A stretch of 64,000 nucleotides of DNA, taken from NCBI GenBank assembly GCA_903851135.1, contig CAINNK010000012.1, positions 4,282 to 68,281 on the forward strand, written 5' to 3'. Positions 1-64,000 of the stretch are shown piece by piece. Each line of letters starts with the position of its first letter. Position 1 is the stretch's first letter. The DNA is from an uncultured bacterium. Its GTDB lineage: Bacteria; Patescibacteriota; Minisyncoccia; Moranbacterales; GWC2-37-73. A program made the position numbers and the translations under genes. The notes beneath the pieces were generated by a model. That model did not search any database, was not told where the DNA came from, and saw only the letters and a list, made by a program, of their open reading frames with translations.

Positions 1-372
1 TCTTCATAGGCATTCAAAATGGCTTTTTCAGTTTCAAGATAGCTGATTTTCGGGCGGTTGCCACGGCCGCCTATTGTCAGCAGCAATGGCAACATCTCAG
101 AAAAATTTCTGAGGGCGGTTTTTTTCAGACTGGCGATGATTTCTGGGCTAATTGCTTGATATTGATTTATTTTTTGATCAGGCAGTTCGGTGACATAACC
201 ATTTTTAATCAAATCGTCCAGGATTAAATAGATGGTTGGTCTTTTGAGACCAGACAGCTTGGCGATTTTACTCACCGTGCCTTGCTCCAACTCCAAAAGC
301 GCCAAATAGACTTTGGCTTCTTTTTGTTGCAAACCGATGGAGCTCAAAAGATTCAGGTAATCATTATCCATG
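1..372 (-). CDS. TrmB-like winged-HTH transcriptional regulator, N-terminal part (5' partial; gene continues beyond window start)
   Basis: Reverse-strand translation from ATG at 372 gives MDNDYLNLLSSIGLQQKEAKVYLALLELEQGTVSKIAKLSGLKRPTIYLILDDL..NFSEMLPLL.., near-collinear with the paralog at 37380..38123; runs off the window edge. Confidence 0.6.
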
Positions 373-562
373 CAACTAGCCTAACGCAACACTTAAAATT
401 TGTCAATATATCTGACAAATAAAAAAGCTTTTTTGCTCAAATAAAGCATTTTATCCAGCACTTTCTTTGACAATTTTCAAGATAGCTGTTTGAATAAGAG
501 GTCTTTTTGAAAAATCAGAAAGCCACAAGTGTTTTTTGACAACCTAAAAACCAACAAGGAGA

Positions 563-1540
563 ATGATTATGAAAAACGGCAGATTAGATGTGAAGGTATC
601 TATGCTGATGGGAGATGCCTATTTTGATAGCAAACTTTGGTGGGAAGAAAGCGTTCCATATTACATTAAGGCTGGAGCTAGCAGAGAAAAGCTCATTGCT
701 TGTGCAGAGAAAGCTTTTGCTAAGGGAAGCATCGAGGTTGCTATTGCGGCCTACAAAGCTGCTCAAGAAAAAATTCCTGAAGATAAATTCTTAGTCTATT
801 ATAAAGAAACCTTAGAAAAGGGTTATTGTAGTTTTGCTGATGAGGCTCTAATGGCAATTGGCAAAAGACTCACTCCAGCGGACTACACCCGTGCCTGTAA
901 AACATTGATGGAAAAAAAAGCCGAAGCCCCCTTTCTCTTGGTTGAAACTTATGAAAAATCTGACAAGAGCATTACTTTGGCTGAACTGTTGGCTTTTGCC
1001 TACAAAAGTCTTCAGGCCAAGGATAGCTGTGCTCGTTGGGTTAAGGATCTTTTTCTTTTTGTTGGCGACGAGAATGGGATAATCGCTTGCGCACAAAAAT
1101 ATGCCAACAATGGAGAACTGTCTGATGCCCTTGAGCTGTATAAAAGAGTAGAAAAAGAAATACCAAAGGCCGAAATCATTGCAGCTGGGAAAGCTTGTTT
1201 AACTAAAAAGGAGTTTGAGAAAATGACAGAAGCTTTTTTGGTTGCTAATGACAAGATTTGGCTCAAAAGGGGTGGAGATGCTTGTCTTAAAGAAGGTTTC
1301 ATTGAGTATGCTGTGAAACTTTTTGATAAAGGCGGCTTCAAAAAGAAACTTTTGGCTTGCGGCAAAATTTATCTTAAGCACTTTCGGTTTGTTGACTATG
1401 CAATTGAGCTTTTTGAAAAAATCGAAATGGTTCCAACAAAAAAGTTCCTTGCAAGGTGTGCGACTGAGATGATTGAAAACAGGTGTGAGGAGCAAGCAAA
1501 AAAGATTTTCACACTCCTGGTGCGAAGTGAAGTTGATTAA
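563..1540 (+). CDS. hypothetical alpha-helical protein (A/K/E-rich, possibly repeat-containing)
   Basis: 325-aa ORF preceded by GGAGA RBS; no recognisable catalytic motif. Confidence 0.45.
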   Translation: MIMKNGRLDVKVSMLMGDAYFDSKLWWEESVPYYIKAGASREKLIACAEKAFAKGSIEVAIAAYKAAQEKIPEDKFLVYYKETLEKGYCSFADEALMAIGKRLTPADYTRACKTLMEKKAEAPFLLVETYEKSDKSITLAELLAFAYKSLQAKDSCARWVKDLFLFVGDENGIIACAQKYANNGELSDALELYKRVEKEIPKAEIIAAGKACLTKKEFEKMTEAFLVANDKIWLKRGGDACLKEGFIEYAVKLFDKGGFKKKLLACGKIYLKHFRFVDYAIELFEKIEMVPTKKFLARCATEMIENRCEEQAKKIFTLLVRSEVD

Positions 1541-1653
1541 CAGTATTCATTGAAACATAAAGCGAGATGATCTTATCTCGCTTTATTATTTTTTATCATT
1601 AAATAGTTTTATTTTTTCTAAGAAGCTAAAAAGCTAAAGGCTAATAAGCTGTT

Positions 1654-4389
1654 CTATATTTCTCCCCAATTGTCCCCAATTTTGATGTCGGCAACCAGAG
1701 GCACGCGAAGTTGGTAGGCGTTTTCCATGAGCTGCTTGATTTCTTGGGCGATACTTTCAGCTAATTGACTTTTAACTTCAAAAATAATTTCATCATGGAC
1801 TTGCAAAATCATGTGAACATCGGGATTGTTTGCAAATTTGGCTGCAGTGTTGATCATGGCTATTTTCATGATGTCAGCAGTGAGGCCCTGGATAGGCATG
1901 TTGATGGCCATGCGTTCGGCGCCGGCGGCTACTTGAAAATTTGGCGAATTGATTTCAATCAGATTTCGTCTGCGTCCGAGCAGGGTTTCCACATATCCAT
2001 TAGTGCGTGCAAACTCCCGAGTTTCTTTCATATAACTAGCCACTCCGGAAAACTTTTCCATGTAGGCATTGATGAAATTTTGGGCGTCATTGCGAGCGAT
2101 GCCAGCGGATTGCGAAAAGCCGAAAGAACTCATGCCATAGATGATGCCGAAATTGAGAGCCTTGGCAGCCGAACGCATTTTTTCCGTGACTTGCGAGATG
2201 GTGACGTTGTTGATTTGGGCCGCAGTGATTTTGTGAATGTCATCGCCGCGATGAAAAGCTTCAATCAGTTTTTTGTCATTGCTAACGTGAGCCACGCAGC
2301 GCAAATCGATTTGAGAATAATCAGTGCTGATCAGCTTGCAATTTTCACTAGCCACAAAAGCGGTGCGCAAAAGTTGGCCGAGCTCAGTTTTGATGGGAAT
2401 GTTTTGCAGGTTTGGCTCGGTGGAAGAAAGTCGGCCAGTGGCAGTGACGGCTTGATTAAAAGTGGTGTGAATGTGAGAATTTTCATCCAGCAATTTTGGA
2501 ATTGCGTCGAGATAAGTCGTTTTTAATTTGAAAAGTTCGCGATATTGTTCGATTTTTTCAATAATCTCATGTGACGAGCGCAGTTTTTCCAGTTCAGCTG
2601 AAGCGGTCGAAAGTCCTTTTTTGGTTTTTTTGATGTCATTGGTTGGCAAGCCCATCACTGAAAAAAGAATTTCGGAAAGTTGCGAAGGAGAATTGATGTT
2701 AAAATCTCGACCAGCTAATTCGTGAATGGATTTTTCCAAGTGTTTAATGGTTTTGGTGATCTTTTCAGAAATGCCTTGAAAAATGATAGGGTTAAGCTCG
2801 ATGCCAGCAAGTTCCATGTCAGCCAAAATTTTCAGTAGCGGCATTTCCATTTGGGTGAAAATCGTTTCCAATGTTCCGTTAGTCAGGTCTGTTTTTTTCT
2901 GCTGCTCGCTGATTTCCAAAATTCTTTTCTCTAGAGTTGTCTTTAATTTCAAAACGTAGTCAGCTTTTTGGCAGAAAAGCAGTTTGGCATTTTCTTCTTC
3001 TTCGGGATCTGCGACGAGAGAAAGTTGGCCTTTGGATTTTTTTTCAAAAACAATTTCTTCGCCAAGTTCGGAAAAAATTATTTTTTCCAATTCCAATTTT
3101 CGTCCCGGATCCAAAACATAGGCAGCCAGCATGGAGTCCCAGCCCAGGGCTGGTCCGCCTTTGGCCGAGAAATCACCCAAATTTAAATTTATGTCGACAG
3201 CTTTTAGTTGCTTGTAAATCGTCTTTAGGTCATAGCCAACTTTTTGAATAACTGAATTTTCCAAAATATTTTTCAGTTGCGAAAAATATTTTTCTGAAGT
3301 TTCAAAAAAAGCGGCGCGGCCAGTTTTCCAAGATATTGCAATTCCAGAAATTTTTTCCTCATTTGTCTCGATGGCAATTGAAATTTCAGCAGCGCTTTCA
3401 ATTTCTTTCAATACTTCAATTTCATTTTTTTCATCAACAATAAAATATTTGAAATCTTTCACACCATTATTATCCGTATTTTTCTTGTCTATCTCTGTGT
3501 TTTCTCCGTTCGGAAGTCTTTTGATAAGACTGAAAAAATTTAGCTCGCTGAAAAGTTTCACGATGGTTTCGCGATTGAAATCATGAAGCACGGCTTTTTC
3601 CAGCTCAAGTTGCACTGGCGCGTCCAAGGAAATGGTGGCTAGTTCTTTGCTGAGATAAGCTTGAACTTTGTCACGCTCAAGCTTTTCCTTCACCGCACCT
3701 TTAATTTCCTCAATATTTGCATAGACGCCATCCAGCGTGGAATATTTTTGCAGCAGGGTGACAGCGGTTTTTTCACCGATGCCTTTGACGCCAGGAATGT
3801 TGTCTGATGGATCGCCTCGCAGAGCTTTGTAGTCAATGATTTGTGCCGGCGTTAGTCCATAACGCTCAAAAACTTTTTCGCTGTCATACATCACTGAATC
3901 GCTGAGGCCTCGGCGCATGGTATAGACACTAGTGGTGTCATTGACCAACTGTAAGGTGTCCATATCACCAGTGACGATGATGGTTTCAACATCCTCTTTG
4001 TTTTGTTTAATTTGGGTTGCAATTGTGCCAATCACATCGTCAGCCTCAAAGCCAGCTTGCTCATAAATTGGAATATTAAATGCTCTGACAACTTCTTTGA
4101 CGCGCGGAATTTGAGCATAAAGTTCATCGTCGCCTTTAACGCGAGTGGCCTTATATTCCTCGAATTTTTCATGACGAAAAGTCTTGCCTGCTAAATCGAA
4201 AGAAGCCACGACGTAGTCCGGCTGAAATTCGGCAATCACGCTGAGCAGAGTCGAGGCAAAGCCATAAACCGCATTGACCAATTCACCTTTCTTGGTCGTA
4301 AATGGTGGCAGCGCATGGTAGGCCCGATGAATGATGGCGTTGCCATCAATGAGAATGAGTTTTTTTGAATTTTTTGTGTTTTTTTCCAT
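1654..4389 (-). CDS. polA: DNA polymerase I
   Basis: N-terminal 5'-3' exonuclease region (LILIDGNAIIHRAYHA), polymerase motifs DYSQIDLRCVAH, RSAAKALNFGIIYGMS, LQVHDE; likely start is the second Met (MEKNTKN..) at 4389 rather than 4434. Confidence 0.95.
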   Translation of the reverse strand: MEKNTKNSKKLILIDGNAIIHRAYHALPPFTTKKGELVNAVYGFASTLLSVIAEFQPDYVVASFDLAGKTFRHEKFEEYKATRVKGDDELYAQIPRVKEVVRAFNIPIYEQAGFEADDVIGTIATQIKQNKEDVETIIVTGDMDTLQLVNDTTSVYTMRRGLSDSVMYDSEKVFERYGLTPAQIIDYKALRGDPSDNIPGVKGIGEKTAVTLLQKYSTLDGVYANIEEIKGAVKEKLERDKVQAYLSKELATISLDAPVQLELEKAVLHDFNRETIVKLFSELNFFSLIKRLPNGENTEIDKKNTDNNGVKDFKYFIVDEKNEIEVLKEIESAAEISIAIETNEEKISGIAISWKTGRAAFFETSEKYFSQLKNILENSVIQKVGYDLKTIYKQLKAVDINLNLGDFSAKGGPALGWDSMLAAYVLDPGRKLELEKIIFSELGEEIVFEKKSKGQLSLVADPEEEENAKLLFCQKADYVLKLKTTLEKRILEISEQQKKTDLTNGTLETIFTQMEMPLLKILADMELAGIELNPIIFQGISEKITKTIKHLEKSIHELAGRDFNINSPSQLSEILFSVMGLPTNDIKKTKKGLSTASAELEKLRSSHEIIEKIEQYRELFKLKTTYLDAIPKLLDENSHIHTTFNQAVTATGRLSSTEPNLQNIPIKTELGQLLRTAFVASENCKLISTDYSQIDLRCVAHVSNDKKLIEAFHRGDDIHKITAAQINNVTISQVTEKMRSAAKALNFGIIYGMSSFGFSQSAGIARNDAQNFINAYMEKFSGVASYMKETREFARTNGYVETLLGRRRNLIEINSPNFQVAAGAERMAINMPIQGLTADIMKIAMINTAAKFANNPDVHMILQVHDEIIFEVKSQLAESIAQEIKQLMENAYQLRVPLVADIKIGDNWGEI

Positions 4390-4588
4390 ATAAATATAGT
4401 ATAACGTTTGCTTAGAATAATACAAATTTCTCATCGGATGATTGTGTGCGTATTGTGCTTTTGTTAAAATGTCTTAATTTCGTAGCTATACCGGTGAATT
4501 AAAAGCAATATTAAATAATCATCATGATAATCGTTCTATTTGCTAGAAAATAGTTTAAGGAATAGACTAATGTTGAGCTTTTAAGCAT

Positions 4589-7500
4589 ATGAGACAAAAC
4601 CTATTTTATAAAATTTGTGGATTTTTACAATCCTGGAAGGTTCGGGAACTTTTTGATATGGCAGTGCGATCTGCCTTTTGGACTGCAATCTGGTTTTTTG
4701 TTATTGTTTTCACTTCAGATATTCTTCATACTATAGGATTAGACAAACTTTTTAAATTCTTTCTAATCCATTTTTCAATTTTATTAAAACATATTGGATT
4801 GTCACTTAACTTTCAAGAGGCAACCTTTAAATATTTAAGCGAAATACCTAGTAGATTTTATCTAAAAGAAGGACGCTTTTTGTGGGGCATTGTTATTGCT
4901 TCAACTTTTCTTATTATTTCTTATGATTCATTTCGCATTCCGAGAGTCATTTGGCAATTTCTGTTGAGTATCCTGAAAAATATTGTCGCTGTATATGTTT
5001 TCTCCGCAAGTCTATTGTTTTTTGTCACAACAGTTCAATCTGGAAATCGATACTTCGCTTTTTGGTATGCTTTCGGAGTCTGGATTATCTGGGTTGCACT
5101 GTATTTTATGTTTCAACTAATGCTTGTTCATAATTTTTTCATTCTAATTTGGCAAAAAGTTGAAAGTAAATGGAATAACTTACTTAAAAAATATCCCAAA
5201 ACAAAAGAATGTATTCTTCTTTTTCAAAAATCCCAATCTAAACCAATTTTTCTTAGTGACTGCGCACTTGGTGAGAATGGAAAAAATGCGATTGAAGATG
5301 ATGAACTGGACATAAAAAAAGATGCAAAAAATTTTGCAGAGGTTGTTCTTAATAATGGATCTAAAATTCCTATGGTCTTCGGAATTGATGCGCCGTGGGG
5401 GAGTGGTAAGTCGAGTTATCTTGCATTATGTAAGGAGCAAGTATGGGAAAATGAACCAGATGTCGTCGTTTTCCATTTCAATCCGACGCTCTATGATTTA
5501 AAAAGACAAGATCTTTTTGACGTATTTTCTGGAGAACTCATTGCGACTCTCAGGAAGAAAAGAATTCGAACAGGGTCACTCAAATCCAAACTGAAAAAGC
5601 TGGGGAATATCTTTCATGGCTCAACATATATGTTTGGCGGTTTCGACTTTAAATTTAACGGTTTTCAAAAGGAAACTACAAAGGATATTATTGATGGTTT
5701 AGGACAAGACATTAAACGTTCTGGTAAGCGAATTATTGTGATTATAGATGATCTTGACCGGCTTTATCTCGAAGATGTGAAAGATATGCTCAGCATTGTT
5801 CGGAATGTTTTTAATGTTTCAGGTATGTCATTTGTGTTGTGTTATGATTCCGAGACCGTAAATTCATTTGAGTTTGATCACAAGACAGTTCATCACTATT
5901 CCTATATTAAGGATGACAAAAATAAAAACAGTAAAGAGAATCAGGATAGAGAATCGGGATATTCCCAAGAAAGTCATGAGCCAAACAATCAAGCTATTAA
6001 TGCGTATTTTGAAAAAATGGTTCAGGTGAAGAAGACACTGATGCCTAAAAGAGAAAAACTTCAAAACTATTTTGTTGCAATGCTTAATAGTCTGGTTGAT
6101 AAAGAAACGAGAGAAAATTTTAAAGCTGATATTGATAAATTTATTGAGCAAGCCAAGGATTTTTTCAGTAAAGATCGTTTTCCTCAGTATGAATGCTATT
6201 TGGGCGATATTAGAAAGGTAAAAAGAGTGTTGAATGTTATTAGGGAGCGCGGTATTCTGGATCACGAATTTGAAAAGATTGATCCAAATCCAGAACAAAT
6301 TATCCAATTCATATTATTATACACTTATCATCCATCTGTTTTCAGAGAAGTTTATATAAAAGAGGCTAGTGGCGTTGGTGGAAAATACTTTTCTATTCCT
6401 TATTCATTTACTGATGATTCTGATAAAAATAAAAAGACCTCTAATTATTTTAAGAAATATATTCAAAGACTTGGAAAGAAAAATTCCTTCTTATTGGTTG
6501 AGTTATTTGATGTTGAGAGTGGTGAATTTGAAAAAATCGTTAAGGATCAAAAAGGAGATCGAATTTTTGAGACATCTAGCCCTATATTCAATGGTCCGTA
6601 TCCTTATGAAAAAAATTTGAAAGAGTATTTAGATTTAATTATAGATAAGAAAGAACTTGAAAAATGGACACAACACAAGTATCACTTATCCAACGTTAAG
6701 AAGCTTAAAAGTAAAGAGGTCTCTGAAATCTTGAATGATGAGCAGTATCCACTTCTAACTGGTGAGGGACCTAGAGATGTATTTTTTGCAGCTGCTAGAA
6801 AAGCTGATTTGCTCGACTTTAACATTGCGATGAAATTGACAGAGTATATTTTAGAAAATATAGCTTCATATTCAATGGTGGATGGCTTTCTTGAGGTGTA
6901 TCAAGGAAGACGAAGTAGTCTTGTATATGAAATTATTTTTTTGCTTGATAAGAAGGGTTGGAAGGATGAAAATAATGAAACATATAATAATAGTGATAAA
7001 AATGTTGCGCAAATTGCTGACAGGATTTTTGGAGAGGTTGAATATGAAGGTATCGGCATTTTTGAAAGGCTTATGGATCCCACTCGTGGCGTGCTTGGTT
7101 TGAACGATGCTTCGATATTTCTTCTAAGTTGTAAACGAAAAGGTGGAGGCTGTTTTAATCTTGAGCGAGCTTTGGAACAATATGGCGGGGATGATAAAAC
7201 AGCAGCGATTAGAAAATTGTCACAACGACTTTTTGCCGAATTTAAGTCTCAATATATTGAAACTGAGAAAAATTTTCTTGAAGACATAAAAAATTTAAAC
7301 GAAGCTGAACTGCTCGGAGATTTTATCGAGCCCATAAGAAAAGCCTTTGAAGAAAAAGGGCAAGATATTGATGAAGAATTGAAGCGTATTCGTGTTTCGC
7401 TTGCTGGCCATCTTATATGGCAATTGGCGAGCATAGACCAAGAAGCTGCTGGTAACATTAAGGTGGAAGAAGCGGCTAATGCATTAACTATATCGGATGA

Positions 7501-7861
7501 AACGAGGAAGTATCTTTTTAAGACCTGTTTCGCTGTTGATTCTGAAAGTGGTGATGACATTGGAAATGCCAAAAGGTTCGTTGATTATCTTCTTGCAGGG
7601 TTTGAGCATAGTTTTGAAAACAGAAAGAGGGATAACTACTGGTCTCCTGTGTGGAAAAAATACGTTTCTATTCTTGGGGAAGATAAGCTCTCTGAATATT
7701 GGAAAAGTTATGGTGAGAAAGTTAAGGAATATTGTCAAAACCTGCCAAACGATAATAAGGTTTATACATACAATTACGTCGCCATTTACCGAGAAGATCT
7801 TGAACAGCTATTTACTGAGTTGGACAAAAATCTCCCAATTATAGTCAATCAGAAACCGTAA
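4589..7861 (+). CDS. KAP-family P-loop NTPase, large (about 1090 aa) with N-terminal multi-TM region
   Basis: Walker A GIDAPWGSGKSS followed by VVVFHFNPTLYD (KAP-type strand after the P-loop), Walker B IIVIIDDLDRL; 4-5 hydrophobic helices in the first 200 aa; long helical C-terminal region; exact start uncertain. Confidence 0.7.
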   Translation: MRQNLFYKICGFLQSWKVRELFDMAVRSAFWTAIWFFVIVFTSDILHTIGLDKLFKFFLIHFSILLKHIGLSLNFQEATFKYLSEIPSRFYLKEGRFLWGIVIASTFLIISYDSFRIPRVIWQFLLSILKNIVAVYVFSASLLFFVTTVQSGNRYFAFWYAFGVWIIWVALYFMFQLMLVHNFFILIWQKVESKWNNLLKKYPKTKECILLFQKSQSKPIFLSDCALGENGKNAIEDDELDIKKDAKNFAEVVLNNGSKIPMVFGIDAPWGSGKSSYLALCKEQVWENEPDVVVFHFNPTLYDLKRQDLFDVFSGELIATLRKKRIRTGSLKSKLKKLGNIFHGSTYMFGGFDFKFNGFQKETTKDIIDGLGQDIKRSGKRIIVIIDDLDRLYLEDVKDMLSIVRNVFNVSGMSFVLCYDSETVNSFEFDHKTVHHYSYIKDDKNKNSKENQDRESGYSQESHEPNNQAINAYFEKMVQVKKTLMPKREKLQNYFVAMLNSLVDKETRENFKADIDKFIEQAKDFFSKDRFPQYECYLGDIRKVKRVLNVIRERGILDHEFEKIDPNPEQIIQFILLYTYHPSVFREVYIKEASGVGGKYFSIPYSFTDDSDKNKKTSNYFKKYIQRLGKKNSFLLVELFDVESGEFEKIVKDQKGDRIFETSSPIFNGPYPYEKNLKEYLDLIIDKKELEKWTQHKYHLSNVKKLKSKEVSEILNDEQYPLLTGEGPRDVFFAAARKADLLDFNIAMKLTEYILENIASYSMVDGFLEVYQGRRSSLVYEIIFLLDKKGWKDENNETYNNSDKNVAQIADRIFGEVEYEGIGIFERLMDPTRGVLGLNDASIFLLSCKRKGGGCFNLERALEQYGGDDKTAAIRKLSQRLFAEFKSQYIETEKNFLEDIKNLNEAELLGDFIEPIRKAFEEKGQDIDEELKRIRVSLAGHLIWQLASIDQEAAGNIKVEEAANALTISDETRKYLFKTCFAVDSESGDDIGNAKRFVDYLLAGFEHSFENRKRDNYWSPVWKKYVSILGEDKLSEYWKSYGEKVKEYCQNLPNDNKVYTYNYVAIYREDLEQLFTELDKNLPIIVNQKP

Positions 7862-8069
7862 AAGTGGTTTAGGGAGATTTGCCTTGGTCGCAGTCTCCCT
7901 TTTTTCATACTCAAAATCCGATATGTCGATTTTGGTATACTATATAGGAATTAGCATATGGGGTTAAAATGAGGTGGTTAATATTGATGGGTGGATATTA
8001 ACCCACGTAAGAATCTTCATAATATAACCCCGACATTGACAGGTTTTCTTAAGGTGGTATAGTGTGAAT

Positions 8070-9041
8070 ATGAACATAAACCACCTTAAGCAATTTATGC
8101 TAAATTTCGACAAAAAACTTCAAAAAAGAATTGATGACAAGTTGCTTTTGCTTAATTCATTTCGACCACTCCCAGTTTCTGCGGTGAAAAAACTCAGAGA
8201 GCAATTTGAAGTTGAGATGACCTATAACTCCAACGCTATTGAAGGAAACAGTCTGACCCTCAAGGAAACTTATTTGGTTATTAATGAAGGAATCACCATT
8301 AAAGGCAAGCCGCTCAAGGATCACCTGGAAGCCAAAAATCACAAAGAAGCCCTGGATTATTTGTACTCTTTGGTTGAGGCTGACAAAAAAAACACTGTTT
8401 CAGAAAGGTTCATTCGCTCACTAAATCAAATTGTGATGCAAGATATGGACAAGCTTTGGGCTGGACAATATCGAAATAGTGGCGTGATTATTGGTGGGGC
8501 AGATCACCAACCGCCAGAGGCACTTGAGATTCCCAGGTTGATGAGAAATTTGATTGCTTGGCTGGGCGAAAATCAGAAAAAAATGCACCCGATTGAATTG
8601 GCCAGCATTTTGCATCACAAACTAGTTTTTATTCATCCATTTTTTGATGGCAATGGCCGAACCTCACGCTTGGTGATGAATATTATTTTGATGCAAGCAG
8701 GCTTTCCCTTGGTTATTGTCCTTAAAAATGATCGCAAGCGATATTATCAAGCCCTAGCGCTTGCTGACAAGGGAGAATATGACAGCTTTGTGAATTTTAT
8801 TGCGCGGGCAGTGGAAAGGACTTTGAATATTTATTTAAAAGTTCTAAGTCCAAGCAAAAAAGGCAATGAAAAATATCTTTCGTTGGCTGAGTTGGCCAGA
8901 GATTCCAAGTTTACAGAAAAATATTTGAATAAATTAGCACGAAGTGGAAAAATGGAAGCTCACAAAGAAGGACGTAATTGGCTTTCTTCAAAAAGTGCGC
9001 TCAAGCAATACTTGGAAAGTCGTGAGAGGGTGAGAAAGTAA
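8070..9041 (+). CDS. Fic family protein (AMPylase-type, class II with internal SxxxEG inhibitory motif)
   Basis: Fic motif HPFFDGNGRTSRL; inhibitory helix TYNSNAIEGNSLT; promoter TTGACA(8036)-16nt-TATAGT(8058) places the TSS next to ATG 8070 (leaderless); ORF track starts at GTG 8064. Confidence 0.85.
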   Translation: MNINHLKQFMLNFDKKLQKRIDDKLLLLNSFRPLPVSAVKKLREQFEVEMTYNSNAIEGNSLTLKETYLVINEGITIKGKPLKDHLEAKNHKEALDYLYSLVEADKKNTVSERFIRSLNQIVMQDMDKLWAGQYRNSGVIIGGADHQPPEALEIPRLMRNLIAWLGENQKKMHPIELASILHHKLVFIHPFFDGNGRTSRLVMNIILMQAGFPLVIVLKNDRKRYYQALALADKGEYDSFVNFIARAVERTLNIYLKVLSPSKKGNEKYLSLAELARDSKFTEKYLNKLARSGKMEAHKEGRNWLSSKSALKQYLESRERVRK

Positions 9042-9065
9042 AAATTTTAAGCTAAAAAACTTTTT

Positions 9066-10073
9066 ATGCATTCAAAAAATTCACATGGGTCTTTGCCGGT
9101 GCTGGCGGCGCTGGCGGGAAATGTTTTGATTATGATTCTCAAATGGATTGGATTTTTTGTGACGGGCTCGGGCGCCCTTTTTTCGGAGGCGGTGCATAGT
9201 GTGGCGGATGTTTTCAACCAAATGCTTTTAATGGTGGGCATTAAAAAATCTCAACGGGTGGCCGATGAAGACTTTCATTATGGTTATAGCAATGAGCGAT
9301 TTTTCTGGGCGTTGATTAGCGCGTGCAGTATTTTCTTTTTGGGCGCTGGCGTCACCGTTTATCATGGAGTGATTGGAATTTTACATAAAGAAGTTTCGCA
9401 CATCAGCTCGATTGCCTTTGTGATTTTGGCGATTTCTTTTGTGGTTGAATCGGGGACATTTTTGTTGGCTTTGAGGGAATTGCGAGCACACAACAAAAAG
9501 AGAGATTGGCGCGAGACTTTGGAATATGGCGATCCGACCACGATTGCAGTTTTGTTGGAAGACAGTGTGGCAGTTTTTGGAGTTAGTATTGCCTTTGTCA
9601 GCATCCTACTTTCAAAATTGACAGGAAATTATCTTTGGGATTCAGTTGGCTCAATTGTGATTGGAGTGTTGCTTGGCGTGATGGCAATTGTTTTGATCAA
9701 TATCAATCGCGGTTTTTTGATGCGCAAATCAATTCCAGAGGAGACTGAAGAAAGAGTAATTGAAATTTTGGAAAGCGATCCGGCAATTGAGAAAGTTTTG
9801 GATTTCAAATCAGTGGTGATTGACATTGGAAAATATCACGTCAAATGCGAAGTGGAAATCAACGGCAGCGCTTTGATGCGAGGGATGTATCGGGGAATGG
9901 CGCTGAAAAATGAATTCAAAGAAATTGATGGTGACTATGGAGAATTTTTGCGTTTTTGCGTGGACTATGCGGATCGCGTGCCACGCATGATTGGAAACAG
10001 GATTGATGAGGTTGAAAAGAAAATCAAAGACGAAATTCCAGAAGTCAGACACATTGATATCGAGGTAAACTAA
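9066..10073 (+). CDS. cation diffusion facilitator (CDF) family divalent-cation efflux transporter
   Basis: TM helices with ALFSEAVHSVADVFNQ signature, 6 TM segments, C-terminal cytoplasmic domain. Confidence 0.8.
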   Translation: MHSKNSHGSLPVLAALAGNVLIMILKWIGFFVTGSGALFSEAVHSVADVFNQMLLMVGIKKSQRVADEDFHYGYSNERFFWALISACSIFFLGAGVTVYHGVIGILHKEVSHISSIAFVILAISFVVESGTFLLALRELRAHNKKRDWRETLEYGDPTTIAVLLEDSVAVFGVSIAFVSILLSKLTGNYLWDSVGSIVIGVLLGVMAIVLININRGFLMRKSIPEETEERVIEILESDPAIEKVLDFKSVVIDIGKYHVKCEVEINGSALMRGMYRGMALKNEFKEIDGDYGEFLRFCVDYADRVPRMIGNRIDEVEKKIKDEIPEVRHIDIEVN

Positions 10074-10336
10074 CCTAGTTAACTTTTCTTTTAGAAGAAA
10101 AGTTACAAAAGTCATCCAGAGGATGATCACCCTTTGGGTGAAAATCTCCCCGACACGTGCTCGTTGCTGGGGCAAAAACTTCACTCTTCGCTAAAATTCC
10201 CGCTGCACTTTTTCTGCTGAAAAAGCTCGCTGAAAATTTCTTAACGCTTATCACTCGTTTTTTGCCTACGCACTTCGCAATGTGCGGATGGGAATACTAA
10301 ATACTAACTATTAAAAAAGAGCTTTGTGGCTCTTTT

Positions 10337-10795
10337 TTATTTTGCATCAAAAGTTATTGCTCTCTCTTTTTCATTGATCCATTTAAAGGTTATCCAGACT
10401 GCGTTGGTGGGAATTATTTTTTTGACTTTTTCTGGCCACTCAATGATGACGACAGCGTTTTTTTGGCCAGCAAAATCTGCAAAACCCAGCTCAAGCAAAT
10501 CTTTTGAAGTGATGCGATAAGCATCGATGTGATAAATATCATGGAACGTGGAACGTGGAGCGCGAAGCATGCGTTTCACGTTTTGCGTTTTTTGATGGTA
10601 TTCTTTTAGAATTGCAAAGGTTGGACTAGTGTAGGGTCCTTTTATTTTCAAACCCTTGAGTAGTCCTTGAGTGAAGGTTGTCTTTCCAGCCCCAAGGTCG
10701 CCAGAAAGACAGATGATTTCGCCACCAGAAAGTTCCTGAGCCAAAAGTTGGCCGAGTTTTTTGGTTTGCAAAGATGAAGTGGAAATTATTTTCAT
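10337..10795 (-). CDS. tsaE: tRNA threonylcarbamoyladenosine biosynthesis ATPase TsaE
   Basis: P-loop GDLGAGKTTFTQGLLKGL typical of TsaE/YjeE; ATG at 10795 (MKIISTSS) preferred over upstream TTG at 10831. Confidence 0.8.
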   Translation of the reverse strand: MKIISTSSLQTKKLGQLLAQELSGGEIICLSGDLGAGKTTFTQGLLKGLKIKGPYTSPTFAILKEYHQKTQNVKRMLRAPRSTFHDIYHIDAYRITSKDLLELGFADFAGQKNAVVIIEWPEKVKKIIPTNAVWITFKWINEKERAITFDAK

Positions 10796-10934
10796 GTTAC
10801 TAATCGTAGCGAAAAAGGGAGAAAAACACAAATGGTAGTATTTAAAAAATATTTAATTTTGGCAATCTAACAATATAGCGATGTAACAATATAAATTTGC
10901 AATGACTAAAAAGGGCTTGTTTGTCAAGCAATTG

Positions 10935-10963
10935 TTGACACAGGTGGGAAAGGTTGCTAAGCT
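10935..10963 (+). promoter_or_regulatory. sigma70-like promoter TTGACA-17-TAAGCT with long downstream leader towards the DHH gene
   Basis: TTGACA 10935-10940, 17-nt spacer, TAAGCT 10958-10963; the same -10 variant recurs at 25507 and 26970. Confidence 0.4.
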
Positions 10964-11223
10964 AAAGAACTTTGGAAAGAGAAGGGGTCATACGCAATAT
11001 AGGGTTTTAGAAACTAAATTAGAAATTTTCATCTCGCTTGTTTACTTTTTAGGACACGCTCTTGGCCAGGATCTATAGCCAATCGCTCGCAGTTCGCTGT
11101 TGCTCGCAGTGGTCTAAAAAGCAAACAAGCTCATAAAAATTAGAATCACGAATTGCATTTGACCCAAGAGAAACATATACAATACCTTATACATTATACA
11201 AGATACCTTATACTATTTTTCAT

Positions 11224-12372
11224 ATGATTCTTGAGCCTAACCAACAATTTAAAAACGTTATTGATAGCGCAAAAAATGTGCTGATTTTCACGCCGCAAAA
11301 TGCGGGTGGGGATGCGTTGGGGGCTGCCTGGGCAACCTATTTTTTTCTCAAGAAAAAAAATATCGAAGCTACAATTGTGGTTGCCAACGAAAATCCACAT
11401 CTTGAACGTTTTGCTTTTTTAAGCAAACCAGAAAATATTATTGAAAGTTTGGCTGGCGCCAGAGATTTTGTGCTTTCTTTCAATACGAAATACAACAAAA
11501 TTACCAACGTGAAAACGGAGCGGGTCGAGGATGAGCTGCGAATTTTTATCACGCCAGAAAAAGGCTCAATTGATCCGCGAGATTTTTCTTTCATTCCGGC
11601 CAAGTTCAAATATGACCTCGTGATTGCGGTTGGCTGCGCCGACAAGGAATCCATTGGCAAGGTTTATGAAGAAAATCCGGATATTTTTTATGAGGTGCCA
11701 GTGGTCAATATTGATCAGCACACAGAAAATGATCAATTCGGCCAGATTAACGTGGTGGACATCAAGGCTTCTTGCACTTGCGAAATTTTGGCAGAAACTC
11801 TTTTGAGAATTGAAGAAAAAAACGTGGACGAAAACATCGCGGAGTGTTTGTTGACGGGACTTATTGATGAAACTAACAGCTTTCAAAATAAAAACACCAC
11901 GCCAAGGTCTTTGCAAATTGCGGCCGCTTTAATGACTAAGGGTGCCAAGCAGCAAAAAATTATTCGCTTTCTCTTTAAAACTCAACCTCTTCATTTACTC
12001 AAACTTTGGGGTCGGGTGATGGCGCGTCTGCAATGGGAAAGTGATTTGGAATTGGTTTGGGCGCCGGTTTTTCTGGAAGATTTTGTGCAAAGTCGCAGTA
12101 ATCCAAATGATGTGCCTTTTATTTTGGAAAAAATCAAAGAAAACTATTCGGCCGGAAAATTTTTCATGGTGCTTTATAGTGAAAACATTGGACAAGTTCA
12201 TGGCGTGATCAAGGGTGGCAATGATGAACAAATCAAGGCAGTGGCACAGCTTGTGGAGGGAAAATGTTTGGGCGATACTTGCGAATTCACTTTAAATTCA
12301 GATGACACTAACCAGGCCGGTATTTCTGTGGTGGAAAAAATCCGCAACTTGCTTGGAAGCAGAACAGAATAA
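11224..12372 (+). CDS. DHH-family phosphoesterase (NrnA/oligoribonuclease-pAp phosphatase-like)
   Basis: N-terminal DHH-like domain (NIDQHTEND, aspartate-rich motifs), C-terminal DHHA1-like region with GVIKGGND; TATACT box 8 nt before ATG. Confidence 0.55.
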   Translation: MILEPNQQFKNVIDSAKNVLIFTPQNAGGDALGAAWATYFFLKKKNIEATIVVANENPHLERFAFLSKPENIIESLAGARDFVLSFNTKYNKITNVKTERVEDELRIFITPEKGSIDPRDFSFIPAKFKYDLVIAVGCADKESIGKVYEENPDIFYEVPVVNIDQHTENDQFGQINVVDIKASCTCEILAETLLRIEEKNVDENIAECLLTGLIDETNSFQNKNTTPRSLQIAAALMTKGAKQQKIIRFLFKTQPLHLLKLWGRVMARLQWESDLELVWAPVFLEDFVQSRSNPNDVPFILEKIKENYSAGKFFMVLYSENIGQVHGVIKGGNDEQIKAVAQLVEGKCLGDTCEFTLNSDDTNQAGISVVEKIRNLLGSRTE

Positions 12373-12393
12373 ACTTTTTTTGGATATAAAAAG

Positions 12394-12428
12394 AACCCCG
12401 TCGTTATTCCGGCGGGGTTTTTGTTTGA
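12394..12428 (+). terminator. rho-independent terminator after DHH gene
   Basis: AACCCCGTCGTTATTCCGGCGGGGTT stem-loop followed by TTTGTTTG. Confidence 0.7.
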
Positions 12429-12886
12429 TAGGAGTTTTGGGCGACATGTTTGGGGAATTCTTTTTCCCATGCTTCGAGCGTGGAATGTAGCCAACTAATC
12501 AACCAGTTAATCATTGCATCATTAATTATTTCATAGCTGAAACTTTCATAAACGCTCTTGTACTCATAAAAATCCTTAAAGCATCCAGGAAAAGATATGC
12601 GAATGGAGAATTCAATTTTTTCGGACTCGAAAAGTAGTATTAGGCGGATACTGTTGTTTGTATTGATATCTAAAAAATCAAAAAAGAATTCTTCGCTTTC
12701 AAGTTTGCCTTTCAAACGCTCGATAAAATCGCCAATAATCCGAAATCGATGATATCCTCCCCAGTAAGTTAAGAAATGAGGTATGGAAGCCTCATACCAA
12801 CAATTTGAATCGAAGTCGCAAAGAGAGCCTCCTGTTGGTGGCTCTGCAATACAGACCGCAACTTTTGTTTGAATTTTAGTGCGCAT
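12404..12886 (-). CDS. hypothetical protein
   Basis: ORF with strong RBS AGGAGAG before ATG at 12886; no motif recognised. Confidence 0.45.
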   Translation of the reverse strand: MRTKIQTKVAVCIAEPPTGGSLCDFDSNCWYEASIPHFLTYWGGYHRFRIIGDFIERLKGKLESEEFFFDFLDINTNNSIRLILLFESEKIEFSIRISFPGCFKDFYEYKSVYESFSYEIINDAMINWLISWLHSTLEAWEKEFPKHVAQNSYQTKTPPE

Positions 12887-12931
12887 AGCCTTCTCTCCTT
12901 TTAATTTCACAATTGATTTGAAACTCCGTCG

Positions 12932-13450
12932 TCACTGCGACGTGTTTTTTGTTGTGTTCTCGTCGTATTTAATGATTTTTAATTCTGTAATTTTAATTGC
13001 AAGGCTACAATCTCCAGTTGCAAGATTAAGCATTGAGATGTTTAATTTTTCTCCTGCAGTCTTGGCATCAGATGAAGATACTACAAATGTGCCAAGCACA
13101 TTTTTTGTTTCAAGGTCTTTTTCCTTATCAAAGAAATTTTCTAAATATTTATCAAGAAGCCCTTCTGTTACTACCTTGGCCTTCGTTTGGATCATTCCCC
13201 CGCCTAAGTTTCCTTGCACATCAGAAATAGTAAATAGTACTAACTGGGTTAATTGGTATTTTATTATTAATTCCCCATTGGGAAAATATTTTGGTTGAAG
13301 CGCATATGTCGTCCTTGATTTTAAAGATAGAACTTCAATTTGGTGCGAGTATCTTCTTTTTTGATAAATCAATAAAGCGAGGGCTGCAATCAATAATAAA
13401 ATAATTAATGCCATAAAAAAGCATGCTGGTAATAGAGTCATTTGGTTCAT
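12932..13450 (-). CDS. hypothetical membrane-anchored protein (single N-terminal TM)
   Basis: RBS GGAGAAGGAG before ATG 13450; N-terminal LLPACFFMALIILLLIAALALLIY hydrophobic helix. Confidence 0.45.
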   Translation of the reverse strand: MNQMTLLPACFFMALIILLLIAALALLIYQKRRYSHQIEVLSLKSRTTYALQPKYFPNGELIIKYQLTQLVLFTISDVQGNLGGGMIQTKAKVVTEGLLDKYLENFFDKEKDLETKNVLGTFVVSSSDAKTAGEKLNISMLNLATGDCSLAIKITELKIIKYDENTTKNTSQ

Positions 13451-13679
13451 CTCCTTCTCCGTTTGATTATTAAATTTTCAAAACAACTATAACAACACAG
13501 GATAGGCTAAAAAGAGATAGTATTCAATGTAAGTCGACGATTTTTAAATGCTGAAAATAAAAAAGGCTTGGATATTGACAAAATAGGTGGTTTCGTGTTA
13601 ATTTTGCGTAGTCGGAAGATGACGACTAAAGGTGAGTAGAAAGTTGAAAGTTTAAAGGTTACAAAGAAAAATATAAAAA

Positions 13680-13766
13680 TGTCATCCTGAACTTGTTTCA
13701 GGATCTTCGTTGCAGAAAAGCTGGTGATTTTAATTAAGTAGATGCTGAAACAAGTTCAGCATGACA
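13680..13766. repeat. GTCATYC...GRATGAC inverted-repeat element, copy 1 (upstream of TrmB paralog)
   Basis: Left arm TGTCATCCTGAACTTGTTTCAGGATC, right arm GATGCTGAAACAAGTTCAGCATGACA; each arm carries its own CTGAA..TTCAG hairpin with compensatory G/C changes. Confidence 0.6.
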
Positions 13767-13779
13767 GAAAATTAATTAT

Positions 13780-14532
13780 ATGCGAACGGAAAAATTTTTG
13801 GAGGAAATTGGAATTGAAGGCAAGAAAGCGGAAATTTATCTGGCTTGTTTGGAGTTGGGCGGAGCCACGGCCTATTTGATTGCCAAAAAAGCTGGGATCA
13901 AAAGACCGACGGCCTATGATATCATCAACCAATTGCTTAGTGAGGGCTTGGTTCACAAGTCAATCAAGAGTGGGGCGACCCATTTTTCGCCGACTGATCC
14001 GCAGGTGCTTATCAACAAAACCAAGGAGCGAATGGCAAAAATTGAAAAAGTGATGCCGTTGCTGCAAAATTTGTACAATTCTCCCAAAACCAAACCTTTC
14101 ATTCAATATTTTGAAGGGCGTGAAGGAATTCGCGAAATGTATGAAGACAGTTTGCGGTCACTCAAGAAAGGCGAAGAAATTTTGGGTTATGTGGGCGAAG
14201 GAATCACGCAGCACTTACCAGAGTATACCCAGGATTATGTCCAAAGAAGAACTGAAAAGGGCATTGTTTTTCGGGGAATTTACAAAGCTGCGCCAGAAAT
14301 TGTGGCCTATATGCGGAAAAATAAAGAGCAACTCAGGGTTGGCAGAATTCTGAGTGAAAAAGCTTTTCCAGTTTCCAATGAAATTAATATTTACAAAAAC
14401 AAAATGGCCATTGCCAGTTATGGCCGCGAAATGTTTGGAATGTTGATTGAATCAGAAGAAATAGTGCGCACTCAAAAAGCCATTTTTGAATTGGCTTGGC
14501 GCGGAGCCGAGGGGTTGGAAATCACAGGCTAG
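13780..14532 (+). CDS. TrmB-like winged-HTH transcriptional regulator (paralog)
   Basis: N-terminal HTH EIYLACLELGGATAYLIAKKAGIKRPTAYDIINQLLSEGLV; C-terminal FEGREGIREMYED region shared with paralogs at 21696 and 37380. Confidence 0.7.
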   Translation: MRTEKFLEEIGIEGKKAEIYLACLELGGATAYLIAKKAGIKRPTAYDIINQLLSEGLVHKSIKSGATHFSPTDPQVLINKTKERMAKIEKVMPLLQNLYNSPKTKPFIQYFEGREGIREMYEDSLRSLKKGEEILGYVGEGITQHLPEYTQDYVQRRTEKGIVFRGIYKAAPEIVAYMRKNKEQLRVGRILSEKAFPVSNEINIYKNKMAIASYGREMFGMLIESEEIVRTQKAIFELAWRGAEGLEITG

Positions 14533-14535
14533 TTC

Positions 14536-14575
14536 CCGAAGGCTAAACCTTCGGTGCTCCGAAGGTTTAGCCTTC
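14536..14575 (+). terminator. perfect 17-bp inverted repeat hairpin after TrmB paralog
   Basis: GAAGGCTAAACCTTCGG tgct CCGAAGGTTTAGCCTTC; no clear T-run. Confidence 0.45.
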
Positions 14576-14782
14576 TTGAAATCAAACATTGCAAATTGAG
14601 TCATATGCGTATAATTGCAATGTTATAATGAAAATAAAAAAATTATTTTATTTAAATGTTCGTATGTTTATATGCTTGAATGATTGAATGTTTTTTTGCA
14701 CAATTGGTGCGCTTAAGGTAGAATAATGATATAGAAAAAAAATTCTTTACTCACTGTAAAAACAAAAATACATATTTAGTCT

Positions 14783-17700
14783 ATGGTTAAAATTATCAAT
14801 CAAAATAATCCTGCCAATCCTTCCGTTCAAATCGCAGCAGACAAACTGTTGCAGAAAATGCGAGGACAATCAGAAGAAGAGCAGGCAGCTTTGCTGGCCA
14901 ATGCTTATGGTTTGCCATATGTTGATTTGAACATTTTCCCAGTCAGTTCTGAAAAAATCAGAACCATCAGTGAAGAAGATTCTCGGCAATACAAAATGGC
15001 GGTGTTTCAAAAAGTTGGAAAGGAAACCAGGATCGGTGTGCTCGACCCGTCTAGCGAGGGCATGCTTTTGCATCTCGAAAAACTAAAGAAAGAAAATGGC
15101 TGGATGATAATCCTGTATGTCATCTCGCAATCATCGCTGGAAAAAATTTGGAAGAGATATCAAGAAGTTCCTTTGCTTGAAAACCTTGAAGCGATGCAAA
15201 TTTCTCTGAGCGGTGAAGACCTGGAACGATTTGATGAGGAATTTGGCAGCATGCTGGATTTGAAAAAACGCATCAAGGAAATTCCAACCACCCAGATAAT
15301 TTCCATTATCATGGCTGGCGCTGTCAAAATGAAAGCCAGTGACATTCACTTTGAACCTCAAGAAAAAGAAGTGCGGATGCGTTTTCGTGTGGATGGTATT
15401 TTGCAAAATATCGGAGATTTTCCAGCAGATGTTTATCATTTTATTCTCTCCAGAATCAAAATGATGGGCAAGATGAAAATCAACATCAAGGACATTGCTC
15501 AAGACGGTCATTTTTCAATTGACATGACGGATGGCAAAATCAATGTGCGTACCAGCATCATTCCCGGTAATCACGGAGAATCAGTAGTAATGAGGCTTTT
15601 GAGTCAAGCTGACACCCTTTTGTCTGTTGAAGATTTGGGCTTGCGAGGATTGGCCTATGAAAATGTGCAAAAAGAAATTACCAAGCCCCATGGCATGATT
15701 TTAACAACCGGACCAACCGGTAGCGGGAAAACTACCACCTTGTATGCTTTGGTAAACAAACTTAATACGCAAGGGGTCAAAATAATCACCATCGAAGATC
15801 CGATTGAATATGAAATTAAAAACATTTCCCAAACTCAAGTTGCCAAAGATCGTAACTATACTTTTGCGGAAGGGCTTCGCGCGATTGTGCGTCAAGATCC
15901 GGACGTTATTTTAGTGGGAGAAATTCGAGATGAAGAAACTTCTGACATTTCAATTAATGCAGCGCTTACTGGCCATTTGGTGCTTTCAACACTCCACACC
16001 AATAATGCGCCAGCTTCGATTCCGCGTTTTATTGAGTTGGGAGTTAAACCGAATTTGATCGCGCCTTCTGTTAATGCTTTTATCGCTCAGCGCTTAGTGC
16101 GAAAGCTTTGCCCGCATTGCAAAGAAAGCTATGAGCCAGCCAAGGAAACAATTGATTCCATGAAAAAAATTCTTTCGATTATTTCGCCGAAAGCCAAAAT
16201 CGAAATTCCCAAAGAGGTTAAATCGCTATATCGTCCAGTTGGTTGTGACAAATGTCACGGGCTTGGTTTCAAAGGACGAATTGGAATTTTCGAAGTTCTG
16301 ACAATCAGTGAAAGTGTGGAAAAATTGATTCTTGAAATGGGCAGCGAAAGAGAAATAACTCAAGCAGCGCTGGAAGATGGCATGATAACCATGGCGCAAG
16401 ACGGAATTCTCAAGGCGATTGAGGGCGTAACTTCAATGGAAGAAGTTTGGCGTGCCACTGGGCAAACTGATTTTCTGGAAGACATCTATGCCAAGCTCAT
16501 GGAGTCTTCACTTTCACGCTCGATTGAAGTGACCAAAGATGATTTGGATTTCGTTTTTGAAAACATGACGTCCATTGACTCACTTGGGGGCATGATTAAG
16601 GAGGCTAATCAAAAAAGTATAGCCAAATATTTATTTGCCAGTAGTTTGCTTTTAGATGTTGGTGATATTCACATTGAACCAGAAGAGCATGATGTTAAAA
16701 TTCGTTTTCGAATTGATGGAATTTTGCAAACAGTTGCCATGGTTCCCTTAAATGAATACCCAAGCATTCTGGGCGAAATAAAATTTTTGAGCGGCTTTGC
16801 CAGTGAAGTCCGCGGCGGAGTGATTGATGGTCGTTTCATGATTTCACTTGAAGAGCCTTTTAAAAATATTTCTGAAACTAAAATTGACGTGCGCGTTTCG
16901 ATTATTCTGGGTGGCTACGGCGAAACAGTTGTAATGCGAATTTTGAACAAGTCTTCCATCACGCTTGATATTGAAAAATTGGGCATTCGCCAGCAAAATT
17001 TGGAAAAAATTCTAAGAGAATCGAAAAAACCGCATGGTGTGTTCCTCAACACTGGTCCAACCGGCAGCGGAAAAACCACAACCTTGTACAGTCTTTTGAA
17101 AGTGCTTAACAAATCAGAAGTGAAAATTATCACCGTTGAAGATCCGATTGAATATCAATTGGAAGGGATTTTGCAAACTCCTGTTAATGACAAAGAAGGG
17201 TATACTTTTGCTACTGCCTTGAGAGCTTTGTTGCGTCAAAACCCTGACATTATGATGATTGGTGAAATTCGCGATGAAGAAACTGCCAACATCGCCGTGC
17301 AAGCGGCTCTGACTGGCCACTCAATCCTTTCAACTTTGCACACCAACGATGCAGCTGGCTCAATTGCGCGTTTGGCCAACATGGGCGTGCGTGGTGATGA
17401 CATGGCTACTGCTATCAATGCCTTGATGGCCCAGCGTCTGGTTAGAAAACTTTGTGATTGTCGAGAAAAACGCCAGGCTTCGCCTGAAGAAAAAAACAAA
17501 ATTGAAAAAATTCTCGCCAGTGTTTCTGCCAAGTCTGGTGTGACCATTCCTACTGCTGATTTTGTTTTCCAGCCAAAGGGCTGCGAGAAATGCAAGGGCC
17601 TTGGCTACAAAGGACGCACCACGATTAGCGAAGTTTTGGTGGTTGACCGCGAAATCGAAGAGCTTATCAATCAAGGTGCATCTTCTTCTCAACTTCAAGA

Positions 17701-17800
17701 CAAAGCCATTGAAAACGGAATGATCACCATGGAGCAAGACGGAATGGTTAAAGTGTTGGAAGGCGAAACAACATTGGACGAAGTGGAGAGAGTGGTGTAG
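14783..17800 (+). CDS. tandem-fused GspE/PilB-type secretion ATPase (two complete ATPase modules in one 1005-aa protein)
   Basis: GspE N-domain then two copies of the ATPase core: Walker A TGPTGSGKTTTLYA / TGPTGSGKTTTLYS, Asp-box DPDVILVGEIRD / NPDIMMIGEIRD, His-box TGHLVLSTLHTN / TGHSILSTLHTN, and two tetracysteine Zn-fingers (CPHC..CDKC and CDC..CEKC). Confidence 0.9.
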   Translation: MVKIINQNNPANPSVQIAADKLLQKMRGQSEEEQAALLANAYGLPYVDLNIFPVSSEKIRTISEEDSRQYKMAVFQKVGKETRIGVLDPSSEGMLLHLEKLKKENGWMIILYVISQSSLEKIWKRYQEVPLLENLEAMQISLSGEDLERFDEEFGSMLDLKKRIKEIPTTQIISIIMAGAVKMKASDIHFEPQEKEVRMRFRVDGILQNIGDFPADVYHFILSRIKMMGKMKINIKDIAQDGHFSIDMTDGKINVRTSIIPGNHGESVVMRLLSQADTLLSVEDLGLRGLAYENVQKEITKPHGMILTTGPTGSGKTTTLYALVNKLNTQGVKIITIEDPIEYEIKNISQTQVAKDRNYTFAEGLRAIVRQDPDVILVGEIRDEETSDISINAALTGHLVLSTLHTNNAPASIPRFIELGVKPNLIAPSVNAFIAQRLVRKLCPHCKESYEPAKETIDSMKKILSIISPKAKIEIPKEVKSLYRPVGCDKCHGLGFKGRIGIFEVLTISESVEKLILEMGSEREITQAALEDGMITMAQDGILKAIEGVTSMEEVWRATGQTDFLEDIYAKLMESSLSRSIEVTKDDLDFVFENMTSIDSLGGMIKEANQKSIAKYLFASSLLLDVGDIHIEPEEHDVKIRFRIDGILQTVAMVPLNEYPSILGEIKFLSGFASEVRGGVIDGRFMISLEEPFKNISETKIDVRVSIILGGYGETVVMRILNKSSITLDIEKLGIRQQNLEKILRESKKPHGVFLNTGPTGSGKTTTLYSLLKVLNKSEVKIITVEDPIEYQLEGILQTPVNDKEGYTFATALRALLRQNPDIMMIGEIRDEETANIAVQAALTGHSILSTLHTNDAAGSIARLANMGVRGDDMATAINALMAQRLVRKLCDCREKRQASPEEKNKIEKILASVSAKSGVTIPTADFVFQPKGCEKCKGLGYKGRTTISEVLVVDREIEELINQGASSSQLQDKAIENGMITMEQDGMVKVLEGETTLDEVERVV

Positions 17801-17804
17801 GGTA

Positions 17805-17945
17805 GCTTGTTAGGCATTAGCTTTTTAGCTTTTAGAAAAATACATAAATTAGCTTGTAGTCCCAGTGGCATTTGCCACGGGATAAACTTCGTTAGCTTTT
17901 AGGAAATACACAAACTAACTTTTAGTTTTTAGAAAAATAAAAAAA
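17805..17945. repeat. degenerate tandem direct repeats (TTAGCTTTTAG-AAAAATACA units) with embedded hairpin
   Basis: two to three copies of a roughly 40-nt unit (gcattagctttttagcttttagaaaaatacataaattagcttgtag / cgttagcttttaggaaatacacaaactaacttttagtttttagaaaaat); CCCAGTGGCATTTGCCACGGG hairpin between them. Confidence 0.55.
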
Positions 17946-17993
17946 GTTCACGGTTGTTAGTTTATAGTTCACAGTTGAAGTTAGAAAATAGAA

Positions 17994-18028
17994 AACAAAA
18001 AAACAGAACTTTCAAAAGTTCTGTTTTT
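17994..18028. terminator. bidirectional rho-independent terminator
   Basis: A-run, ACAGAACTTTCAAAAGTTCTGT palindrome, T-run; sits between convergent pilB-like gene and 18047 gene. Confidence 0.7.
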
Positions 18029-18046
18029 TTGATTATTTTTTTGGGA

Positions 18047-18595
18047 TTATTGTTTTTCGACAGGGACTTTTTCTCTGTCGTCTGGCAAAACAGTTTCCCT
18101 GCAAGCAACCATCAGCGCAAATTGATTAAAGAAAAGATGTTCTTTTTCAAGAAAATCCTTAAGAGTGTTTTCTGTTTCTGGAGCTAGATTTTCTCCAACT
18201 TGGTTCTTGATTTTTAACACATCTTTGACAGCTTTTTCAAACTCAGCGTGCCACAAAGATTGGTCCTCCTGCCAAGTTTCATCGCTGGCTTTTTCAAAAT
18301 CTTGATTAAATGCAACCGTGCAATCAGTAAAACATTTGGCAGTTTCAATTATACTATCCTTGAAATGCTCAATGTTTTTTGTGTATTCAGTTGGGCTTAA
18401 AAGGTTTTTTAATGAATCAAAATAATCCATCAAAACAAAATAATAATTGGAAAGTTCTTCAAACTTTTTCACATTATTTCTCAAACTTTTTTCTACTCCT
18501 TGATATTTTTCCAGCCTCTCTCCTTCTGAAAGTTCAAATGGGTGCAGTTTAGAAATTTCAATCCCTACATTTTCAAAGTGAAATTGTTCTGACAT
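18047..18595 (-). CDS. hypothetical protein
   Basis: 182-aa ORF, acidic/helical; no motif. Confidence 0.45.
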   Translation of the reverse strand: MSEQFHFENVGIEISKLHPFELSEGERLEKYQGVEKSLRNNVKKFEELSNYYFVLMDYFDSLKNLLSPTEYTKNIEHFKDSIIETAKCFTDCTVAFNQDFEKASDETWQEDQSLWHAEFEKAVKDVLKIKNQVGENLAPETENTLKDFLEKEHLFFNQFALMVACRETVLPDDREKVPVEKQ

Positions 18596-18816
18596 ATTTT
18601 TTTAATTAAGAAATATTCTTACTTTTTTATATCTACATTATATCTATATTTTTAAAATAAAAAAAGAGGCAAGATATATCCAATGTCTCGCTAATCTTTA
18701 AAGCTAATTTTAAAAAATATCCAGCAGGTCTTTAAAATTATTGTTTAAAATTTTTTACTCGCACAACCCATGAGAAGTAATGAGATAAAATTCTTATAAG
18801 TTTTGTTGGAAAAAAA

Positions 18817-19653
18817 TTAATCAATCAATTCGAGTGCTAATTTACTTAGTTGTTGTCTTCGATTCTTCATTTTGTCTGCGTAGTTATTTTTTTCTGTTTC
18901 ATTCTCTAGTTCTTGGCCCCATGAAACACTAAGAATGCTGGATTTATCAGAGGGATCAAAAACTCCAGAAGAGTCGCTCGAAAAAATATCAACATTAACG
19001 CAAGCAAGCTGAGGTGATTTTATTTCTGTTAGAATTTTGAAAAATTTTGATGTTTTTGGTCTGTACATATAACTAAACCATTCTCCGTAGACTTCACTTG
19101 ATGGACAAGCTTCCTTTATTAATCTGCAGGCTAGCAGTAAGGAATCTCCTTCATTGCAAAATTCATCTATTACACATATTTTTTTGTCGTTCAATTTCAT
19201 GCCAAAGATTTCCAATAGTTGACTTCTTTCGCTTTTGGTAATCTGGCTAAATTGTTCGGGATTAATTTCTGACAGTGGTGTGGCAAGCTGAGTTACTGTT
19301 TTTTCTCTACCAATGTTTAAAAAACTGAAACCAGGTTTAATGTTATTGGACGTGGTGGCATCCCAAATTTTAGATATGAAATACCCAAGTAACCTAGCAC
19401 TCTTATCTAAAAAAATAACCTCCTCAATTGATTCTTCTCTTAATTTGTCAACCACCTTTTTTGCTCGTAGCAATACATTATGACGGTCATTTTCACCTCT
19501 GAATGTTTGGTCGTATTGAATATTTTCTAGGGATCTTTTTTCTTGCATAATCCTTTCCAGTTCTTTGTTATCTGGAGCAATATTTTTTGTACATTCCTCC
19601 TCATGTGCAGTCTTTTTTTTGTAGTTTTCTTGATTTGTTGACATTGTTTCCAT
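18817..19653 (-). CDS. hypothetical protein with PRTase-like motif
   Basis: KICVIDEFCNEGDSLLLACRLI resembles the type I phosphoribosyltransferase PRPP-binding loop; promoter region carries ATGACA-N12-TGTCAT palindrome directly upstream of a TATAAT box (19705-19735). Confidence 0.45.
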   Translation of the reverse strand: METMSTNQENYKKKTAHEEECTKNIAPDNKELERIMQEKRSLENIQYDQTFRGENDRHNVLLRAKKVVDKLREESIEEVIFLDKSARLLGYFISKIWDATTSNNIKPGFSFLNIGREKTVTQLATPLSEINPEQFSQITKSERSQLLEIFGMKLNDKKICVIDEFCNEGDSLLLACRLIKEACPSSEVYGEWFSYMYRPKTSKFFKILTEIKSPQLACVNVDIFSSDSSGVFDPSDKSSILSVSWGQELENETEKNNYADKMKNRRQQLSKLALELID

Positions 19654-19751
19654 ATCATTAGGTCTTTATTTATTATCTAAATTTTTTAGCATTGGACTAG
19701 TGAATACTTATATTATATGACACATTATTAATAATGTCATTTCATAAAAAA

Positions 19752-19786
19752 GAGGTGAGACATATCTAATGTCTCACCTCTAACCA
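19752..19786 (-). terminator. rho-independent terminator downstream of radical SAM gene (minus strand)
   Basis: GAGGTGAGACATATCTAATGTCTCACCTC with A-run on + strand (T-run on minus). Confidence 0.7.
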
Positions 19787-19796
19787 CCTTGACTGC

Positions 19797-20927
19797 TTAG
19801 ACTTTCTTGCGAAAGTTCCAGCACCTGACGGTGTCGACAAACCCCTGCTCAAGCAGATGCTCGTTGTCGAGGTTTACTGCTCGGCGACCGAGGCAAGAAT
19901 GGCACGTTTCTTGGGCGAAGTTTGCGCATTCGTTGCCGCATTTCCCACCATACTTTCGGGCGCGTATGATGCGCATCTCGGTGCTGTTCCAGCAGTCACT
20001 TAGAGATGACGTGTGCATATTGCCAAGGATCAAATCCATAGCTCCAATGCAAGGGCGAACTTCACCGTATTGCGATACATACAAGTGATGCATATATCTG
20101 TCACAAACGGTGCCGACATAGCTTTGTGAAAGTTCCCAAGCGTTGCCAAACTCTTTTGCGTCAATTTCTTGAAGCTCAAGTAGTTTGTTTTTTAGTACTT
20201 GGTCAGATGCACAAAGTTGGCAATTTGTTCCGCGACCACGCTCTAGCAAGCTATCGCAATCAAAAATGATATTATTGATTCTGCAGTAGCGCAGAATTTC
20301 AACAACATCGCTCAGATTATCAAGCATGCCATCTTCGCCAAGCATGATGCTAGTCACCAACGCCATGCGAGATTTGCGACCAAACTTTTTCAAACACTCG
20401 GCTTCATTATTGAATCTCTTGCTCATCAAAAGTTTGATCGCTTCATTGCGTTTCGCCCCATAACCCTTGCGAACAAGGTTTTCAGCGGGATTGCTTGTGA
20501 ACTGATCCTGTTTTTCAGCATCAAGCGTGTTGCCCTTGAGCATGATTTCAATGGGCAGTTCATATAATTCAGCCGCCAATTGCTCAGTTATAAATTCACC
20601 TGTTGTAAACAAGGTGACAAATATCCCAAGTTCCTGGCACTTGCGGATAATCTTCATTGTGAGGTGAAGATTTTTCCCAAGCAATGGTTCACCAGCGCCA
20701 GGAATGCCGATTGAGTCGACACCAAGCTGCTTGGCTTGATTTAAAATTGATTCGTATTGCTCGCAGGAGAGCAATTTCTCCTTTTCAAGCCTCTCACCGC
20801 CACATGCGTAACAGTAGGAACAGAAAAGGTTACAATAACCAGGAATCTCCAACCACATGGTTTGGAGCTTGCCAGTGTTTGCTCTTTCTAATCCGTGCTG
20901 AACTGATTTTGTGCTGATGTTTTTCAT
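19797..20927 (-). CDS. radical SAM enzyme with C-terminal SPASM/twitch-type Cys-rich domain (peptide/protein-modifying maturase family, anSME-like)
   Basis: CNLFCSYCYA = CxxxCxxC radical SAM cluster motif near N-terminus; C-terminal CIGAM..C..CGNECANFAQETCHSC cysteine cluster; RBS GGGAGA before ATG 20927 (MKNIS). Confidence 0.85.
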   Translation of the reverse strand: MKNISTKSVQHGLERANTGKLQTMWLEIPGYCNLFCSYCYACGGERLEKEKLLSCEQYESILNQAKQLGVDSIGIPGAGEPLLGKNLHLTMKIIRKCQELGIFVTLFTTGEFITEQLAAELYELPIEIMLKGNTLDAEKQDQFTSNPAENLVRKGYGAKRNEAIKLLMSKRFNNEAECLKKFGRKSRMALVTSIMLGEDGMLDNLSDVVEILRYCRINNIIFDCDSLLERGRGTNCQLCASDQVLKNKLLELQEIDAKEFGNAWELSQSYVGTVCDRYMHHLYVSQYGEVRPCIGAMDLILGNMHTSSLSDCWNSTEMRIIRARKYGGKCGNECANFAQETCHSCLGRRAVNLDNEHLLEQGFVDTVRCWNFRKKV

Positions 20928-20950
20928 AGTTTTCTCCCTTAATTGATTGA

Positions 20951-20976
20951 TTATGCTTCCGGCCGGAAAGCACAAA
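20951..20976 (-). promoter_or_regulatory. palindromic operator TGCTTTCCGGCCGGAAGCA inside promoter spacer of radical SAM gene
   Basis: minus-strand reading TTTGTG-ctttccggccggaagca-TAATCA; near-identical element before the 100-aa gene at 21442. Confidence 0.6.
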
Positions 20977-21115
20977 GATCAAAAGGAGGAAACACTTCGA
21001 ATTTTTAAGGGACCTTTCCAAATCTCAGCCCACTATTGCTAATGAGCTAGGACAAGGGGTGGAATAATCAGATGATTATTCCACCTGCAAATTTTCAACT
21101 AGCTAAAATGATGTT

Positions 21116-21418
21116 CTACAACTTTTTTATTTCAACTATTTCTTCTGCTGGAACATTTTTTACCATAAAAATGGTGCAGCCCTTTTTGTTTTTCCATGAC
21201 CTTGCTTTTGTTGAATTAATGACGAGGATAATTGCGGTACCGCCTACCTGAGTCCTGCTTCTTCCTGCATAACCAACTGCGCTTTGGTAGTTAGTTGTGA
21301 GAAAAACTACATCAGTGTTTTTGGTCCTATTCTCCGTCAGATTAATTCCACCCACTAAGCCATTTTCCATTATGGAATGGAGATTTTCGCTGCTTGTTCC
21401 ATGAAAGAACTGTGCCAT
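21116..21418 (-). CDS. hypothetical 100-aa protein co-regulated with radical SAM enzyme (candidate substrate/partner)
   Basis: RBS AGGAGC; N-terminal MAQFFHGTSSENLHSIMENGLVGG then Thr/Ser/Asn-rich remainder; same operator as the rSAM gene. Confidence 0.5.
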   Translation of the reverse strand: MAQFFHGTSSENLHSIMENGLVGGINLTENRTKNTDVVFLTTNYQSAVGYAGRSRTQVGGTAIILVINSTKARSWKNKKGCTIFMVKNVPAEEIVEIKKL

Positions 21419-21441
21419 TTTCTGCTCCTTTTTTATAATTT

Positions 21442-21466
21442 ATGCTTCTGGCCAGATAGCATAAAT
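21442..21466 (-). promoter_or_regulatory. palindromic operator TGCTATCTGGCCAGAAGCA in promoter of 100-aa gene
   Basis: minus-strand TTTATG-ctatctggccagaagca-TAAATT; roughly 45 nt of upstream sequence conserved with the rSAM promoter. Confidence 0.6.
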
Positions 21467-21695
21467 TTTGCTAAAGGAGACATGCTAGTTGATTTTCAAG
21501 GAACTTGCTAACTGTGCTAATGTGTTGAGTAATCCATCTCAACATCAAAGCATATCATAAAATGTCAAACATGTCGATAGTAAGATTAGATAGTAATTAA
21601 AATATTGACACTTTATGGCTTGTATGATAGGATATATATGTCGAAACATTTTCCACAACATTTACACTGTCAAATAATTTTTTAAATCTTTTTCA

Positions 21696-22457
21696 ATGAT
21701 AAAAAACCTTCTTTCAGCTCTTAATTTTTCCGAGAAAGAATCGCTCGTCTACTTAGCGCTTCTTGAAGTTGGCAATGGAAAAGCCCAGGAAATTGCAAAA
21801 AAAACGGGACTCAATCGCACGACCGTGTATGATATTTTTGAAACTTTGATGCAAAAAGGTTTGGTGAGTAAATTCAAAAAAGGCTCCGCGACATTTTTCA
21901 ATGCTTTGGAACCAAAACATTTGTTGACCTATTTGGATCGTGAAAAAGAAGAACAATCCAAAAAGATTGAAAAGCAAAAACAAAAAGTCTCCGAGCTTTT
22001 GCCACAATTAATTTCACTTCAAAACATTTTTACCGACAAACCGAAAGTACAATTTTTCGAAGGTGAAAAGGGAATGCGAGAAGCCTATGAAGACACACTT
22101 ACTGCCGATGGAATTCTTTTGGGATATTCTAACTTAGAGACAATCCATGAGGGTTTGCCAAATTTTTTTCCTGAGTATTACAAGCGTCGAGTTGAAAAAA
22201 AGATTTTCGGTCGCGGAATTTTGCCAAGAAATAAAATATCACTCGAAAGAACCACCCATAATCAAGAGGAAATGCGCGACGTTCGTTTTCTGCCTGATGA
22301 GGACATGACCTTTTCACCAGAAGTGAACATTTACAATAACAAAATTTTGATAGTTTCCTGGAAAGAAAAAATGGCCATTCTGATTGAATCCAAAGAATTG
22401 GCTGACTTGCAAAGGCTAACTTTCAATCTTCTTTGGGAAACTTTGCCTAGGAAATAA
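21696..22457 (+). CDS. TrmB-like winged-HTH transcriptional regulator (paralog)
   Basis: ESLVYLALLEVGNGKAQEIAKKTGLNRTTVYDIFETLMQKGLV; FEGEKGMREAYEDTL; promoter TTGACA-17-TAGGAT at 21606. Confidence 0.7.
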   Translation: MIKNLLSALNFSEKESLVYLALLEVGNGKAQEIAKKTGLNRTTVYDIFETLMQKGLVSKFKKGSATFFNALEPKHLLTYLDREKEEQSKKIEKQKQKVSELLPQLISLQNIFTDKPKVQFFEGEKGMREAYEDTLTADGILLGYSNLETIHEGLPNFFPEYYKRRVEKKIFGRGILPRNKISLERTTHNQEEMRDVRFLPDEDMTFSPEVNIYNNKILIVSWKEKMAILIESKELADLQRLTFNLLWETLPRK

Positions 22458-22466
22458 CTTAGTGCC

Positions 22467-22588
22467 TGTCATTCCCGCGGAGGCGGGAATCCAGGTTTAA
22501 TGCAGATTTCTTCCTTTGATAATGGCTCTATAATAATATTTACAATCTTATTGTGATATTCTGGATTCCCGTTTTCACGGGAATGACA
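22467..22588. repeat. GTCATYC...GRATGAC inverted-repeat element, copy 2 (immediately downstream of TrmB paralog)
   Basis: arms TGTCATTCCCGCGGAGGCGGGAATCCAG / CTGGATTCCCGTTTTCACGGGAATGACA, roughly 65-nt AT-rich centre. Confidence 0.6.
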
Positions 22589-22657
22589 AGAAGGTAGCTT
22601 CGTGATAAAAATAAAATTAACACAGATTAAATTAACCTTGACTCAAGTGTTATGTAT

Positions 22658-23503
22658 TTATAAACTCTTTTGATGGATAGCAAAGTCCCTAGCAAGGGTC
22701 TTTTTTAGTTTGGTGGCTTTTTTGTGATTGCGAGAAATCACCAGGCGCATGCGTCCTTGGCGTGACAGAATTTTTTGAATCTTTTCTTTGGCATTTTCGT
22801 TAAAGCTGGTAGCGGTTTGATAAAGTTTTTCAACTTCGTTTGCAATTTCTTTGTCGAGCCAGACTTCAATTAAAAAATCTCCAAAGATGTTTAAATAATA
22901 ATTATTCTCCTTGAACATTGGTTTGGTCAGCATGTTGTATTGACTCCTTGCTCCATCGAAGCTGGAAGCAATGTGTTTGTCCAGTGGGGTGCTGCTTCCG
23001 GCAGTTAGTAAAAACGGATGATCCTTGTGGGCAAACGAATCGATGAAAGCTTGTTCATTTTTATTGCGTGCTAGCAAGAACCATTCATGCGGATTATAGA
23101 AAAAAATCGGCTCTTTTTCTTTAAGCTGTTCAATTAAAATGTAGATAGCGTGCGTCCAAAAGATGTCAGCCTTTTCAACTGTTTGAAAATAATATTTGAT
23201 TCTTTCTTTGTCTTCAAGCCTAAGAAAACTGCCATCGTTGGAATTTTTAACATAGTTTCCTTTCGCATTCTCAAAAAAGTTAGTCATTTCATTGAGCCAA
23301 GAAAGGTTGAGGGATGCTGCTCCCTTGGTGATGATGATACTTTCCTGATCTCGCAAAATTCGCAGAGCGCAGTAAACGGCTTGCTTGGTCGTCTGCGGGC
23401 GAATTTCTTTGATTTTAGCCACCAAATCGAGGCATTTTTGTGGTCCTCTTTTCAGTAAAGAAAGTAAATTTTCTTCAATATTTTTAGGCTTAACTAAAGA
23501 CAT
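22658..23503 (-). CDS. hypothetical protein with N-terminal wHTH-like segment
   Basis: 281-aa ORF; N-terminal CLDLVAKIKEIRPQTTKQAVYCALRILRDQ resembles a winged-helix DNA-binding segment. Confidence 0.4.
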   Translation of the reverse strand: MSLVKPKNIEENLLSLLKRGPQKCLDLVAKIKEIRPQTTKQAVYCALRILRDQESIIITKGAASLNLSWLNEMTNFFENAKGNYVKNSNDGSFLRLEDKERIKYYFQTVEKADIFWTHAIYILIEQLKEKEPIFFYNPHEWFLLARNKNEQAFIDSFAHKDHPFLLTAGSSTPLDKHIASSFDGARSQYNMLTKPMFKENNYYLNIFGDFLIEVWLDKEIANEVEKLYQTATSFNENAKEKIQKILSRQGRMRLVISRNHKKATKLKKTLARDFAIHQKSL

Positions 23504-23596
23504 AAGGCGATATTTTGATACTTATTAGTAAAAAATAATTTTACTGATAAATAAAATATAACACAAAAATAGCAAAATTGTCAAGGTTGGTGTAAT

Positions 23597-24469
23597 ATGA
23601 TTTGTTATGGGATGGGAAATGTTTTTAAACATAATAAAATTTTTATTTTTATGTGTAATTCAGACAAAAAAATTATTATTATAAACGGAGTCATGGGAGT
23701 AATAGGCTCACCGATTTTTTCATATTTTGCTGAACAAGGCGAGCATATTATTTATGGGATAAGCAGACGGGGTCTTTATTTTGAAGAATATTTAAATACA
23801 AATAGTGGAAAGCTTTTTGAAAAGAACTTGGTTTTTTCTGTGGCAGACTATAAAAAAGATAACTATGAAATCGACATTGATAATTTCGTTGAGGCACTTC
23901 CTGATTTGCCAATAGTTTTTATACACACAATGGGAGAATATGTTACTGAAATGAACAGAAGCGGAGAAATAAAAGTCAACAATGACAATGATGGTGATGG
24001 AATTGATGATAATGTGAAACGCTTGACCTATGATGTTTCAATGTCATTTTGCAAGAAATTGTCGCAATTGAAATCGCAGGTTACTTTTGTTCAAATAGGC
24101 TCTCTTTCGGACAAATATCGGATTGATATTCATGGATCATGGTTAAGGTCTATGGACTTATTAAAATGCGACTTGAAAAATCTTTGCGAGAAGTATCAAA
24201 ATTTTAATGCTTTAATTTTGAATGTTTCTTCTGTATTAACTCCGAAAGAACTTATTGATAGGCCGTTTGTTTCCTTGAAAACAAATGCTGATATGCGCTA
24301 TTGGCTACCCCCAGTTGAAATTGCAAGATTTATTGATGGATATACTGGCACAGAGAAAAAAAGGCTTAATGAGGAAGAGCTTTATAGGAAATGGCCAAAC
24401 ATAACTCAAGATCATTTTTCTTTAGAGTCTTATAAGATTAGGCGCAGTAAAGAACTTTTTAAGGACTAG
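23597..24469 (+). CDS. NAD(P)-binding Rossmann-fold protein (epimerase/reductase-like), start uncertain
   Basis: KIIIINGVMGVIGSPI (GxxGxxG) close to N-terminus; alternative Met starts at +6 and +19. Confidence 0.5.
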   Translation: MICYGMGNVFKHNKIFIFMCNSDKKIIIINGVMGVIGSPIFSYFAEQGEHIIYGISRRGLYFEEYLNTNSGKLFEKNLVFSVADYKKDNYEIDIDNFVEALPDLPIVFIHTMGEYVTEMNRSGEIKVNNDNDGDGIDDNVKRLTYDVSMSFCKKLSQLKSQVTFVQIGSLSDKYRIDIHGSWLRSMDLLKCDLKNLCEKYQNFNALILNVSSVLTPKELIDRPFVSLKTNADMRYWLPPVEIARFIDGYTGTEKKRLNEEELYRKWPNITQDHFSLESYKIRRSKELFKD

Positions 24470-24521
24470 AAAGTAATAGATTGATGGTTTTAAAGGAATA
24501 ATAAATTTAGAAATTTTTTAT

Positions 24522-25181
24522 ATGAAGAAAAGGAATGAATCAATAATAAATGAATTGAATTTATTGTTAAGACGGGATTTTTGTTCTGAGGACTTGATAA
24601 TAATCCTAGAGCAATTATACCCAGATACATATGAAAAAAGTGTTGGAGTCTGGGAGAAATATACTCTAAAGCAACATACTTTAATGGTAATGGGGCAGTT
24701 TGAAAAATATTTTAGTTGTAAGGATTTACCTTTGGATTTTAACAGAGGAATTTTCAGACTGTTTCTTGCTTTGCATGACATAGGGAAACCTATGGCAATA
24801 AGCAAAGAGGGTAAGCACTTGCAACATAAATATACCCAAGAATATATCTCGAAACTATTTAAAGAGTTGGGTATTGATAGTAAGCATTTCAATTTAGTTA
24901 TGTCTTTAGTGTCGAGCGATCCAATAGGCGGATATTTAACTGAAAAATTAGATGAAGAAAAAACAAAAGAAGTTGTCCGACAGATGGCAGAATGTGCAGG
25001 GGTTAATGCGCGTGATTTTTTTAAACTGCTTTGCATATATTATAAGGTTGATGCAGGTAGTTATACTGAAAATGCTGGAGGTCTTAAATCTCTCGATCAC
25101 TTATTTGTTTTCGATGAAGATAATCGTGAATTGAATTTTGCAATTAATATTCAGCATAAAATGGATAGAATAGATCTGTGA
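24522..25181 (+). CDS. HD-domain phosphohydrolase-like protein
   Basis: H..H...LALHDIGKP metal-binding HD signature (HTLMVMGQ...FLALHDIGKPMAI). Confidence 0.6.
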   Translation: MKKRNESIINELNLLLRRDFCSEDLIIILEQLYPDTYEKSVGVWEKYTLKQHTLMVMGQFEKYFSCKDLPLDFNRGIFRLFLALHDIGKPMAISKEGKHLQHKYTQEYISKLFKELGIDSKHFNLVMSLVSSDPIGGYLTEKLDEEKTKEVVRQMAECAGVNARDFFKLLCIYYKVDAGSYTENAGGLKSLDHLFVFDEDNRELNFAINIQHKMDRIDL

Positions 25182-25261
25182 GAAATTTTATCTCCTCAAA
25201 TTTTGCTGCTTATTCATTTGTGTGAAGAAAAAAATAGACCGGTCTAAAAGAGAAATCTTAT

Positions 25262-25320
25262 AAGTCGGCCTCCATCCTTGAGAGTATGAAAAGTTCGTGC
25301 TTTCAAAAAGTGGAGAAGAC
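25262..25320 (+). repeat. conserved 3' cassette-end element, copy A
   Basis: GTCGGCC..CCATCCTTGAGAGTATGAAAAGTTCGTGCTTTCAAAAAGTGGAGAA, 21-62 nt after stop of upstream gene. Confidence 0.6.
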
Positions 25321-25483
25321 AGAGCGATGCGGTTTTTCCTCCAAAGGCGGACAATTGGGTTACAGACACTGAACCGACAAGGAAGATTTCAGCAAAAACT
25401 AGCTTATTTGTCAACATTTTTGATAAATAATTTTAATTATCCTATTTTTAAGCTATTTATTGGGGTATATGTGTATTATGTTA

Positions 25484-25586
25484 TTGATAATTTTGACGAA
25501 ATAGTGTAAGATAGCTTGTTATAGTTCATTTACATCACAACGCTTATCATAAAAAAATGATGAGCACAACCAAGGAGGATATTATG
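25484..25586 (+). promoter_or_regulatory. conserved promoter plus leader (extended -10) shared with 26947..27027
   Basis: TTGATA-17-TGtTAAGAT then AGCTTGTTATAGTTCATTTACA...AGGAGGATATTATGG; about 80% identical over roughly 70 nt to the region before 27025. Confidence 0.6.
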
Positions 25587-25892
25587 GAAAAAATAGCAAG
25601 CATTTTAACGCAAGGAACGATTGAGAATTTACTCGATGTATTCGGTTGGAAGGGTTTTGTACCCTATAACGCTTGTATATTTTTTGATGCGTGGAAAGAG
25701 ATTCAGGGCGATTCCGTTAATCTTGAATGCTCAATTTCCGAAAAAGAACACTGTTTTGATGTACATCTTCATCGAATAGGGTTTGTTTCCCCTAGAATAA
25801 TAGATGTGCAAGGATTAAGTGTGCAACAAATCATACGGCTCCTCATTGCAGATGACACGTATAAAGAACTTCGTAAGATAAAACCGGAGTAA
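25584..25892 (+). CDS. hypothetical small protein (102 aa)
   Basis: AGGAGG RBS 7 nt before ATG 25584 (MEKIASILTQ..); ORF track starts it 27 nt earlier. Confidence 0.5.
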   Translation: MEKIASILTQGTIENLLDVFGWKGFVPYNACIFFDAWKEIQGDSVNLECSISEKEHCFDVHLHRIGFVSPRIIDVQGLSVQQIIRLLIADDTYKELRKIKPE

Positions 25893-25923
25893 GTTGTACT
25901 TTAATCCTGCTTTACAAAAAAGC

Positions 25924-25998
25924 TGCCGACCCAGAAATCCTTCTGAGTCGGCCCCATCCTTGAAGACATAAAAGTTTGTGTTTTCAAGAAATGGATAA
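25924..25998 (+). repeat. conserved 3' cassette-end element, copy B (hairpin plus motif)
   Basis: hairpin CCGACCCAGAAATCCTTCTGAGTCGG then CCATCCTTGAAGACATAAAAGTTTGTGTTTTCAAGAAATGGATAA. Confidence 0.65.
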
Positions 25999-26073
25999 AC
26001 TGAGAACAGTGCAGTTCAAGTCATAGACGTTGAACCAATAAGTAGGTTATTTTTATTGAATTGGTTACTCTTT

Positions 26074-26847
26074 TTATTTTTTCTTTATCTCACTCCATAA
26101 ATTGCTAAAAACTTCACGCAAATTATGTGCCATGACCGGATTATAAATTTCAATCAGATAAAATGGGCGATTCTGCGTATAAATCATGATAATATAATCT
26201 CCAATAATCCAAAAAGAGGAAGTGAAATTTTTGCCAGTGCCCCAAAAATTGATTTCTCGTTGGGCGATTTTTTTTTCCACCATTTTCTTTTCAATTTCTG
26301 AAGCGTTGCTAAACATTTTCAATTGAATATTCTGAGTCGAAGGAGTTTTTAGCCAAAAAGCATCAATCCATTTTTTGTAGTGAGCCACAAGCGTATGGTC
26401 TTGAAAACCCCACCAGGTACTATCATACTTTTTTGCACTTTTGTTCCAGTCATTAGTTTGTTTATACAAATAATCTTCTAAATCAGCTTCTTCGATAAAT
26501 CTAATCTTTGGCATTGCATATTGCTGATTGGTTGGTAATTTCGATAATTCCTCCATCGCTTGTGTAATGAGTTTCTCTTCTTCCTTGAGTGACTGTTTCT
26601 TTTTTTCCAGCATATTGGTGAGTTGTTCTGGCGGAAGCGCCACTAAATAGATATACTTTTGGCCGATATCTTCAATTAAAACGCCCTTTTGGATTAAGCT
26701 CTTGGCGACGCTATAAACCGTTGTTCTATTGATGCCTGTATTCTTGGCAATTCTAACCGGAGTTGATCGCCCTAGGCGTAAAGCTTCAAGATAGATTTCT
26801 ACCTCTTTATCATTAAAGCCAATTTTTTTGAGTATTTCTTGAATCAT
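26074..26847 (-). CDS. TrmB-like winged-HTH transcriptional regulator (paralog)
   Basis: EIYLEALRLGRSTPVRIAKNTGINRTTVYSVAKSLIQKGVL; minus-strand promoter TTGACT-17-TATAAT ends 8 nt before the ATG (leaderless). Confidence 0.7.
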   Translation of the reverse strand: MIQEILKKIGFNDKEVEIYLEALRLGRSTPVRIAKNTGINRTTVYSVAKSLIQKGVLIEDIGQKYIYLVALPPEQLTNMLEKKKQSLKEEEKLITQAMEELSKLPTNQQYAMPKIRFIEEADLEDYLYKQTNDWNKSAKKYDSTWWGFQDHTLVAHYKKWIDAFWLKTPSTQNIQLKMFSNASEIEKKMVEKKIAQREINFWGTGKNFTSSFWIIGDYIIMIYTQNRPFYLIEIYNPVMAHNLREVFSNLWSEIKKK

Positions 26848-26946
26848 ATAGCTTTATTATAGCATGTTGTTGAAGACTAGTCAACAGTATTTTATTGCTT
26901 AAATAAAGCAATAAGTCCTTATAAAAATTAAACTGTTGCCAATATT

Positions 26947-27027
26947 ATTGACAGTTTGTCAAAAACAGTGTAAGCTTACTTGTTATAGTTCATTTACAAT
27001 TCACAATTTAATTAGGAGGATATTATG
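26947..27027 (+). promoter_or_regulatory. conserved promoter plus leader, second copy
   Basis: TTGACA(26947)-17-TGtTAAGCT, leader AGCTTACTTGTTATAGTTCATTTACAATTCACAA, AGGAGGATATTATGG. Confidence 0.6.
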
Positions 27028-27267
27028 GATATTCGTTTCGTGCAGACTTGTGGTTGCTGTCCCGAACAGTACGATGCTTATCTCGGGGATAAGTATGTCG
27101 GATATGTCCGTGAGCGAGGGGGTAGCTTTACAGTCGAGTATCCCGGAAAGGATGACTGTGAAAGAGAGTTACTTTTTTCTGCATATTCTGACGAGGGTTT
27201 TTCAAGTCAGTGGATGCTTAAAAAGGCAAGGAGGGCGATATGGAAAAAAATCATATCAATTCTCTAA
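27025..27267 (+). CDS. hypothetical small Cys-containing protein (80 aa)
   Basis: strong RBS; MDIRFVQTCGCCPEQYDAY.. ; followed by perfect hairpin CTGCCGATAGAATGGTTTTCTATCGGC and a degenerate copy of the 3' element. Confidence 0.5.
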   Translation: MDIRFVQTCGCCPEQYDAYLGDKYVGYVRERGGSFTVEYPGKDDCERELLFSAYSDEGFSSQWMLKKARRAIWKKIISIL

Positions 27268-27505
27268 CTTTCCGGACGGGAATACTTCACCCGTTGGCAA
27301 CAGAACCTCTGCAAAGAGGAAACGAAGGAGACCTGCACCGAACAGGTCGAAACGAGTCTGAAAGTCTCGAAAAAACTTTCAACAACTGCCGATAGAATGG
27401 TTTTCTATCGGCTCAATCCTCAGGAATATATTTTTGCAAAATGTATTTCTAAGGGATGAAAAAAGTTCATTACGAATAAAGCAGTTGAAAACAAGGAGAT
27501 AGAAA

Positions 27506-27958
27506 ATGAAATTGTTAGCAGAAAATGCAATTTTAAAATCAGTTAAAGGTAAGGGCGAGAACAAGCGGAATTGCTATTATCTTTATCTTGATGATCTGCC
27601 CAAAATAAAATTGGGAAATCTCGAGAGGACGCGAGGCAAGAAGAAACTTTTCATCATCGAGGATGAAGCTCTTGAGTCAGTTGAAACATTCATTGATAAG
27701 CTCTCGCTTTCAATTGAAGATGCGGCCCAAGACTCGGCAGTGGAGAGATTTTTTCATAGTCTTGTTTCTTGTAGAGGTAAAGAGGGAGAAGTGGCAATCA
27801 TCCTTGAACCACGTATGTGGCCCCTTACGGGATTATACAAGGTATTTGCTGGTGATCCTGATTACATCAAGGAGGATTTGAGCACACCGTGCCTCGCTTC
27901 GTATTATAAGGGGCAAATGCCATATCCATATGGCAAAATCAAAAAAAGCCTTTTTTGA
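27506..27958 (+). CDS. hypothetical protein (150 aa)
   Basis: ORF with GGAGA RBS; no motif recognised. Confidence 0.45.
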   Translation: MKLLAENAILKSVKGKGENKRNCYYLYLDDLPKIKLGNLERTRGKKKLFIIEDEALESVETFIDKLSLSIEDAAQDSAVERFFHSLVSCRGKEGEVAIILEPRMWPLTGLYKVFAGDPDYIKEDLSTPCLASYYKGQMPYPYGKIKKSLF

Positions 27959-27963
27959 TTCAA

Positions 27964-28040
27964 CTGGCTGATTTAGAAATCTTTTTAAATCAGCCCCATC
28001 CTTGAAGACATAAAAGTTTGTGTTTTCAAGAAATGGAGAA
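27964..28040 (+). repeat. conserved 3' cassette-end element, copy C
   Basis: palindrome GGCTGATTTAGAAATCTTTTTAAATCAGCC then CCATCCTTGAAGACATAAAAGTTTGTGTTTTCAAGAAATGGAGAA (44/45 identical to copy B). Confidence 0.65.
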
Positions 28041-28090
28041 ATTAATAATTAACAAGTTTTGTAGCTTAAAAAATAAACAAGGAGATTAAA

Positions 28091-28432
28091 ATGGTAGACG
28101 TTAGAAGAGAAGTAAGACTTATTAAAATTATTACAATCATTTGCTTGCTCATGATTTTAATTTGTATAGTAGTCTGTCCCGAAGTAATTGTTTGGCTGGC
28201 TATTTTGATTTTTGCCGGGTATGTTTCCTGGCTAATCGATATGAAAGTTTGGTTGGAGGATAAAAAAATTTGGCTTGGTTATGATGAAGAAGCATTTCCT
28301 AGACCAGATGAAACCTGGGGAGAAGGCTTTTCCAGGCCGGATGACGTTTGGGAAGCAGTTTTTATAGACCTGAGTATTTTTTATTCGGTATATGAAAAAT
28401 TCTTAAGGCATAAAAAAATCCAAAAGTTATGA
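28091..28432 (+). CDS. hypothetical small membrane protein (2 TM)
   Basis: IKIITIICLLMILICIVVCPEVIVWLAILIFAGYVSWLI hydrophobic segments. Confidence 0.4.
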   Translation: MVDVRREVRLIKIITIICLLMILICIVVCPEVIVWLAILIFAGYVSWLIDMKVWLEDKKIWLGYDEEAFPRPDETWGEGFSRPDDVWEAVFIDLSIFYSVYEKFLRHKKIQKL

Positions 28433-28514
28433 GGAGACTTTTGGTTGCAGGATTGGCTGTTGCTGTCCTGATGGCGCTGGCACACTTTGTTATTCAGTGT
28501 CAGCAAAACAACCT

Positions 28515-28553
28515 TAGCGCAAGCGGAAAATCTTTTCCCTTGCGCTTTTTTTA
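28515..28553 (+). terminator. rho-independent terminator
   Basis: AGCGCAAGCGGAAAATCTTTTCCCTTGCGCT followed by TTTTTTT. Confidence 0.7.
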
Positions 28554-28562
28554 TAAACAAAA

Positions 28563-28592
28563 AACCTTCCCAAATAAATGGGAAGGTTTTTT
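28563..28592 (+). terminator. second rho-independent terminator
   Basis: AACCTTCCCAAATAAATGGGAAGGTT followed by TTTT. Confidence 0.7.
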
Positions 28593-28620
28593 CGGAAGCA
28601 ACCGCTAAGTTTTGCGTTGA

Positions 28621-28771
28621 TTGTTCTGTAGACAAGTCCCAGGAAACGGATCCCCCGGGGAAGGAGCAGTGTCGAGGAGGAGCGCAGCCGAAACCACCCA
28701 ACCCATGTCTGGACAAAAAAGCACCCGATACTGAGGACAAAAGATAGAAGCCCCCAGCTGTCTACAGGACA
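28621..28771 (+). ncRNA. candidate structured ncRNA (GC-rich island with 15-bp terminal helix; SRP-RNA-like GGAAGGAGCAG motif); identity unresolved
   Basis: 5' TTGTTCTGTAGACAAG pairs with 3' GCTGTCTACAGGACAA (15 bp, 1 wobble, 1 mismatch), enclosing about 118 nt of markedly higher G+C than the flanks; contains CCCAGG...GGGGAAGGAGCAG reminiscent of SRP RNA helix 8 (CAGG..GGAAGGAAGCAGC); strand not established. Confidence 0.25.
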
Positions 28772-29122
28772 ATAAACACAAAATTTCAAAAAAACAAACT
28801 AAATCTCTTTTTTCACTTGATTAAGGAGTCTAGCATGCCTTGGTTTTTTTGTCAAGGGGTGCTATACTTGGAACGTAAAGCGTGAAACGCGGAGCGTTTA
28901 ATTCGGAGCTTGTAAGGCTTAATCTAAGTGAAAAATCACCACACTGAGAGATTTGTGGTATTCTGTAAAGTAATACGTTTTAAATGGTTGTTTGTTTCAA
29001 TAAAGCCGAGAAAGGTTCTAAATGTTATAGATGTTCTATTTGTTGTAAGTGCTCTAGGTGCGATAGTCGTTTCAGTTATTGTAAATTTTCTGCTAGTTAC
29101 TAGTTACTGGCTACTATAGAAT

Positions 29123-30133
29123 ATGATTACTAACTCAGAAGAACAGGTTGAAGATGTTTCGTTGGACAACACATTGCGCCCGCAAAGGCTTTCGGAATAT
29201 GTTGGTCAAGAGAAAATTCGCAAAAATTTGCAGATGTTTATTGATGCTGCCAAAAAACGAGGTGAATCAATTGAGCATGTGCTGCTTTATGGCCCGGCTG
29301 GGCTTGGCAAGACCACGCTAGCGCATATTATTGCTAATGAGATGGGGGTCAACATTAAGATTACTTCCGGGCCAGCCATTGAAAGAGTGGGTGACCTGGG
29401 TTCAATTTTGACCAATTTGCAAGATGGTGACGTGCTTTTCATTGATGAGATTCATCGACTGAACAAATTGATCGAAGAAGTGCTTTATCCCGCCATGGAA
29501 GATTACAAATTGGATGTGATCATTGGCAAAGGACCATCAGCCAGAACTTTGCAACTTGATTTGCCAAAATTCACTTTGATTGGAGCAACCACTAGGTTGG
29601 GCAGTTTGTCCAATCCACTTCGCAACCGATTCGGCGCAATTCATCGTTTGGAATTTTATAATGACGAGGAAATGAAAAAAATCATCTCTCGCAGTGGCAA
29701 AATTTTGGGTATTTCTTTGGATGAGAGCGGCTCTGGCGAAATTGCGCGCTCTAGTCGCAAGACTCCTCGCGTTGGCAATCGAATCATCAAGCGCGTGCGC
29801 GACTATGCTCAAATCAATGATCACCAAACCATTGACAGTGCAATTGCCAGAAAAGCTCTTGATATGATGGATGTGGATCAACTTGGATTGGAACCGACCG
29901 ACCGCTTTATTTTGGAAACGATTATTAAGAAATTTGGTGGTGGCCCGGTGGGCATTCAAACGATTGCGGCAGCTACTTCGGAAGAAGTTGAAACTATTGA
30001 GGATGTCTATGAACCATTTTTGATTCAATTGGGTTTTTTGACTCGCACGCCGAGGGGACGCGTGGTGACTGAAAGCGGATTTTTGCATTTGGGTTTTCAA
30101 CCGCCTGTTGAAAATCAAAATAAATTGCTATAA
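29123..30133 (+). CDS. ruvB: Holliday junction branch migration ATPase RuvB
   Basis: [22 protein letters not shown] Walker A, DEIHRL Walker B, RuvB C-terminal winged helix. Confidence 0.95.
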
Positions 30134-30375
30134 TAATGGTGCAAGTCAAAGGACGCCAGAGAATAAAATTTTTTTCAAATATCCTCACCGCTCTTTCTTT
30201 TTTAACTAAAATTTTCCCTCACTCTATGGCAACCAATGGAAAATTTTAGAAAAAAGAAAGGCTCGCTCAAGCAATATATTTTTCAAAAAATTTTATTCTC
30301 TGGTATCCTTTGTATAGTGGTTTTTTGCTCGAATGCATTTTTCTTTTTTATTTTAGTTAAGAAGAAAAAGTATGC

Positions 30376-30654
30376 TTGCTCAATATCCCAAAAGACAAAA
30401 TTAATTTGATATGTAAAATAAGTGTAAATATGTTAGTTGCGATTTTTCAAATTCTCTACTTAATTGTCTTTTTCATTATGCTGCTGATGAGCGCCTTTGT
30501 TATTTTTCATATTGTTTTTTATTCCTATAACGCCTTTTCAAAATTAGTTATGTTGTCAATTTTTGTTCCGGTGGCTGCGGTGTTGCTTTTTACTAATTTC
30601 ATTTTGTTTATGCAAATACCTCTTAGTGAGGTGCTGCCGAAGATTTCAATTTAA
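30376..30654 (+). CDS. hypothetical small membrane protein
   Basis: three hydrophobic helices; weak coding evidence. Confidence 0.35.
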   Translation: MLNIPKDKINLICKISVNMLVAIFQILYLIVFFIMLLMSAFVIFHIVFYSYNAFSKLVMLSIFVPVAAVLLFTNFILFMQIPLSEVLPKISI

Positions 30655-30659
30655 AAGAT

Positions 30660-31238
30660 ATGAATGATTTTTCAAAATTTCATTTTAAAGGTGTTGGAGA
30701 AAACGAGGAAATTGTTAGAGTTATTCATCGCAATTGGTTTTATATTTTCCAGCAATTTTTGTTGCTTTTTGTTTTGACAGTAATCTTTTTTACGGCGATT
30801 ATTTTTGTGCCGATTTTCTTCCCAGACTTTATCAGTGCTGGTTCAAGGGAATTCGTGTCTTTTTTTGAAAATTTCTTTCTCTTGGTTATTTGGATGTATG
30901 GTTTTATGATTTGGATTGACTATTATTTCGACGTTTGGATAATCACCACTCAGCGTATTGTTAACATCGAACAGCAAGGGATGTTTTCCAGAAGAGTTAG
31001 TGAAATGGAATATTCAAAAATGCAAGATATCACCGCAGAAGTTGTCGGATTTTTCCCCACAGTGATAAATTATGGAGATGTCAAAGTTCAGACAGCTGGT
31101 GGAGATGAAGAATTTATTTTTAGAACAGTTTCTGATCCGTATAATGTCAAAAATATAATTTTTAATATGCAAAAGAAAGATTCTTTGCAAAATACTGAGG
31201 AGCTTGGAGAGATGATTAAGGAGAAAATGGAAGGCTGA
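30660..31238 (+). CDS. membrane protein with bacterial PH (YdbS/YdbT-like) domain
   Basis: two N-terminal TM helices after HFKGVGENEEIVRVIHRNWFYIF, then soluble beta-rich domain; pattern typical of the DUF304/bPH_2 family. Confidence 0.5.
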   Translation: MNDFSKFHFKGVGENEEIVRVIHRNWFYIFQQFLLLFVLTVIFFTAIIFVPIFFPDFISAGSREFVSFFENFFLLVIWMYGFMIWIDYYFDVWIITTQRIVNIEQQGMFSRRVSEMEYSKMQDITAEVVGFFPTVINYGDVKVQTAGGDEEFIFRTVSDPYNVKNIIFNMQKKDSLQNTEELGEMIKEKMEG

Positions 31239-31383
31239 TTTAAAGTTGTACTGAAGAAATTTCGCTTGCATGCTTTTTATTTTTATCTTTATCTCAGTGA
31301 AAAAAATAAAAAGCATGTGCGCTCAATTTGAAAAGTTCGCTATTAATCTAAGTGTGCTAAGCGTTTAGGGGGGGTAAATTCAG

Positions 31384-33393
31384 GTGATAACAAAGAAAAA
31401 AACAGAATACTTGCGGGTATTTTCATCGCTGGCACTGCCAATTTTTTTGGCAGTGTTTTTTGTTTTCAAATCGCACGTTTTTGCTGCCGGTCCCAGCGTT
31501 GTTATTAATGAAATTATGACGGCAGACCAAAATTCCACAAAAAATGAATTTATCGAATTATATAATCAAGGTAGTCAGGATGTTGACTTGGCAGGCTTCA
31601 GGTTGGTGAAAAAAACCGCAAGCGGCAGTGAGAGCACTTTAGTTGGTAGTGCAAAGTTTGTTGGAATAATCAAGTCGCATGGATATTTTGTGATTGCATA
31701 CCCTGATTTTAAAAACAGTGTTGAGACAGATTTGGTATATTCCAGCGCCTCGTATTCAATAGCAGACGACAATACAGTGCTTCTTTACGATGAAAATGGA
31801 GAAATGATAGATAAGGTTGGCTATGGCGGAGCAAGTGATTTTGAAACAAAGGCTGCGCAAAATCCTGAGGCAGGGTTTAGTCTTGGCAGGCTTGAGGGAA
31901 AAGACACAGCTGACAATAGCCAAGATTTTGCAGTGCAAAATCCATCGCCAGGAAAAGAAAACAAAAAATTGGCAGAAAAAATTTCAGATCCATTGAAAAC
32001 CTATTCAAACAAAATTCAAATCACCGAGCTTTTTCCGAATCCTTTTCAGGCTAAATATGAAGAATACGTTGAGCTTTACAATGGAACAGGGGAAGATATT
32101 GATTTGCTGGGTTGGACTTTGCACGATGCTTCAAAGTCCGGAAAATACACTTTTCCGGAAAGTCTCATTTTGAAAGCCAAGAAGTATTTGGCGGTCTTCA
32201 AAAAAGATTTCAAATTTGCGCTCAACAATTCCGGGCAGGAAAGTGTGACATTGTTTGATCCAAATGGTAAAGAAGTTTTCAAAGTGCAGTATGATGGAAG
32301 CAAAAAAGATGTTTCATATAATTTCGATGGAAATCGCTGGCGCTGGAGCAAATTTTTGACGCCAGGCACGGAAAATATTTTCAATAATGAGCCATATGGC
32401 ACCGTGAAAATGGATGAAGACATTTTTGTGAACGTTTATGCAAATTTTTCCGTTTCAATTGGCGACCTTGATGGTGATAAAATCAGTGTCACTTGGGATT
32501 TTGGCGATGGACATAAAAGCTACTTGGCAAAAACCAAACATAAATATGTTAAAGAAGGAAAATATTCAGTCAGAGTGAAATTGTCTGATAGCAGTGAAGA
32601 TGTGGTGAAGAATTTCACAGTTGAAGTTGGTCAGGTGCCGCATCCAAAAGTTCGGATCGTGGCCATCAACGCCAATCCTAAGGGCGCAGATACCGGCGAA
32701 GAATCACTGACTATTGAAAATCAGTCCAAGAAAAAAATAAATTTAAATGGCTGGAGCATTGCCACTGGTTGGAAGAAATTCGTTAATCATCCCATCAAAG
32801 AAGATGTGATTATCAAAAAAGACAAAACGGCGCAGGTGACGTCTGACGTTTCGAGCTTTTCTTTGAACAACACCAAGGCCAGGATTCAGCTGCGTTATCC
32901 AGATGGCAAAGTGGCGCAGGAAGTAAAATATAAAAAAGCCGAAGGAATTCAGGATGGGGAAGTTTATCAGAAAGTAAAGGGAGGATGGGTTTGGAAAATA
33001 GTAATCAGTAATCAGGAACTAGTAACTAGCAATAAAAATATAAAAGTCAGTGAACAGGAAGCAGTGGACGATAATCAAAAGGCAATAAGCAATGAACAGG
33101 AAGCAAAAGATAATAATCAAAACACACTAGACCTGACTACCGGACAGTCAGGCAATGTACAAGATGACAAGAGGGAAAATAAGATTTTAACTGGCGAAGA
33201 TGATTTGGTGAAAATTGAGTTGCTGAAAAATCAGCCAGCCGTGTTGGGGGCAGAAACTGTGCGGGAAGTCGGCGGGCAATATTTGTTCACTCCGCAGATT
33301 GAGCAGAAGCACTATTTAGTTTCGTTTTGGGAAAAACTCTTTACAAATTTAAATGCAGATATTACTTTTTTATTAAATTCTTTCTTAAAATAA
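31384..33393 (+). CDS. secreted/surface protein with three lamin-tail (LTD) domains and a PKD-like domain
   Basis: signal/TM LALPIFLAVFFVF; LTD signatures VVINEIMTAD..EFIELYNQGSQDVDLAGFRL, IQITELFPNP..EYVELYNGTGEDIDLLGWTL, VRIVAINANP..ESLTIENQSKKKINLNGWSI; PKD-like VTWDFGDGHKS. Confidence 0.75.
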   Translation: MITKKKTEYLRVFSSLALPIFLAVFFVFKSHVFAAGPSVVINEIMTADQNSTKNEFIELYNQGSQDVDLAGFRLVKKTASGSESTLVGSAKFVGIIKSHGYFVIAYPDFKNSVETDLVYSSASYSIADDNTVLLYDENGEMIDKVGYGGASDFETKAAQNPEAGFSLGRLEGKDTADNSQDFAVQNPSPGKENKKLAEKISDPLKTYSNKIQITELFPNPFQAKYEEYVELYNGTGEDIDLLGWTLHDASKSGKYTFPESLILKAKKYLAVFKKDFKFALNNSGQESVTLFDPNGKEVFKVQYDGSKKDVSYNFDGNRWRWSKFLTPGTENIFNNEPYGTVKMDEDIFVNVYANFSVSIGDLDGDKISVTWDFGDGHKSYLAKTKHKYVKEGKYSVRVKLSDSSEDVVKNFTVEVGQVPHPKVRIVAINANPKGADTGEESLTIENQSKKKINLNGWSIATGWKKFVNHPIKEDVIIKKDKTAQVTSDVSSFSLNNTKARIQLRYPDGKVAQEVKYKKAEGIQDGEVYQKVKGGWVWKIVISNQELVTSNKNIKVSEQEAVDDNQKAISNEQEAKDNNQNTLDLTTGQSGNVQDDKRENKILTGEDDLVKIELLKNQPAVLGAETVREVGGQYLFTPQIEQKHYLVSFWEKLFTNLNADITFLLNSFLK

Positions 33394-33395
33394 AA

Positions 33396-33430
33396 ATACT
33401 CCACTTAAGCTGGTTGCCTAAGTGGAGTAT
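33396..33430. terminator. bidirectional hairpin terminator
   Basis: ATACTCCACTTAAG ctggttgc CTTAAGTGGAGTAT between convergent genes. Confidence 0.6.
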
Positions 33431-33456
33431 AAAGATGGCAGTGATGCGAGCGAGGT

Positions 33457-33867
33457 TTATTTTTTACCACGGCTTGCAATTTTGAGTCTGCCGGAATCGG
33501 TGACAGTTAGAATTCCTTTGCGGATAAGGTCCGATCCTTTTAGTGCAATGAATGCCAGTATGTCCTTTGACGGAACTTCTGCAGATGTTTTGTGAATTCT
33601 GTCGATAATCTCGAGCTTATCTGCACCAGCTGGTCTGCAATGAAAAGAATGCTTTCCGATATCAATCGGACGGGCGAAACCAAGCTGCTGGTTGAGGCTT
33701 TTCTTCGAGCTACTTCCTGGCTTGCTTGAGCCCTGGCTGCCGGTTTTTTGTCCATGCAGGGTGGAAACGATTTTAAGTTTTCCGCTGTTTAATCCTGCAG
33801 CAAGCTGGTCAAGTTCATTTTGGTCAATGCAGCGTCCACCACGTCCGGTGATTTTTTTCTGATTCAT
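33457..33867 (-). CDS. hypothetical protein (136 aa)
   Basis: start at internal Met MNQKKITGRGG with AAGGA RBS; the upstream extension in the track reads as non-coding. Confidence 0.45.
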   Translation of the reverse strand: MNQKKITGRGGRCIDQNELDQLAAGLNSGKLKIVSTLHGQKTGSQGSSKPGSSSKKSLNQQLGFARPIDIGKHSFHCRPAGADKLEIIDRIHKTSAEVPSKDILAFIALKGSDLIRKGILTVTDSGRLKIASRGKK

Positions 33868-34421
33868 TGGAGTGTTCCTTGTTTTGGTATTTTTCAAAGA
33901 AAGAAATATCACCTTGGTCCAAAATTTTAAGGACTTTAGTGAATACAAAAAGGTTAATTCCTCTAGGTACCAAAACATTTTAGCAAAGTGTGAAAATATG
34001 TCAAGGGGTCTCAGAAACCCGATTTTATCGGCCTATTTGATTGTTATTTTGAAATAAAAAAGCCACCTCGCACGAATTATGCAAGGTGGTGAAACATTAT
34101 ACTCATTAAAGATATTTGTTTATTGCCGAGAGTGACCCCAAAAATAAAGAGCGGATGATTCGCTTTGTTTTGCAATTGCTGAAGAAATAAAAAATTGATA
34201 TGAAAAAAGCGCAAGAGGAAAATATTTTCCAATTGCGCTAGAAATTCTTTTTGCTTTTAATTAATATGCTGTAGATACAGATAATACAAAAGCAGAGTCA
34301 AGCCTGCCCCTAAGCAGCTCCATTTAAAATTAACCCAAGCCACTTTGGGATCCTGTGAAAATACTCTGGCAAAGATCTTTTTCATGTTTTTCTCCGTTTT
34401 TTTTGTTTTAATGTTTGGTTT

Positions 34422-34497
34422 TTCCATCTCTTGAAAGTACGAATTTTCATACTCTCAATGATGGGGCCGAGGTGGAAAGATTTCCAAATCGGCCAGG
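34422..34497 (-). repeat. conserved 3' cassette-end element, copy D (minus orientation)
   Basis: reverse complement reads hairpin GGCCGATTTGGAAATCTTTCCACCTCGGCC then CCATCATTGAGAGTATGAAAATTCGTACTTTCAAGAGATGGAAAAACC, directly downstream of the minus-strand gene 34505..34996. Confidence 0.6.
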
Positions 34498-34504
34498 TTA
34501 TTGT

Positions 34505-34996
34505 TTACTCCTGCAGTGACTTTGGGATTGCTGGTATTGTGTTGACAGAGACCATAAGATTATTGAGCGCCATCAACTTTAAAGTTACTTCCTCCCAGGT
34601 GCCTTTGAATCCAAGAAAATCTGAAAATGTGTTTTTTGCGATCTTTTCATATTCTTCATCCTTGGTTCTATCCGAAGATGTGCACCATGTGCAATCACCT
34701 ATGTATGCCTCATTATTATTTCTAAAGACAGCGGATAAACACCAGCGCGAGAAATCGCTGGAAAACAGATCAAGATCCAAGATTACATTAAATGGAATGT
34801 CAGGATCAGGGTCGTCATCTTCTGAACAGCACTCTATGGAATCATTAAGCGGTACGTTAGGAAGAATAATATCAAGAATAGAGAGTTTGTTAAATAGTAG
34901 ACACCACTCTTCCATAATTCCTACATTTGTATGATAGTCAAAATTACTCACTTCGGAAGCGATGCTTTTGATAATTGAATCGGAAGGCTTTTCCAT
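34505..34996 (-). CDS. hypothetical acidic protein (163 aa)
   Basis: compositionally protein-like (mixed, acidic, Cys pairs); preferred over the overlapping Ser-rich + strand ORF 34431..34934. Confidence 0.4.
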   Translation of the reverse strand: MEKPSDSIIKSIASEVSNFDYHTNVGIMEEWCLLFNKLSILDIILPNVPLNDSIECCSEDDDPDPDIPFNVILDLDLFSSDFSRWCLSAVFRNNNEAYIGDCTWCTSSDRTKDEEYEKIAKNTFSDFLGFKGTWEEVTLKLMALNNLMVSVNTIPAIPKSLQE

Positions 34997-35085
34997 GACT
35001 TTGTTTTTTTGATTGTTGTTGAATAGCTGTTTTTATAAATAGATGCGAAGTTTTGACCAAGGATAACTTCGCAAACCTTATTCTT

Positions 35086-35394
35086 CTAACAAACAATAGG
35101 GTTCATAATAATTTTTATGTCAAACAATCTATCGTTATGTCCCCTAAGAGAAGCATTTTGGGCATGAAGCTCCTCAATCTCTAGCTTCAAACTCTCTAGA
35201 GTTTCTACTTCTCCGCATTCTTCTGCGGACTTTTCTGCACTTTCGATGGGTTTGTATTTGGTGATTTCTTCGCCTGTTTCATTAAGCAATTCATCATTGT
35301 ATTCCCTAAGGGAAATACTTTGGGCGCGAAGTGACTTGATCTCGAGCTTCAAGCTCGCTAGAGTTTCTTCGTGTCCGCATTTTTCTGTTTTCAT
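35086..35394 (-). CDS. hypothetical coiled-coil protein with internal 2x roughly 45-aa repeat
   Basis: GGAGA RBS; repeats EETLASLKLEIKSLRAQSISLREYND / VETLESLKLEIEELHAQNASLRGHND. Confidence 0.4.
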   Translation of the reverse strand: MKTEKCGHEETLASLKLEIKSLRAQSISLREYNDELLNETGEEITKYKPIESAEKSAEECGEVETLESLKLEIEELHAQNASLRGHNDRLFDIKIIMNPIVC

Positions 35395-35545
35395 TTTTTC
35401 TCCGTTGGTTGCGTTTTTAAATAACTTTTTGTTAGATGATAGGTTATTCCTAATTCATCTTAACGAGCAAGTATATACTATTTTTGGTATTTTATCAATA
35501 GTAAAAAATGATAATATGCCTAAAAATAGCTTAAAAATAGGATAA

Positions 35546-35594
35546 TTAAAATTATTTATCAAGAATGTTGACAAATATGGTGGTTTTTGGTGGG
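35546..35594 (+). repeat. 51-bp direct repeat copy 1 (contains promoter-like TTGACAAATATGGTGGTTTTTGG)
   Basis: AATTAAAATTATTTATCAAGAATGTTGACAAATATGGTGGTTTTTGGTGGG; 48/51 identical to 37137..37187; the two copies bracket the methyltransferase plus PRTase pair. Confidence 0.6.
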
Positions 35595-35682
35595 CTATAG
35601 AGATAAAGAAGCTAAGTCTCCAAGGGGAGGCTTAGCTTCTAAAACTTTATTGTGATGTTCGGTTAGTTAAAGAAAAACAAAT

Positions 35683-36375
35683 CTATTTTTTCTTCGCCCT
35701 AAACAGAAAATAACCAGGATAGTTTTCTCCGTCAATGCACTCAGTGCATTCCTTTGTGTCAGCTTTTTCATGAAATTGTTCAATGATAAAATTATCAAAG
35801 AGCATATTTGAAAAGTAATCATTAAATGTATGGCTCCATTCTTTCAGAGGTAATGTATGCTCATATATCCATGAAACAACCACTTCCTTTTTGAAATAAT
35901 CTCTTGGTCGCTCAGGTTTTTCCAGAAAGTGCCTGACTGGATGAGTTGCTAAGACAATGAAATAACCGCCAGGCTTTAAAACCCTAATGACTTCATTGTA
36001 AAAATGTTCAATACTTTCAAACGCTTGTGGCGCATATTTTGAAACAACGACATCAAAAGTCTTATCTTCAAATGGAATAGCGTCAGATAGTCCAATTTTT
36101 ACGGAAGCTTCACCTAGTCTTTTGTTTGCAAATGCAACTTCCTTATCAGATGCATCAATACCACTAACCTTAAAGCCAAAAGTATCTCTATAATGTAAAA
36201 GATCATGTCCGCTGCCACAGGCCACGTCAAGTAATTTTTTTCCTTTTGTTTCAAAATTTAAAAATGTATAAAATAAGGCTCTGCTTTCCTTATCATACTT
36301 GAGCGTCTTCCAATCATGTTCATCTGCCCAGCTATTATATTGATCAACTGTATATATGCTTTTATTGCTAATCAT
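35683..36375 (-). CDS. class I SAM-dependent methyltransferase
   Basis: motif I LLDVACGSGHDLLHY, motif post-I/II FDVVVS, motif III RVLKPGGYFIV. Confidence 0.8.
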   Translation of the reverse strand: MISNKSIYTVDQYNSWADEHDWKTLKYDKESRALFYTFLNFETKGKKLLDVACGSGHDLLHYRDTFGFKVSGIDASDKEVAFANKRLGEASVKIGLSDAIPFEDKTFDVVVSKYAPQAFESIEHFYNEVIRVLKPGGYFIVLATHPVRHFLEKPERPRDYFKKEVVVSWIYEHTLPLKEWSHTFNDYFSNMLFDNFIIEQFHEKADTKECTECIDGENYPGYFLFRAKKK

Positions 36376-36395
36376 ATTTTTTAATTTAATTTAAT

Positions 36396-37028
36396 TTAAT
36401 TCTGCTTGATTCTGCTTGTTACTTTTGACCTATTTCCATTTGAAAGGAAGCTTACTAGAACTTTTGGCATAATTCCAGTTTCTCTTGCTATTCTTTCTCT
36501 TCCTTTGTAATCAGATTTTTCAGCAACTGAGAATATGTCAACAACTTCCACTCCAGCGCTTCTGAGCAACTTAACCATCGCTATGATAGTGCCGCCAGTA
36601 TCTATGATGTCGTCGACGATGATTGCTCTTTTTAAATTTGTCGAAAGACCATTTAGATACAATTTTCCATCCGTGTAGGCATTTTTAAAATCCACATGTA
36701 TTTCTCCTTCAAAACCAGCTGGATTCCATTTTGTTAGGGTGAAGGGTTTGTTAAATTGCATAGACAATATCGCGCAGAGATAGCCGCCCCTGTCTTCTTC
36801 ACCAACAATAAAATCAATATCATCGAAATTCACAATGCGAGAAGTTTCTTCTGCTATTTGTCTTAATAATTCAGGCCTTGTAATGGGAGCATGATCCGTT
36901 AAAGAGTTGACGCAGTATTTTTTGCCAGAAACCAATTTAATAGGTTTTTCGTTGAAAGTTTCAAAGATGTAATCACGCGCAGTATCTTTTTTTGAGGATA
37001 TAATACTTTTTTGATTCATATTTAGCAT
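36396..37028 (-). CDS. phosphoribosyltransferase (type I PRTase) family protein
   Basis: PRPP-binding motif RAIIVDDIIDTGGTIIAMVKLL. Confidence 0.75.
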   Translation of the reverse strand: MLNMNQKSIISSKKDTARDYIFETFNEKPIKLVSGKKYCVNSLTDHAPITRPELLRQIAEETSRIVNFDDIDFIVGEEDRGGYLCAILSMQFNKPFTLTKWNPAGFEGEIHVDFKNAYTDGKLYLNGLSTNLKRAIIVDDIIDTGGTIIAMVKLLRSAGVEVVDIFSVAEKSDYKGRERIARETGIMPKVLVSFLSNGNRSKVTSRIKQN

Positions 37029-37136
37029 ATTTTAGTTGGTTTAAATAAAGCATAACAAAATAATATACAACATTTCGACAAAATTATCAATAGTTATTTA
37101 CATGTATATGCCTTTGAAAGGCTTATAAAATGCAAA

Positions 37137-37187
37137 ATTAAAATTATTTGTCAAAGATGTTGACAAATATGGTGGTTTTTGGTAGGA
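37137..37187 (+). repeat. 51-bp direct repeat copy 2 (promoter TTGACA-17-TAGGAT driving the IR element and TrmB paralog)
   Basis: AATTAAAATTATTTGTCAAAGATGTTGACAAATATGGTGGTTTTTGGTAGG. Confidence 0.6.
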
Positions 37188-37212
37188 TTTAGGTAAGCTA
37201 ATTTTGTAATCA

Positions 37213-37318
37213 TGTCATTCTGAATTTATTTCAGGATCTCGGTTACAGGCAGTGTTGTGAAATAAAGAAAGTAGATTATGAAACCCTCCAAAGGCGGACA
37301 GGCAAGTTCAGAATGACA
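37213..37318. repeat. GTCATYC...GRATGAC inverted-repeat element, copy 3 (upstream of TrmB paralog)
   Basis: TGTCATTCTGAATTTATTTCAGGATCTCGGTTACAG ... GTTCAGAATGACA; left arm 30/35 identical to copy 1. Confidence 0.6.
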
Positions 37319-37332
37319 GCGGGATATGATAA

Positions 37333-37367
37333 AAAATCTAAAATCTAAAATCTAAAATCTAAAATCT
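37333..37367. repeat. (AAAATCT)x5 microsatellite immediately upstream of TrmB paralog start
   Basis: five perfect heptamer repeats. Confidence 0.8.
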
Positions 37368-37379
37368 ATTTAAAAATTT

Positions 37380-38123
37380 ATGGATCAAGACTTAATAAAA
37401 CTTTTGGAAACGACGGGTTTCACGGAAAAAGAGGCACAAGTGTATTTGGCGCTGGTTGAGCTTGGGACGGGAAACGTGACGGATATTTCGAAAACAACCA
37501 AGCTCAAGCGCTCGATTATTTATGTTATTTTGGAAGGCTTGATGAAAAGGGGCTATGCTAGTGAACTGCCAAATTTGAAAATCAACACCTATCAAGCGAC
37601 TGACCCGACTGTGATTTTGTCGCAACTCAAAAATGTGGCCAAAAATTTTTCAGAAATGCTCCCAATGATTCGCACGCTCGGCAGCAAGGGTAAGAGCAGA
37701 CCGAAAATCAGTTATTACGACACGAAAGAAGCAATCTTGAAGGCCTGGGAGATTATGGGTAACGAGGATGATATCTTTTATATTTATTCCTGCGAGAGAA
37801 GCGAACAGCATTATCCTGGCATAACTGATAAATGGGCTAAGGGATATAACAAAAAGATTTATCCTTTGGGAAATCGACATTTGGTGCCGAACAATAAAAG
37901 CGAAGTTGAAATAGCTCAAAAGTTTTTAGCAGTCGGCGAAAGAGTACGCTCGCTAGATGATTTAAATGGCATGAATATGGACTTTACTCTTTTCTCCAAT
38001 AAAATTTCAATTGTTTCACTTGAGGAAAATCCTTTTATTGTGGTCATTGAATCTGAGGAATTGGTCAAATCCATCCGGCCGATTTTTGAAATTGCCTGGG
38101 CGAAGGGAAAAGAGGTAAAATAG
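37380..38123 (+). CDS. TrmB-like winged-HTH transcriptional regulator (paralog)
   Basis: EAQVYLALVELGTGNVTDISKTTKLKRSIIYVILEGLMKRGY; collinear with the partial paralog at 1..372. Confidence 0.7.
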   Translation: MDQDLIKLLETTGFTEKEAQVYLALVELGTGNVTDISKTTKLKRSIIYVILEGLMKRGYASELPNLKINTYQATDPTVILSQLKNVAKNFSEMLPMIRTLGSKGKSRPKISYYDTKEAILKAWEIMGNEDDIFYIYSCERSEQHYPGITDKWAKGYNKKIYPLGNRHLVPNNKSEVEIAQKFLAVGERVRSLDDLNGMNMDFTLFSNKISIVSLEENPFIVVIESEELVKSIRPIFEIAWAKGKEVK

Positions 38124-38273
38124 TTTTGCTTGAAATGAAAAGTTTAGGGTGTTAGGATGAAATTAAGTTAAAAAGCCACAAAGTCGCAAGTTATAAAGTT
38201 ATAAAGTTAAAAAGGTATTGGGCATTTTGAATTTACACCATAATACATAATACTCGATACATCATACAAAGAC

Positions 38274-38990
38274 ATGAGCGGACATTCACATTGGGCGGGT
38301 ATTAAACAACGTAAAGGGGTTAATGATGCCAAACGGGCGAAAGTCTTTACGAGGCACGGCCGGCTTATTACAATTGCAGCTAAAGAAGGTGGTGGCAAGC
38401 CGGAAATGAACTTTAAACTGCAAATGGCTATTGATAGTGCCCGTTACATGAATATGCCAAAGGAAACTATTGAACGCGCAATTAAAAAAGGTACGGGCGA
38501 ACTCAAAGACGGGGCTGAGATTGAAGAAATTATCTATGAAGGCTATGGTCCTGGCAATGTGGCAATGCTCATTAAAACGGCCACGGACAATCGCAATCGC
38601 ACGGGCAGTGAAATCAGAAGCGTGCTGACCAAGGGCGGCGGCAAGCCTGCTAGTGAAGGCGGCGTGAAATTCATGTTCAAATTAGTTGGCAGCATTGCAG
38701 TTGCGGTTGGCGATAAAACAGTTGATGAATTGGAAATGTTGGCTATTGAAGCTGGAGCGGAAGATATGATTTTGGAAGAAGAAATTTTTGTGGTCTATAC
38801 CAAGGTTGAAGATTTGAAAACTGTGAAAGAACAGCTTGAGAAAGTTGGTCTCAAAATTGAAGGCGCCGAACTGGTCTATGTGGCCTTGCAAAAAACCGAA
38901 TTGGCAGAAAGCTCAAGAGTTGAATATGAAAAACTTTTGGAAAAACTTGATGAACATGAGGACGTGCAGGAAGTGTATGACAACCTATAA
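38274..38990 (+). CDS. yebC: YebC/PmpR family DNA-binding transcriptional regulator
   Basis: MSGHSHWAGIKQRKGVNDAKRAKVFTRHGRLITIAAKEGGG N-terminal signature. Confidence 0.9.
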   Translation: MSGHSHWAGIKQRKGVNDAKRAKVFTRHGRLITIAAKEGGGKPEMNFKLQMAIDSARYMNMPKETIERAIKKGTGELKDGAEIEEIIYEGYGPGNVAMLIKTATDNRNRTGSEIRSVLTKGGGKPASEGGVKFMFKLVGSIAVAVGDKTVDELEMLAIEAGAEDMILEEEIFVVYTKVEDLKTVKEQLEKVGLKIEGAELVYVALQKTELAESSRVEYEKLLEKLDEHEDVQEVYDNL

Positions 38991-39125
38991 AAAATTAAAA
39001 TGTAAATCTCAAAAATAAAAATGACAATTAAAAATTAAAAATGCATTCAGGTTAATAGTTTTGCATTTTTCTTTGTCATTTTCCATTTTGATTTTTTATT
39101 TTTACAATTTCTTTTTTAATATAGA
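38991..39125. repeat. AT-rich inverted-repeat element (family shared with 50692..50820 and 55744..55845)
   Basis: AATGTAAATCTCAAAAATAAAAATGACAAT ... and reverse-complement AAAATCAAAATGGAAAATGACAA (22-mer identical to 50705). Confidence 0.5.
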
Positions 39126-39130
39126 AAATA

Positions 39131-39661
39131 ATGCACAAACAAAAAGATATTTTAGCTCCCCAAGCACTGCGTGTTTTGGGCATTGACCCAGGAACTGCTA
39201 TCGTGGGCTGGGCTGTTTTGGAAGAATGCAAAGGTTGCGTCAAACCAATAGCCTATGGACATATCACAACTTCGCCAAAAAACAGCACAGCTGAGCGACT
39301 TTTGGAAGTGGTGAGGGATTTGGAAGAGATAATCCAAAAATTTGAGCCGCATGAGGCGGCGGTGGAAGATTTGTTCTTTTTCAAGAATCTCAAGACTGTG
39401 ATGAAAGTCAGCCAAGCTAGAGGCTCGATACTCTTGACACTCGAGCGATTTTGTGTTAGCATTTTTGAATATACACCGCTCCAAGTTAAGCAGGCAATTA
39501 CTGGTTACGGACGAGCTGAAAAAAAGCAAATTCAGATTATGACTCAGAAAATTTTAAATCTTAAAAGTATTCCCAAGCCAGACGACACGGCCGACGCGAT
39601 TGCGATTGCGCTTTGCCATTTGAATAGTCGAAAAATGACTTCGGTCAAAAAAGGTTGTTAA
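39131..39661 (+). CDS. ruvC: crossover junction endodeoxyribonuclease RuvC
   Basis: LRVLGIDPGTAIVGWAVLE catalytic Asp region, RNase H-like fold motifs. Confidence 0.9.
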   Translation: MHKQKDILAPQALRVLGIDPGTAIVGWAVLEECKGCVKPIAYGHITTSPKNSTAERLLEVVRDLEEIIQKFEPHEAAVEDLFFFKNLKTVMKVSQARGSILLTLERFCVSIFEYTPLQVKQAITGYGRAEKKQIQIMTQKILNLKSIPKPDDTADAIAIALCHLNSRKMTSVKKGC

Positions 39662-39682
39662 CTATTTTATAAAAGTATCTTT

Positions 39683-40339
39683 ATGGATAACATCAGTCCT
39701 ATCATTAGTTTTTTTGTCCGTCAGGGCGTGCCACTGGAAACTGTTATTTTGCTTTTAATTTTGCCAATCATTGTGACATTGATTGCTTTTTTTCGTCAGG
39801 TGGTCGGAATTAAGGCTTTCGGTATCTACACGCCGGCGATTGTGACTTTTGCTTTCTTGGCCGTGCCACAACTTCGCTATGGCGTGATTGTTTTTATCAG
39901 TGTGATTTTGGTTGGAATGTTAATGCGGGTCGCACTTAAGGGGCTGCGAATTCTTTATCTTCCGCGTGTGGCAATCACTCTAAGCGTGATTGCTTTTTCA
40001 ATTTTGATGCTGCTAGCTCTAGGGGGATACATGCAAAGAACTGGGCTTGCTAGTGTGACGATTTTTCCAATTTTGATTATGATTACAATTGTGGAGAAAT
40101 TCGTAGTAGTTCAAATTGAAAAAGGAAACAAAGCTGCTGTTATTTTAGCCATAGAGACTCTGGTTATTTCATTGGCCGGGTATTATTTGGCCAGTTGGCC
40201 CTTGTTGATCAGGGGTATCGTGGCTTTCCCATGGATGATTTTAATCACTATTCCGATTAACATTTTTCTTGGGAAATGGGATGGCCTGCGCTTGACCGAA
40301 TATGTCAGGTTTAAAGATGTTTTGAAGAATTTGAAGTAA
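39683..40339 (+). CDS. seven-TM membrane protein (7TM partner of ATP-grasp system)
   Basis: seven hydrophobic helices across 218 aa; 22 nt after ruvC stop. Confidence 0.55.
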   Translation: MDNISPIISFFVRQGVPLETVILLLILPIIVTLIAFFRQVVGIKAFGIYTPAIVTFAFLAVPQLRYGVIVFISVILVGMLMRVALKGLRILYLPRVAITLSVIAFSILMLLALGGYMQRTGLASVTIFPILIMITIVEKFVVVQIEKGNKAAVILAIETLVISLAGYYLASWPLLIRGIVAFPWMILITIPINIFLGKWDGLRLTEYVRFKDVLKNLK

Positions 40340-40485
40340 AAGCCCTACAAATTTTCAAATTAACTACAAATCTACAAATAAAATGCACAGTTAATAAATT
40401 TTTGTAAAAATGGTAGTTCCTTAATTTGTAGATTTGTGGAAACTATGAAAGATAATAAAATTAAAGTAATGATATATCGTCAATT

Positions 40486-41916
40486 ATGTTTGAGCAGTTC
40501 AAAAACGCACGAAAACTTTTGGGACTTAATGCTAGGAATCTGAACTATATTCGTCCGTACAACAAGAAAAAATCCAAACGGCTTGCTGATGACAAGCTTT
40601 TAAGCAAGCGCGCTTTGCGCAAAGGTGGAATTCCAGTGCCAAAACTTTTGGCTAAAATAAAATCAGCTGAAGAGTTGGAAAATTTCGATTGGGCAAGTTT
40701 GCCAGCCACTTTTGCGCTTAAGCCTAATCGAGGTTTTGGTGGGGGCGGAATTCTGGTTGTTTATGGTCGGAAAAAAGTTTCAAAAAAAATTCTTCAAGCT
40801 GATGAGCAAGCAATTTCTGAGCCAGTTTGGATCAAATCGGATGGCTCAAAAGTCACGGTTAGCGATTTGAAAAGTCATATTTTGAATATTTTGGACGGGG
40901 CATTTTCACTTTCAAACATGCCGGACATCGCTTTTTTTGAAGAGCGGTTAACGTTGCTGAAACTTTTCAAGCCCTATGCCTACAAAGGCATTCCAGATAT
41001 CCGCGTGATTGTTTTTAATCGTATTCCGGTGATGGCAATGCTAAGATTACCAACCAAGGAATCTGGTGGCAAAGCCAACTTGCAACAAGGTGGAATCGGA
41101 GTTGGGATTGACCTAAGTTCAGGGGTCACGACCACCGCCGTGCTTGGCAAGGGAAAAATTGTCGATTACGTTCCGGGAACCAGAATGCTTTTATCTGGAA
41201 TTAGGATTCCATATTGGAAAGAGATTTTGCTTTTGGCAGTCAAAGCACAAGAAATTTCTGGGATGGGATTTTTAGGCGCCGATGTGGCAATCGACAGGGA
41301 ACGTGGGCCGGTATTTTTGGAAATCAACGCGCGTCCTGGGCTTGGGATTCAAGTTGCCAACTTGGCTGGGCTGCGAGAAAGACTGGAGAGAATCAAAGGT
41401 TTGAAAATAAAAACAGCTGCCCGCGGAGTGCGCGTGGGAAGAGATTTGTTTGGTGGAGAAGTAGAAGAAGAAGTCGAGGAAATTTCTGGGCGAAAAGTGA
41501 TTGGAACGATTGAGAAAGTGAAATTGATTGGTAGAAATGAAAAAACGGTTGAAATTGAAGCCAAAGTCGACACTGGAGCTGGTTTTACTTCGATTGACAC
41601 TGATTTAGCTGAGCAACTTGGTTTTGAAGATACAGTGACGGAATTCCAAAAAATCGAGGCAACCTATCAAGACATTAAGCATCTGAGTAAAAAAGAGCGT
41701 TGGGATATCTATAAACATATCCCTCACCTTGAAAGCACAGTGGTGATTAATTCTGCTAGCGGCTCAACATATCGCCCAACTATTAAAATCACCGTAGTGA
41801 TGGATGGGGTGGTGATTCCAACGAAAGTCACTTTGATTAATCGGGCTCATTTGAAATATCCAATCATTGTTGGTAAAAGAAATTTGAAAAAGTTTTTGAT
41901 TGACGTAAATAAATAA
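40486..41916 (+). CDS. RimK-like ATP-grasp ligase fused to C-terminal retropepsin-like aspartyl peptidase
   Basis: N-terminal alpha-L-glutamate-ligase-like region (GFGGGGILVV, FLEINARPG); C-terminal EIEAKVDTGAGFTSID = D(T/S)GA aspartic protease signature. Confidence 0.75.
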   Translation: MFEQFKNARKLLGLNARNLNYIRPYNKKKSKRLADDKLLSKRALRKGGIPVPKLLAKIKSAEELENFDWASLPATFALKPNRGFGGGGILVVYGRKKVSKKILQADEQAISEPVWIKSDGSKVTVSDLKSHILNILDGAFSLSNMPDIAFFEERLTLLKLFKPYAYKGIPDIRVIVFNRIPVMAMLRLPTKESGGKANLQQGGIGVGIDLSSGVTTTAVLGKGKIVDYVPGTRMLLSGIRIPYWKEILLLAVKAQEISGMGFLGADVAIDRERGPVFLEINARPGLGIQVANLAGLRERLERIKGLKIKTAARGVRVGRDLFGGEVEEEVEEISGRKVIGTIEKVKLIGRNEKTVEIEAKVDTGAGFTSIDTDLAEQLGFEDTVTEFQKIEATYQDIKHLSKKERWDIYKHIPHLESTVVINSASGSTYRPTIKITVVMDGVVIPTKVTLINRAHLKYPIIVGKRNLKKFLIDVNK

Positions 41917-42876
41917 GTGTATATGAAAAATATTATCATAATGTATGCAGGGGATGATTGGAAAAAGACAGTCCCAATTTCCAATGAAGGAACCAGGATT
42001 GCGATTCAAGATTGGATGGTGCGAGCAGAGAAGGCGGGGGTTATGCTATATCGTGCTAGTATGAAATGGTACGACTGCGAAAAGAATCAATTCGAAAAAG
42101 CCTGGACATTTAAGAATGGAAGTTGGTTGAAAATTGAAAAGAGCATTCAGGCAGACCTGATTTATGATAAAGTATTGAGTAAATATGACTATTCTTTGTT
42201 AGATTTTAAATTAAAGATAGCGCAAAAAACAATTCTTTTTAATTCGCCACTTTTTCGAGCAATTTTTAATAGTAAACTTTCTCAATATGTTATGTTTGGC
42301 CAATTTATGCCATTTTCGCAAATTGCGAATGACGAAAGTGAACTGAAAATTGCAATAGCGCAAAGTCCGGCAGAAAAAATTGTAGTCAAGCCCCTGTATG
42401 GTTGCGGCGGGCAAGGCATTTTTATTGGAAAGAAAAGCGAGGCTCTTAATCAGGAATATAAATATCCAGTTTTAGCTCAGGAATTCATTGTGAGCGAAAA
42501 AGGTATTCCTGGAGTTTCTGAGAATGATGAAATCGCAGATCTGCGTCTTGTCTATCAGGGTGGCAAGATGGCTTATGCTCTTTCAAGGATTGCCGCCCAA
42601 GGGTCTTTCTTTACTAATCTGCATCAGGGTGCAACTGGAAAAATGATTCTCAATGAAATGATTCCGAATAGTTTAATGAAAATAGCAAAAGAGCTTAATC
42701 AAAAAATTTCTATTTTTCCTGGCGCGCAGTATTCTTTAGATTTTATTTTTGATAATTCTGGAAGACCTTATTTTATAGAAATGAACACAACTCCTGGCAT
42801 CGATCTTGTTACGTTGTTGGCGGATGAAAAAGTAAAGCAAGCTAACTTTGATTTTATAATTGATTTATTGAAATGA
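41917..42876 (+). CDS. ATP-grasp family ligase (second, stand-alone)
   Basis: VVKPLYGCGGQGIFIG, DLRLVYQGGK, SLDFIFDNSGRPYFIEMNTTPG (ATP-grasp catalytic E/N region); start abuts the preceding stop. Confidence 0.7.
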   Translation: MYMKNIIIMYAGDDWKKTVPISNEGTRIAIQDWMVRAEKAGVMLYRASMKWYDCEKNQFEKAWTFKNGSWLKIEKSIQADLIYDKVLSKYDYSLLDFKLKIAQKTILFNSPLFRAIFNSKLSQYVMFGQFMPFSQIANDESELKIAIAQSPAEKIVVKPLYGCGGQGIFIGKKSEALNQEYKYPVLAQEFIVSEKGIPGVSENDEIADLRLVYQGGKMAYALSRIAAQGSFFTNLHQGATGKMILNEMIPNSLMKIAKELNQKISIFPGAQYSLDFIFDNSGRPYFIEMNTTPGIDLVTLLADEKVKQANFDFIIDLLK

Positions 42877-43901
42877 AAAATAAAACTCCGCGTATTGCTA
42901 TGGTTGCACCACCTTTTGGTGATACGGGAGGTCCGGAAATTGTTGCTCAAAACTTGACAGATGCTTTTTTGGAGTTAGGCGTGGACGTAACCTTGTTTGC
43001 GCCAGCTGATTGGAATACTGATGCCAGGCACGTTGTGTCGCTCGAGAAAAGCATTTGGAATATGAAAAATATTCGGCAGCTTGGCTCGAAAGAATTTAGA
43101 AAAATTAAGATTTCCAGTCAGGAAAAAGTTCTGGATTCTCAGAAGGATTTTGATATTATCCATCTCCATTCGCAGCGATATGCTGCCGGTGTTTGCGAAA
43201 AAGCTGAAATTCCTTGTGTTATTTCATTTCACAATAGGATTTCTAAAGATGCTTTCGACAAAATGACAGATGTGAATCTTTATACAGTCGCGCTTAGCCA
43301 GTCTCAGCGTGGAGCTCTTGCGACCTCGGCCGTAATATACAACGGTGTTCCGACAAAAAAAATTCAGTATTCATTCGAAGCTGGAAAATATCTAATATTT
43401 GTTGGAAGGCTAACCGATCAAAAGGGAATTGACACTGCTATTGAAATTGCAAGAGAGGCAAAACAAAAACTTTTGATTTTTGGCAGAATTGGTAACACGC
43501 AAGACAGAAAAGACTTTTTCGCTGAAAAGATAGAGCCATTTCTAAGTGAGGATATTATATATAAAGGAGAGGTTGAGCATAGTCAAGTATATGAATATTT
43601 AAAAGGTGCCTCAGCGTTGCTTTTTCCAATTAGACGGCCCGAAGTTTGTCCGATGGTTGTAGCTGAAGCACTAGCGTGCGGAACGCCCATTATAGGCACA
43701 ACGATAGGACCGTTGCCGGAGCTTCTAAATAACCAGAAAGTTGCATTTCTTTCCGATAATTTTGCTGAGCTGGTTAATGCTGTAAAGAATACACATCTTT
43801 TTGATAGAAGAGCTTGCAGGAAATATGCCGAGGAAAATTTCGACAGCACTGTCATGGCTAAAAAATATCTGAAACTTTATGAGCAAATTCTCGGAAAATA
43901 A
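42873..43901 (+). CDS. GT4-family glycosyltransferase
   Basis: N-terminal PFGDTGGPEIVAQNL and C-terminal EVCPMVVAEALACGTPIIGT (GT4 EX7E-type region); 4-nt overlap with upstream gene. Confidence 0.8.
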   Translation: MKNKTPRIAMVAPPFGDTGGPEIVAQNLTDAFLELGVDVTLFAPADWNTDARHVVSLEKSIWNMKNIRQLGSKEFRKIKISSQEKVLDSQKDFDIIHLHSQRYAAGVCEKAEIPCVISFHNRISKDAFDKMTDVNLYTVALSQSQRGALATSAVIYNGVPTKKIQYSFEAGKYLIFVGRLTDQKGIDTAIEIAREAKQKLLIFGRIGNTQDRKDFFAEKIEPFLSEDIIYKGEVEHSQVYEYLKGASALLFPIRRPEVCPMVVAEALACGTPIIGTTIGPLPELLNNQKVAFLSDNFAELVNAVKNTHLFDRRACRKYAEENFDSTVMAKKYLKLYEQILGK

Positions 43902-44011
43902 ACAACATTTTTCAAGAAGTAGTTATTTTAAGACAACGCAAAGTAATGATTTTCGTTTGGAATATTTTTTCAAGGTGATATAATTACGAAATATCCATAA
44001 AGAAACAAATT

Positions 44012-44401
44012 ATGAGTTTTGAATTTTCAGGAAATCACATATCGGAAAACAAGAAAGAATCAAAGCCTTTTGATGAGCAATGGTATGAAAGATTTGAAAA
44101 AATCGGGGAGTTTAAAATTATTGGAATGTTTAATGGAGATAAGGATTGGCGCGAAAATCAAAAAAGTGATTTTTTAAATCAAAAGATTGAAAATCCGAAG
44201 CTGGACTATCCTGAATTAGAAAATTTCGATTTCAATAAAAAGGAGGAAGAGCTATTGACTCTTAAGGTAGACGTCTTGAAATTTGAGAATAATGAAATTG
44301 TTAAGCAAATCTATCGCTGGAAAATAAATGAAAAAATAGCAAGCGTGAGAATGTTGAGGTGCTCGAAAGAGGGAGATTCGCATAGGTTTAAAAGATATTA
44401 A
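44012..44401 (+). CDS. hypothetical protein; possibly N-terminal part of the downstream DUF1704-like gene (same frame, separated by one TAA)
   Basis: ORF in frame 2 ending TAA at 44399-44401; the downstream ORF continues in the same frame. Confidence 0.35.
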   Translation: MSFEFSGNHISENKKESKPFDEQWYERFEKIGEFKIIGMFNGDKDWRENQKSDFLNQKIENPKLDYPELENFDFNKKEEELLTLKVDVLKFENNEIVKQIYRWKINEKIASVRMLRCSKEGDSHRFKRY

Positions 44402-44437
44402 GAATATGTTTTTGGCAAGCCGGAAAAGGAAATTTTC

Positions 44438-45346
44438 TTGCAATCCCTTATTAAAGTTAAGCACGTGATTGATGGAAAAAGATCAGATTCTGATCAAAGA
44501 ATTATTGAGGCGATTGCAAGACTTGATCAAAATATAAACATACCAGAGGAAATTGAGACCTCTATTGATATAAACAGTTATGATTTTCCGAAATTAAAAT
44601 CAACTAAAAATGAGCCAGAATATTCCGCTGAAGAAATTAAAGTTGCTTTTCAGCGGGCATTATTGGAATGCAATGCTCAGGGGTGGTCGGTTGTTCTTGA
44701 CGAATCGGGAAACACTGCCATAAACGTCAATCAAGAAAATAAGACCGTCTATGTCCCAGCTGAGAGGAAGGTTAAGGAAACAAAACTCAAGGCGCTCATT
44801 GCCCATGAAATAGGTACGCATGCCCTAAGAAGAGAGAATGGCGAAAGGTCAAAACTAAAATTATTAGGTCTTGGGCTTGATCGCTATTTGAAAGGTGAAG
44901 AAGGTTTAGCCAGATATAAGGAACAAGAAATTATTGGCGCAACGGACTTCGCTGGTTTTGATTGTCATTTGGCAATTTCCCTGGCAATGGGGCTGGATGG
45001 CAAAAAAAGAGATTTCAGGGAAGTTTTTGACATTTTGCGTGATTATTATTTTGTGAAATCAAAAAATGCAAACAGGGATGAATCCTGGAAAAACGCGGAA
45101 GAATTAGCTTGGAAAAGATGCCTTAGAGCTTTTCGAGGTACAACCTGTGACATTCCAGGTGCTTGTTTCACCCAAGATATCGCTTATAGAGAGGGGAATA
45201 TTGGTATTTGGAATTTAGTCAAAAAAGATGACGATGAAATGCGAAGGGTAATGGTTGGAAAATATGACCCTACCAGTGAGCGTCACATCTGGATTCTTGA
45301 CCAACTTGGAATTTCAGATAGTGACCTGGAAACCCTTGCTAATTAA
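44438..45346 (+). CDS. DUF1704/QEGLA-motif HExxH metallopeptidase-like protein (possibly C-terminal part of a split gene)
   Basis: ALIAHEIGTHALRRE (HExxH) and GEEGLARYKEQE (QEGLA-like); track start is a TTG codon. Confidence 0.5.
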   Translation: MQSLIKVKHVIDGKRSDSDQRIIEAIARLDQNINIPEEIETSIDINSYDFPKLKSTKNEPEYSAEEIKVAFQRALLECNAQGWSVVLDESGNTAINVNQENKTVYVPAERKVKETKLKALIAHEIGTHALRRENGERSKLKLLGLGLDRYLKGEEGLARYKEQEIIGATDFAGFDCHLAISLAMGLDGKKRDFREVFDILRDYYFVKSKNANRDESWKNAEELAWKRCLRAFRGTTCDIPGACFTQDIAYREGNIGIWNLVKKDDDEMRRVMVGKYDPTSERHIWILDQLGISDSDLETLAN

Positions 45347-45554
45347 TTAGACTCTTGTATACTAGAGCAACTTTGAAAATAAGAGTATAATTAATTTTAG
45401 AACTTATGCATTTACTCTCAAATTCCTAGAGCGTAATTTGTTTACCAAGAAAGGTCCTAATGGTCTACTTAGCGCTTTGCTTGCCAAAAAAGTAAGTTGT
45501 AAGTAATTTTCGATTAAGCACATAAGTCCTAAGATTATATTTATCAGATATATT

Positions 45555-48068
45555 ATGAAACCAATATTTATCTCACAAAATTTTAAGAAACTCAAGAACA
45601 TGTCTGCCAAGGACAAATGGAAACTGGCTGGAAAAATTGCAGCTGGTCTTTTTGCGGCTGGAATCCTTTTTGTGGTGGGAACTTTTCTTTATTTTTCCAA
45701 GGATTTGCCAAGTGCTAACTCAGTGGATGCAAAATTAGTCATTCAATCGACAAAAATCTATGATCGTAGCGGACAGCATCTTTTGTATGATGTGCATGGA
45801 GAAGAAAAAAGGACCATCGTGCCATTTAATCAGATTCCTGATAATGTGAAATATGCGGCGATTGCGCTGGAAGATCAAACTTTCTACACTCATCACGGCA
45901 TAGATCTGAAGTCGATTTTGCGTTCGGCTTATAATGATATTCTTAAGCGAGGAGCAGCTCAGGGTGGCAGCACAATCACACAGCAGTTTATTAAAAATTC
46001 TTTTTTGACTAACGAAAAAACAATAACTCGCAAAATCAAAGAGTTGATTTTAACAATTGAACTTGAACAAAAATATTCCAAAGATGATATTTTGGGGATG
46101 TATTTGAATCAAATTCCTTATGGCTCGAGTGCTTATGGGGTTGAAGCCGCCGCCCAAACTTTTTTTGCCAAATCAGCCAAGGATTTGACACTTGCTCAGG
46201 CCGCTTTACTGGCTTCACTTCCAAATGCTCCGACTTATTATTCTCCATTCGGTTCTCATACTAAGGATTTGATAGTTAGGCAGAAATCAGCTTTGCAGAA
46301 AATGGCCAATCAGGGTTATATTACGCAAGCGCAAGCGGATGAAGCAAAAAATGAAGATGTACTTTCAGAAGTGACCCCAAAGCAGGATAATATTTCAGCT
46401 CCGCACTTTGTGATGTATGTGAAGGATTATTTAAATCAGAAATATGGCGAGCAGGCGGTTGAGCAGGGAGGCTTAAGAGTTTATACAACGCTTGATTGGG
46501 ACAAACAACAGGCAGCTGAAAAAGCAGTTAGTGATGGTGCTGCAAAAAATGTTGTTAATAAAGCAAGTAACGCGGCGCTAGTTGCGATGGATCCAAAAAC
46601 TGGGCAAATTTTGGCAATGGTGGGGTCAAAAAATTATTTTGACAAATCCATTGATGGACAAGTAAACGTAGCCTTGGCGAACCGACAACCAGGATCTTCT
46701 TTCAAACCGTATGTCTATCTAACAGCTTTCACAAAGGGTTATACGCCGGAAACCTTGCTTTATGATGTGCCGACAAATTTTAGTACTGATTCTGGCAAGG
46801 ATTATACTCCGCAAAATTATGATGGAACTTTTCATGGTCCGCTTCAGATGAAAAATGCGCTGGCCATGTCACTTAATATTCCTGCCGTGAAAACTCTTTA
46901 TTTGGCTGGTGTTAATGATTCGATTACATTGGCAAAAAATCTTGGAATTAAGGGGCTTAACCAGCCGGATCGTTATGGTTTGTCGCTTGTTTTGGGTGGA
47001 GGTGAGGTTACTTTACTTGATCACGTCGATGCTTATGGCGCTTTAGCGACAGGTGGAGTTCATCACAATGAAACTGCGATTTTGAAAATTCAAGATAAAG
47101 ACGGGACAGTATTAGAAGAATATAAACAAGATGAAGGTCAGCGCGCAGTGGATGAAAAATATGTAGCCATGCTTGATTATATTATGTCAACCAATGATTT
47201 CAGGGCGCCAGTTTTCGGGGATAATAATCCCTTTAAATTCACTGATCGTCCGGTGGCGGCAAAAACCGGAACCACAAATGAATTCAGAGATGGTTGGGCG
47301 ATGGGATTTACGCCGTCGATCGTGGTTGGCGTTTGGGCTGGCAACAATGACAATTCTCCAATGAAGGCAGGCGCTGATGGAATTGTGGTGGCGGCTCCAA
47401 TTTGGCGAGCTTTCATGAATCAAGCGCTGGCAAACACACCCGTAGAGCAGTTTCCGAAATATGAAAAAGAAGACGCCGGGAAAGCGGTTTTAAATGGCGA
47501 GGTTGATAAGCAAAGCAATTTAAAGGTTTGTAAAATTCCAGGAAGTAAAGGTGATTACTGCTTGGCAAATGATGCTTGTCCGCCTTCGGACGTTGAAAAA
47601 AAGGATTTTGCCGATATTCATGATATTCTTTATTATGTTAATAAGGATGATCCAAGAGGTGATGCGCCAAAAGATCCGACGAGCGATCCTCAGTTTAAAA
47701 ACTGGGAAAAGGGCGTTCAAGAGTGGCTCAAAAATGATGGAAAAGGCAACAAGAATAATGGTCCGGCGCCGACAGCTGACTGCAAAAAATCAGATTTCTC
47801 TTCTGCTAATCAACCAAAGATTTCCGTTTCAGCTTCTGGCAGTGTTTCCGGCGGTGTGACAATCAAGGCGGATGTAAATGCGCCATACGAAGTGGACAAA
47901 GTTTCTTTTTCAGTAAATGGTGATGATGCCGGATCGTCCGGGTCTGTTCCATACCAAGTTTCTTATTCTCCAGCTGTCGGCACAACTTCAATTGAAGTCA
48001 AGGCGACTGTCACTGACAAGCAGGGAAATCAGGCAAGTGATTCAAAAACGGTTTCGGTGAATCCATAA
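45555..48068 (+). CDS. class A penicillin-binding protein (transglycosylase plus transpeptidase, PBP1A-type)
   Basis: GT51 motifs EDQTFYTHHGID, RGAAQGGSTITQQF; transpeptidase GSSFKP, KTGTT; Ig-like C-terminal extension. Confidence 0.9.
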   Translation: MKPIFISQNFKKLKNMSAKDKWKLAGKIAAGLFAAGILFVVGTFLYFSKDLPSANSVDAKLVIQSTKIYDRSGQHLLYDVHGEEKRTIVPFNQIPDNVKYAAIALEDQTFYTHHGIDLKSILRSAYNDILKRGAAQGGSTITQQFIKNSFLTNEKTITRKIKELILTIELEQKYSKDDILGMYLNQIPYGSSAYGVEAAAQTFFAKSAKDLTLAQAALLASLPNAPTYYSPFGSHTKDLIVRQKSALQKMANQGYITQAQADEAKNEDVLSEVTPKQDNISAPHFVMYVKDYLNQKYGEQAVEQGGLRVYTTLDWDKQQAAEKAVSDGAAKNVVNKASNAALVAMDPKTGQILAMVGSKNYFDKSIDGQVNVALANRQPGSSFKPYVYLTAFTKGYTPETLLYDVPTNFSTDSGKDYTPQNYDGTFHGPLQMKNALAMSLNIPAVKTLYLAGVNDSITLAKNLGIKGLNQPDRYGLSLVLGGGEVTLLDHVDAYGALATGGVHHNETAILKIQDKDGTVLEEYKQDEGQRAVDEKYVAMLDYIMSTNDFRAPVFGDNNPFKFTDRPVAAKTGTTNEFRDGWAMGFTPSIVVGVWAGNNDNSPMKAGADGIVVAAPIWRAFMNQALANTPVEQFPKYEKEDAGKAVLNGEVDKQSNLKVCKIPGSKGDYCLANDACPPSDVEKKDFADIHDILYYVNKDDPRGDAPKDPTSDPQFKNWEKGVQEWLKNDGKGNKNNGPAPTADCKKSDFSSANQPKISVSASGSVSGGVTIKADVNAPYEVDKVSFSVNGDDAGSSGSVPYQVSYSPAVGTTSIEVKATVTDKQGNQASDSKTVSVNP

Positions 48069-48236
48069 TTGCAAATAGAATTTCGCAAGTATACATTTTT
48101 CTTTTTATCCTAGTGAAAGTTTTTTACGACTTTTTGAGATGTTGACATCAAAGCGAATCACTTTCAAACGAAAAAAGAAAAAGCCTGCTTGTTCAAAGCT
48201 AAGATATCTAAAAAAGAAAATTATTAAATTTAAAAT

Positions 48237-48812
48237 ATGATTGCTAAACTAAAAGGTACGATTGATTTTTTGCGCGACTCTTATGTAGTTGTTGATGTTG
48301 GCGGCGTTGGATACAAGGTTTTCTTGACTACTCACACCTTCGGTATGATTGCCGGAAAAACCAATGTTGAGCTTTATATTCACACTTATGTACGTGAAGA
48401 TATTTTAGCGCTGTATGGTTTCGTGGATTTTGAAGAACTTGAAATGTTTGAACTTTTGATTTCAATTTCTGGAATTGGGCCTAAAGCCGCTTTGGGCATT
48501 CTTTCAATTGCTGATCCTAAGACAGTTCGAACTGCAGTTTTGAATGAAGACCCAGCTATTTTGACCAGAGTCTCTGGTGTTGGCAAAAAAACAGCGCAAA
48601 GAGTCATCTTGGAATTAAAAAATAAAATTTCAGATATTCCTATGCACGAGAAAGCCCAAGTGGTTTCCGATAGCGATGCGCTGGAAGCCTTGGTCACAAT
48701 GGGTTATTCCGTCTCGCAAGCGCGCGAAACTCTAAAAGAAATTTCTCCGGAAATAAAAGATGTTGGACAGCGAGTTAAATTAGCTTTGAAAAATCTAGGC
48801 AGAAGGGGCTAA
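48237..48812 (+). CDS. ruvA: Holliday junction DNA helicase RuvA
   Basis: MIAKLKGTI..VVVDVGGVGYKV OB-fold N-terminus, HhH ISISGIGPKAALGILS. Confidence 0.9.
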   Translation: MIAKLKGTIDFLRDSYVVVDVGGVGYKVFLTTHTFGMIAGKTNVELYIHTYVREDILALYGFVDFEELEMFELLISISGIGPKAALGILSIADPKTVRTAVLNEDPAILTRVSGVGKKTAQRVILELKNKISDIPMHEKAQVVSDSDALEALVTMGYSVSQARETLKEISPEIKDVGQRVKLALKNLGRRG

Positions 48813-48943
48813 ACTTGTTCGAATTTTTAAAATAGTCGCGCGCTCTTTTATTTGTGGTATAATTTAAACAAAGTTTTTGATTGAAACATAAAAAATAAAA
48901 AGCGCTTGCCAAATGTTTGGCAACCTGGCAATTCACAACATAA

Positions 48944-49426
48944 ATGGTTAAACAAAAAATATCAATAAAAAATAATTTGGCAGCGAAAAGAAGAGTCACG
49001 AAAGGTTCAACATTGGCTTTTTCATTGATAATTTTGGCTATGATGTTGACAATTGCAATGGGAATAGCGTCAGTGGAATTGATTCAGAAAAAAAATGCCA
49101 GTTCAACTCAATTTTCAGTTCAAGCCTATCAAGTTGCGGACGGTGGAACCTTGTACGCATTCAAAAAAATAGACAATGCGCGAAAAACTAGTGCTGACAT
49201 CAAATCTGAATTTAGCACCTGCACCTTTCCTGGGGACGTTAAAGATGTTGTAGAGTTTGGTGGCGACACTTCTTTTGATCTTTCTTTTTATGACGCTGAT
49301 GGTTTGCAGCTCGGATGCGACGCTTCTTCTATGGATGTTGCTAACATTAAATCAGTAGGCAGGTTTCACAATACGGTTCGTGCAGTTAATATCGGAGTAG
49401 AGGCGGCCACTCCGCCAACCCCATAG
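48944..49426 (+). CDS. hypothetical membrane-anchored protein (weakly pilin-like N-terminus)
   Basis: KG|STLAFSLIILAMMLTIAMGIASV hydrophobic segment; lacks the canonical Glu+5, so a pilin call is not supported. Confidence 0.4.
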   Translation: MVKQKISIKNNLAAKRRVTKGSTLAFSLIILAMMLTIAMGIASVELIQKKNASSTQFSVQAYQVADGGTLYAFKKIDNARKTSADIKSEFSTCTFPGDVKDVVEFGGDTSFDLSFYDADGLQLGCDASSMDVANIKSVGRFHNTVRAVNIGVEAATPPTP

Positions 49427-49566
49427 GATTGTCTTTTATTGTCTAAGAAAAGAAGTTTTTTTCTTGAGACTTTAGCAAAAATCAAATTCAAAACAAAAAC
49501 AAAAGAGCATTTTTCTTTAAATATGCTCTTTTGTTTTTGTTTTGTTTTATTGCTATAATTAGGCTT

Positions 49567-50691
49567 ATGGATAATAAAAATTCAGTTTCGCACAATCTTG
49601 AAAAGCATGGTCAAATTGAGCATGGCGACTTTTTGCAGTCTCAACCCTGGCGAAAATTCCAAGAAAATACCGGCAAAAAAACATTTCAGCTGGAAAGTGA
49701 GGGTTTTTCGGTTGTTCTCATTCAACATGTTTTACCAATGGTAGGGAAATATTTCTATGCACCCAGGGGACCAATAGCCTCACTTGAAGGCGAGGAATTT
49801 CCAATTTCCAACTCGTCTGCCGACGAGGCAGGTTTTCAATTTCCAACCAATGGACAAAATCCAAAATTCAAAAATAATATAAAAAAGGGGATGCGGGATT
49901 TGGTTGAATTGGCTAAAAAAGAAAAAGCGGGATGGATTAGAGTTGAACCGGAAAATGAGGAAAGTCTGGAATATGCAAGGGATGTGCTTGAAGAAATCCG
50001 CCCAAGGCGGACTGATTACAGAATTGTTAAAGCTCCGCATGACATGCAGCCAAGAGAAATTTTTGTGGTGGATATTTCAAAGTCAGCCCAGCAGCTGTTG
50101 GCTGAAATGAAAAGCAAGACGCGATATAATATTGGAATTGCCCAAAAGAAAGGAGTAGTTGTTCATGCTGGTAACAAAGAAGAGTATATTGAAGCATTTT
50201 TGAAATTAACGAAAGAAATGGCAGCCAGACACGGAATTACAGCCCATCCGGAGCAATATTATTTAAAGATGATTGAAAGTTTACCAGCTGAGATGCTTAA
50301 AATTTATGTGGCGCAGTTTGAAGGAAAAATCATTGCAGCTAATCTGGTTTTATTTTTTGGAAAGACTGCAACCTATTTGCACGGCGCGTCGGGCAATGAA
50401 AATCGCAACGTGATGGCCCCTTTTTTGTTGCAATGGCAAGCAATGCTGGACGCGAAAGAATTGGGTTTTGAAAAATATGATTTCGGAGGGATCTCTACGA
50501 ATTACGAACCAGGTACGAATGTACGAATTACAAATAGAAACTCTTCATGGAGCGGAATTACTGATTTTAAATTAGGTTTTTCGCCACAGACCTTGCCGGT
50601 TGAATTTCCAGGAAGTTATGATATAGTGGTTAATCCAAGGAAATATGGAGCCTATAGGATATTACAGAAATTAAAAATGATTTTTCATTGA
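49567..50691 (+). CDS. FemAB-family peptidoglycan peptide-bridge transferase (FemX-like)
   Basis: TATAAT box just upstream of ATG 49567 (MDNKNS); Fem-type acyltransferase features incl. LQWQAMLDAKELGFEKYDFGG. Confidence 0.75.
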   Translation: MDNKNSVSHNLEKHGQIEHGDFLQSQPWRKFQENTGKKTFQLESEGFSVVLIQHVLPMVGKYFYAPRGPIASLEGEEFPISNSSADEAGFQFPTNGQNPKFKNNIKKGMRDLVELAKKEKAGWIRVEPENEESLEYARDVLEEIRPRRTDYRIVKAPHDMQPREIFVVDISKSAQQLLAEMKSKTRYNIGIAQKKGVVVHAGNKEEYIEAFLKLTKEMAARHGITAHPEQYYLKMIESLPAEMLKIYVAQFEGKIIAANLVLFFGKTATYLHGASGNENRNVMAPFLLQWQAMLDAKELGFEKYDFGGISTNYEPGTNVRITNRNSSWSGITDFKLGFSPQTLPVEFPGSYDIVVNPRKYGAYRILQKLKMIFH

Positions 50692-50820
50692 TAAAATTAA
50701 AAATTGAAAAATCAAAATGGAAAATGACATTGAAAAATGTAAAATTTTAAAAGCAGCTACTATTTTTAATTTTAAATTGTCATTTTGATTTTTGAGATTT
50801 GCATTTTACATTCATAATTA
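50692..50820. repeat. AT-rich inverted-repeat element (same family as 38991..39125)
   Basis: AAAATCAAAATGGAAAATGACATTGAAAAATGTAAAAT ... ATTGTCATTTTGATTTTTGAGATTTGCATTTTACATT. Confidence 0.5.
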
Positions 50821-52271
50821 TGCACAAACTAAAAAAAATCATTCCTCAACAATTAAAAAATGTCTATCATCTTCTCCAAGCCATCTTGGCGAATTTTCGC
50901 TATAGTTTTCCCGCCTGCAACGCTATGCGTAGCATTGCGGGCAGGCCTTCTAAAAAAATAAAAGTTATTGGAGTTACTGGCACGGATGGAAAAACCACTA
51001 CTGTTCAGATGATTGTTAGGATTTTGGAAGAAGCCGGAAAAAAGGTGGCAGTTGCTTCCACGATAAATTTCAAAATCAATGGCAAGGAGGAAAATAATTT
51101 GTCGCACTACACGACCGAGTCTTCCTTTGCTTTGCAAAAATTTATTCGCCAGGCGGTTGAAGCTGGTTGTGAGTATCTGGTCTTGGAAGTTTCTTCGCAC
51201 GCCCTTGATCAATACCGGGTTTGGGGTGTTGAGTTCCAGACGGCGGTAATCACAAATGTAACCAGGGAACATTTAGATTATCATAAGACGATGGAGAAAT
51301 ACCGCCAAGCAAAAAAAATCCTTTTTAAAAATGTTGCAAAAAACAAAGGAAACTTAGTTGTCAATTTGGATATGGAAAATCCAGAAGATTTTTTGGATTT
51401 CGAGGCTGATAAAAAGTTTGGATACACAGCAGATAGTTCACGGTCAACAGTTGATGGTTCACGGAAAAATGTAGATTTAAACGTTGTTAAGGCTGAAGAT
51501 ATTGAACTTGGAATTGATGGATCTTCATATAAAATACAAGATACCTGCCTACCGGACAGGCAGGCAATTTCTAATAAAATCCAAATGACCAATGTTGAAA
51601 TCATAAATGCGGAGGAAATTGAGCTTGAAATTTCTGGTTCAGTCTATAAGCTAAAAGCTACATCCTATAAGCTAAATTTGCCTGGTTTGTTTAATATCGA
51701 GAATGCGCTGGCAGCCACTTGTGTGGCCCTAGGTGAGGGGATTGATTTACAAGTAGCAAGTGAAGCTCTTTCGCAAATTAAAGGCGTGGCAGGGAGAATG
51801 GAGGCCGTAGCAAACGATTTAGGGGTCAATATTTTGGTTGATTTTGCCCTGACCCCAAATGCGCTGGAAAAACTCTACAGTTTGCTTTATAGCGTGAAAA
51901 AAGAAGGTTCAAAAATCATTGCTATTTTGGGTTCCTGCGGGGACCGCGACAAAGGGAAAAGGCCACTGATGGGCGAAATTGTGGCAAAATATGCAGACGT
52001 GGTCATTCTTACCAATGAAGAGCCCTACCACGAAAACCCCCAAGATATTATTGATGCAATTTTTGTCGGGATTAAAAACAAAACTGAAAATGAAAATCTC
52101 TGGCGCATTCTTGATCGTCGCGAGGCGATTGCCAAAGCGCTTTCGATTGCGCAAAAAGATGACATCATATGCATCACCGGCATGGGCAGCTTCGAAACGA
52201 TGGTGGTCGGGGACAAAAAATTGCCTTGGAATGACAGGGGAGTGATTGAGGAGGAATTGAGGAAAATTTAG
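50799..52271 (+). CDS. murE: Mur ligase, MurE-like (UDP-MurNAc-tripeptide synthetase), start uncertain (50799 or 50925)
   Basis: IGVTGTDGKTTT P-loop, central domain, C-terminal GSCGDRDKGKRPLMGEIVAKYADVVILTNEEP closely matching the MurE DRDKGKRP signature; short N-terminal domain. Confidence 0.8.
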   Translation: MHFTFIIMHKLKKIIPQQLKNVYHLLQAILANFRYSFPACNAMRSIAGRPSKKIKVIGVTGTDGKTTTVQMIVRILEEAGKKVAVASTINFKINGKEENNLSHYTTESSFALQKFIRQAVEAGCEYLVLEVSSHALDQYRVWGVEFQTAVITNVTREHLDYHKTMEKYRQAKKILFKNVAKNKGNLVVNLDMENPEDFLDFEADKKFGYTADSSRSTVDGSRKNVDLNVVKAEDIELGIDGSSYKIQDTCLPDRQAISNKIQMTNVEIINAEEIELEISGSVYKLKATSYKLNLPGLFNIENALAATCVALGEGIDLQVASEALSQIKGVAGRMEAVANDLGVNILVDFALTPNALEKLYSLLYSVKKEGSKIIAILGSCGDRDKGKRPLMGEIVAKYADVVILTNEEPYHENPQDIIDAIFVGIKNKTENENLWRILDRREAIAKALSIAQKDDIICITGMGSFETMVVGDKKLPWNDRGVIEEELRKI

Positions 52272-52319
52272 TGATCAATATTCAATAGACAATAGGCAGT
52301 ATACAATTTTTTCCATCTC

Positions 52320-52336
52320 TGTCATCCGAAATGACA
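52320..52336. promoter_or_regulatory. short TGTCATCC-GAAATGACA palindrome (same half-sites as the large IR elements)
   Basis: TGTCATCCGAAATGACA in the intergenic region before 52479. Confidence 0.4.
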
Positions 52337-52478
52337 ACATTTTTATTAGACATAAGCATGAGTCATTGCTGAGCTGGACAAAAGTTTAATTTGTCGCTAT
52401 ACTATATTGTTATGATTAAAAAAGAATTTGAAACATCATAACAATGTTTTTTGAAAAATTATTTAACGGGAGACTATC

Positions 52479-53063
52479 ATGAGCAACAAAAACACGGATT
52501 CTCGGAAATTGGTTGATGTTATACTTGCGCTGGGGATACCCAGTCACGTTATTCAAAAATGGCTAAAGAAGGAGAATAGTGAAGAATTTAGGAAGAGACT
52601 GATGTCTCCAACAAAGGATGATGGGCTGAAATATTTTTTAACAGAGCCAAAGACTATCAAGGCTTGTAGCATTGATAGAAATAAATTTAGAGACAAGTGG
52701 GTGAATGATTGTCTGATTGATTATCAAGGTGGCGTTCAAGTTGCGAAATTTGCAGAAATTATTGAAAGTGGCTTAGGACAATATCTTTTGGATTCTGAAG
52801 ATATTGAAAAATTTGTGGTGAATGTTCAGCAAGCTATCTTATTTGCTGGACAATTTTTCCTAGGGGACCACGGAAAATTTATCGCTTTTGTTAAGGATAG
52901 CGAGGATTACAAGCTTTTTGTTTCCAAAGATAACTACATGAATGAAGGAGAGACAATTGATTGTAAGTTAATACCTTTTTCCGAAAACATGGGGATGTTG
53001 TCACCTTCTATTTCTATCGCAGGCGAGACGTTGCTGCTGTTACCAGAAGGCAGTGTTTTGTAG
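52479..53063 (+). CDS. hypothetical protein
   Basis: 194-aa ORF; no motif. Confidence 0.4.
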   Translation: MSNKNTDSRKLVDVILALGIPSHVIQKWLKKENSEEFRKRLMSPTKDDGLKYFLTEPKTIKACSIDRNKFRDKWVNDCLIDYQGGVQVAKFAEIIESGLGQYLLDSEDIEKFVVNVQQAILFAGQFFLGDHGKFIAFVKDSEDYKLFVSKDNYMNEGETIDCKLIPFSENMGMLSPSISIAGETLLLLPEGSVL

Positions 53064-53129
53064 GGTTTATCGTTTTGCTAACCCTTCCAAGTTTCGCATC
53101 GTCGGACTGGTTTTTTTCATTCTAAAATT

Positions 53130-53156
53130 AAAAGCATACTTAAATAGTATGCTTTT
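53130..53156. terminator. bidirectional palindromic terminator
   Basis: AAAAGCATACT taaat AGTATGCTTTT. Confidence 0.65.
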
Positions 53157-53176
53157 AAAATTTATTCAAAAAACCT

Positions 53177-53620
53177 TTACTTGAAAAATTGGATTAGAAG
53201 CATTGTTAAAATAAAACCGAGGATGGCGCCGACGATGACTTCACTGACGCGGTGGCCGGTGCGTTCTTTCAGGCGTGGGTATTTGTCGGTGTCGATGTTG
53301 AGTTGTTCAACCAGCATATTGAGATAGCGTCCTTGATCTCCAAGGTGCATGCGCAGACGAGTGGCATCGTCGATAATCAAAAAAGCCAACGCGATGGCGA
53401 CCGCAAATGAGCCATCATTGATACCCTCATAATATCCAACCGAAGTGATGATGGAAATTGCAAAAGCCGTGTGGGCGCTGGGCATGTGTCCGTGGGTAAA
53501 AACATAGCGAACATCCCAACCATGCTTTAAGCTATATAAAACGAACTTAACGATTTGCACCAGAATGCCAACAACAATAGGAATGATAAAAATTGCGTGA
53601 GGTGTGATAAATTTCATCAT
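53177..53620 (-). CDS. divergent PAP2-family membrane protein (YuiD/DUF212-like)
   Basis: THGHMPSAHTAFAISIIT and IIDDATRLR motifs typical of the acid phosphatase/vanadium haloperoxidase-related family; 4 TM. Confidence 0.8.
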   Translation of the reverse strand: MMKFITPHAIFIIPIVVGILVQIVKFVLYSLKHGWDVRYVFTHGHMPSAHTAFAISIITSVGYYEGINDGSFAVAIALAFLIIDDATRLRMHLGDQGRYLNMLVEQLNIDTDKYPRLKERTGHRVSEVIVGAILGFILTMLLIQFFK

Positions 53621-53831
53621 AAATTTTTCTTAATTAGTTAGCTATTTGCTATCAGTATAGCATATTTTTGCCAGTCTGAAGTTGACGAAAGATTTTCCCT
53701 AAAAAGACGTATTAAATAGGCTTATTCAGTCGCTTCTTTCTGGACAAAGAAAAATGAGGTATAATGAACTCAATTAATTTTGCCGCTAGTGAGGTAATAA
53801 TCATTACAACATCGGTTGGCATAAAATTGTT

Positions 53832-54383
53832 ATGACAAGTGGATTAATTATTATCATAATTTTGGTGGTTCTCGTGCTCGCCTTGGTTGGAATGTATAAC
53901 GGACTTATAACTTTGAAAAATAGAGTTGATGAGGCCTGGAGTGATATTGATGTTCAGCTCAAACGCAGACATGATTTGATTCCAAATTTGGTCAGCACCG
54001 TGAAGGGCTATGCGACTCACGAAAAAGAATTGTTTGAAAAAGTGACCCAAGCAAGAACGGCTGCGATGGGAGCAACTGGCCCAGTTGAAAAGGAGGCCGC
54101 TGAGAATGCGCTTTCTGGAACTTTGAAAACTTTGTTTGCAGTTTCGGAAAATTATCCTGATTTGAAAGCTAATCAAAACTTTTTGGAACTTCAAAGAGAA
54201 TTGACTGACACCGAAGACAAAATCCAGGCTTCTCGAAGATTTTATAACGGCAATGTTCGCGATTTTAACACTAAAATTGAAGTTTTCCCAACCAACATCA
54301 TTGCTGGCATGCTAGGATTTGCCAAAAGAGAGTTCTTCGAAGCCAATGCGACTGAGAAGGAAAATGTGGAAGTAAAGTTTTAG
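53832..54383 (+). CDS. LemA family protein
   Basis: N-terminal TM then YNGLITLKNRVDEAWSDIDVQLKRRHDLIPNLV LemA signature. Confidence 0.85.
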   Translation: MTSGLIIIIILVVLVLALVGMYNGLITLKNRVDEAWSDIDVQLKRRHDLIPNLVSTVKGYATHEKELFEKVTQARTAAMGATGPVEKEAAENALSGTLKTLFAVSENYPDLKANQNFLELQRELTDTEDKIQASRRFYNGNVRDFNTKIEVFPTNIIAGMLGFAKREFFEANATEKENVEVKF

Positions 54384-54419
54384 CTGTTCTATATGTTCTA
54401 GTTGTCGTAATTGATGTAA

Positions 54420-54806
54420 TTGCCTCAATTAAATTGTATGGGAAAGGTTGAATATGGATTTTATCGTTTAGAGGTTTGGAAACTTGGAATGGAATTGGTT
54501 GATTTTGTTTATGAAATTACGAAAAAGTTTCCAAGTGATGAGAAGTTTTCTTTGGTTTCTCAAATGAGGAGAGCGGCAGTGTCTGTTCCGTTAAACATTG
54601 CAGAAGGAAGCATCAAAAGAACGAAGAAAGATTTCGCGTCCTTTGTGAGGATTGCGCTAGGGTCATTAATGGAAACAATGACTTGTCTCGAAATTTCCTT
54701 GAGACAAAAATATATCGTAGCTGAGGATTTTGAAAAAGGGCAAGAAATTATTCAGAACATATATTTTAAATTAATTGCCTTGGATAAGTTTTTAACAAAA
54801 AAATAA
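54420..54806 (+). CDS. four-helix-bundle protein (23S rRNA intervening-sequence protein family)
   Basis: YRLEVWKLGMELVDFVYEITKKFPSDEKFSLVSQMRRAAVSVPLNIAEG. Confidence 0.6.
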   Translation: MPQLNCMGKVEYGFYRLEVWKLGMELVDFVYEITKKFPSDEKFSLVSQMRRAAVSVPLNIAEGSIKRTKKDFASFVRIALGSLMETMTCLEISLRQKYIVAEDFEKGQEIIQNIYFKLIALDKFLTKK

Positions 54807-54846
54807 CAATTACAACATATATAACACCTAGAACATTTAGAACAAT

Positions 54847-55743
54847 ATGACCTTATACGATCAAGCAGATAAAAACACCCGATTAACCTGGATTTATATC
54901 ACAGGTTTTTTGGTTTTTGTGATTGGGGTTGGCTATGTTTTTGCAGGCGCGATGGGCAACAGCGCCATTTTGTATGGTGCCGTTATTTTTTCAATTCTGA
55001 TGAGTTTTGGTTCATATTGGTGGAGCGACAAAATTGTGCTAGCAATGAGCAAGGCCAAAGAAGTGACCCATGAAGACGGCAGAGAAATCTATCACTTGGT
55101 TGAAAATCTTTGCATCACGGCCGGACTGCCAACGCCAAAAATTTATATTATTGAAGATAGCGCCCCGAATGCTTTTGCAACCGGTCGTGACAAAGAGCAC
55201 GGGGTGATTTGTTTGACCACTGGGATAATTGATAAATTAGAGAAAGCTGAATTGGAGGGCGTGCTGGCACATGAACTTTCGCACATTGGCAATCGCGACA
55301 TTTTGCTTTCAACTATTGTGGTCGTTTTGGTCGGGTTTATCACTTTGATGGCGGATTGGTTTCGCAATTGGACGATTTTTGGCGGACGCGACAGAGACAA
55401 TGATCGTGAAGGTGGACAATTGCAAATGATTTTGATGATTGTGGCCATCGTGCTTTCGATTTTGGCTCCGATTGCAGCGATGTTGATGCAATTGGCCATT
55501 TCCCGCAAGCGCGAATTTTTGGCTGATGCTGATGGGGCATTGCTAACACGTTATCCTGAAGGACTGGCGCGCGCGTTGGAAAAAATTTCCGCCGACAGCG
55601 AGCCACTTGAATCTGCCAATCGAGCCACCGCTCATCTTTTTATCGTCAATCCATTTAAGGGCAAAAAAATTTCTAAGCTTTTCATGACCCATCCGCCGAT
55701 TGAGGATCGCGTGGCGGCATTGAGGGGAATGAAAATTAAATAA
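54847..55743 (+). CDS. htpX: M48 zinc metalloprotease HtpX
   Basis: HELSHIGNRD (HExxH), 4 TM, downstream Glu; typical HtpX architecture. Confidence 0.85.
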   Translation: MTLYDQADKNTRLTWIYITGFLVFVIGVGYVFAGAMGNSAILYGAVIFSILMSFGSYWWSDKIVLAMSKAKEVTHEDGREIYHLVENLCITAGLPTPKIYIIEDSAPNAFATGRDKEHGVICLTTGIIDKLEKAELEGVLAHELSHIGNRDILLSTIVVVLVGFITLMADWFRNWTIFGGRDRDNDREGGQLQMILMIVAIVLSILAPIAAMLMQLAISRKREFLADADGALLTRYPEGLARALEKISADSEPLESANRATAHLFIVNPFKGKKISKLFMTHPPIEDRVAALRGMKIK

Positions 55744-55845
55744 ATTAAAATTTAAAAATCAAAAATTAAAATTATGGAGTCCTGTTTTGCAGGACAAAAT
55801 CCTTAAATTTTTCATTTTGAAATTTACATTTTCCATTTTTATCAT
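55744..55845. repeat. AT-rich inverted-repeat element with central GC hairpin (third family member)
   Basis: AAATTTAAAAATCAAAAATTAAAATT..AGTCCTGTTTTGCAGGAC..TTGAAATTTACATTTTCCATTTTTATCAT. Confidence 0.45.
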
Positions 55846-56344
55846 GCAATGGAAAACCCCCAAAAACACTGACAAATATCATTGGACGGCGCACGTGACT
55901 GAAAAGATGCATTATTATGGTCTTTCCGAGCAAAAAGTTTTGGGCGTGATCAGAAATCCCAAGAGAACTGAAACGGGCATTGCTGAAAATACGGTGGCGG
56001 TAATGTTGCCGGTGGGCTCAATTAAAAAAGGAAACGCCAAGCCAAAGTGGGGCAGACCAGTTTTTGGCGATTTTAATAATGAGCAAGAAAATTCTGAAGA
56101 AAAAAATGAAAAGGAAAGTTGGAATCAAGAAATTTGGGTGATGTACCAAATAAAATGTAAAAATCAAAAATCAAAAATCAAAATTTCAATTCAAAATAAA
56201 AATTTAGAAAAGCTTCAAAAACAAATTAATTCAAATAAGCAGTTAATTATCATTTCTGCTTGGCGGTATCCTGGAGTCAGCCCTAAAAATAATCCGATTC
56301 CGGAGGAGATTTTGAGGGAGCTTGAAGAAATTTCATGGAAATAA
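55844..56344 (+). CDS. hypothetical protein (start moved to internal Met after the repeat element)
   Basis: MQWKTPKNTDKYHWTAHVTE..; contains low-complexity (AAAATCA)n-encoded KNQKSKIK stretch. Confidence 0.4.
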   Translation: MQWKTPKNTDKYHWTAHVTEKMHYYGLSEQKVLGVIRNPKRTETGIAENTVAVMLPVGSIKKGNAKPKWGRPVFGDFNNEQENSEEKNEKESWNQEIWVMYQIKCKNQKSKIKISIQNKNLEKLQKQINSNKQLIIISAWRYPGVSPKNNPIPEEILRELEEISWK

Positions 56345-56469
56345 GCCTGGAGCTTATTGGTTGCTCATTTTCTAAAAAGTGGTAAAATATAAATACAAGG
56401 AAAGTGATAATATTATATGGTAAATTAATCAGTTTTCAATATCTTAATTTAATTTTAAATCACAAATTT

Positions 56470-57000
56470 ATGTCAGAAACAAAACATGAGGAAAAAAAGG
56501 ATTCGCAGCACAAAGCGCAAGGTAGTTCAGATATCAAGAGTCTTTTGTCTCAACTCGAGGCATTGTTAGATGAGTATATGGTGAAAAAAGCACCGTTTAC
56601 TTTGCCGAAAGACGCCAAGGAATTTATTGCCAAGGTCTCGCCATATTTGATAATCATTTTTGCAATTATGGCTCTGTCGTTTATATTCTTCACGCTTGGT
56701 CTTTCTGCCTTTGTTGCGCCATTTGCAATGATGGGCGGTTATGGTTACGGACTTGGCTTAAGTTGGAGTTTTGGCACAATTATTGCATTGGTAGTTTCTA
56801 TTATCTCTGTTGTCATTGAATTGATGGCTGTGCCAGGCTTGTTTAAACGCACTAAGAGTTCATGGAGGTTGCTTTTTTATGCCAGCATTGTTAGTTTGAT
56901 CGGAGGTATTCTGTCCATAAATGGTCTCGTTGGCGCAATTATCGGCGCAATTATTGGTTGGTATATCTTGTTTCAAGTTAAAGAACTTTACAAAAAATAG
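56470..57000 (+). CDS. hypothetical membrane protein
   Basis: MSETKHEEKK start; 3-4 TM helices with Gly-rich loops. Confidence 0.45.
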   Translation: MSETKHEEKKDSQHKAQGSSDIKSLLSQLEALLDEYMVKKAPFTLPKDAKEFIAKVSPYLIIIFAIMALSFIFFTLGLSAFVAPFAMMGGYGYGLGLSWSFGTIIALVVSIISVVIELMAVPGLFKRTKSSWRLLFYASIVSLIGGILSINGLVGAIIGAIIGWYILFQVKELYKK

Positions 57001-57022
57001 CATTCAATGCGCTTTTTCCAGT

Positions 57023-57047
57023 AAAAACAGGCCTTGGGCCTGTTTTT
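57023..57047 (+). terminator. rho-independent terminator
   Basis: AAAAACAGGCCTTGGGCCTGTTTTT. Confidence 0.75.
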
Positions 57048-57178
57048 ACTTTTTGAAACAAGTTTTTTGCAGAGTTGATTTTTTTGTTTTAATATGAGAA
57101 CATAAAGTGTAATTAATGATTCAAAAGATTTGAAAGAACATGCTTAAATGAGCTTTCAAGGTCTTAAATTCAAACAAT

Positions 57179-58645
57179 ATGGTGAAAAAAACAAAAATCG
57201 TGGCAACTTTGGGTTTGGTTTCTGACACTAAAGAAACTTTGCGAGCGATGATTGAAAATGGCATGAACGTGGCGAGACTTAATTTTTCCCATGGCGATCA
57301 TGAGTGGCACGGAAAAGCAATTAAAACTATTCGAGAGTTGTCGGCTGAAATGAATGTGCCAATTGGAATTTTGGGTGACCTGCAGGGACCACGTATCAGG
57401 ACAATGATGGAAGCTCCGATTGAAATCAAAACTGGGGAGTTTATTTTGATCAGTGACGTTGCTAAGGCTCCAAATTTTCAATTTCCAATTTCCAGCTTCC
57501 AAACAATTTCCAATGAACAAATTTCTAGTGATAAGAAGTTGACTTTAGATGCTGGCAACATTGTCGATGATATTGAAGTGGGACATGAGATTTTGATTGA
57601 GGACGGGCTAATGAAGTTGGTGGTGCGCGAAAAAAATGGCGGTGTGATGCTGGGCGAGGTAATTGATGGTGGCACAGTGAAGAATCGCAAGGGAGTTAAT
57701 GTGCCAGATTCACAACTTAAAATCAGCGCCGTGACCGAGAAAGATGAGCGAGATTTGAAATTTTTGATGGAAAATGAAGTTGATTTTATTGGGCTTTCTT
57801 TTGTTGGCTCAGGCGAGGACGTGGAATATTTGCGAGGAAAAATGAAAGAATTTTTGGGAAGAGAGGATAATTTGCCCCAGATCATTGTCAAAGTTGAACG
57901 CAAAGAAGCCATCAAAAACTTGGATGATATTATCGCTAAGACTGATGCAGTCATGGTGGCGCGCGGAGATTTGGGCATTGAAATTGAAGGTACGCGAGTT
58001 GCGGTTTTGCAAAAAGAAATTGTCAAAAAAAGTTTGCAGCACATGAAGCCAGTGATTGTGGCTACTCAAATGCTAGATTCAATGATTGTTAATCCTCGTC
58101 CAACTCGCGCAGAAATTTCCGATGTGACCAATGCCGTGGTTGATCACGCTGACGCTGTGATGCTTTCCGGGGAAAGCGCCGGCGGAAAATATCCGGTGGA
58201 AAGTGTACGCACCATGCGAGATATCATTCAGCACACTGAAGCTTCACCATTTGATGATGTGACGCATTTGCTGGAGCTTGATGGCAATGATGATTTCAAA
58301 AATTTAGTCAAAAGCGCTTTCAGTTTGGCAAGAAATAGTGAATCAAAGGCTATTGTTTTGGCTAGTGTTTCAGGATTTACGGCCAGAATGATGTCACACT
58401 TTAGATCTGAAAAACCACTTTTCGTGGCAACGAACAATGAAAAGACTTATCACCAATTGGCACTGGTTTGGGGAGCTCAGCCATATTTCACCCAGGAAAA
58501 AGAATTGTCAAAAGTTTTGGAAGAAATGATTGACTATCGCAAAAGTACTGGAGAGTTGAAAGATGGAGACAAAGTCATCGCCATCTTTGGCAGTGCCCAT
58601 GATAACAAAGAAAAGATGCAGTTGGTGGGAGTGAAAACAATCTAA
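57179..58645 (+). CDS. pyk: pyruvate kinase
   Basis: KTKIVATLGLVSDTKETLRAMIENGMNVARLNFSHGDHEWH, MVARGDLGIEI, C-terminal regulatory domain. Confidence 0.95.
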   Translation: MVKKTKIVATLGLVSDTKETLRAMIENGMNVARLNFSHGDHEWHGKAIKTIRELSAEMNVPIGILGDLQGPRIRTMMEAPIEIKTGEFILISDVAKAPNFQFPISSFQTISNEQISSDKKLTLDAGNIVDDIEVGHEILIEDGLMKLVVREKNGGVMLGEVIDGGTVKNRKGVNVPDSQLKISAVTEKDERDLKFLMENEVDFIGLSFVGSGEDVEYLRGKMKEFLGREDNLPQIIVKVERKEAIKNLDDIIAKTDAVMVARGDLGIEIEGTRVAVLQKEIVKKSLQHMKPVIVATQMLDSMIVNPRPTRAEISDVTNAVVDHADAVMLSGESAGGKYPVESVRTMRDIIQHTEASPFDDVTHLLELDGNDDFKNLVKSAFSLARNSESKAIVLASVSGFTARMMSHFRSEKPLFVATNNEKTYHQLALVWGAQPYFTQEKELSKVLEEMIDYRKSTGELKDGDKVIAIFGSAHDNKEKMQLVGVKTI

Positions 58646-58746
58646 GAATATATGTAGAATGTATTATGTAGAAAGTATAAAGTATGGCATTTTGTAATTA
58701 TGTATTTATACATAATACCTTATACAAAATACATGATACTAGTAAC

Positions 58747-58817
58747 GGAGGGGTCGCAGTGTGGGCCGGATGTGAGCAAGTACGAGCATTCGGCGGGTCA
58801 CAAAAGTGACCCAGGCA
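58747..58817 (+). other. tRNA-like 5' fragment (GGAGGGGTCGCAGTGTGG) fused to a structured repeat; homologous to 59427..59478
   Basis: first 18 nt mimic the tRNA-Ser 5' end; followed by hairpins GCCGGATG..CATTCGGC and GGGTCAC aaaa GTGACCC; GATGYGAG-AAKTACGAGCATTC...CCCAGGC shared with region after the tRNA. Confidence 0.45.
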
Positions 58818-58904
58818 AAAATTTAAAACCATTTTTTGTGGAGGCTTTGCCGACATATGAAGTATTGAATTTTTGAGTGCACCATGCAAATTCAGTTTCA
58901 AAGT

Positions 58905-58968
58905 GGAGGAGTCGCATAGTGGTCGAGTGCACCACCTTGTTCGCCCAAGGCGGATGCGCCTTGGGCGC
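58905..58968 (+). pseudogene. tRNA-Ser 5'-half fragment (acceptor, D-arm, anticodon-stem 5' strand) ending in anticodon loop, then unrelated 11-bp hairpin
   Basis: GGAGGAGTCGCATAGTGGTCGAGTGCACCACCTTG is 32/35 identical to positions 1-35 of the intact tRNA at 59310; followed by CGCCCAAGGCG gat CGCCTTGGGCG. Confidence 0.6.
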
Positions 58969-58985
58969 AGAAAGGTACCAATTAT

Positions 58986-59252
58986 ATGTTTTATATTTAT
59001 ATTATTTACAGTAAAAAACTGAATAAGAAATATATTGGATATTGTGAGAATCTAAAAAATAGAGTTAAGGAGCATAACAATGGAGAATCCAAATTTACTT
59101 CAAGAGGCGTTCCTTGGAGCCTGGTTTATTATCAAGTTTTTTTAAGTGAAGCTGATGCGCGTAACGAGGAAAGATTTTTGAAATCTGGAAAAGGAAGGGA
59201 TAGATTGAAATTCTTATTAAATGATACAATGAATAAAATCAAGCAATTTTAA
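58986..59252 (+). CDS. GIY-YIG nuclease family small protein (YhbQ/UPF0213-like)
   Basis: MFYIYIIYSKKLNKKYIGYCENLKNRVKEHNNG ... W.LVYYQVF..EADARNEERFLK. Confidence 0.8.
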   Translation: MFYIYIIYSKKLNKKYIGYCENLKNRVKEHNNGESKFTSRGVPWSLVYYQVFLSEADARNEERFLKSGKGRDRLKFLLNDTMNKIKQF

Positions 59253-59309
59253 TATTATTTTTGTCTGTTTGTGGTTACTATCTAATGAAATAATACATTA
59301 AAGTAATTT

Positions 59310-59399
59310 GGAGAGGTCGCATAGTGGTCTAGTGCACCACCTTGGAAAGGTGGCATACTGTAAAAGGTATCGGGGGTTCAAATCCCCCTCTCTCCTCCA
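59310..59399 (+). tRNA. tRNA-Ser (anticodon GGA), class II with long variable arm, CCA encoded
   Basis: acceptor GGAGAGG/TCTCTCC, D-stem GCA/TGC, anticodon stem CCACC/GGTGG loop TTGGAAA, variable arm, T-arm GGGGG TTCAAAT CCCCC, 3' TCCA. Confidence 0.85.
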
Positions 59400-59498
59400 A
59401 ATTCAAAAATGTGAAAGGGGATTAGAAGGGCGCGAGTGGGATGCGAGGAATACGAGCATTCTGTGTGTAGCGCCCAGGCTTCGAGTCGGAGCGAGAAG

Positions 59499-59517
59499 AA
59501 ATCCCCCTCTCTCCTCA
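59499..59517 (+). other. duplicated tRNA-Ser 3'-end fragment (T-stem 3' strand plus acceptor 3' strand)
   Basis: AAATCCCCCTCTCTCCTCA, 100 nt downstream of the intact tRNA, preceded by the repeat homologous to 58765..58817. Confidence 0.55.
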
Positions 59518-59672
59518 ATGAAGTTAAGAAAGAGAGCAAGCAAATGATTTTGCTTGTGTGGGGATTTGAACGCCGGAGCATATTTTTATCAGTGGATGAA
59601 AATGCGAGGCGGTGGTGCGAATATAAAAATAAATTATATTTAAAATTGTTCCAATCTTTATTTATAAAGAAT

Positions 59673-60740
59673 ATGAGTATAGAACAACCCAATTTTACTC
59701 CACAGTTTGAGAAAAAAAATGAAATCAAGGAAGCAGAAAAGCAACGCACCTACGCCGAAGTCCAGGCGGAAGTCAGTTCATTTCAGAAGCAATTTGGAGA
59801 AATGCAAAGTGAAATTAGAAAAACTCTGGAACTAGGGCAGATACCAGACGATGAGTATGAAAAAGTCCAATTGAGAAGAAAATTAGTGGAGGAAAAATAC
59901 GGGCAACTTATAGAAGAATTCACAACGTCTATGCAACGAGAGGCTGAGATTAACCGCACTCGTTACGAAAATGATTTTTTGACAACGTTGCCTCCCGAAA
60001 GAAGAAAATTAATAGAAAACCAAATAAGGGAAATATATAATAGTCATCCATTGTGGCATGGCACTGGAAAATCACGCTATACTTCGATTGGAGCATCGAA
60101 ATATGAAGGCATAGATCATGGCAAAGAGATAACGCAAGTATTGAGAAAAATTTTACAAGAAGGCATAGTGCCAGCCTACGATCCTTACGCAGAGCAATCA
60201 ATTGGAACACCAAAAAGTACTTCGCTCACAAAGCAAAGAATGCTAGCCAGGGCATTTTCTGATGTCAGCCTAGCAAAGGGCGATGAATTAAAGTTTACAT
60301 ACGGTGCTACTCTTTATTGGCATTCTCTATTATTGTTGAGGCAGGAAAAATTGGAAGAAATTTTACAGGGTAAGCCCAGCACCACAAAGCAGACCCAACT
60401 TTGGATTAATGATACGAACAATGAGACCATCATTATGGACGGTAGTGATGTTATTGAGACTTTGAGAAAAACGCGCTCAACCATTAAGGATAATTTTCCA
60501 GTTATTTTCGGGATTGATCCAATTAAAATTGTAACCAAAGATCTTAAAAAAATTGATATCAGTGCGGAAACTGAGATACGATCAATTGAGCCTATCCCAG
60601 TAGCGGCATTTACTCATATTGAAGTTCCTTGGAAAAATTTGGAAGAAGTGGAAGCATTGCTTAAAGAATTAAACATTGATTTGCCTGTCATTCCCATTGA
60701 GGAGGGAGAGCGGTGGATGAGTTATCATAAAGTTCAATAA
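59673..60740 (+). CDS. hypothetical protein (355 aa)
   Basis: start at MSIEQPNF; the upstream part of the track ORF overlaps tRNA-derived repeats. Confidence 0.45.
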   Translation: MSIEQPNFTPQFEKKNEIKEAEKQRTYAEVQAEVSSFQKQFGEMQSEIRKTLELGQIPDDEYEKVQLRRKLVEEKYGQLIEEFTTSMQREAEINRTRYENDFLTTLPPERRKLIENQIREIYNSHPLWHGTGKSRYTSIGASKYEGIDHGKEITQVLRKILQEGIVPAYDPYAEQSIGTPKSTSLTKQRMLARAFSDVSLAKGDELKFTYGATLYWHSLLLLRQEKLEEILQGKPSTTKQTQLWINDTNNETIIMDGSDVIETLRKTRSTIKDNFPVIFGIDPIKIVTKDLKKIDISAETEIRSIEPIPVAAFTHIEVPWKNLEEVEALLKELNIDLPVIPIEEGERWMSYHKVQ

Positions 60741-60792
60741 AGATTGCTCTATTCTTTTATCCTTTTGAAGCACAGTGCATAGCCATTTTGTG

Positions 60793-60844
60793 TAACTTTA
60801 TAAAGTTTGCAATTATTGACAAACTTTATAAAGTTTGATAATAT
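60793..60844 (+). promoter_or_regulatory. promoter TTGACA-17-TAATAT with two copies of perfect palindrome AAACTTTATAAAGTTT (one filling the spacer)
   Basis: taACTTTATAAAGTTTg caattaTTGACA AACTTTATAAAGTTTGA TAATAT tggggc ATG; -10 ends 6 nt before the start codon. Confidence 0.65.
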
Positions 60845-60850
60845 TGGGGC

Positions 60851-61774
60851 ATGAATACTCAAGACAAGCTCAAAATCATTCAAAAGCTTTCAGGACTGAC
60901 TCAAACTGAAATTGCTGCCAAGGTAGGCGTGTCTTTTGTGGCGTTTAACAATTGGTGGAATGAAAAAGCTAAACCGAGAAAGAAACAAGTTGAGGCGATT
61001 GATGAGCTGTATCGGCTTTATACAGGACAAAAAGAAATTCCAGCAAGTGTTTTGGCTTCTAAAAAACAACTTTTACAAAAAAGATCAACAAGATTCAAAA
61101 GTGTGATTGAGGTGATTTTGAAAAATTCTGACATCTATGATCAGTTTTTATTGTCGCTGACCTATAATTCCAACAAGATTGAAGGTTCAACGCTTTCTGA
61201 GGACGAAACAGCGGACATTATTTTCAATAATAAATCGATTCCTAATAAAAGTATCATTGAACAACTTGAGGTCAAGAATCATCAAGCTGCGTTGCAATAT
61301 CTTTTTCAGTACCTCAAAAATTCCAAGAAAATTAATGAGGAGCTGATTTTGAAACTGCATAGCATCTTGATGAATGGAATCAGGGAGGATGCAGGCATGT
61401 ATCGAAATCACGGTGTGCGCATTGTGGGGTCAAATGTTCCAACTGCCAATTTTTTGAAAGTGCCAGTGTTAATGAAGGACATTGTTGAAAAGATAAGTCA
61501 AAAGAAAAAAGACGAAGTTGAACATATTTCTCAAATTCATGCCAGTTTCGAGCAAATTCATCCTTTTTCTGATGGTAATGGTCGGGTTGGCAGAATGATT
61601 TTAACAGCGATGCTTTTGAAAAGCAATTTTGCGCCAGCCGTCATCAAGCAAGAAGAAAAGCAAATCTATTATGCGTGCTTGCGCAAGGCGCAGCTTCAGG
61701 ATGATTCAACTCAATTGGAAGATTTCATTTGTGAAGCTGTTGAATTTGGATTTGAAATTATCGAGAGGAAATAA
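60851..61774 (+). CDS. Fic family protein with N-terminal XRE-type HTH domain (class II inhibitory motif present)
   Basis: HTH LSGLTQTEIAAKVGVSFVAFNNWWNEKAKP; inhibitory YNSNKIEGSTLS; Fic motif HPFSDGNGRVGRM. Confidence 0.8.
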   Translation: MNTQDKLKIIQKLSGLTQTEIAAKVGVSFVAFNNWWNEKAKPRKKQVEAIDELYRLYTGQKEIPASVLASKKQLLQKRSTRFKSVIEVILKNSDIYDQFLLSLTYNSNKIEGSTLSEDETADIIFNNKSIPNKSIIEQLEVKNHQAALQYLFQYLKNSKKINEELILKLHSILMNGIREDAGMYRNHGVRIVGSNVPTANFLKVPVLMKDIVEKISQKKKDEVEHISQIHASFEQIHPFSDGNGRVGRMILTAMLLKSNFAPAVIKQEEKQIYYACLRKAQLQDDSTQLEDFICEAVEFGFEIIERK

Positions 61775-61857
61775 ATAATTACCAATTAATATTTTTTCCA
61801 ATTGCGTTTTAGTAAAAATGTTATTTAATTGGATTAATTATTGTCTAGTTAAATTTT

Positions 61858-62625
61858 ATGCCAGAATTACCAAAAAATACTTTTTATGATGTCAACAAAT
61901 TTCCAGCCGTGGAGGGCATGTTGGTATTCCCGATTTCCATGAGCAGGATTAGTAATGAATCTCAAAATGCTAAAAAATATTGGCAGTATCTTGAACACAT
62001 AAATCCAAATAAAATAAACAAAAATGTGCCCAACTCTAAAGTTGGTGCAATATTTGTGTATGGTGATTATCTTTATTTGTATTCAGATGAAAAAGCCGGC
62101 ACCTTGAAGCGAAGATATATGGACTTGGTGGCTTCTCACAAAAATTCATTTGGCAATTTATTAAAAGGTGACCCGCATCTGATTAGCGATAGTATTTCTT
62201 ACAAAGTATGGAATCAACTTTATTTGGATTGCGACAAATTCGTCTTTTATCTTGATAGTCTTAAAAAAATTTATGACGAAGATGAAAAATTCCAGAGTTA
62301 TATAAAAAAAGATTTTGAAAAATTGGATAATCCAAAAAGATTATTGGATGAAAATCAATTATGTTTTTTTCTTGAAGAACATTTGATGTTGTATCTCATA
62401 GCCAAAGGTCAAATGAAACTAGAAAACAGCTTTATCAATGGTCATGAGAAATGGATATTAGTGGCTTATCCCGGCAAACCCTTAAAAGCCCATGTCTATC
62501 TGCATCAGAAGAATTTTTTTAATTTGGATAATCCTCAAAATGCCTATCAAAACTCTTGGTATGATTTAGAAGGCAAAAAACTTTACGATTTCAATCGTAT
62601 TGATCTGGAAACGTTTGATCTTTAA
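61858..62625 (+). CDS. hypothetical protein
   Basis: 255-aa ORF; no motif. Confidence 0.45.
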   Translation: MPELPKNTFYDVNKFPAVEGMLVFPISMSRISNESQNAKKYWQYLEHINPNKINKNVPNSKVGAIFVYGDYLYLYSDEKAGTLKRRYMDLVASHKNSFGNLLKGDPHLISDSISYKVWNQLYLDCDKFVFYLDSLKKIYDEDEKFQSYIKKDFEKLDNPKRLLDENQLCFFLEEHLMLYLIAKGQMKLENSFINGHEKWILVAYPGKPLKAHVYLHQKNFFNLDNPQNAYQNSWYDLEGKKLYDFNRIDLETFDL

Positions 62626-62672
62626 ATGTAGTTTGCACATAAAGCAAATATCACACTTTACAATTTAAAAAT

Positions 62673-62996
62673 ATGGCAACCAAACAAGCAACCGTCGATT
62701 ATATTTTGGATCAGTTAGCATCTTTGAATGGTGTGCACGCTCGCAAAATGTTTGGGGAATATGCGCTCTACTTCGACGGGAAAGTGGTGGGTCTGATTTG
62801 CGATGACACGCTTTTTGTCAAAATCACTGAGGGCGGCAAGCAATTTGTCGGCGGCTTTTATCAGGAAGGTTTTGCCTATCCCGGCGCCAAGGCTTCAGTG
62901 GAAATTTCCGGAGACCTGCTTGAGGATCATCGTTGGCTCTGCGAACTTATTCTGATCACCGCTAGTGAGTTGCCATTGCCAAAAAAGAAAAAATAA
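62673..62996 (+). CDS. TfoX/Sxy N-terminal domain protein
   Basis: ARKMFGEYALYFDGKVVGLICDDTLFVKI matches the TfoX_N pattern (MFGGxxLYxDGxhFAhhxDDxLYLK). Confidence 0.7.
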   Translation: MATKQATVDYILDQLASLNGVHARKMFGEYALYFDGKVVGLICDDTLFVKITEGGKQFVGGFYQEGFAYPGAKASVEISGDLLEDHRWLCELILITASELPLPKKKK

Positions 62997-63025
62997 AAAT
63001 TGAATATATTTTGTGAAATAAAAAT

Positions 63026-63055
63026 AAGGCAGAACATTGGATATGTTCTGCCTTT
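63026..63055. terminator. bidirectional hairpin terminator
   Basis: AAGGCAGAACAT tggat ATGTTCTGCCTTT. Confidence 0.65.
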
Positions 63056-63063
63056 AACCGTTT

Positions 63064-63633
63064 TTACTTTTTCATTGCGAAGCGGTAAGCATCGATAATG
63101 AAAAGTAAGGATGCTAATTGCTGTGCGGCAAGCATTGGGAAACCTTGGTTGGCTGTCAGCCATGCACATGAGATATGCATTGCGATATACCAGAGGTAAC
63201 CGTTCGCATTTTTCTTTGCAAGAAAGTATGTTCCTGCAAGGAAAGTGCTGGCCAGCACTATTTCTAACCACTGACTAAGGCTCCTAAATCCTCCAAGGTC
63301 ATAGATGCTATAACCTAAGCCTAGGACTATAGCGACTATTGAAAGACGATCCAGTAGCTTGTAAGCCTTGCTACTACCTTTCAAAGCAGTAATAATTCCA
63401 AGTACGATACTTGGAACGGCACTTGATTCCAGGCAAGCTGCGATCCAATCGTGACGAATCACGAATAGAATTACCCAAGCTGGCAAACCTATCAAGCAAG
63501 CTAGCCAAGAAGCAACACGCAGCCACTTCTTTAAATCTTTACTACCGCTTTTCTCTGCTCGCTCAGAAAGCGAAAAGAGAATTTTATTGAGGAGATAAAA
63601 AACTCCTCCCAATATCTGCAATAACGCTTCCAT
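63064..63633 (-). CDS. hypothetical multi-pass membrane protein
   Basis: 5-6 hydrophobic helices. Confidence 0.45.
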   Translation of the reverse strand: MEALLQILGGVFYLLNKILFSLSERAEKSGSKDLKKWLRVASWLACLIGLPAWVILFVIRHDWIAACLESSAVPSIVLGIITALKGSSKAYKLLDRLSIVAIVLGLGYSIYDLGGFRSLSQWLEIVLASTFLAGTYFLAKKNANGYLWYIAMHISCAWLTANQGFPMLAAQQLASLLFIIDAYRFAMKK

Positions 63634-63665
63634 TTTATTCCTAGGTTTTATTTTTGGAATTTTTT

Positions 63666-63977
63666 TTACTTTTCTTCAACTGTCGTTCCTGGTACAAGGG
63701 CAACTCTCTCAAAATGTCCGTCCACATACTCTATGTGGACGGTTGCAATGAAATTTTTTGTGCCCTGTACGGGTACAGATTTTAGTGATACCTCTTTTGT
63801 CATCTCAAAATTTTTGAGCTGGTGTGCTCCATAAATGGAACAAAATATCAAACTTGTTGCCACAAGTCCAATAAGTTTATGCTTTAAGGGGATATCGAAA
63901 TCGAAAAGTGATATTGCAGCAACTAAAAAGCATACAAATATCACAATCATTATTACTGCGTAGTAAATATTTTCCAT
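63666..63977 (-). CDS. hypothetical small membrane protein
   Basis: two TM helices; 103 aa. Confidence 0.4.
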   Translation of the reverse strand: MENIYYAVIMIVIFVCFLVAAISLFDFDIPLKHKLIGLVATSLIFCSIYGAHQLKNFEMTKEVSLKSVPVQGTKNFIATVHIEYVDGHFERVALVPGTTVEEK

Positions 63978-64000
63978 GGTCGTAGTTATTTGGTTTTCAA

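Follow-up and report, generated by a model that had tools for sequence, protein, structure and literature searches.

The closest described relatives of the hairpin elements analysed here are the Neisseria NTS repeats and the Ssn-related motif (SRM), which are cut as single-stranded DNA by GIY-YIG Ssn nucleases (PMC11893778). Small single-domain members of this nuclease family (Ssn) bind and cleave such units in Neisseria and Wolbachia, exclusively as single-stranded DNA; the base triplet directly preceding the palindrome and the C directly after it are the positions critical for cleavage and binding (Chenal et al. 2025, PMC11893778). The published SRM pattern is HGTCWYN(0-2)YYVSBRHN(0-5)WNVSBRGN(0-2)RNCYNB (PMC11893778). 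A comparable arrangement is that of the REP/REPIN repeats with their RAYT (IS200/IS605-like) partners, which resemble the present elements in being short extragenic palindromes that form inverted doublets, spread without target duplication and are recognised as single-stranded DNA hairpins. For the genes that adjoin the elements, the nearest characterised proteins are those of the archaeal TrmB/TrmBL2 family, which comprises wHTH regulators and chromatin proteins.

Five genes of the window, by which we mean the whole 64-kb stretch of DNA analysed, had been predicted to encode TrmB-type regulators (p1-p5, Table 1), and all five ORFs match the TrmB winged helix-turn-helix (wHTH) family PF01978 of Pfam (E 3e-12 to 1.6e-17; 46.6-63.5 bits against a cut-off of 25.6). 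Of these, p5 alone was modelled; its predicted structure (mean pLDDT 83) consists of a wHTH, a linker helix and a PLD-like domain, with the sugar-binding domain absent, and its best PDB matches are archaeal TrmBL2 5bpd/5bpi (E 3e-14), followed by TrmB 3qph and Nuc 1byr. The modelled fold of p5 is TrmBL2-like, and its PLD-like domain contains no conserved His. The window proteins share with archaeal TrmB/TrmBL2 the N-terminal PF01978 wHTH, the PLD-like C-terminal domain without a sugar-binding domain and candidate operators that are short palindromes; unlike them, they are bacterial (Parcubacteria) and occur in multi-paralog sets. A literature search on TrmB in Patescibacteria yielded nothing useful. 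Protein identity among the paralogs is 22-37%; they are old genes, kept across Parcubacteria. With old, conserved paralogs and a pan-bacterial hairpin motif beside them, the lineage-specific regulatory expansion of the original prediction is not supported.

Table 1. Positions of the genes, hairpin doublets, promoter elements and palindromes in the window.
Feature	Position	Strand	Remarks
p1, TrmB-like gene	3-371	-	truncated at window start; no doublet
p2, TrmB-like gene	13780-14532	+	within 2.16-kb strain-variable segment 12428-14583
p3, TrmB-like gene	21696-22457	+	core Parcubacteria gene, homologs 70-98% identical
p4, TrmB-like gene	26074-26847	-	no adjoining doublet
p5, TrmB-like gene	37380-38123	+	predicted wHTH and PLD-like domain
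Doublet 1 (CTGAA family)	13680-13766		p2 leader, ends 13 nt before ATG
Doublet 1, arm A	13680-13705	+	TGTC-ATCCTGAA-CTTGT-TTCAGGAT-C
Doublet 1, arm B	13741-13766	-	TGTC-ATGCTGAA-CTTGT-TTCAGCAT-C
Doublet 2 (NTS type)	22467-22588		begins 10 nt past p3 stop, between convergent genes
Doublet 2, + arm	from 22467	+	TGTCATTCCCGCGGAGGCGGGAATCCAG; Neisseria NTS CGTCATTCCCGCGMAVGCGGGAATCYRG with 2 mismatches
Doublet 2, - arm	from 22588	-	TGTCATTCCCGTGAAAACGGGAATCCAG; exact match to published SRM pattern
Doublet 3 (CTGAA family), decaying	37213-37318		p5 leader
p2 promoter-like site	13575-13604	+	TTGACA and TAATTT (TG upstream) separated by 18 nt; kept in p2 orthologs
Candidate p2 operator, TAGTCG-N8-CGACTA	13609-13628		directly downstream of p2 -10 hexamer
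Palindrome TTGTCAATATATCTGACAA	400-418		p1 promoter
Candidate p1/p5-type operator, TTGTCAA-N5-TTGACAA	37148-37166		overlaps p5 -35 hexamer
Palindrome TGTCATCCGAAATGACA	52320-52336		fits TGTCA-N7-TGACA p1/p5 promoter palindrome, not hairpin repeat layout
Conserved box ATGTCGAAAYATTTTCCACAAC			p3 leader
ATTTACACTGTCAAATAA	21660-21677	+	p3 leader; 1 mismatch to left 18-bp terminal inverted repeat of L157 cassette
87-bp direct repeat, left copy	35514-35600	+	original p5 promoter region
87-bp direct repeat, right copy	37106-37192	+	present p5 promoter, TTGACA at 37160, TAGGAT
Hairpin	35597-35650		directly 3' of methyltransferase gene
Methyltransferase gene in 1.59-kb insertion	35683-36375	-	
Phosphoribosyltransferase gene in 1.59-kb insertion	36396-37028	-	
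Single-domain GIY-YIG gene, 88 aa	58986-59252	+	EERFLKSGKGRDRLK type

The three TGTCAT...ATGACA inverted repeats reported beside three of the paralogs were all located, the third with only about 15 nt of terminal complementarity. Doublet 1 has 27-nt arms (13680-13706 and 13740-13766) that are 93% complementary across a 33-nt spacer, and the 28-nt arms of doublet 2 (22467-22494 and 22561-22588) are 86% complementary; in doublet 3 the left hairpin carries one mismatch and the right hairpin a 19-nt loop insertion (37284-37302). The claimed kinship of copies 1 and 3 is confirmed by 73% identity over 78 nt, with left arms that differ at 3 of 27 positions. Each doublet comprises one forward-oriented unit on each DNA strand. 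All six arms begin with TGTC-AT..., the GTC standing directly 5' of the palindrome, and continue as an 8-bp stem with a 4-5-nt loop, followed by C. A strict scan for this layout (GTC, an 8-bp AT...AT palindrome, then C) returns 8 instances in the window against 0.41 expected from shuffles, all six arms included; it was used in place of a loose scan for GTCWY plus any hairpin, which was uninformative (92 matches, 65 expected). Copies 1 and 2 have folding z-scores of -6.9 and -6.6, whereas copy 3 reaches only -2.0, and as single-stranded DNA the hairpins of copies 1 and 2 fold at -6.1 to -9.8 kcal/mol (-6.1 and -6.7 for the two of doublet 1) and those of the degenerate copy 3 at -2.8 and -2.4 kcal/mol.

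The published SRM pattern is matched by one of the six arms (22588, minus strand; 0.06 expected), and neither by the NTS-like plus arm nor by the four CTGAA arms. The CTGAA-stem unit, written as TGTCATYCTGAA-N5-TTCAGRATC, was found at more than 120 loci of many phyla in one-per-species genomes, where by our own calculation about one locus is expected by chance. Its stem shows base-pair covariation at the Y/R position (C-G in 88 instances, T-A in 46, mismatch in 5), and an inverted partner unit accompanies 44 of the 139 instances, in many cases one whose stem differs; the median element length is 78 nt. It is proposed that the three window elements are probably inverted doublets of SRM/NTS-like hairpins, a DNA-level repeat class found throughout bacteria. 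The class is thereby extended to a unit of many phyla that the published search pattern misses. The likeness to NTS, dRS3 and SRM with SsnA (PMC11893778) lies in the layout of the unit, in the two arms of doublet 2, in the extragenic position of units clustered beside particular genes and in the small single-domain GIY-YIG genes that adjoin CTGAA-type units in other genomes. The window departs from these systems in that most of its arms have the CTGAA stem outside the published pattern, in that it holds three doublets in 64 kb whereas Neisseria has hundreds of copies, and in that the host belongs to the Patescibacteria and the neighbours are TrmBL2-like regulators, not surface-protein genes. 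From REP/REPIN the elements differ in the partner family (GIY-YIG, not Y1 HUH) and in the lack of a GTAG-type guide tetranucleotide; nor was any RAYT gene observed.

Classical MITEs, deletion derivatives of a DDE-transposase IS, moved in trans and having carried or duplicated the regulator genes, would likewise account for terminal inverted repeats TGTCAT...ATGACA, a length of 87-122 bp and the presence of one family in multiple copies at separate loci. That origin is nevertheless very unlikely. None of the three window copies is flanked by direct repeats indicative of a target-site duplication, and no transposase lies near any of them; the two ends of an element are independent hairpins whose stems may differ; and the paralogs are far older than the elements, copies of which are about 73% identical in DNA, against 22-37% protein identity of the adjoining genes. 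The MITE-like label comes close in so far as the hairpin doublets, which are non-autonomous, have reached several loci. The further suggestion of mobile units carrying regulator genes is not supported by the 2.16-kb segment that holds p2 and is missing between the DHH and PilB-like genes in two related strains: doublets were considered as boundaries of this p2 cassette and rejected, the breakpoints 12428 and 14583 lying elsewhere. We propose instead that the SRM/NTS-like doublets would spread and turn over through single-stranded DNA intermediates of replication or transformation, in the manner of REP/REPIN, leaving no target-site duplication, and that they may be substrates of an Ssn-type nuclease encoded somewhere in the genome.

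At gathering thresholds, Rfam reports only a tRNA-Ser in the window. Under relaxed thresholds, doublet 2 aligns over the full model with RF02625 WsnRNA46 of Wolbachia and doublet 1 with RF02901 AaHKsRNA41 of Aggregatibacter, both of which have a GUCAU-hairpin...hairpin-AUGAC doublet consensus of similar length; but neither score comes near its gathering threshold (33.6 bits where 65.3 are required and 33 where 97 are, respectively), and the homology is at the level of the repeat unit only. That such relatives are catalogued as sRNAs favours a selected cis-acting RNA, which in a leader would control translation or stability and 3' of a gene would act as stabiliser or terminator. Copies 1 and 3 must be transcribed because they lie between a conserved promoter and a start codon, their stems are long (-36 and -29 kcal/mol), and copy 2 is located where convergent genes need a terminator. 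We regard a selected RNA role as unlikely all the same: the doublets face either way relative to the gene depending on the strain, one and the same site can hold different sequence types, distant orthologs have short leaders and no doublet, copy 2 is not followed by a T-run, and the symmetry of the units across the two DNA strands agrees with DNA recognition. A dedicated 5'-leader RNA in particular, one of the functions first suggested, is not supported, as the same element is also found downstream of a gene and, in sister strains, the other way round. As DNA repeats, the doublets in the p2 and p5 leaders would be mere passengers of transcription, giving the mRNA an additional long stem-loop.

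Comparison with relatives, whose loci were fetched via TrmB orthologs, reveals changes at these junctions. The p2 protein of strain L128 shares 73 of the first 80 residues and the recognition helix with that of the window, yet unrelated hairpins occupy the same junction; 74 of 80 residues are shared between the p5 proteins of the window and L144, and the doublets differ. In L140 and L153 the p5 element of the window is present in inverted orientation, and in the window, L146 and L157 three different doublets lie 10-13 nt past the p3 stop codon, while more distant orthologs have short leaders and no doublets. One doublet family of about 87 nt with a conserved spacer is found on the 5' side of p2, on the 5' side of p5 and, in L146, on the 3' side of p3, so that it has reached three different loci in the Moranbacteria-like lineage; at a given locus, doublets have been replaced or inverted or are absent between close strains. 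In contig L006, a divergent left junction starts exactly at TGTCAT, and no source locus was traced.

These data bear directly on a further option first suggested, that the doublets are extended operators; each palindrome would then be bound by the adjacent wHTH paralog for autoregulation. Archaeal TrmB-family sites have a 6-N5-6 geometry, which the 8-bp half-sites with N4-5 spacer resemble; all three window doublets adjoin paralogs; and the pentamer TGTCA of their termini recurs in the p1/p5 promoter palindrome. Even so, the doublets are very probably not operators, because orthologs with identical recognition helices carry a different doublet, an inverted one or none at all. The same hairpin is also present at more than 120 loci of other phyla without TrmB nearby, one of the window elements stands 3' of its gene, and conserved short palindromes in the promoters are better candidates.

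The TrmB-like regulators most likely act through such short palindromes at their own promoters and not through the doublets. TAGTCG-N8-CGACTA is kept, whole or as a half-site, in p2 orthologs both with and without a doublet, and TTGTCAA-N5-TTGACAA is conserved in all six p5 orthologs examined. In the window, TTRTCAA-N5-TTGAYAA occurs four times (0.21 expected) and TGTCA-N7-TGACA three times (at 401, 37149 and 52320; 0.09 expected), two of the latter sites being the p1 and p5 promoters. Short versions of the hairpin palindrome had been described at 52320 and, as ATGACA-N12-TGTCAT, in the promoter of gene 18817. The sequences exist, though a reading other than as hairpin repeats suits them better: the 52320 copy fits the p1/p5 promoter palindrome, and TGACA-N12-TGTCA is matched once, at 19718 (0.03 expected, with one match attained in 3 of 100 shuffles). 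In annotation, labelling such doublets as operators, riboswitch-like leaders or lineage-specific MITEs should be avoided, and the short promoter palindromes are the regulatory candidates to look at.

The promoter reported as shared by these genes is a repeated block, TTGACAAAWAKGGTGGTTT, present at 13575, 35568 and 37160 and, less well matched, at 25414 on the minus strand (4 in total, 0.25 expected). The repetition is genuine, but shared regulation cannot be read from it, as 35514-35600 and 37106-37192 are direct repeats (82% identical) flanking a 1.59-kb insertion that is missing from a sister strain.

A new feature of Moranbacteria-like strains is that the ~87-nt family and several other doublet families repeatedly occupy the flanks of three TrmB paralogs. 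The pattern at the borders of these three TrmBL2-like genes is concrete: doublets have repeatedly been gained, exchanged and inverted there, and one strain has also acquired a GIY-YIG cassette. Within the sampled relatives, about nine distinct doublet types adjoin p2, p3 or p5 and three lie elsewhere, an enrichment estimate that is biased because the loci were collected via TrmB orthologs. An apparent YebC loss beside the doublet in L140 is actually a scaffold gap. The coupling of the element family to the regulators claimed at the outset thus stands in part: the family exists and lies beside TrmB-like genes above chance in this lineage of the candidate phyla radiation, whereas none of 120 pan-bacterial CTGAA-hairpin loci has a TrmB homolog. 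The Ssn model by itself does not explain the preference for TrmB flanks.

Most likely, the preference arises because a few intergenic sites beside autoregulated, stand-alone genes are permissive and prone to recombination, and either tolerate the doublets or are targeted by them. The adjacency may also be coincidental, which we consider possible though doubtful: doublets and paralogs would merely share a flexible, insertion-rich region with few intergenic sites that accept DNA. The stretch 12-39 kb is rich in strain-specific indels (the p2 cassette, the 1.59-kb insertion) and includes a 99%-identical recombined segment at 34423-35077; a sister strain has toxin-antitoxin-like and Fic genes in the corresponding stretch; relatives also carry doublets behind RuvB and in front of YebC and of an HhH-GPD gene; and L149 and L151, with at least three TrmB paralogs each, have none in their loci. 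Against mere coincidence are the three of three window doublets and the majority of types in relatives that adjoin p2, p3 or p5, and the ~87-nt family, which in the window and the sampled relatives was found only at the flanks of these genes. It is rather unlikely that in Moranbacteria-like Patescibacteria an active process brings doublets and small GIY-YIG cassettes to the flanks of TrmBL2-like genes, or that selection keeps them there. Should this be so, the Ssn/SRM system would have a definite biological target in organisms other than Neisseria. Binding or remodelling of DNA by the chromatin-like wHTH-PLD proteins could then possibly expose single strands for the GIY-YIG system, or the doublets might, by analogy with the NTS-gene-NTS arrangement of Neisseria, shield the regulators from replacement in natural transformation. 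Patescibacteria, ultra-small bacteria in which this repeat class is now placed, are thought to depend on DNA uptake.

Genes for single-domain GIY-YIG proteins lie within 100 nt of a CTGAA hairpin at 6 of the 120 pan-bacterial loci, five of them confirmed by Pfam. The product of the window gene of this kind is a possible nuclease partner of the hairpins. It is of the EERFLKSGKGRDRLK type, in contrast to the REKQLKNW...NPxWxDL type of the genes adjoining CTGAA units elsewhere; no hairpin units flank it, and sequence searches of NCBIfam and PDB did not place its subfamily. In strain L157, a GIY-YIG gene (5746-6000) adjoins p3 and is likewise of a subtype unlike that of the CTGAA-adjoining genes; it forms a mini-cassette with 18-bp terminal inverted repeats, inserted at the p3 leader, and thus also stands at a TrmB flank.

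On the basis of their sequence, the three large inverted repeats beside the TrmB-like genes are assigned to a known class, the SRM/NTS-type hairpin doublets (Ssn-related motif/Neisseria Transformation Sequence) of the system of the Ssn proteins, small GIY-YIG single-strand nucleases. The repeats lie where the original prediction had placed them, copy 3 being the weakest, and the kinship it proposed for copies 1 and 3 extends over their whole length. Every arm is a separate hairpin by itself and not merely half of a long stem: copy 1 has the arms TGTC-ATCCTGAA-CTTGT-TTCAGGAT-C and TGTC-ATGCTGAA-CTTGT-TTCAGCAT-C, and copy 2 the arms TGTC-ATTCCCGC-GGAG-GCGGGAAT-C and TGTC-ATTCCCGT-GAAA-ACGGGAAT-C; in copy 3 the left hairpin is mismatched and the loop of the right one carries an insertion. 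The layout GTC, 8-bp AT...AT palindrome, C has 8 matches in a window scan (0.41 expected), all six arms included. With one arm inverted relative to the other, each strand of the DNA has one forward-sense unit.

Positions of features in the window
Feature	Position	Description
p1, TrmB-like	3-371 (-)	
p2, TrmB-like	13780-14532 (+)	
p3, TrmB-like	21696-22457 (+)	
p4, TrmB-like	26074-26847 (-)	
p5, TrmB-like	37380-38123 (+)	
Doublet copy 1, p2 leader	13680-13766	27-nt arms, 93% complementary
Doublet copy 2, 3' of p3	22467-22588	28-nt arms, 86% complementary
Doublet copy 3, p5 leader	37213-37318	weaker inverted repeat
Loop insertion, copy 3	37284-37302	19 nt
TTRTCAA-N5-TTGAYAA, other sites	400-418 (before p1), 25408, 35556 (duplicated promoter)	
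TAGTCG-N8-CGACTA	13609-13628	
ATGACA-N12-TGTCAT	19718-19739	upstream of gene 18817-19653 (-)
Promoter-like blocks	13575, 35568, 37160	
Region resembling L140	35400-35592	
Direct repeats	35514-35600, 37106-37192	87 bp, 82% identical, 1592 nt apart
Hairpin of third promoter copy	35597-35650	
99%-identical segment	34423-35077	
Segment with p2	12428-14583	
PilB-like gene	14783-17800	1005 aa
Its internal DNA repeats	15888-16029 with 17232-17373, 16366-16446 with 17704-17784	
Modules flanking p4	25478-26006, 26942-28048	
Heptamer array, p5 leader	37333-37368	AAAATCT x5.1, perfect
Other intergenic heptamer arrays	38239, 38990, 55803, 56159, 58706	
Cassette repeat, p3 leader	21660-21677	
tRNA-Ser 5'-half copy	58904-58939	36 nt
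GIY-YIG gene	58986-59252	88 aa
tRNA-Ser(GGA), intact	59310-59399	
Inverted repeat after RuvB gene	30147-30312	33-nt arms, 88% complementary, 100 nt apart
AT-rich palindromic elements	38986-39121, 50695-50812	arms 60 nt and 51 nt, 73-75% complementary

The arm sequences, used in a full-text literature search, pointed to Chenal et al. 2025 (PMC11893778), which gives the NTS as CGTCATTCCCGCGMAVGCGGGAATCYRG and defines the degenerate SRM. SsnA, a single-domain GIY-YIG nuclease of 94 aa, binds these hairpins as single-stranded DNA only and cuts a few nucleotides upstream; cleavage depends most on the three bases 5' of the palindrome and binding most on the C after it, and Wolbachia is among the SRM-rich genera (PMC11893778). 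The plus arm of copy 2 (the NTS type) is the NTS with two mismatches, and its minus arm is an exact match to the SRM pattern (0.06 expected). The arms of copies 1 and 3 (the CTGAA type) have the same layout but are not covered by the published pattern. Two Rfam sRNA models, the consensus of both being a doublet of this hairpin type, align over their full length at scores below threshold: WsnRNA46 from Wolbachia with copy 2 (33.6 bits) and AaHKsRNA41 with copy 1 (33 bits). The doublets are comparable to REPINs; they lie in a Patescibacteria genome and use a stem variant outside the published SRM pattern.

A pan-bacterial scan of one genome per species with TGTCATYCTGAA-N5-TTCAGRATC found the CTGAA unit at 120 loci at least, about one being expected by chance by our own calculation. 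The matches listed come from Gracilibacteria, Saccharibacteria, Parcubacteria, Gammaproteobacteria, Alphaproteobacteria, Bacteroidota, Melainabacteria, Elusimicrobiota, spirochaetes, Chloroflexota, Planctomycetota, Bacillota and others. Covariation is seen at the variable position of the stem (C-G in 88, T-A in 46 and mismatched in 5 of 139 instances), and an inverted partner unit, often with another stem, lies within 200 nt in 44 of the 139, the paired elements having a median length of 78 nt. Among the matches listed, 6 of 120 loci have a single-domain GIY-YIG gene within 100 nt of the hairpin (five confirmed by Pfam), which reproduces the published gene-repeat association for the CTGAA variant. 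Small GC-rich inserts such as CCCTCCAAAGGCGGACAGG occur in the loops of hairpin units in the window (copy 3), in L146 (10767-10882) and L133, loci of related strains, and in the hairpin-bearing genomes L050 and L060; they are found in either arm and in distant phyla too, as if the loops took a second, nested mini-element. A 1-kb strain contig (L006) agrees fully with the window from TGTCAT on and has other sequence directly left of the doublet; this junction (L006 1-18) could reflect a rearrangement in the strain or a break in the assembly at the repeat.

The repeats had also been read as possible extended operators of the winged-helix family or as possible structured 5'-leader RNAs. Orthologs of p2, p3 and p5 were gathered from other metagenomes. 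At p2, L128 (90% identical) carries another hairpin pair, GTCTTTGCGAG... / ...CTCGCGATGAC, with the right junction of the window (GAAAATTA directly after the element); L133 and L136 have further, different pairs, L132 has single units 146 nt downstream and about 1.1 kb upstream of the gene, and L129/L130, L131 and L135 have no units, some 25 nt of leader coming after the promoter. At p5, the element of copy 3 is inverted relative to the gene in L140/L143 (88%) and L153 (85%), an unrelated pair occupies the same position in L144 (83%), and L145, L155 and L156 (65-76%) lack a doublet. Past the p3 stop codon stand an NTS-type pair in the window (at 10 nt), a CTGAA-type pair in L146 (95%; 13 nt) and a third type in L157 (89%; 12 nt), with no doublet in L149 to L152. 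Orthologs with different elements share 73-79 of their 80 N-terminal residues, recognition helix included, and no TrmB homolog occurs in the 120 pan-bacterial hairpin loci among the matches listed. Near-identical recognition helices thus go with different, inverted or no elements, which rules out the doublets as paralog-specific operators. The same comparison also speaks against a dedicated strand-specific RNA element.

Short conserved promoter palindromes are better operator candidates than the doublets. In the p5 promoter, TTRTCAA-N5-TTGAYAA overlaps the -35 hexamer; it is kept in all six p5 orthologs examined and recurs before the related paralog p1 and at two further sites (4 window matches, 0.21 expected). 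TGTCA-N7-TGACA, the core of the p5 promoter palindrome, has 3 matches (0.09 expected); it also accommodates the sequence at 52320, which exists as described but is better read in this way than as a short version of the hairpin repeat. TAGTCG-N8-CGACTA, which p2 orthologs conserve, lies just past the -10 hexamer of p2. ATGACA-N12-TGTCAT is likewise present, as a single match (0.03 expected; reached by 3 of 100 shuffles), but it is divergent in orientation and is no hairpin unit itself.

All five proposed paralogs on this metagenomic scaffold (38% GC) carry PF01978, the TrmB-type winged helix, and the window proteins have their nearest named relatives in Candidatus Moranbacteria and other Parcubacteria. 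A lineage-specific expansion is not an apt description. The other paralogs are only 22-37% identical to p2 and hence far predate the doublets, the copies of which share 73% identity as DNA; for p3 and p5, homologs in Parcubacteria number in the hundreds (55-98% identity), and p2 is an accessory gene: in L146 its segment is missing from between the DHH gene and the PilB-like gene, and L149 likewise has no p2 gene there. On related contigs, three or more such paralogs lie inside 20 kb. The predicted p5 model (mean pLDDT 83) best matches the archaeal chromatin protein TrmBL2 and has a PLD/Nuc-like C-terminal domain without a conserved histidine. The PilB-like protein, whose gene adjoins the DHH gene also in relatives, has two T2SSE ATPase domains and internal DNA repeats. 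The duplicated modules around p4 comprise a repeat of 57 nt that resembles a promoter (79% identical) and one of 74 nt 3' of genes (88%); they bracket small genes without Pfam match.

In the sampled lineage, doublets do associate with the flanks of TrmB genes. All three window doublets adjoin TrmB paralogs, and one family of about 87 nt with a conserved spacer occurs there only 5' of p2, 5' of p5 and 3' of p3. By our count these flanks hold some nine different types of doublet; three others stand elsewhere, one past RuvB, one ahead of YebC and one ahead of an HhH-GPD gene. A GIY-YIG gene inserted at the p3 border in L157 adds to the association. Such observations might point to targeting to, or selection at, these flanks, but the caveats are weighty: the relatives were fetched via TrmB orthologs, indels and traces of recent recombination abound in the region, and two paralog-rich loci have no doublet. 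We therefore rate this a minority possibility. Tolerance at a few permissive sites beside autoregulated stand-alone genes is the more likely reason. The local preference for the borders of TrmBL2-like genes is the single lead that merits following up.

The promoter-like block is repeated as noted before; those of p2 and p5 both have a -35 hexamer close to the consensus, a spacer rich in G and T, and an extended -10. The third copy belongs to direct repeats of the p5 promoter region that flank a 1.59-kb insertion with methyltransferase and phosphoribosyltransferase genes, both on the minus strand and absent at the corresponding position in the sister strain L140, whose p5 upstream region is almost identical to the window up to 35592, where similarity ends. 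The "different hairpin" of this copy lies directly 3' of the methyltransferase gene. A nearby segment is 99% identical to L140 (8736-9390) within DNA of 73-87% identity, which suggests recent recombination or transfer. The p5 leader heptamers, between doublet and start codon, are of the AGAATCT type with other copy numbers in L153 and L144, and L140 has none.

GIY-YIG genes also occur in apparent cassettes. In L157 (5710-6002) an 84-aa gene, with Lys at the expected catalytic Glu position, has been inserted immediately upstream of the p3 start codon (p3 89% identical) between perfect 18-bp inverted repeats, ATTTACCCTGTCAAATAA / TTATTTGACAGGGTAAAT, one copy of which the window p3 leader retains. 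The window GIY-YIG gene is of a subtype other than those beside CTGAA hairpins elsewhere and has no flanking hairpin units; it lies between a tRNA-Ser 5'-half copy and the intact gene (36-nt stretches, 92% identical, 405 nt apart), and 58904-59399 looks like a small cassette that entered the tRNA gene and restored it. The inverted repeat after the RuvB gene is not of the GTC-hairpin type, and sister strain L146 has a hairpin doublet (16031-16126) in the same intergenic region. Two related AT-rich intergenic elements each carry AAAATGACA ... TGTCATTTT in divergent orientation.

Follow-up and report, generated by a model that had tools for sequence, protein, structure and literature searches.

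A conserved candidate leader hairpin precedes radical-SAM and minimal ADP-ribosyltransferase-fold genes in Patescibacteria

The locus lies in a 64-kb stretch of DNA (the window) and comprises a gene for a radical-SAM/SPASM enzyme, a gene for a 100-amino-acid protein located upstream on the same strand, and a divergently oriented gene for a TrmB-family regulator. A leader region with several predicted elements separates the regulator from the small gene, and another gene, PRT-like, lies beyond the radical-SAM gene. Table 1 shows the features and their coordinates.

Table 1. Genes and sequence features at the locus (window coordinates; SD, Shine-Dalgarno sequence)
Feature	Position	Strand	Description
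TrmB-family winged-helix regulator, 253 aa	21696..22457	+	Pfam TrmB E=1.6e-17; divergent from leader and mini-ART gene
Predicted sigma-70 promoter of leader	21549..21577	-	TCGACA-17-TATGCT with TG extension
P1 stem-loop, predicted transcript 5′ end	21524..21543	-	GUUGAG-AUGGAUUA-CUCAAC, from sequence
A-rich box between P1 and P2	21491..21506	-	AAGUUCCUUGAAAAUC
P2 copy 1, extended hairpin	21423..21482	-	anti-SD GUCUCCUUU 21473-21481; palindrome TGCTATCTGGCCAGAAGCA 21443-21461; SD AAAGGAGC 21424-21431
Predicted minimal ADP-ribosyltransferase-fold protein (mini-ART), 100 aa	21116..21418	-	HGT ... E-x-R-x-x-N ... VFLTT ... YA ... GG
Hairpin 3′ of mini-ART gene, 12 bp	21058..21085	-	-17.7 kcal/mol; no U tract
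Degenerate second copy of the P1-and-box section of the leader	20999..21048	-	from alignment of the two sites
P2 copy 2, extended hairpin	20930..20992	-	anti-SD UUUCCUCCUUUUGAUC 20977-20992; palindrome TGCTTTCCGGCCGGAAGCA 20954-20972; SD AAGGGAGAAAAC 20929-20940
Radical-SAM/SPASM enzyme, 376 aa	19797..20927	-	Pfam Radical_SAM and SPASM above cut-off
Intrinsic terminator ending the radical-SAM transcription unit	19751..19781	-	13-bp stem, then T run
Promoter of PRT-like gene	19712..19740	-	ATGACA-17-TATAAT, 11/12
PRT-like gene, 278 aa, separate transcription unit	18817..19653	-	weak PRTase signals

The radical-SAM gene starts at the ATG at position 20927 (MKNISTK...), as it does in all homologues, and not at a TTG at 20975. 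The protein includes the motif C32-x3-C36-x2-C39 (CNLFCSYC, within CNLFCSYCYA) and a C-terminal cysteine cluster. The Pfam profiles PF04055 Radical_SAM (35.7 bits, cut-off 29.5) and PF13186 SPASM (32.2 bits, cut-off 21.5) were both matched, in agreement with the original prediction of a SPASM enzyme. The seven SPASM cysteines (C275-x12-G-x4-C293, C330-x3-C334-x7-C342-x2-C345 and C369) are each conserved at 90% or more, up to invariance, among 31 homologues, and C236 is conserved besides. The motifs CX3CX2C and CX12GX4C and the seven C-terminal cysteines are common to the known SPASM enzymes SkfB, PqqE, MftC, anSME, BtrN and NirJ/AhbC/AhbD, whereas the second cysteine motif has a non-canonical spacing, CX3CX7CX2C instead of the CX2CX5CX3C of these enzymes. 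The profile classification upheld the SPASM assignment but not a more specific one to anSME, as all named equivalogs (anSME, PqqE, MftC, NirJ, AhbC and MoaA) remained far below their NCBIfam cut-offs, the best being NirJ2 with 61.3 bits against 500. The best sequence matches were NirJ2 (61 bits), a tungsten-cofactor maturase, MoaA, and the SkfB and BtrN structures. Homologues (171 at E<=1e-10) occur in CPR bacteria and DPANN archaea, and the family is highly conserved between both groups, with a mean identity of 49%. Its sole conserved neighbour is the divergent regulator. Across 24 loci, no ORF of 18-90 aa is kept at up to 700 nt from the gene, the recurrent small "ORFs" found there being shadows of the radical-SAM gene, the TrmB gene or P2, and Pfam gave no match to an N-terminal peptide-recognition (PqqD-like) domain in the just 31 residues that precede C32. 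The protein differs from the listed SPASM enzymes in having neither a recognition domain nor a conserved partner gene. Judging from these comparisons, it is a stand-alone conserved enzyme, and its substrate is probably not a peptide.

The 100-aa protein is predicted to fold as the NAD-binding lobe of Tpt1/KptA and therefore has a minimal ADP-ribosyltransferase (ART) fold. It matched the C-terminal half of the NCBIfam Tpt1 profile (E=9e-6; profile positions 97-180 of 183), and its family matches Arr-ms, PARP and Tpt1, with Pfam Arr-ms found in 9 of 37 members. The AF2 model (pLDDT 95.2) had Tpt1 8tg4_A as its best Foldseek match (E=1.7e-6, TM 0.71; Tpt1 range 0.65-0.71), and Arr, DarT and PARP14 were matched as well. 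Residues H6-G7-T8 do not vary, and conservation of Y50 is 90% or higher; E93 is invariant among five close homologues only, and the C-terminal part is unalignable across the wider family. The model indicates that this is a minimal predicted NAD-binding ART-fold protein of the H-Y-[EDQ] clade type, which pushes down the lower size limit of proteins with this fold. It has the HGT motif and the ART fold in common with Tpt1/KptA, and the fold in common with the longer rifampin ADP-ribosyltransferase Arr, but it has a conserved E-x-R-x-x-N loop of its own and a third catalytic residue that is not clearly conserved. Classification as a full Tpt1/KptA RNA 2′-phosphotransferase was considered and rejected, as the N-terminal RNA-binding lobe with the catalytic Arg/His residues is absent (target TM-score ~0.4).

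Some SPASM enzymes, such as anSME, act on proteins, and the radical-SAM and mini-ART genes are adjacent and share a leader element in the window, in L002/L007 and in L036. A maturase that post-translationally modifies the 100-aa protein, as originally proposed, is an attractive reading of the locus, but we consider it wrong, with very little probability left to it, and correct it here. The distribution of the genes largely refutes it. Nearly all of the 171 radical-SAM homologues lack the small gene, which is present in one (L007) of 24 radical-SAM loci of the genome collection, a count that leaves out the window's own contig and C-terminal-only fragments, and is confined to one clade of these loci. 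Conversely, homologues in L001 and P0125 have no radical-SAM gene nearby: one of the two (101 aa) has none within 6 kb, and the other, 48% identical, has neither a radical-SAM nor a TrmB gene in its vicinity. The missing recognition domain, with the CX3CX2C motif beginning at residue 32, the lack of a conserved small ORF and the compact, globular, confidently modelled ART fold also argue against a substrate.

The PRT-like gene had been described as part of the cluster, with a PRPP-loop-like motif and a promoter overlapped by a palindrome. The separate promoter was confirmed, and the likeness to phosphoribosyltransferases is weak (Pfam PF00156 Pribosyltran, E=0.072, 12.8 bits against a cut-off of 26.3, residues 153-184 only); a PADLOC profile, ShosT, was matched with E=5e-5, and five relatives were found. 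The sequence ATGACA-N12-TGTCAT does overlap the promoter (19717-19740) but by itself is not beyond chance, as a match occurred in 16 of 100 shuffles. No other genome, not even the 85%-identical L004, has the gene behind its radical-SAM gene, which makes it a lineage-specific neighbour. Two TrmB-like genes had also been thought to flank the cluster. The adjacent one belongs to the locus, since a divergent TrmB-like gene is found directly upstream in 20 bacterial loci; the second (22658-23503) had no family match in profile searches. Other TrmB paralogues in the window are located at 13780-14532 and 26074-26847. The local regulators share with TrmB/TrmBL1 of Thermococcales the N-terminal winged helix and a gene divergent from the presumed target, but they are bacterial, 253 aa in length, and their C-terminal half does not match the sugar-binding TrmB domain. 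Candidate TrmB sites, TGTGGAAAAT and TCGACAT, are located upstream of the promoter and not at the palindrome.

The palindromes in front of the radical-SAM and mini-ART genes are nearly identical, as originally noted. With up to 3 mismatches allowed, the window contains no third match, against 0.05 matches expected by chance; two matches were obtained in 0 of 100 shuffles. They precede their respective start codons by 21-23 nt. Over the ~30 nt surrounding the palindrome the two sites hardly differ, and a looser likeness (CATTAGCA, AAGKTCCYTKAAAAWT) reaches ~80 nt farther upstream, which makes the 45 nt of conserved upstream sequence in the original prediction a fair estimate. Because this shared cis element is specific and non-random, the two genes are very probably co-regulated, and that part of the proposed common control stands. 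In copy 1 the minimum free energy fold pairs the SD with an upstream anti-SD (-20.9 kcal/mol, z=-2.5), and a covariance model matched with 39.7 bits (E=1.4e-7). Copy 2 gave -24.3 kcal/mol (z=-3.26) and a covariance-model match of 101 bits, with covariation in the alignment A8. The stem of this extended hairpin, P2, has ~23-26 bp with small internal loops. Rfam covariance models found no leader-strand match at E<=10 in the window, where two chance matches fell on the opposite strand; five other loci were without a match at E<=1.

Among Patescibacteria, 20 distinct copies of the element form a hairpin of three helices with the palindrome at its tip. At the base, GGAG of the SD is paired to an upstream CUCC in 18 of 18 distinct copies folded (flank duplex mean z of -3.2 against shuffles). 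The core helix is paired in 100% of 180 cells, with one pair that alternates between G-U, A-U and G-C, and includes an invariant GGCC loop and a conserved 1-nt bulge whose base identity varies. In the covariance-model alignment (A8, 17 copies), which was fitted to the model and hence favours the structure, 92.4% of the cells are paired and 15 of 25 pairs have changes on both sides. This pairing score was reached by 0 of 500 shuffles, a control that overstates significance because the copies come from related Patescibacteria; slid controls were ~50% paired, with at most 6 both-side-changed pairs. Compensatory changes reach the SD helix, as in L002 (CCCGUUU with AAACGGAG) and L006 (GGU with ACC). 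The element precedes five gene families: three radical-SAM families, represented by the enzyme of the window, a 764-aa B12-type radical-SAM protein (L040) and a 430-aa radical-SAM paralogue (L006), an SDR-like gene (L004) and the 100-aa gene. Substitutions preserve pairing and not amino acids (LSGRKH vs PFGRRH), which makes a coding function unlikely. The two properties expected of a cis-regulatory RNA, a conserved secondary structure with compensatory changes and a constant placement with respect to SD and start codon, were both found, in a model-fitted alignment of related sequences. We therefore favour, as reasonably probable, that the palindrome makes up the top helix of a conserved leader RNA hairpin that hides the ribosome-binding site of each gene.

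The original prediction placed the palindrome, as an operator, in the -35/-10 spacer of two separate promoters under a common repressor such as a local TrmB-like protein. The near-perfect dyad, its restriction to two sites in the window and the TrmB-family gene that always adjoins palindrome-bearing genes would fit such an operator, which we nevertheless regard as unlikely. The proposed hexamers, TTTGTG/TAATCA and TTTATG/TAAATT, lie inside the P2 stem, match TTGACA/TATAAT at 4/12 and 7/12 positions and were not called by the promoter scan, whereas a far better promoter of conserved position lies upstream. P2 is 19-32 nt from the ATG across loci while its distance to the -10 varies from 64 to 126 nt. 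One half-site alone has an extra base in all copies, which breaks the dyad spacing, and complementarity continues ~20 nt on each side, through variable internal loops, into the SD. As to the repressor, the TrmB proteins next to P2 genes represent at least five clades and differ in their recognition helices while P2 hardly varies, and the adjacent TrmB of L006 clusters with those from loci without the element; the adjacent TrmB as common repressor is the part of the proposed control that did not hold.

A conserved global regulator other than the adjacent TrmB could instead bind P2 as a DNA site and act as a roadblock before the coding regions of a small radical-SAM-rich regulon. The sequence of P2 itself, beyond pairing, is very strongly conserved among loci whose radical-SAM proteins are just 53-56% identical, the element is independent of TrmB clade, and sense and antisense folds are of equal stability (p=0.41). 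Watson-Crick pair statistics are identical for a DNA palindrome and an RNA hairpin; G-U cells show a modest excess over A-C cells across all helices (23 vs 14), and the core-helix ratio of 13:0 rests mainly on one inherited position. We nonetheless find a DNA site quite improbable, as its position is fixed to the SD and start codon and not to the promoter, and as it gives no reason for the compensatory anti-SD/SD complementarity or for the asymmetry of the bulge. The leader RNA is, in our best reading, a new candidate cis-regulatory element, and its action as RNA and not DNA has candidate status.

The predicted promoter of the leader has the same layout, with the -10 starting 11 nt before a GTYRNGRTG motif, in 15 other hairpin-bearing leaders. 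The P1 stem is retained elsewhere with changed bases and a loop of 3 to more than 40 nt, and the A-rich box is kept as AAGYUCAUUGAAAAU in L018, L019, L020, L038 and L039. The P2 before the radical-SAM gene has no promoter nearby, in the window and in L031, a point in favour of the hairpin reading, and in the degenerate leader copy that precedes it no -35/-10 was recognisable or called by the promoter scan. The 12-bp hairpin behind the mini-ART gene, with a counterpart of changed bases in L031, may be a weak terminator or a stability element. From promoter consensus and conservation we infer a transcription start that precedes the start codon by ~90-130 nt and belongs to a TTGACA / TGnTAnnnT promoter beside the divergent TrmB-family gene, whose product probably controls transcription via other intergenic sites. 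P2 would then be a 60-65 nt RNA hairpin in the 5′ leader, with the palindrome as apical helix and a basal helix in which the anti-SD CUCC(U) pairs with GGAG of the following gene, so that no translation would occur before the hairpin is opened or cut. In the lineage of the window, a mini-ART gene with its own P2 was probably inserted between the ancestral leader and the radical-SAM gene, giving the present order of promoter, P1, P2, mini-ART, hairpin, degenerate leader, P2 and radical-SAM. The two genes would probably be co-transcribed and the translation of each gated separately.

Cutting instead of reversible opening would make P2 mainly a processing or stability hairpin of the RNase III type, whose cleavage removes the anti-SD strand or destabilises the mRNA. 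The stem is long enough for a double-strand-specific RNase, its internal loops are small, and leaders known to be activated by cleavage, such as that of E. coli adhE, occlude the SD in a like manner. However, conservation of the apex, the GGCC loop and the bulge goes far past the needs of a generic double-stranded substrate, and we hold this role to be improbable. A more ambitious form of the leader-hairpin reading, which we put forward as possible though doubtful, is that P2, perhaps together with P1 and the box, represents a new class, either of riboswitches or of translational operators bound by a protein. A small Patescibacteria regulon would be coordinated by it, made up of three radical-SAM families, an SDR of the NAD type and a mini ADP-ribosyltransferase, with a common cofactor or state as a possible signal, e.g., SAM, 5′-deoxyadenosine, NAD, or iron-sulfur/redox status.

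To our knowledge, gene regulation in Patescibacteria (CPR) is almost unexplored. P2 offers a testable regulatory module, in which one compact leader element precedes a number of enzymes that depend on cofactors, every one of them with a TrmB-type regulator at its side. If P2 is indeed a new class, no RNA regulator of this sort would have been described before in the reduced genomes of Patescibacteria, and it would offer a handle on an uncharacterised radical-SAM enzyme of CPR and DPANN; knowing what opens P2 would point to the substrate or pathway of this enzyme.

Several known RNA systems resemble P2 in part. RNA thermometers such as ROSE and fourU also pair the SD within a 5′-UTR hairpin, but P2 is unlike them in its G+C-rich invariant apex and in a stem that is long and stable (-19 to -24 kcal/mol). 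The SAM-III / SMK box is an SD-sequestering translational riboswitch found before SAM synthesis genes. It shares with P2 a compact layout directly before the start codon, in which the anti-SD strand (5′) and the SD strand (3′) enclose a hairpin. Both are associated with SAM-related genes, but P2 precedes SAM-consuming enzymes and has no evident junction or pseudoknot, and no Rfam SAM riboswitch class matches the leaders. The MS2/R17 coat-protein operator, the ThrRS operator and IRE/IRP are protein-bound translational operator hairpins. They differ from P2, with its GGCC loop, in loop and bulge position, but, like it, are short hairpins with one bulged base and a loop under strict conservation, and they adjoin or include the ribosome-binding site. 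As with the IRE, a single element, P2, would serve several unrelated mRNAs.

The palindrome TGCTWTCYGGCCRGAAGCA sits in a 30-nt stretch that is near-identical upstream of the 100-aa gene and the radical-SAM gene, and the alignable part of the two upstream regions spans about 140 nt. No third site was found in the 64-kb window with up to three mismatches. This alignment, a chance expectation of 0.05 and the occurrence of two matches in 0 of 100 shuffles indicated that the shared palindrome, the starting point of the original prediction, is real and non-random. The start of the radical-SAM gene was revised because all homologues open with MKN(I/V)S...

Coordinates of the features discussed (in the window unless another locus is named)
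Feature	Position	Strand	Remark
TrmB-like gene	13780-14532	plus	
Tandem secretion ATPase gene	14783-17800	plus	
ORF with homologue in L004	18047-18595		
278-aa ORF (PRT-like)	18817-19653	minus	ORF call
Radical-SAM gene	19797-20975	minus	ORF call; start revised to ATG 20927
Palindrome, radical-SAM gene	20954-20972	minus	
100-aa ORF (mini-ART)	21116-21418	minus	ORF call
Palindrome, 100-aa gene	21443-21461	minus	
Predicted leader promoter	21549-21577	minus	TTGACA-like -35, TGnTAnnnT-type -10
Candidate regulator sites	21571-21657		TGTGGAAAAT and TCGACAT
TrmB-like gene	21696-22457	plus	divergent from 100-aa and radical-SAM genes
Inverted repeat	22452-22608		
ORF facing the TrmB gene	22658-23503		
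Region upstream of SDR-like gene	23480-23660		compared with L004 3387-3469 (minus)
SDR-like ORF	23597-24469		
TrmB-like gene	26074-26847	minus	
Coiled-coil ORF	35086-35394		102 aa
Second P1-type leader	35395-35475	minus	
Phosphoribosyltransferase operon	35683-37028	minus	
TrmB-like gene	37380-38123	plus	
Locus of PRT-like homologue	L041 5001-7454		
PycTM-domain gene	L001 3414-3953		
66-aa protein gene	L002 2192-2392		

Each palindrome forms the apex of a predicted extended hairpin, P2, with the Shine-Dalgarno (SD) sequence paired at its base. The minimum-energy fold of the 18 distinct copies first collected was always one long hairpin with the SD GGAG paired to an upstream CUCC (18/18), and the flanks were more complementary than in shuffles (mean z -3.2). 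For the two copies in the window, the folding energies were -24.3 kcal/mol (z = -3.3) and -20.9 kcal/mol (z = -2.5). The 10-bp apical helix was paired in 180 of 180 cells; one pair alternates between G-U (12), A-U (5) and G-C (1), and double changes occur at three pairs. All copies share an invariant GGCC loop and a one-base bulge whose base varies. In a 17-copy alignment, fitted to the model and made of related sequences, 92.4% of the cells were paired and double changes occurred at 15 of 25 pairs, while 0 of 500 shuffles reached these values and slid controls were about 50% paired. Compensatory changes in the lower helices include CCCGUUU with AAACGGAG (L002; L numbers denote other loci compared with the window) and GGU with ACC (L006). 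A leader peptide in the 5' arm was discarded: AUG and GUG frames stop after 1, 5 or 31 codons, and substitutions keep pairing, not residues. An 'anti-anti-SD' pairing of the UUGAAAAU box was, by eye, inconsistent across copies and absent in the leader of the window's 100-aa gene.

The P2 element with its flanks (UUUCUCCUUUUGAUCUUUGUGCUUUCCGGCCGGAAGCAUAAUCAAUCAA...AAGGAG) was found before radical-SAM genes in L002, L004, L005, L006, L018, L019 and L023; the proteins of the last three are only 53-56% identical to that of the window. An exact-pattern scan of a metagenome collection returned 12 loci, seven genuine and five chance matches inside ORFs. The genuine ones lie upstream of radical-SAM orthologues or, in L040, of a B12-type radical-SAM gene (764 aa) that has a divergent TrmB of its own; a scan of viral contigs gave only two chance intragenic matches, both also among the metagenome matches. 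Two further copies, detected with a covariance model, precede a 430-aa radical-SAM paralogue (L006) and an SDR/epimerase-like gene (L004) whose orthologue in the window has lost P2. In the proposed P2 regulon, an ADP-ribosyltransferase fold (NAD-binding) and an NAD-type SDR-like protein accompany three families of radical-SAM enzymes. Since it stands before five gene families, P2 is a portable regulatory module, and the composition of the regulon suggests, as far as we can infer, a cofactor or redox-related signal.

The -35 and -10 hexamers originally proposed are poor and lie inside the hairpin stem. In 16 of 20 copies, a TTGACA-like -35 is accompanied by a TGnTAnnnT extended -10, the hexamer of which begins exactly 11 nt upstream of a conserved GTYRNGRTG motif. 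This motif is the 5' strand of P1, a stem-loop at the predicted 5' end of the leader transcript, whose 3' strand ends in ...YAAC and whose loop measures 3 to >40 nt; the A-rich box AAGYUCAUUGAAAAU comes next. P2 lies 19-32 nt from the ATG, whereas its spacing from the -10 varies between 64 and 126 nt. Upstream of the P2 of the window's radical-SAM gene, the P1 and box segment is present only as a degenerate copy, no recognisable promoter was found, and the preceding 12-bp hairpin has no U tract. The 100-aa and radical-SAM genes are therefore probably cotranscribed on a predicted single mRNA in which each would have its own translational gate; the radical-SAM gene could alternatively be served by a weak internal promoter. 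An integron attC identity of P1 was rejected, the GTT...AAC order being the reverse of that generally known for attC.

Promoter and P1 also occur without P2. The SDR-like gene of the window retains the promoter and a P1-like motif when compared with L004, and has no obvious SD before its likely start (ATGTGTAATTCAGAC). A second P1-type leader lacking P2 (TTGATA-17-TATACT, 5 nt, a GUUAAGAUGA...UCAUCUAAC hairpin, A-rich box and SD) lies upstream of the gene for a coiled-coil protein with a weak ZapB match. The same design was seen in L037 and, twice, in L006, upstream of unrelated genes that each adjoin a TrmB-like gene, and looks like a general promoter/5'-leader type of these bacteria.

The palindrome had been read as an operator. 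Rex, FNR and CRP-type operators, as generally known, do not fit its half-site spacing. We consider it somewhat more probable than not that P2 acts as RNA, a hairpin that would hide the SD: the SD is inside the structure, the register of P2 to the start codon is fixed, the bulge upsets the dyad spacing, and the long complementarity is interrupted by internal loops. P2 is also independent of the clade of the neighboring TrmB (at least five clades, with different recognition helices). Wobble in the core points the same way (13 G-U vs 0 A-C), largely at one inherited site; over all helices the G-U excess is modest (23 vs 14 A-C), and sense and antisense strands of P2 fold equally well (p=0.41). 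A variant in which the RNA is processed by an RNase appears improbable.

The classification of the enzyme as a SPASM radical-SAM protein held: Radical_SAM and SPASM both exceeded the Pfam thresholds, the motifs CX3CX2C and CX12GX4C are present, and the seven SPASM cysteines are conserved, the second motif having an unusual spacing (CX3CX7CX2C). No curated NCBIfam family came near its cut-off (best NirJ2, 61 bits vs 500). The closest solved structures by sequence, SkfB, BtrN, SuiB and MoaA, match mainly the N-terminal radical-SAM core. There are 171 homologues at E<=1e-10 (mean identity 49% in a 31-sequence sample), encoded by Moranbacteria, Parcubacteria, Saccharibacteria and other Patescibacteria, and by Nano-, Pace- and Woesearchaeota. 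The archaeal lipid enzyme Gms has more than 420 aa and an N-terminal six-helix domain (PMC11186832); a Gms/Tes identity was set aside on architecture alone. A literature search found no paper describing the family.

Among 26 genome loci encoding the family, a divergent TrmB-like gene just upstream was the only neighbor to recur in bacteria (20 loci); in archaea the recurrent neighbor was a divergent gene encoding a tandem Lrp/AsnC protein of some 320 aa (7 loci). This pairing was seen in the DPANN loci L012, L014, L015, L016, L022 and L025. The tandem protein weakly matches the siroheme decarboxylases AhbA/AhbB, an identity rejected at about 35 bits vs cut-offs of 125-140 (Lrp/AsnC regulators, 85 bits), and the best family matches of the enzyme are NirJ and AhbC; all far below cut-offs, these may be a weak lead to tetrapyrrole-type chemistry. 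No downstream gene recurred across lineages, and no small ORF beside the radical-SAM gene was conserved across the surveyed loci. The window's clade (window/L003/L036, L002/L007 and one JGI contig) is the only one in which the 100-aa gene accompanies the radical-SAM gene, from which it separates TrmB in every case. In L001 it adjoins TrmB and lacks a radical-SAM gene within 6 kb, and a 48%-identical homologue has neither neighbor. L004, an 85%-identical locus, has no PRT-like gene; an ORF 18047-18595 homologue directly follows its radical-SAM gene. Accordingly, the proposed maturase, substrate and PRT do not form a conserved unit.

Close relatives of the 100-aa protein number only four; searching 1.8 billion representatives with a profile yielded 57 relatives, mostly of 95-145 aa, sharing HGT, E-x-R-x-x-N, VFLT, YA and GG-x-P. 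Pfam Arr-ms was matched by 9 of 37 members, others matching PARP, Tpt1, ART-PolyVal or DUF3990. AF2 with only 5 sequences gave an unusable model (pLDDT 56.6), and AlphaFold with the family alignment reached pLDDT 95.2. The best Foldseek match of this model was the Tpt1/KptA NAD-binding lobe (E=1.7e-6, TM 0.65-0.71); DarT, Rhs ADP-ribosyltransferase toxins, PARP14 and Arr came next. Family matches, predicted fold and Foldseek hits identify the protein, at the level of the model, as a minimal ADP-ribosyltransferase-fold domain and speak against a Ser/Thr-rich precursor. This family and the radical-SAM family are uncharacterised members of known superfamilies. A PycTM-domain gene near the L001 homologue, and a 66-aa protein resembling a two-helix membrane protein directly downstream of those of L002, L007 and one JGI contig, may hint at a toxin/defence-like context. 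In sum, the core observation of the original prediction was correct and its functional story largely unsupported.

The 278-aa PRT-like protein has five database relatives and only sub-threshold PRTase signals. In L041, the gene for one of these relatives, 31% identical, is followed directly by that of a 484-aa TrmB-cytidylate kinase fusion; on the other side of the divergent gap is a cluster of CYTH, AAA_28, 299-aa radical-SAM/SPASM and IucA/IucC-like genes. A distinct, genuine type I phosphoribosyltransferase (Pfam E=6.6e-12) forms an operon with a SAM-dependent methyltransferase-like gene, divergent from the last of the window's four TrmB-like paralogues. Each paralogue has a different cargo gene beside it, L006 holds four within 13 kb, and such cassettes of TrmB divergent from cargo seem a recurrent genome feature. 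Two other elements were noted in the window: a 1005-aa protein in which two PilB/GspE-type secretion ATPase units are arranged in tandem, and a long near-perfect inverted repeat (GUCAUUCCCG...CGGGAAUGAC, the inner arms being CUGGAUUCC) between convergent gene ends, with a sub-threshold Rfam match to WsnRNA46 (33.6 bits vs 65.3), probably a bidirectional terminator.

No Rfam family matched at the leaders when the window region and five further loci were scanned, and no paper describing P2 was found in a literature search. From its sequence, we rate P2 as a putative cis-regulatory 5' leader hairpin. The divergent TrmB-type regulator would set transcription, probably via the candidate sites, and P2 would block ribosome access until opened by a ligand, protein or nuclease. 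Although membership in any of these classes is unsupported by the tests run, P2 is similar in kind to the SMK box, an SD-sequestering riboswitch, to the protein-bound operator hairpins of MS2 and the IRE, and to cleavage-activated leaders.

Follow-up and report, generated by a model that had tools for sequence, protein, structure and literature searches.

A conserved two-hairpin element behind unrelated genes at a mosaic locus of an uncultured small-genome lake bacterium: a probable 3′ RNA module and homology patch

Structured repeats at the 3′ ends of genes have been described in several unrelated settings. The REP and BIME elements of enterobacteria are transcribed, act as 3′ stabilisers of the upstream message and also serve as recombination junctions. 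In the early region of phage T7, the RNase III sites constitute a repeated and conserved hairpin between cistrons; it contains an internal loop, does not act as a terminator, and on cleavage leaves a protective 3′ hairpin on the upstream message. The attC sites of integrons stand in fixed orientation after unrelated ORFs, with stems that are conserved by covariation rather than by sequence, while the content of the cassettes varies. Finally, the promoter-early stem-loops (PeSLs) are mobile regulatory cassettes of T4-type phages, whose exchange has been ascribed to homologous recombination between short repeats, with no dedicated recombinase involved (PMC2839356, PMC4122927).

A preliminary description of the DNA discussed here had pointed to a repeated 3′ element after unrelated genes, and pattern, alignment and covariance-model matches all bear this out across the window (the whole stretch of 64 kb that was analysed). 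We favour, with a probability of roughly 0.55, the reading that this element, H1-H2, is a transcribed cis-acting RNA module that doubles as a homology patch for cassette exchange. Its copies and the modules beside them are as follows.

25239-25313, plus strand: copy A, whole (covariance model, 68.6 bits)
25239..25270, plus strand: hairpin H1 of copy A (CCGGTC...GAAATCTT...GTCGGCC), 56 nt past the stop of ORF 24522..25181
25272..25313, plus strand: hairpin H2 of copy A (CCATCCTTGA...TTTCAAAAAGTGG), with inner stem AGUAUG/CGUGCU
25320..25385, plus strand: optional third module of copy A (CAGAGCGATGCGGTT...CTGAACCGACAAGGAAG), with the TCCTCCAAAGGCGGACA motif inserted
25924..25994, plus strand: copy B, H1 25924-25953 and H2 25954-25994 (91.5 bits)
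26000..26046, plus strand: third module of copy B, divergent (CTGAGAACAGTGCAGTTCAAG...GTTGAACCAATAAG)
27272..27376, plus strand: four additional small hairpins, conserved, ahead of copy E; the second and third show covariation
27388..27459, plus strand: copy E, divergent, H1 27388-27412 and H2 27413-27459 (model hit 27381-27465, 23.1 bits)
27966..28036, plus strand: copy C, H1 27966-27995 and H2 27996-28036 (100.2 bits)
34424..34494, minus strand: copy D, H1 34494-34465 and H2 34464-34424 (100.3 bits)
21011..21092, minus strand: possible sixth two-hairpin copy, very divergent (27.3 bits, E about 2e-4)

Each copy consists of two adjacent hairpins; four are strong (A to D, 68.6-100.3 bits) and the fifth, E, is divergent. 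Together with the possible sixth, which lies after the 100-aa ORF 21116..21418 and before a radical-SAM gene, a covariance-model scan of the 64 kb puts the total in the window at five to six copies, all within 21-34.5 kb. A pattern scan for the conserved 45-nt motif (chance expectation 0) finds it at 25954-25998 and 27996-28040 with at most one mismatch, and a relaxed pattern brings in 34464-34431 on the minus strand, the motif of copy D; the motif of copy A (25272-25313) carries a 1-nt indel and is therefore recovered only through alignment or the covariance model. The degenerate fifth copy that had been proposed after 27025..27267 does exist, but it lies about 120 nt past that stop, behind the four additional hairpins, and its orthologous position is kept in five related loci with different genes behind it.

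All 18 aligned copies are in sense orientation with respect to an ORF that ends 3-56 nt before H1, the minus-strand copy D included. The spacing of 20-60 nt from the stop that was first given holds only approximately, the 45-nt motif beginning about 38-90 nt past the stop codon; the gap to the element was taken up to a set position, 34 nt ahead of H2. By this measure copy D starts 6 nt past the stop of 34505..34996, with its first H1 stem base about 10 nt past it. The covariance-model hit of copy C starts 3 nt past the stop of 27506..27958 (the H1 stem proper about 7 nt past), and copy B, which is flanked by convergent genes, begins 27 nt past the stop of 25584..25892. Placement after a stop codon is not universal, since in a distant relative a diverged copy lies within a long non-coding leader that has no ORF upstream.

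The preliminary description had also taken the motif for a structured element with a variable GC hairpin in front of it. The covariance-model check upholds the structure, with covariation on the sense strand; the hairpin is not free-form, for GAAATCTTT is retained at its apex. A near-perfect 30-bp palindrome (13-4-13), H1 has arms that covary around this invariant centre, and in this respect it also looks like a recombinase core site; a folded single strand of DNA, for its part, would give the same strand and orientation signs as an RNA. H2 is built of a 4-bp lower stem, a 2x3 internal loop and a 12-bp upper stem. Written as RNA, the conserved apex of H1-H2 is GAAAUCUUU and the conserved base CCAUCNUUGA / UUUCAARARRUGGA; the distant relative retains the base of H2 under an entirely different upper stem. 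The compensatory differences reported for copy A are real, its H2 inner stem covarying with respect to copies B and C. Every copy has a folding energy well beyond that of shuffles (z -5.2 to -8.4), and 96.4% of cells in the 18-copy alignment are paired, as against 35-52% in slid controls. Compensatory change is seen in 10 of 28 pairs, or 21 of 28 once divergent copies are included, counts that overstate the number of independent events because the copies are few and related by descent. The gene-sense strand is the one with the more stable fold in 18/18 copies, and it carries 64 G-U pairs against 5 A-C pairs; this strand asymmetry, taken together with the orientation, suggests that H1-H2 acts as RNA.

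The element is also conserved beyond its surroundings. It shows 76-89% identity in places where the homologous coding sequence next to it has only 53-63% at the nucleotide level and 27-45% at the protein level, and a gene whose product is 46% protein-identical still has a 99.9-bit copy 4 nt past its stop. Conservation above that of adjacent coding sequence, with structure kept by compensatory change over long divergence, argues for selection on the element itself. Non-coding structure is thus constrained more than the surrounding protein genes in an uncultured, small-genome (candidate-phyla-like) lineage, for which, to our knowledge, almost no regulatory RNAs have been described. H1-H2 is restricted to a narrow clade: five related lake MAGs account for the true matches in public genomes and 5 contigs for those in metagenomes, while viral contigs gave no match to the element. 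The related MAGs hold one to three exact-pattern copies each, with a fourth in LJ_bin-4100 found by the covariance model only, and all of their copies lie in syntenic variable spots. Rfam 15 contains no match to the element at gathering score, and none at E up to 10 over 24-38 kb.

The genes and terminators that follow two of the copies allow the layout of a unit to be drawn.

28091..28432, plus strand: membrane-protein gene, 113 aa, downstream of copy C
28516..28555, plus strand: terminator with H1-like apex (GCGCAAGCGGAAAATCTTTTCCCTTGCGC then T-run), closing the copy C unit
34257..34385, minus strand: 42-aa single-transmembrane peptide gene, downstream of copy D
34200..34246, minus strand: terminator with H1-like apex (GCGCAATTGGAAAATATTTTCCTCTTGCGC then T-run), closing the copy D unit

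In H1-H2 itself, neither hairpin is followed by a U-tract in any copy (the sequences there are CCATCC... after H1 and AGAAAT... after H2), and terminator calling on the sense strand called no copy; lacking a U-tract, the element is not an intrinsic (Rho-independent) terminator, and it is canonical terminators with T-runs that close the units carrying it. Nor is it a generic, genome-wide terminator context, given that copies are few and confined to 21-34.5 kb in the window and that public matches are few as well. A typical unit runs from a TrmB-type promoter and conserved leader through a variable orphan ORF to H1-H2, often followed by a small membrane-peptide gene and then by the terminator with the H1-like apex. 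The promoter end of such units is represented by the features below.

25390..25583, plus strand: promoter/leader W1, driving ORF 25584..25892, with upstream palindrome TTATTTGTCAAcattTTTGATAAATAA and TTGATA-17-TAAGAT
26942..27024, plus strand: promoter/leader W2, driving ORF 27025..27267, with palindrome TTGACAGTTTGTCAA over the -35 box and -10 TAAGCT
35395..35606, minus strand: promoter/leader W3, related to W1, upstream of ORF 35086..35394
37029..37181, minus strand: promoter/leader W4, related to W1, with perfect palindrome TATTTGTCAAcatctTTGACAAATA, divergent from the TrmB gene 37380
26074..26847, minus strand: TrmB-family regulator gene (Pfam), divergent from W2

W1 and W2 have the conserved leader TTGTTATAGTTCATTT and the ribosome-binding site AGGAGGATATTATGG in common, and 25478-25534 is 79% identical to 26942-26998. 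The shared promoter/leader noted at the outset is therefore confirmed, and it extends more widely than was claimed, to 35461-35592 and 37037-37181 on the minus strand. The TrmB-family product of 26074..26847 is likely to be the regulator of the shared promoters. Several gene units have a promoter of their own, and only at copy A does one (W1) directly follow the element. In another species W3 is retained with 93% conservation and the ORF that follows has been replaced.

This replacement is one instance of a broader pattern, in which gene-plus-element units vary between related genomes, as had been suspected, with breakpoints at shared boundary sequences. Different ORFs are found between the same promoter/leader and H1-H2, and the modules U, H1, H2 and D reassort among related loci. 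Breakpoints map to three positions: the stop codon or the 5′ edge of H1, the junction between the two hairpins, and the end of H2 on its 3′ side. Behind conserved leaders there are others, some 7 nt beyond the ATG. H1 co-segregates with the gene upstream, H2 with the sequence downstream and the peptide gene; one genome carries H2 and the peptide gene twice, with a different gene upstream in each case (L017 and L029). One cassette, 35077-34423, was transferred recently: its identity is 99.1%, in a backbone with 73-88% (about 85%). Ten independent contigs of the population that carries the window's array share one arrangement, with no sign of ongoing shuffling. That breakpoints occupy at least three positions, and that promoters, leaders and terminators have them as well, fits exchange wherever homology exists, and we infer that cassette exchange is RecA-type. 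A stretch of 30 nt of identity is at the lower limit for exchange of this type.

The window's gene content was surveyed with Pfam: of 65 ORFs (70 aa or longer, selected so as not to overlap), all but three overlapping or doubtful ones were screened. No recombinase, integrase or transposase family matched among the ORFs so screened, in agreement with the first impression that an integrase is absent from the window, and the same screen gave no RAYT or IS200-like gene either. The gene tables available for related loci list no tyrosine or serine recombinase and no transposase within up to 10 kb on either side. PolA, RuvABC, a Mur ligase and a PBP provide a chromosomal context; phage and plasmid records showed no similarity, and the cassette proteins have no family matches. 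The HD domain assigned to 24522..25181 is weakly supported (HDIG E 0.013, Cas3-HD E 3.5e-4).

To which gene the element belongs can be argued both ways. Most C- and D-type copies have a peptide gene 26-71 nt after H2 (54 nt from the end of H2 to the ATG of 28091 for copy C), and in related loci peptides homologous to the product of 34257..34385 likewise follow the element. H1-H2 might thus be the 5′ regulatory leader of the small membrane-peptide gene rather than a 3′ element of the gene upstream, whether as a ligand- or protein-responsive switch, as a sequestering structure of the kind found in type I toxin mRNAs or as a new self-cleaving RNA. The joint inheritance and duplication of H2 and peptide gene agree with this, as does the distant relative: there a candidate type III hammerhead comes after an H1-like hairpin, which suggests RNA processing in such leaders. 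We still consider it unlikely, given that copies A and B and several in related loci have no downstream gene in the same orientation, that H1 begins a few nt past the stop of an upstream gene with which it travels, that no Rfam riboswitch or ribozyme matches H1-H2 at E up to 10, and that the downstream ribosome-binding site, situated well clear of H2, is not sequestered by any alternative pairing. A selfish or neutral intergenic repeat of REP/BIME or MITE type, functionless and spread by a transposase in trans, with mosaicism as a by-product, strikes us as quite unlikely. Like REP and BIME, the element is palindromic and extragenic, sits at gene 3′ ends or between co-directional genes and occurs in mosaic combinations of modules (H1, H2, the third module and the CCTCCAAAGGCGGACAGGCAAGT motif), and the same genome has other small palindromic repeat families. 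Unlike the hundreds of dispersed copies tied to RAYT transposases in enterobacteria, however, there is here only a handful, in two variable spots, always in sense orientation and conserved above neighbouring genes with compensatory retention of structure. As for MITEs, the unit ends (AACYGG... / ...TGGAGAA) are not complementary, which leaves the element without terminal inverted repeats, and no target duplication is visible in the alignment of the copies and their flanks.

The preliminary description had leaned towards an integron or attC-like array, or else a shared 3′-UTR regulatory RNA. A DNA-level site in which H1, as a folded strand or as the 13-4-13 palindrome, is recognised by a recombinase encoded elsewhere that excises and inserts gene units would account for cassette replacement whose breakpoints flank H1 or fall on the H1|H2 junction, and for a 99%-identical cassette in a diverged backbone; covarying arms around an invariant centre are the behaviour of structure-recognised sites such as attC, and orientation is fixed relative to the ORF. 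The attC comparison itself fails: RYYYAAC occurs 5′ of H1 in 5/18 copies, GTTRRRY 3′ of H2 in 1/18, and the inverse core pair in 0/18, and in place of a single R''/L''-L'/R' hairpin folded from the bottom strand there are two independent hairpins that fold better from the coding-sense strand. An integron's intI, attI and Pc are missing here, no recombinase family having matched in the window's ORFs or in the tables of genes for related loci; the units bear their own promoters, and copy D lies on the opposite strand. Breakpoints that are scattered rather than at one position, the lack of any recombinase at these loci and an array invariant within one population likewise weigh against a site-specific system, which we regard as very unlikely. 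Less probable again would be an unrecognised cassette-exchange system with an integron-like outcome, in which H1, with its GAAATCTTT centre, is the crossover site of promoter-bearing cassettes, H2 is the start of the next unit and the recombinase is encoded elsewhere or of an unfamiliar type. Cassette-like architecture with conserved 3′ hairpins need not, then, mean an integron. The shared 3′-UTR RNA fits better, with the addition that the repeats are also recombination junctions.

In the reading that we prefer, an RNA module that is also a homology patch, H1-H2 would be a lineage-restricted module in the 3′-UTR or between the cistrons of accessory-gene units and would most likely be a processing or stability determinant of the message, for instance as a barrier to 3′ exonucleases or as a site for a double-strand RNase or RNA-binding protein, by which the fate of the upstream message would be uncoupled from the downstream peptide gene. 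As to which specific activity is at work (processing, stability or protein binding), we can offer only a guess. The T7 RNase III sites are the mechanistic analogue that we favour, with the difference that H2 is shorter and paired with a second hairpin. Since the same 30-80 nt are repeated at several units, H1-H2 would serve as a portable homology patch, and the shared promoter/leader and the terminators would be further patches; homologous recombination at them would replace whole ORFs and produce a cassette-like mosaic without an integrase. The incoming DNA would probably be taken up from relatives, and the window has a TfoX-N gene and a PilB-like ATPase gene, which are compatible with DNA uptake.

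The parallel with PeSLs is close in that small orphan genes of hyperplastic regions lie between conserved motifs, a stem-loop and a sigma-70-type promoter, and that the breakpoints of insertions, deletions and replacements fall within these motifs; replacement within motifs is found here. The host here is a bacterial chromosome rather than a phage, H1-H2 is a conserved bipartite structure without a U-tract and probably no terminator, and promoter and stem-loop adjoin each other at some junctions only, such as that from copy A to W1. The locus may thus represent a phage-style shuffling of regulatory cassettes in a bacterial chromosome, in which unrelated orphan genes can move in and out of a hot spot by virtue of the promoters, leaders and 3′ structures that they share. 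In sister strains, the hot spot holds toxin-antitoxin genes (HEPN/MNT, Fic).

The 3′ element consists of two adjacent hairpins, H1 and H2. H1 is approximately 30 nt long (GGYCGA...TCGRCC) and keeps the apex GAAATCTTT, so the "variable GC hairpin" of the preliminary description is too loose a label for it, although the two-part 3′ element described there is real; H2 spans 41–42 nt (CCATCNTTGA ... TTTCAARARRTGG). A pattern search of the window for the 45-nt motif, for which no match is expected by chance, returned 25954-25998 and 27996-28040, neither differing at more than one position, and a relaxed pattern added 34464-34431 on the reverse strand. Copy A (25272-25313) differs from the motif by a 1-nt indel and was found via alignment and a covariance model, R1, made from 13 copies. 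Within the window, R1 gives four strong copies scores of 68.6–100.3 bits, and two further regions score lower:

25239-25313, forward strand: copy A
25924-25994, forward strand: copy B
27966-28036, forward strand: copy C
34494-34424, reverse strand: copy D
27388-27459, forward strand: copy E, degenerate, with the two-hairpin shape retained and the sequence different, 23.1 bits
21011-21092, reverse strand: possible, very divergent sixth copy, 27.3 bits

The last of these two-hairpin elements lies after a 100-aa ORF (21116-21418, reverse strand) with weak similarity to the C-terminal half of RNA 2′-phosphotransferase, an ADP-ribosyltransferase-like fold (E 9e-6), and is followed by a radical-SAM/SPASM gene (19797-20975, reverse strand).

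Single-sequence folds of the copies are much more stable than those of shuffled sequences (z -5.2 to -8.4). In alignment A4, whose 18 strong copies come from both the window and related loci, 96.4% of cells are standard-paired, as opposed to 35–52% when the 3′ partners are slid, and both sides have changed at 10 of 28 pairs; once divergent copies are added (alignment A7, model-fitted and so biased toward structure), 96% of cells are paired and both sides have changed at 21/28 pairs. G-U pairs outnumber A-C pairs by 64 to 5, and 18/18 copies fold more stably on the strand that reads in the sense of the upstream gene. An ORF in the same orientation ends 3–56 nt upstream of every copy, and this holds for copy D on the opposite strand as well. 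The earlier claim of a structured element with compensatory change is borne out by this pairing, far above the slid controls, and by the excess of G-U over A-C on the sense strand.

The element is also better conserved than the genes it adjoins. Elements following homologues of the 163-aa gene that precedes copy D are 76–89% identical to that copy, while the genes themselves have 53–63% nucleotide and 27–45% amino acid identity; P0002, a homologue with 46% protein identity, has a 99.9-bit copy 4 nt past its stop codon. This protein family is small (12 clusters among 1.84 billion representatives), and its predicted model is confident (pLDDT 81.6) and found no match in the PDB. In L063, a locus from a more distant relative, GCCGA...TCGGC and CCAYYTTTGAG...TTTCAAAGAGTGGAA persist in an intercistronic copy whose upper stem is wholly different; homologues of the 163-aa family more distant still have no copy of the element. 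A second, diverged copy in L063 lies inside a non-coding hairpin chain of about 900 nt (MFE -371 kcal/mol, z -12.9). This chain (L063:1255-2165) is an unbroken run of near-perfect hairpins without any ORF, situated between a TrmB gene and the 163-aa gene homologue, and at L063:1583-1637 there is a candidate type III hammerhead (CUGAUGA-GUCAGAAAUGAC-GAAAC), which at 41.8 bits falls below the gathering score of 48.5 (E 2.8e-7). Taken together, the strand asymmetry, the invariable sense orientation, the compensatory changes across deep divergence and a degree of conservation exceeding that of coding sequence point to H1-H2 functioning as a single strand in the sense of the gene, for which a transcript would be the simplest candidate.

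H1-H2 forms one part of a larger unit, which in 5′ to 3′ order comprises:

part 1: promoter, its -35 box covered or preceded by a palindrome, often with a divergently transcribed TrmB gene alongside
part 2: conserved leader beginning directly after the -10 box (TTGTTATAGTTCATTT)
part 3: variable ORF without family assignment
part 4: H1-H2
part 5, in C- and D-type units: single-transmembrane peptide gene of 36–113 aa, 26–71 nt past H2, then a terminator

The promoter and leader said to be common to the small genes 25584 and 27025 are indeed shared, and related promoter regions occur at 35461-35592 and 37037-37181 (reverse strand). A third module (CAGAAYAGTGCGGTTCAG...CTGAACCGACAAGGAG) takes the place of the peptide gene after copies A and B and after about half of the copies elsewhere; it is sometimes interrupted, copy A included, by a CCTCCAAAGGCGGACAGGCAAGT motif that is also found at 37285-37307. 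Ahead of copy C, a chain of six hairpins (27272-27460, ~190 nt) opens with four small hairpins and closes with the two of copy E. The chain is 82–100% conserved before different genes in five related loci (L003:6503-6704, L017:3045-3275, L046:8145-8347, L047:691-900 and L048:83-282), two of its small hairpins carry compensatory changes, and it has no match in Rfam; it may represent a structured leader or an independent small RNA.

Four TrmB-family paralogues lie within 25 kb (13780-14532, 21696-22457, 26074-26847 on the reverse strand and 37380-38123), three of them transcribed away from a gene with a leader starting TTGTTAT(A/G)(G/C)TT. The palindromes TTGACAGTTTGTCAA (26949-26963) and TATTTGTCAAcatctTTGACAAATA (~37146-37170) are candidate operators, and TTGACnnnnnGTCAA and TATTTGTCAAnnnnnTTGACAAATA are candidate binding sites of paralogues 26074 and 37380. 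Palindromic repeats of the GTCATYCTGAAYTTRTTTCAGGATC type lie upstream of two paralogues (13674-13751 and 37207-37284), and TGCCTGTCATTCCC... repeats are found at 22463-22488 and 60682-60707.

When 185,579 species genomes were scanned with the exact pattern, 43 loci came up, of which 32 lack H1 and are chance matches. The 11 real loci, with 13 matches, all belong to five MAGs labelled "uncultured bacterium" and recovered from Swedish lakes (Kiruna_bin-03293, Kiruna_bin-03023, LJ_bin-4100, Ja1_bin-0683 and MJ110830A_bin-153), and one of them, L034, is an exact repeat of the two copies in L013. Five metagenome contigs match a stricter pattern, one being 99.8% identical to the window, and the viral collection holds no match to the element. 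The array shows no similarity to phage or plasmid records, and an origin from either was rejected. The gene content of the window is that of a bacterial chromosome (PolA, TsaE, RuvA/B/C, YebC, Mur ligase, class A PBP, pyruvate kinase and the four TrmB-family regulators) and suggests a member of the candidate phyla radiation. Since the window copies are confined to 21-34.5 kb among ~65 genes, a generic terminator context, which the preliminary description had named as evidence against its reading, is excluded.

Related loci from other genomes and contigs are mosaics of the window, and the variability between related genomes that a cassette array predicts does hold. When copies are classed by their upstream 120 nt, H1, H2 and downstream 120 nt, these four parts reassort, H1 tending to accompany the gene before it and H2 the sequence after it. 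Base by base, window copy D and L043 are 100% identical through the upstream gene and H1, differ at 6 positions in H2 and are unrelated downstream; conversely, L028 and L043 are 100% identical in H1, H2 and downstream sequence and unrelated upstream from the stop codon on. The break falls at the H1/H2 junction when window copy C or L046 is compared with L047, and at the 3′ end of H2 between copy C and L017; in the genome containing L017 and L029, two different genes each precede a duplicated H2 and peptide gene. On the 5′ side, homology behind the conserved leaders stops ~7 nt past the ATG (L013 versus 25584, L050 versus 35394). At a larger scale, the entire 24.5-27.9 kb array gives way in L035 to ~330 bp, where a divergent copy is accompanied by a promoter and a 23-codon ORF.

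The backbone represented by L050-L054 differs at the species level (RuvB 85%, TrmB 84% and LTD protein 73% identical to the window), yet its D cassette (window 35077-34423) is 99.1% identical and contains its sole copy of the element. A hairpin just upstream of the 163-aa gene (GCGAAGTT...AACTTCGC, 35035-35077, reverse strand), 91–94% conserved in L013, L028 and L029, marks the 5′ edge of this block. In the same backbone the interval from the 281-aa gene to RuvB holds a HEPN/MNT (nucleotidyltransferase) pair in place of the array, and a Fic/RhuM gene lies beside D (L050:17206-18181 and 10844-11824, also in L052-L054), and therefore the two variable spots flanking the RuvB-bPH-LTD block resemble hot spots for toxin-antitoxin or accessory genes. 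Continuing rearrangement inside a single population was considered and rejected: the window arrangement is identical in 10/10 contigs carrying the identical 150-aa protein, so exchange shows up in comparisons of lineages, not as shuffling still in progress.

The cassette-like pattern is thus real, and the question is what kind of exchange would produce it. A palindromic H1 with an invariant centre is what a dedicated crossover site might look like, and there is a small chance that it is one; a site-specific system, however, would not be expected to break at several positions, including promoters, leaders and terminators, and neither an integrase nor a transposase or serine recombinase was detected among ORFs of at least 70 aa in the window, in agreement with the preliminary description. 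The attC alternative raised there failed the core-site test. With breakpoints spread in this way, no recombinase and no attC cores, the pattern fits recombination on short repeated regulatory sequences, which would generate the mosaic and is the mode described for promoter-early stem-loops (PeSLs), mobile regulatory cassettes of T4-type phages (PMC2839356, PMC4122927). The original observation is upheld, as are the structured RNA and cassette variability in its interpretation, and the integron is not. H1-H2 represents a new family with a narrow distribution, belonging to a kind already known, that of structured intergenic repeats or regulatory cassettes.

As to function, H1-H2 does not resemble an intrinsic terminator: neither hairpin is followed by a T-run or called by a sense-strand terminator scan, and the same units are closed by canonical terminators, two of which (28516-28555 and, on the reverse strand, 34246-34200) share an H1-like apex GGAAAATCTTTTCC. 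The missing U-tract and the position of the element, which either closes a unit or separates an ORF from a peptide gene running in the same direction, favor a processing or stability module, by inference comparable to REP stabilisers or T7 RNase III sites. Other candidates fared less well. Rfam gave no match to the element, whether at the gathering score or with E allowed up to 10. Pairing of the leader with the 3′ element, as in mRNA circularisation, was rejected, as its duplex energies stayed within ~1–2 sd of shuffles and were inconsistent among copies. Stop-codon readthrough or a SECIS function, raised by the start of H1 a few nucleotides past the stop, was rejected on an in-frame TAG inside H1 of copy C and on D-type genes ending in TAA, and a UGA-recoding code because the standard code yields full-length PolA, RuvB and other housekeeping proteins. 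An AUG inside H2, a possible upstream start for the peptide, is in frame in 3 of ~7 downstream sequence types, but these three have homologous spacers and are not independent cases.

No tandem-repeat array overlaps the elements in a scan of 20-40 kb. Perfect short tandem repeats are present in intergenic regions near 35086-35394 (AAAATCT x5 and TTTAA x4; 37333-37368 and 36380-36401), and the 102-aa coiled-coil ORF at 35086-35394 (reverse strand) has an internal 104-nt duplication (35122-35225 versus 35284-35387, 76% identical). A-rich low-complexity repeats (AAAATGTAAAAATCAAAAATC...), direct and inverted, lie between housekeeping genes (38983-39123, 50686-50812, 55733-55850 and 56138-56221), and the region 10986-11160 is repeated in L003 with a fold no better than shuffles. 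Genes of the 23S-rRNA-IVP/bAvd family occur at 54420-54806 and, in the sister lineage, at a different position next to RuvC (L050:6360-6725), with no reverse transcriptase seen in the window. A TfoX N-terminal-domain gene is found at 62673-62996. Finally, the 1005-aa protein encoded at 14783-17800 has two type II/IV secretion ATPase (T2SSE, PilB-like) halves, and internal DNA repeats (15888-16029/17232-17373 and 16366-16446/17704-17784) indicate a fused tandem duplication.
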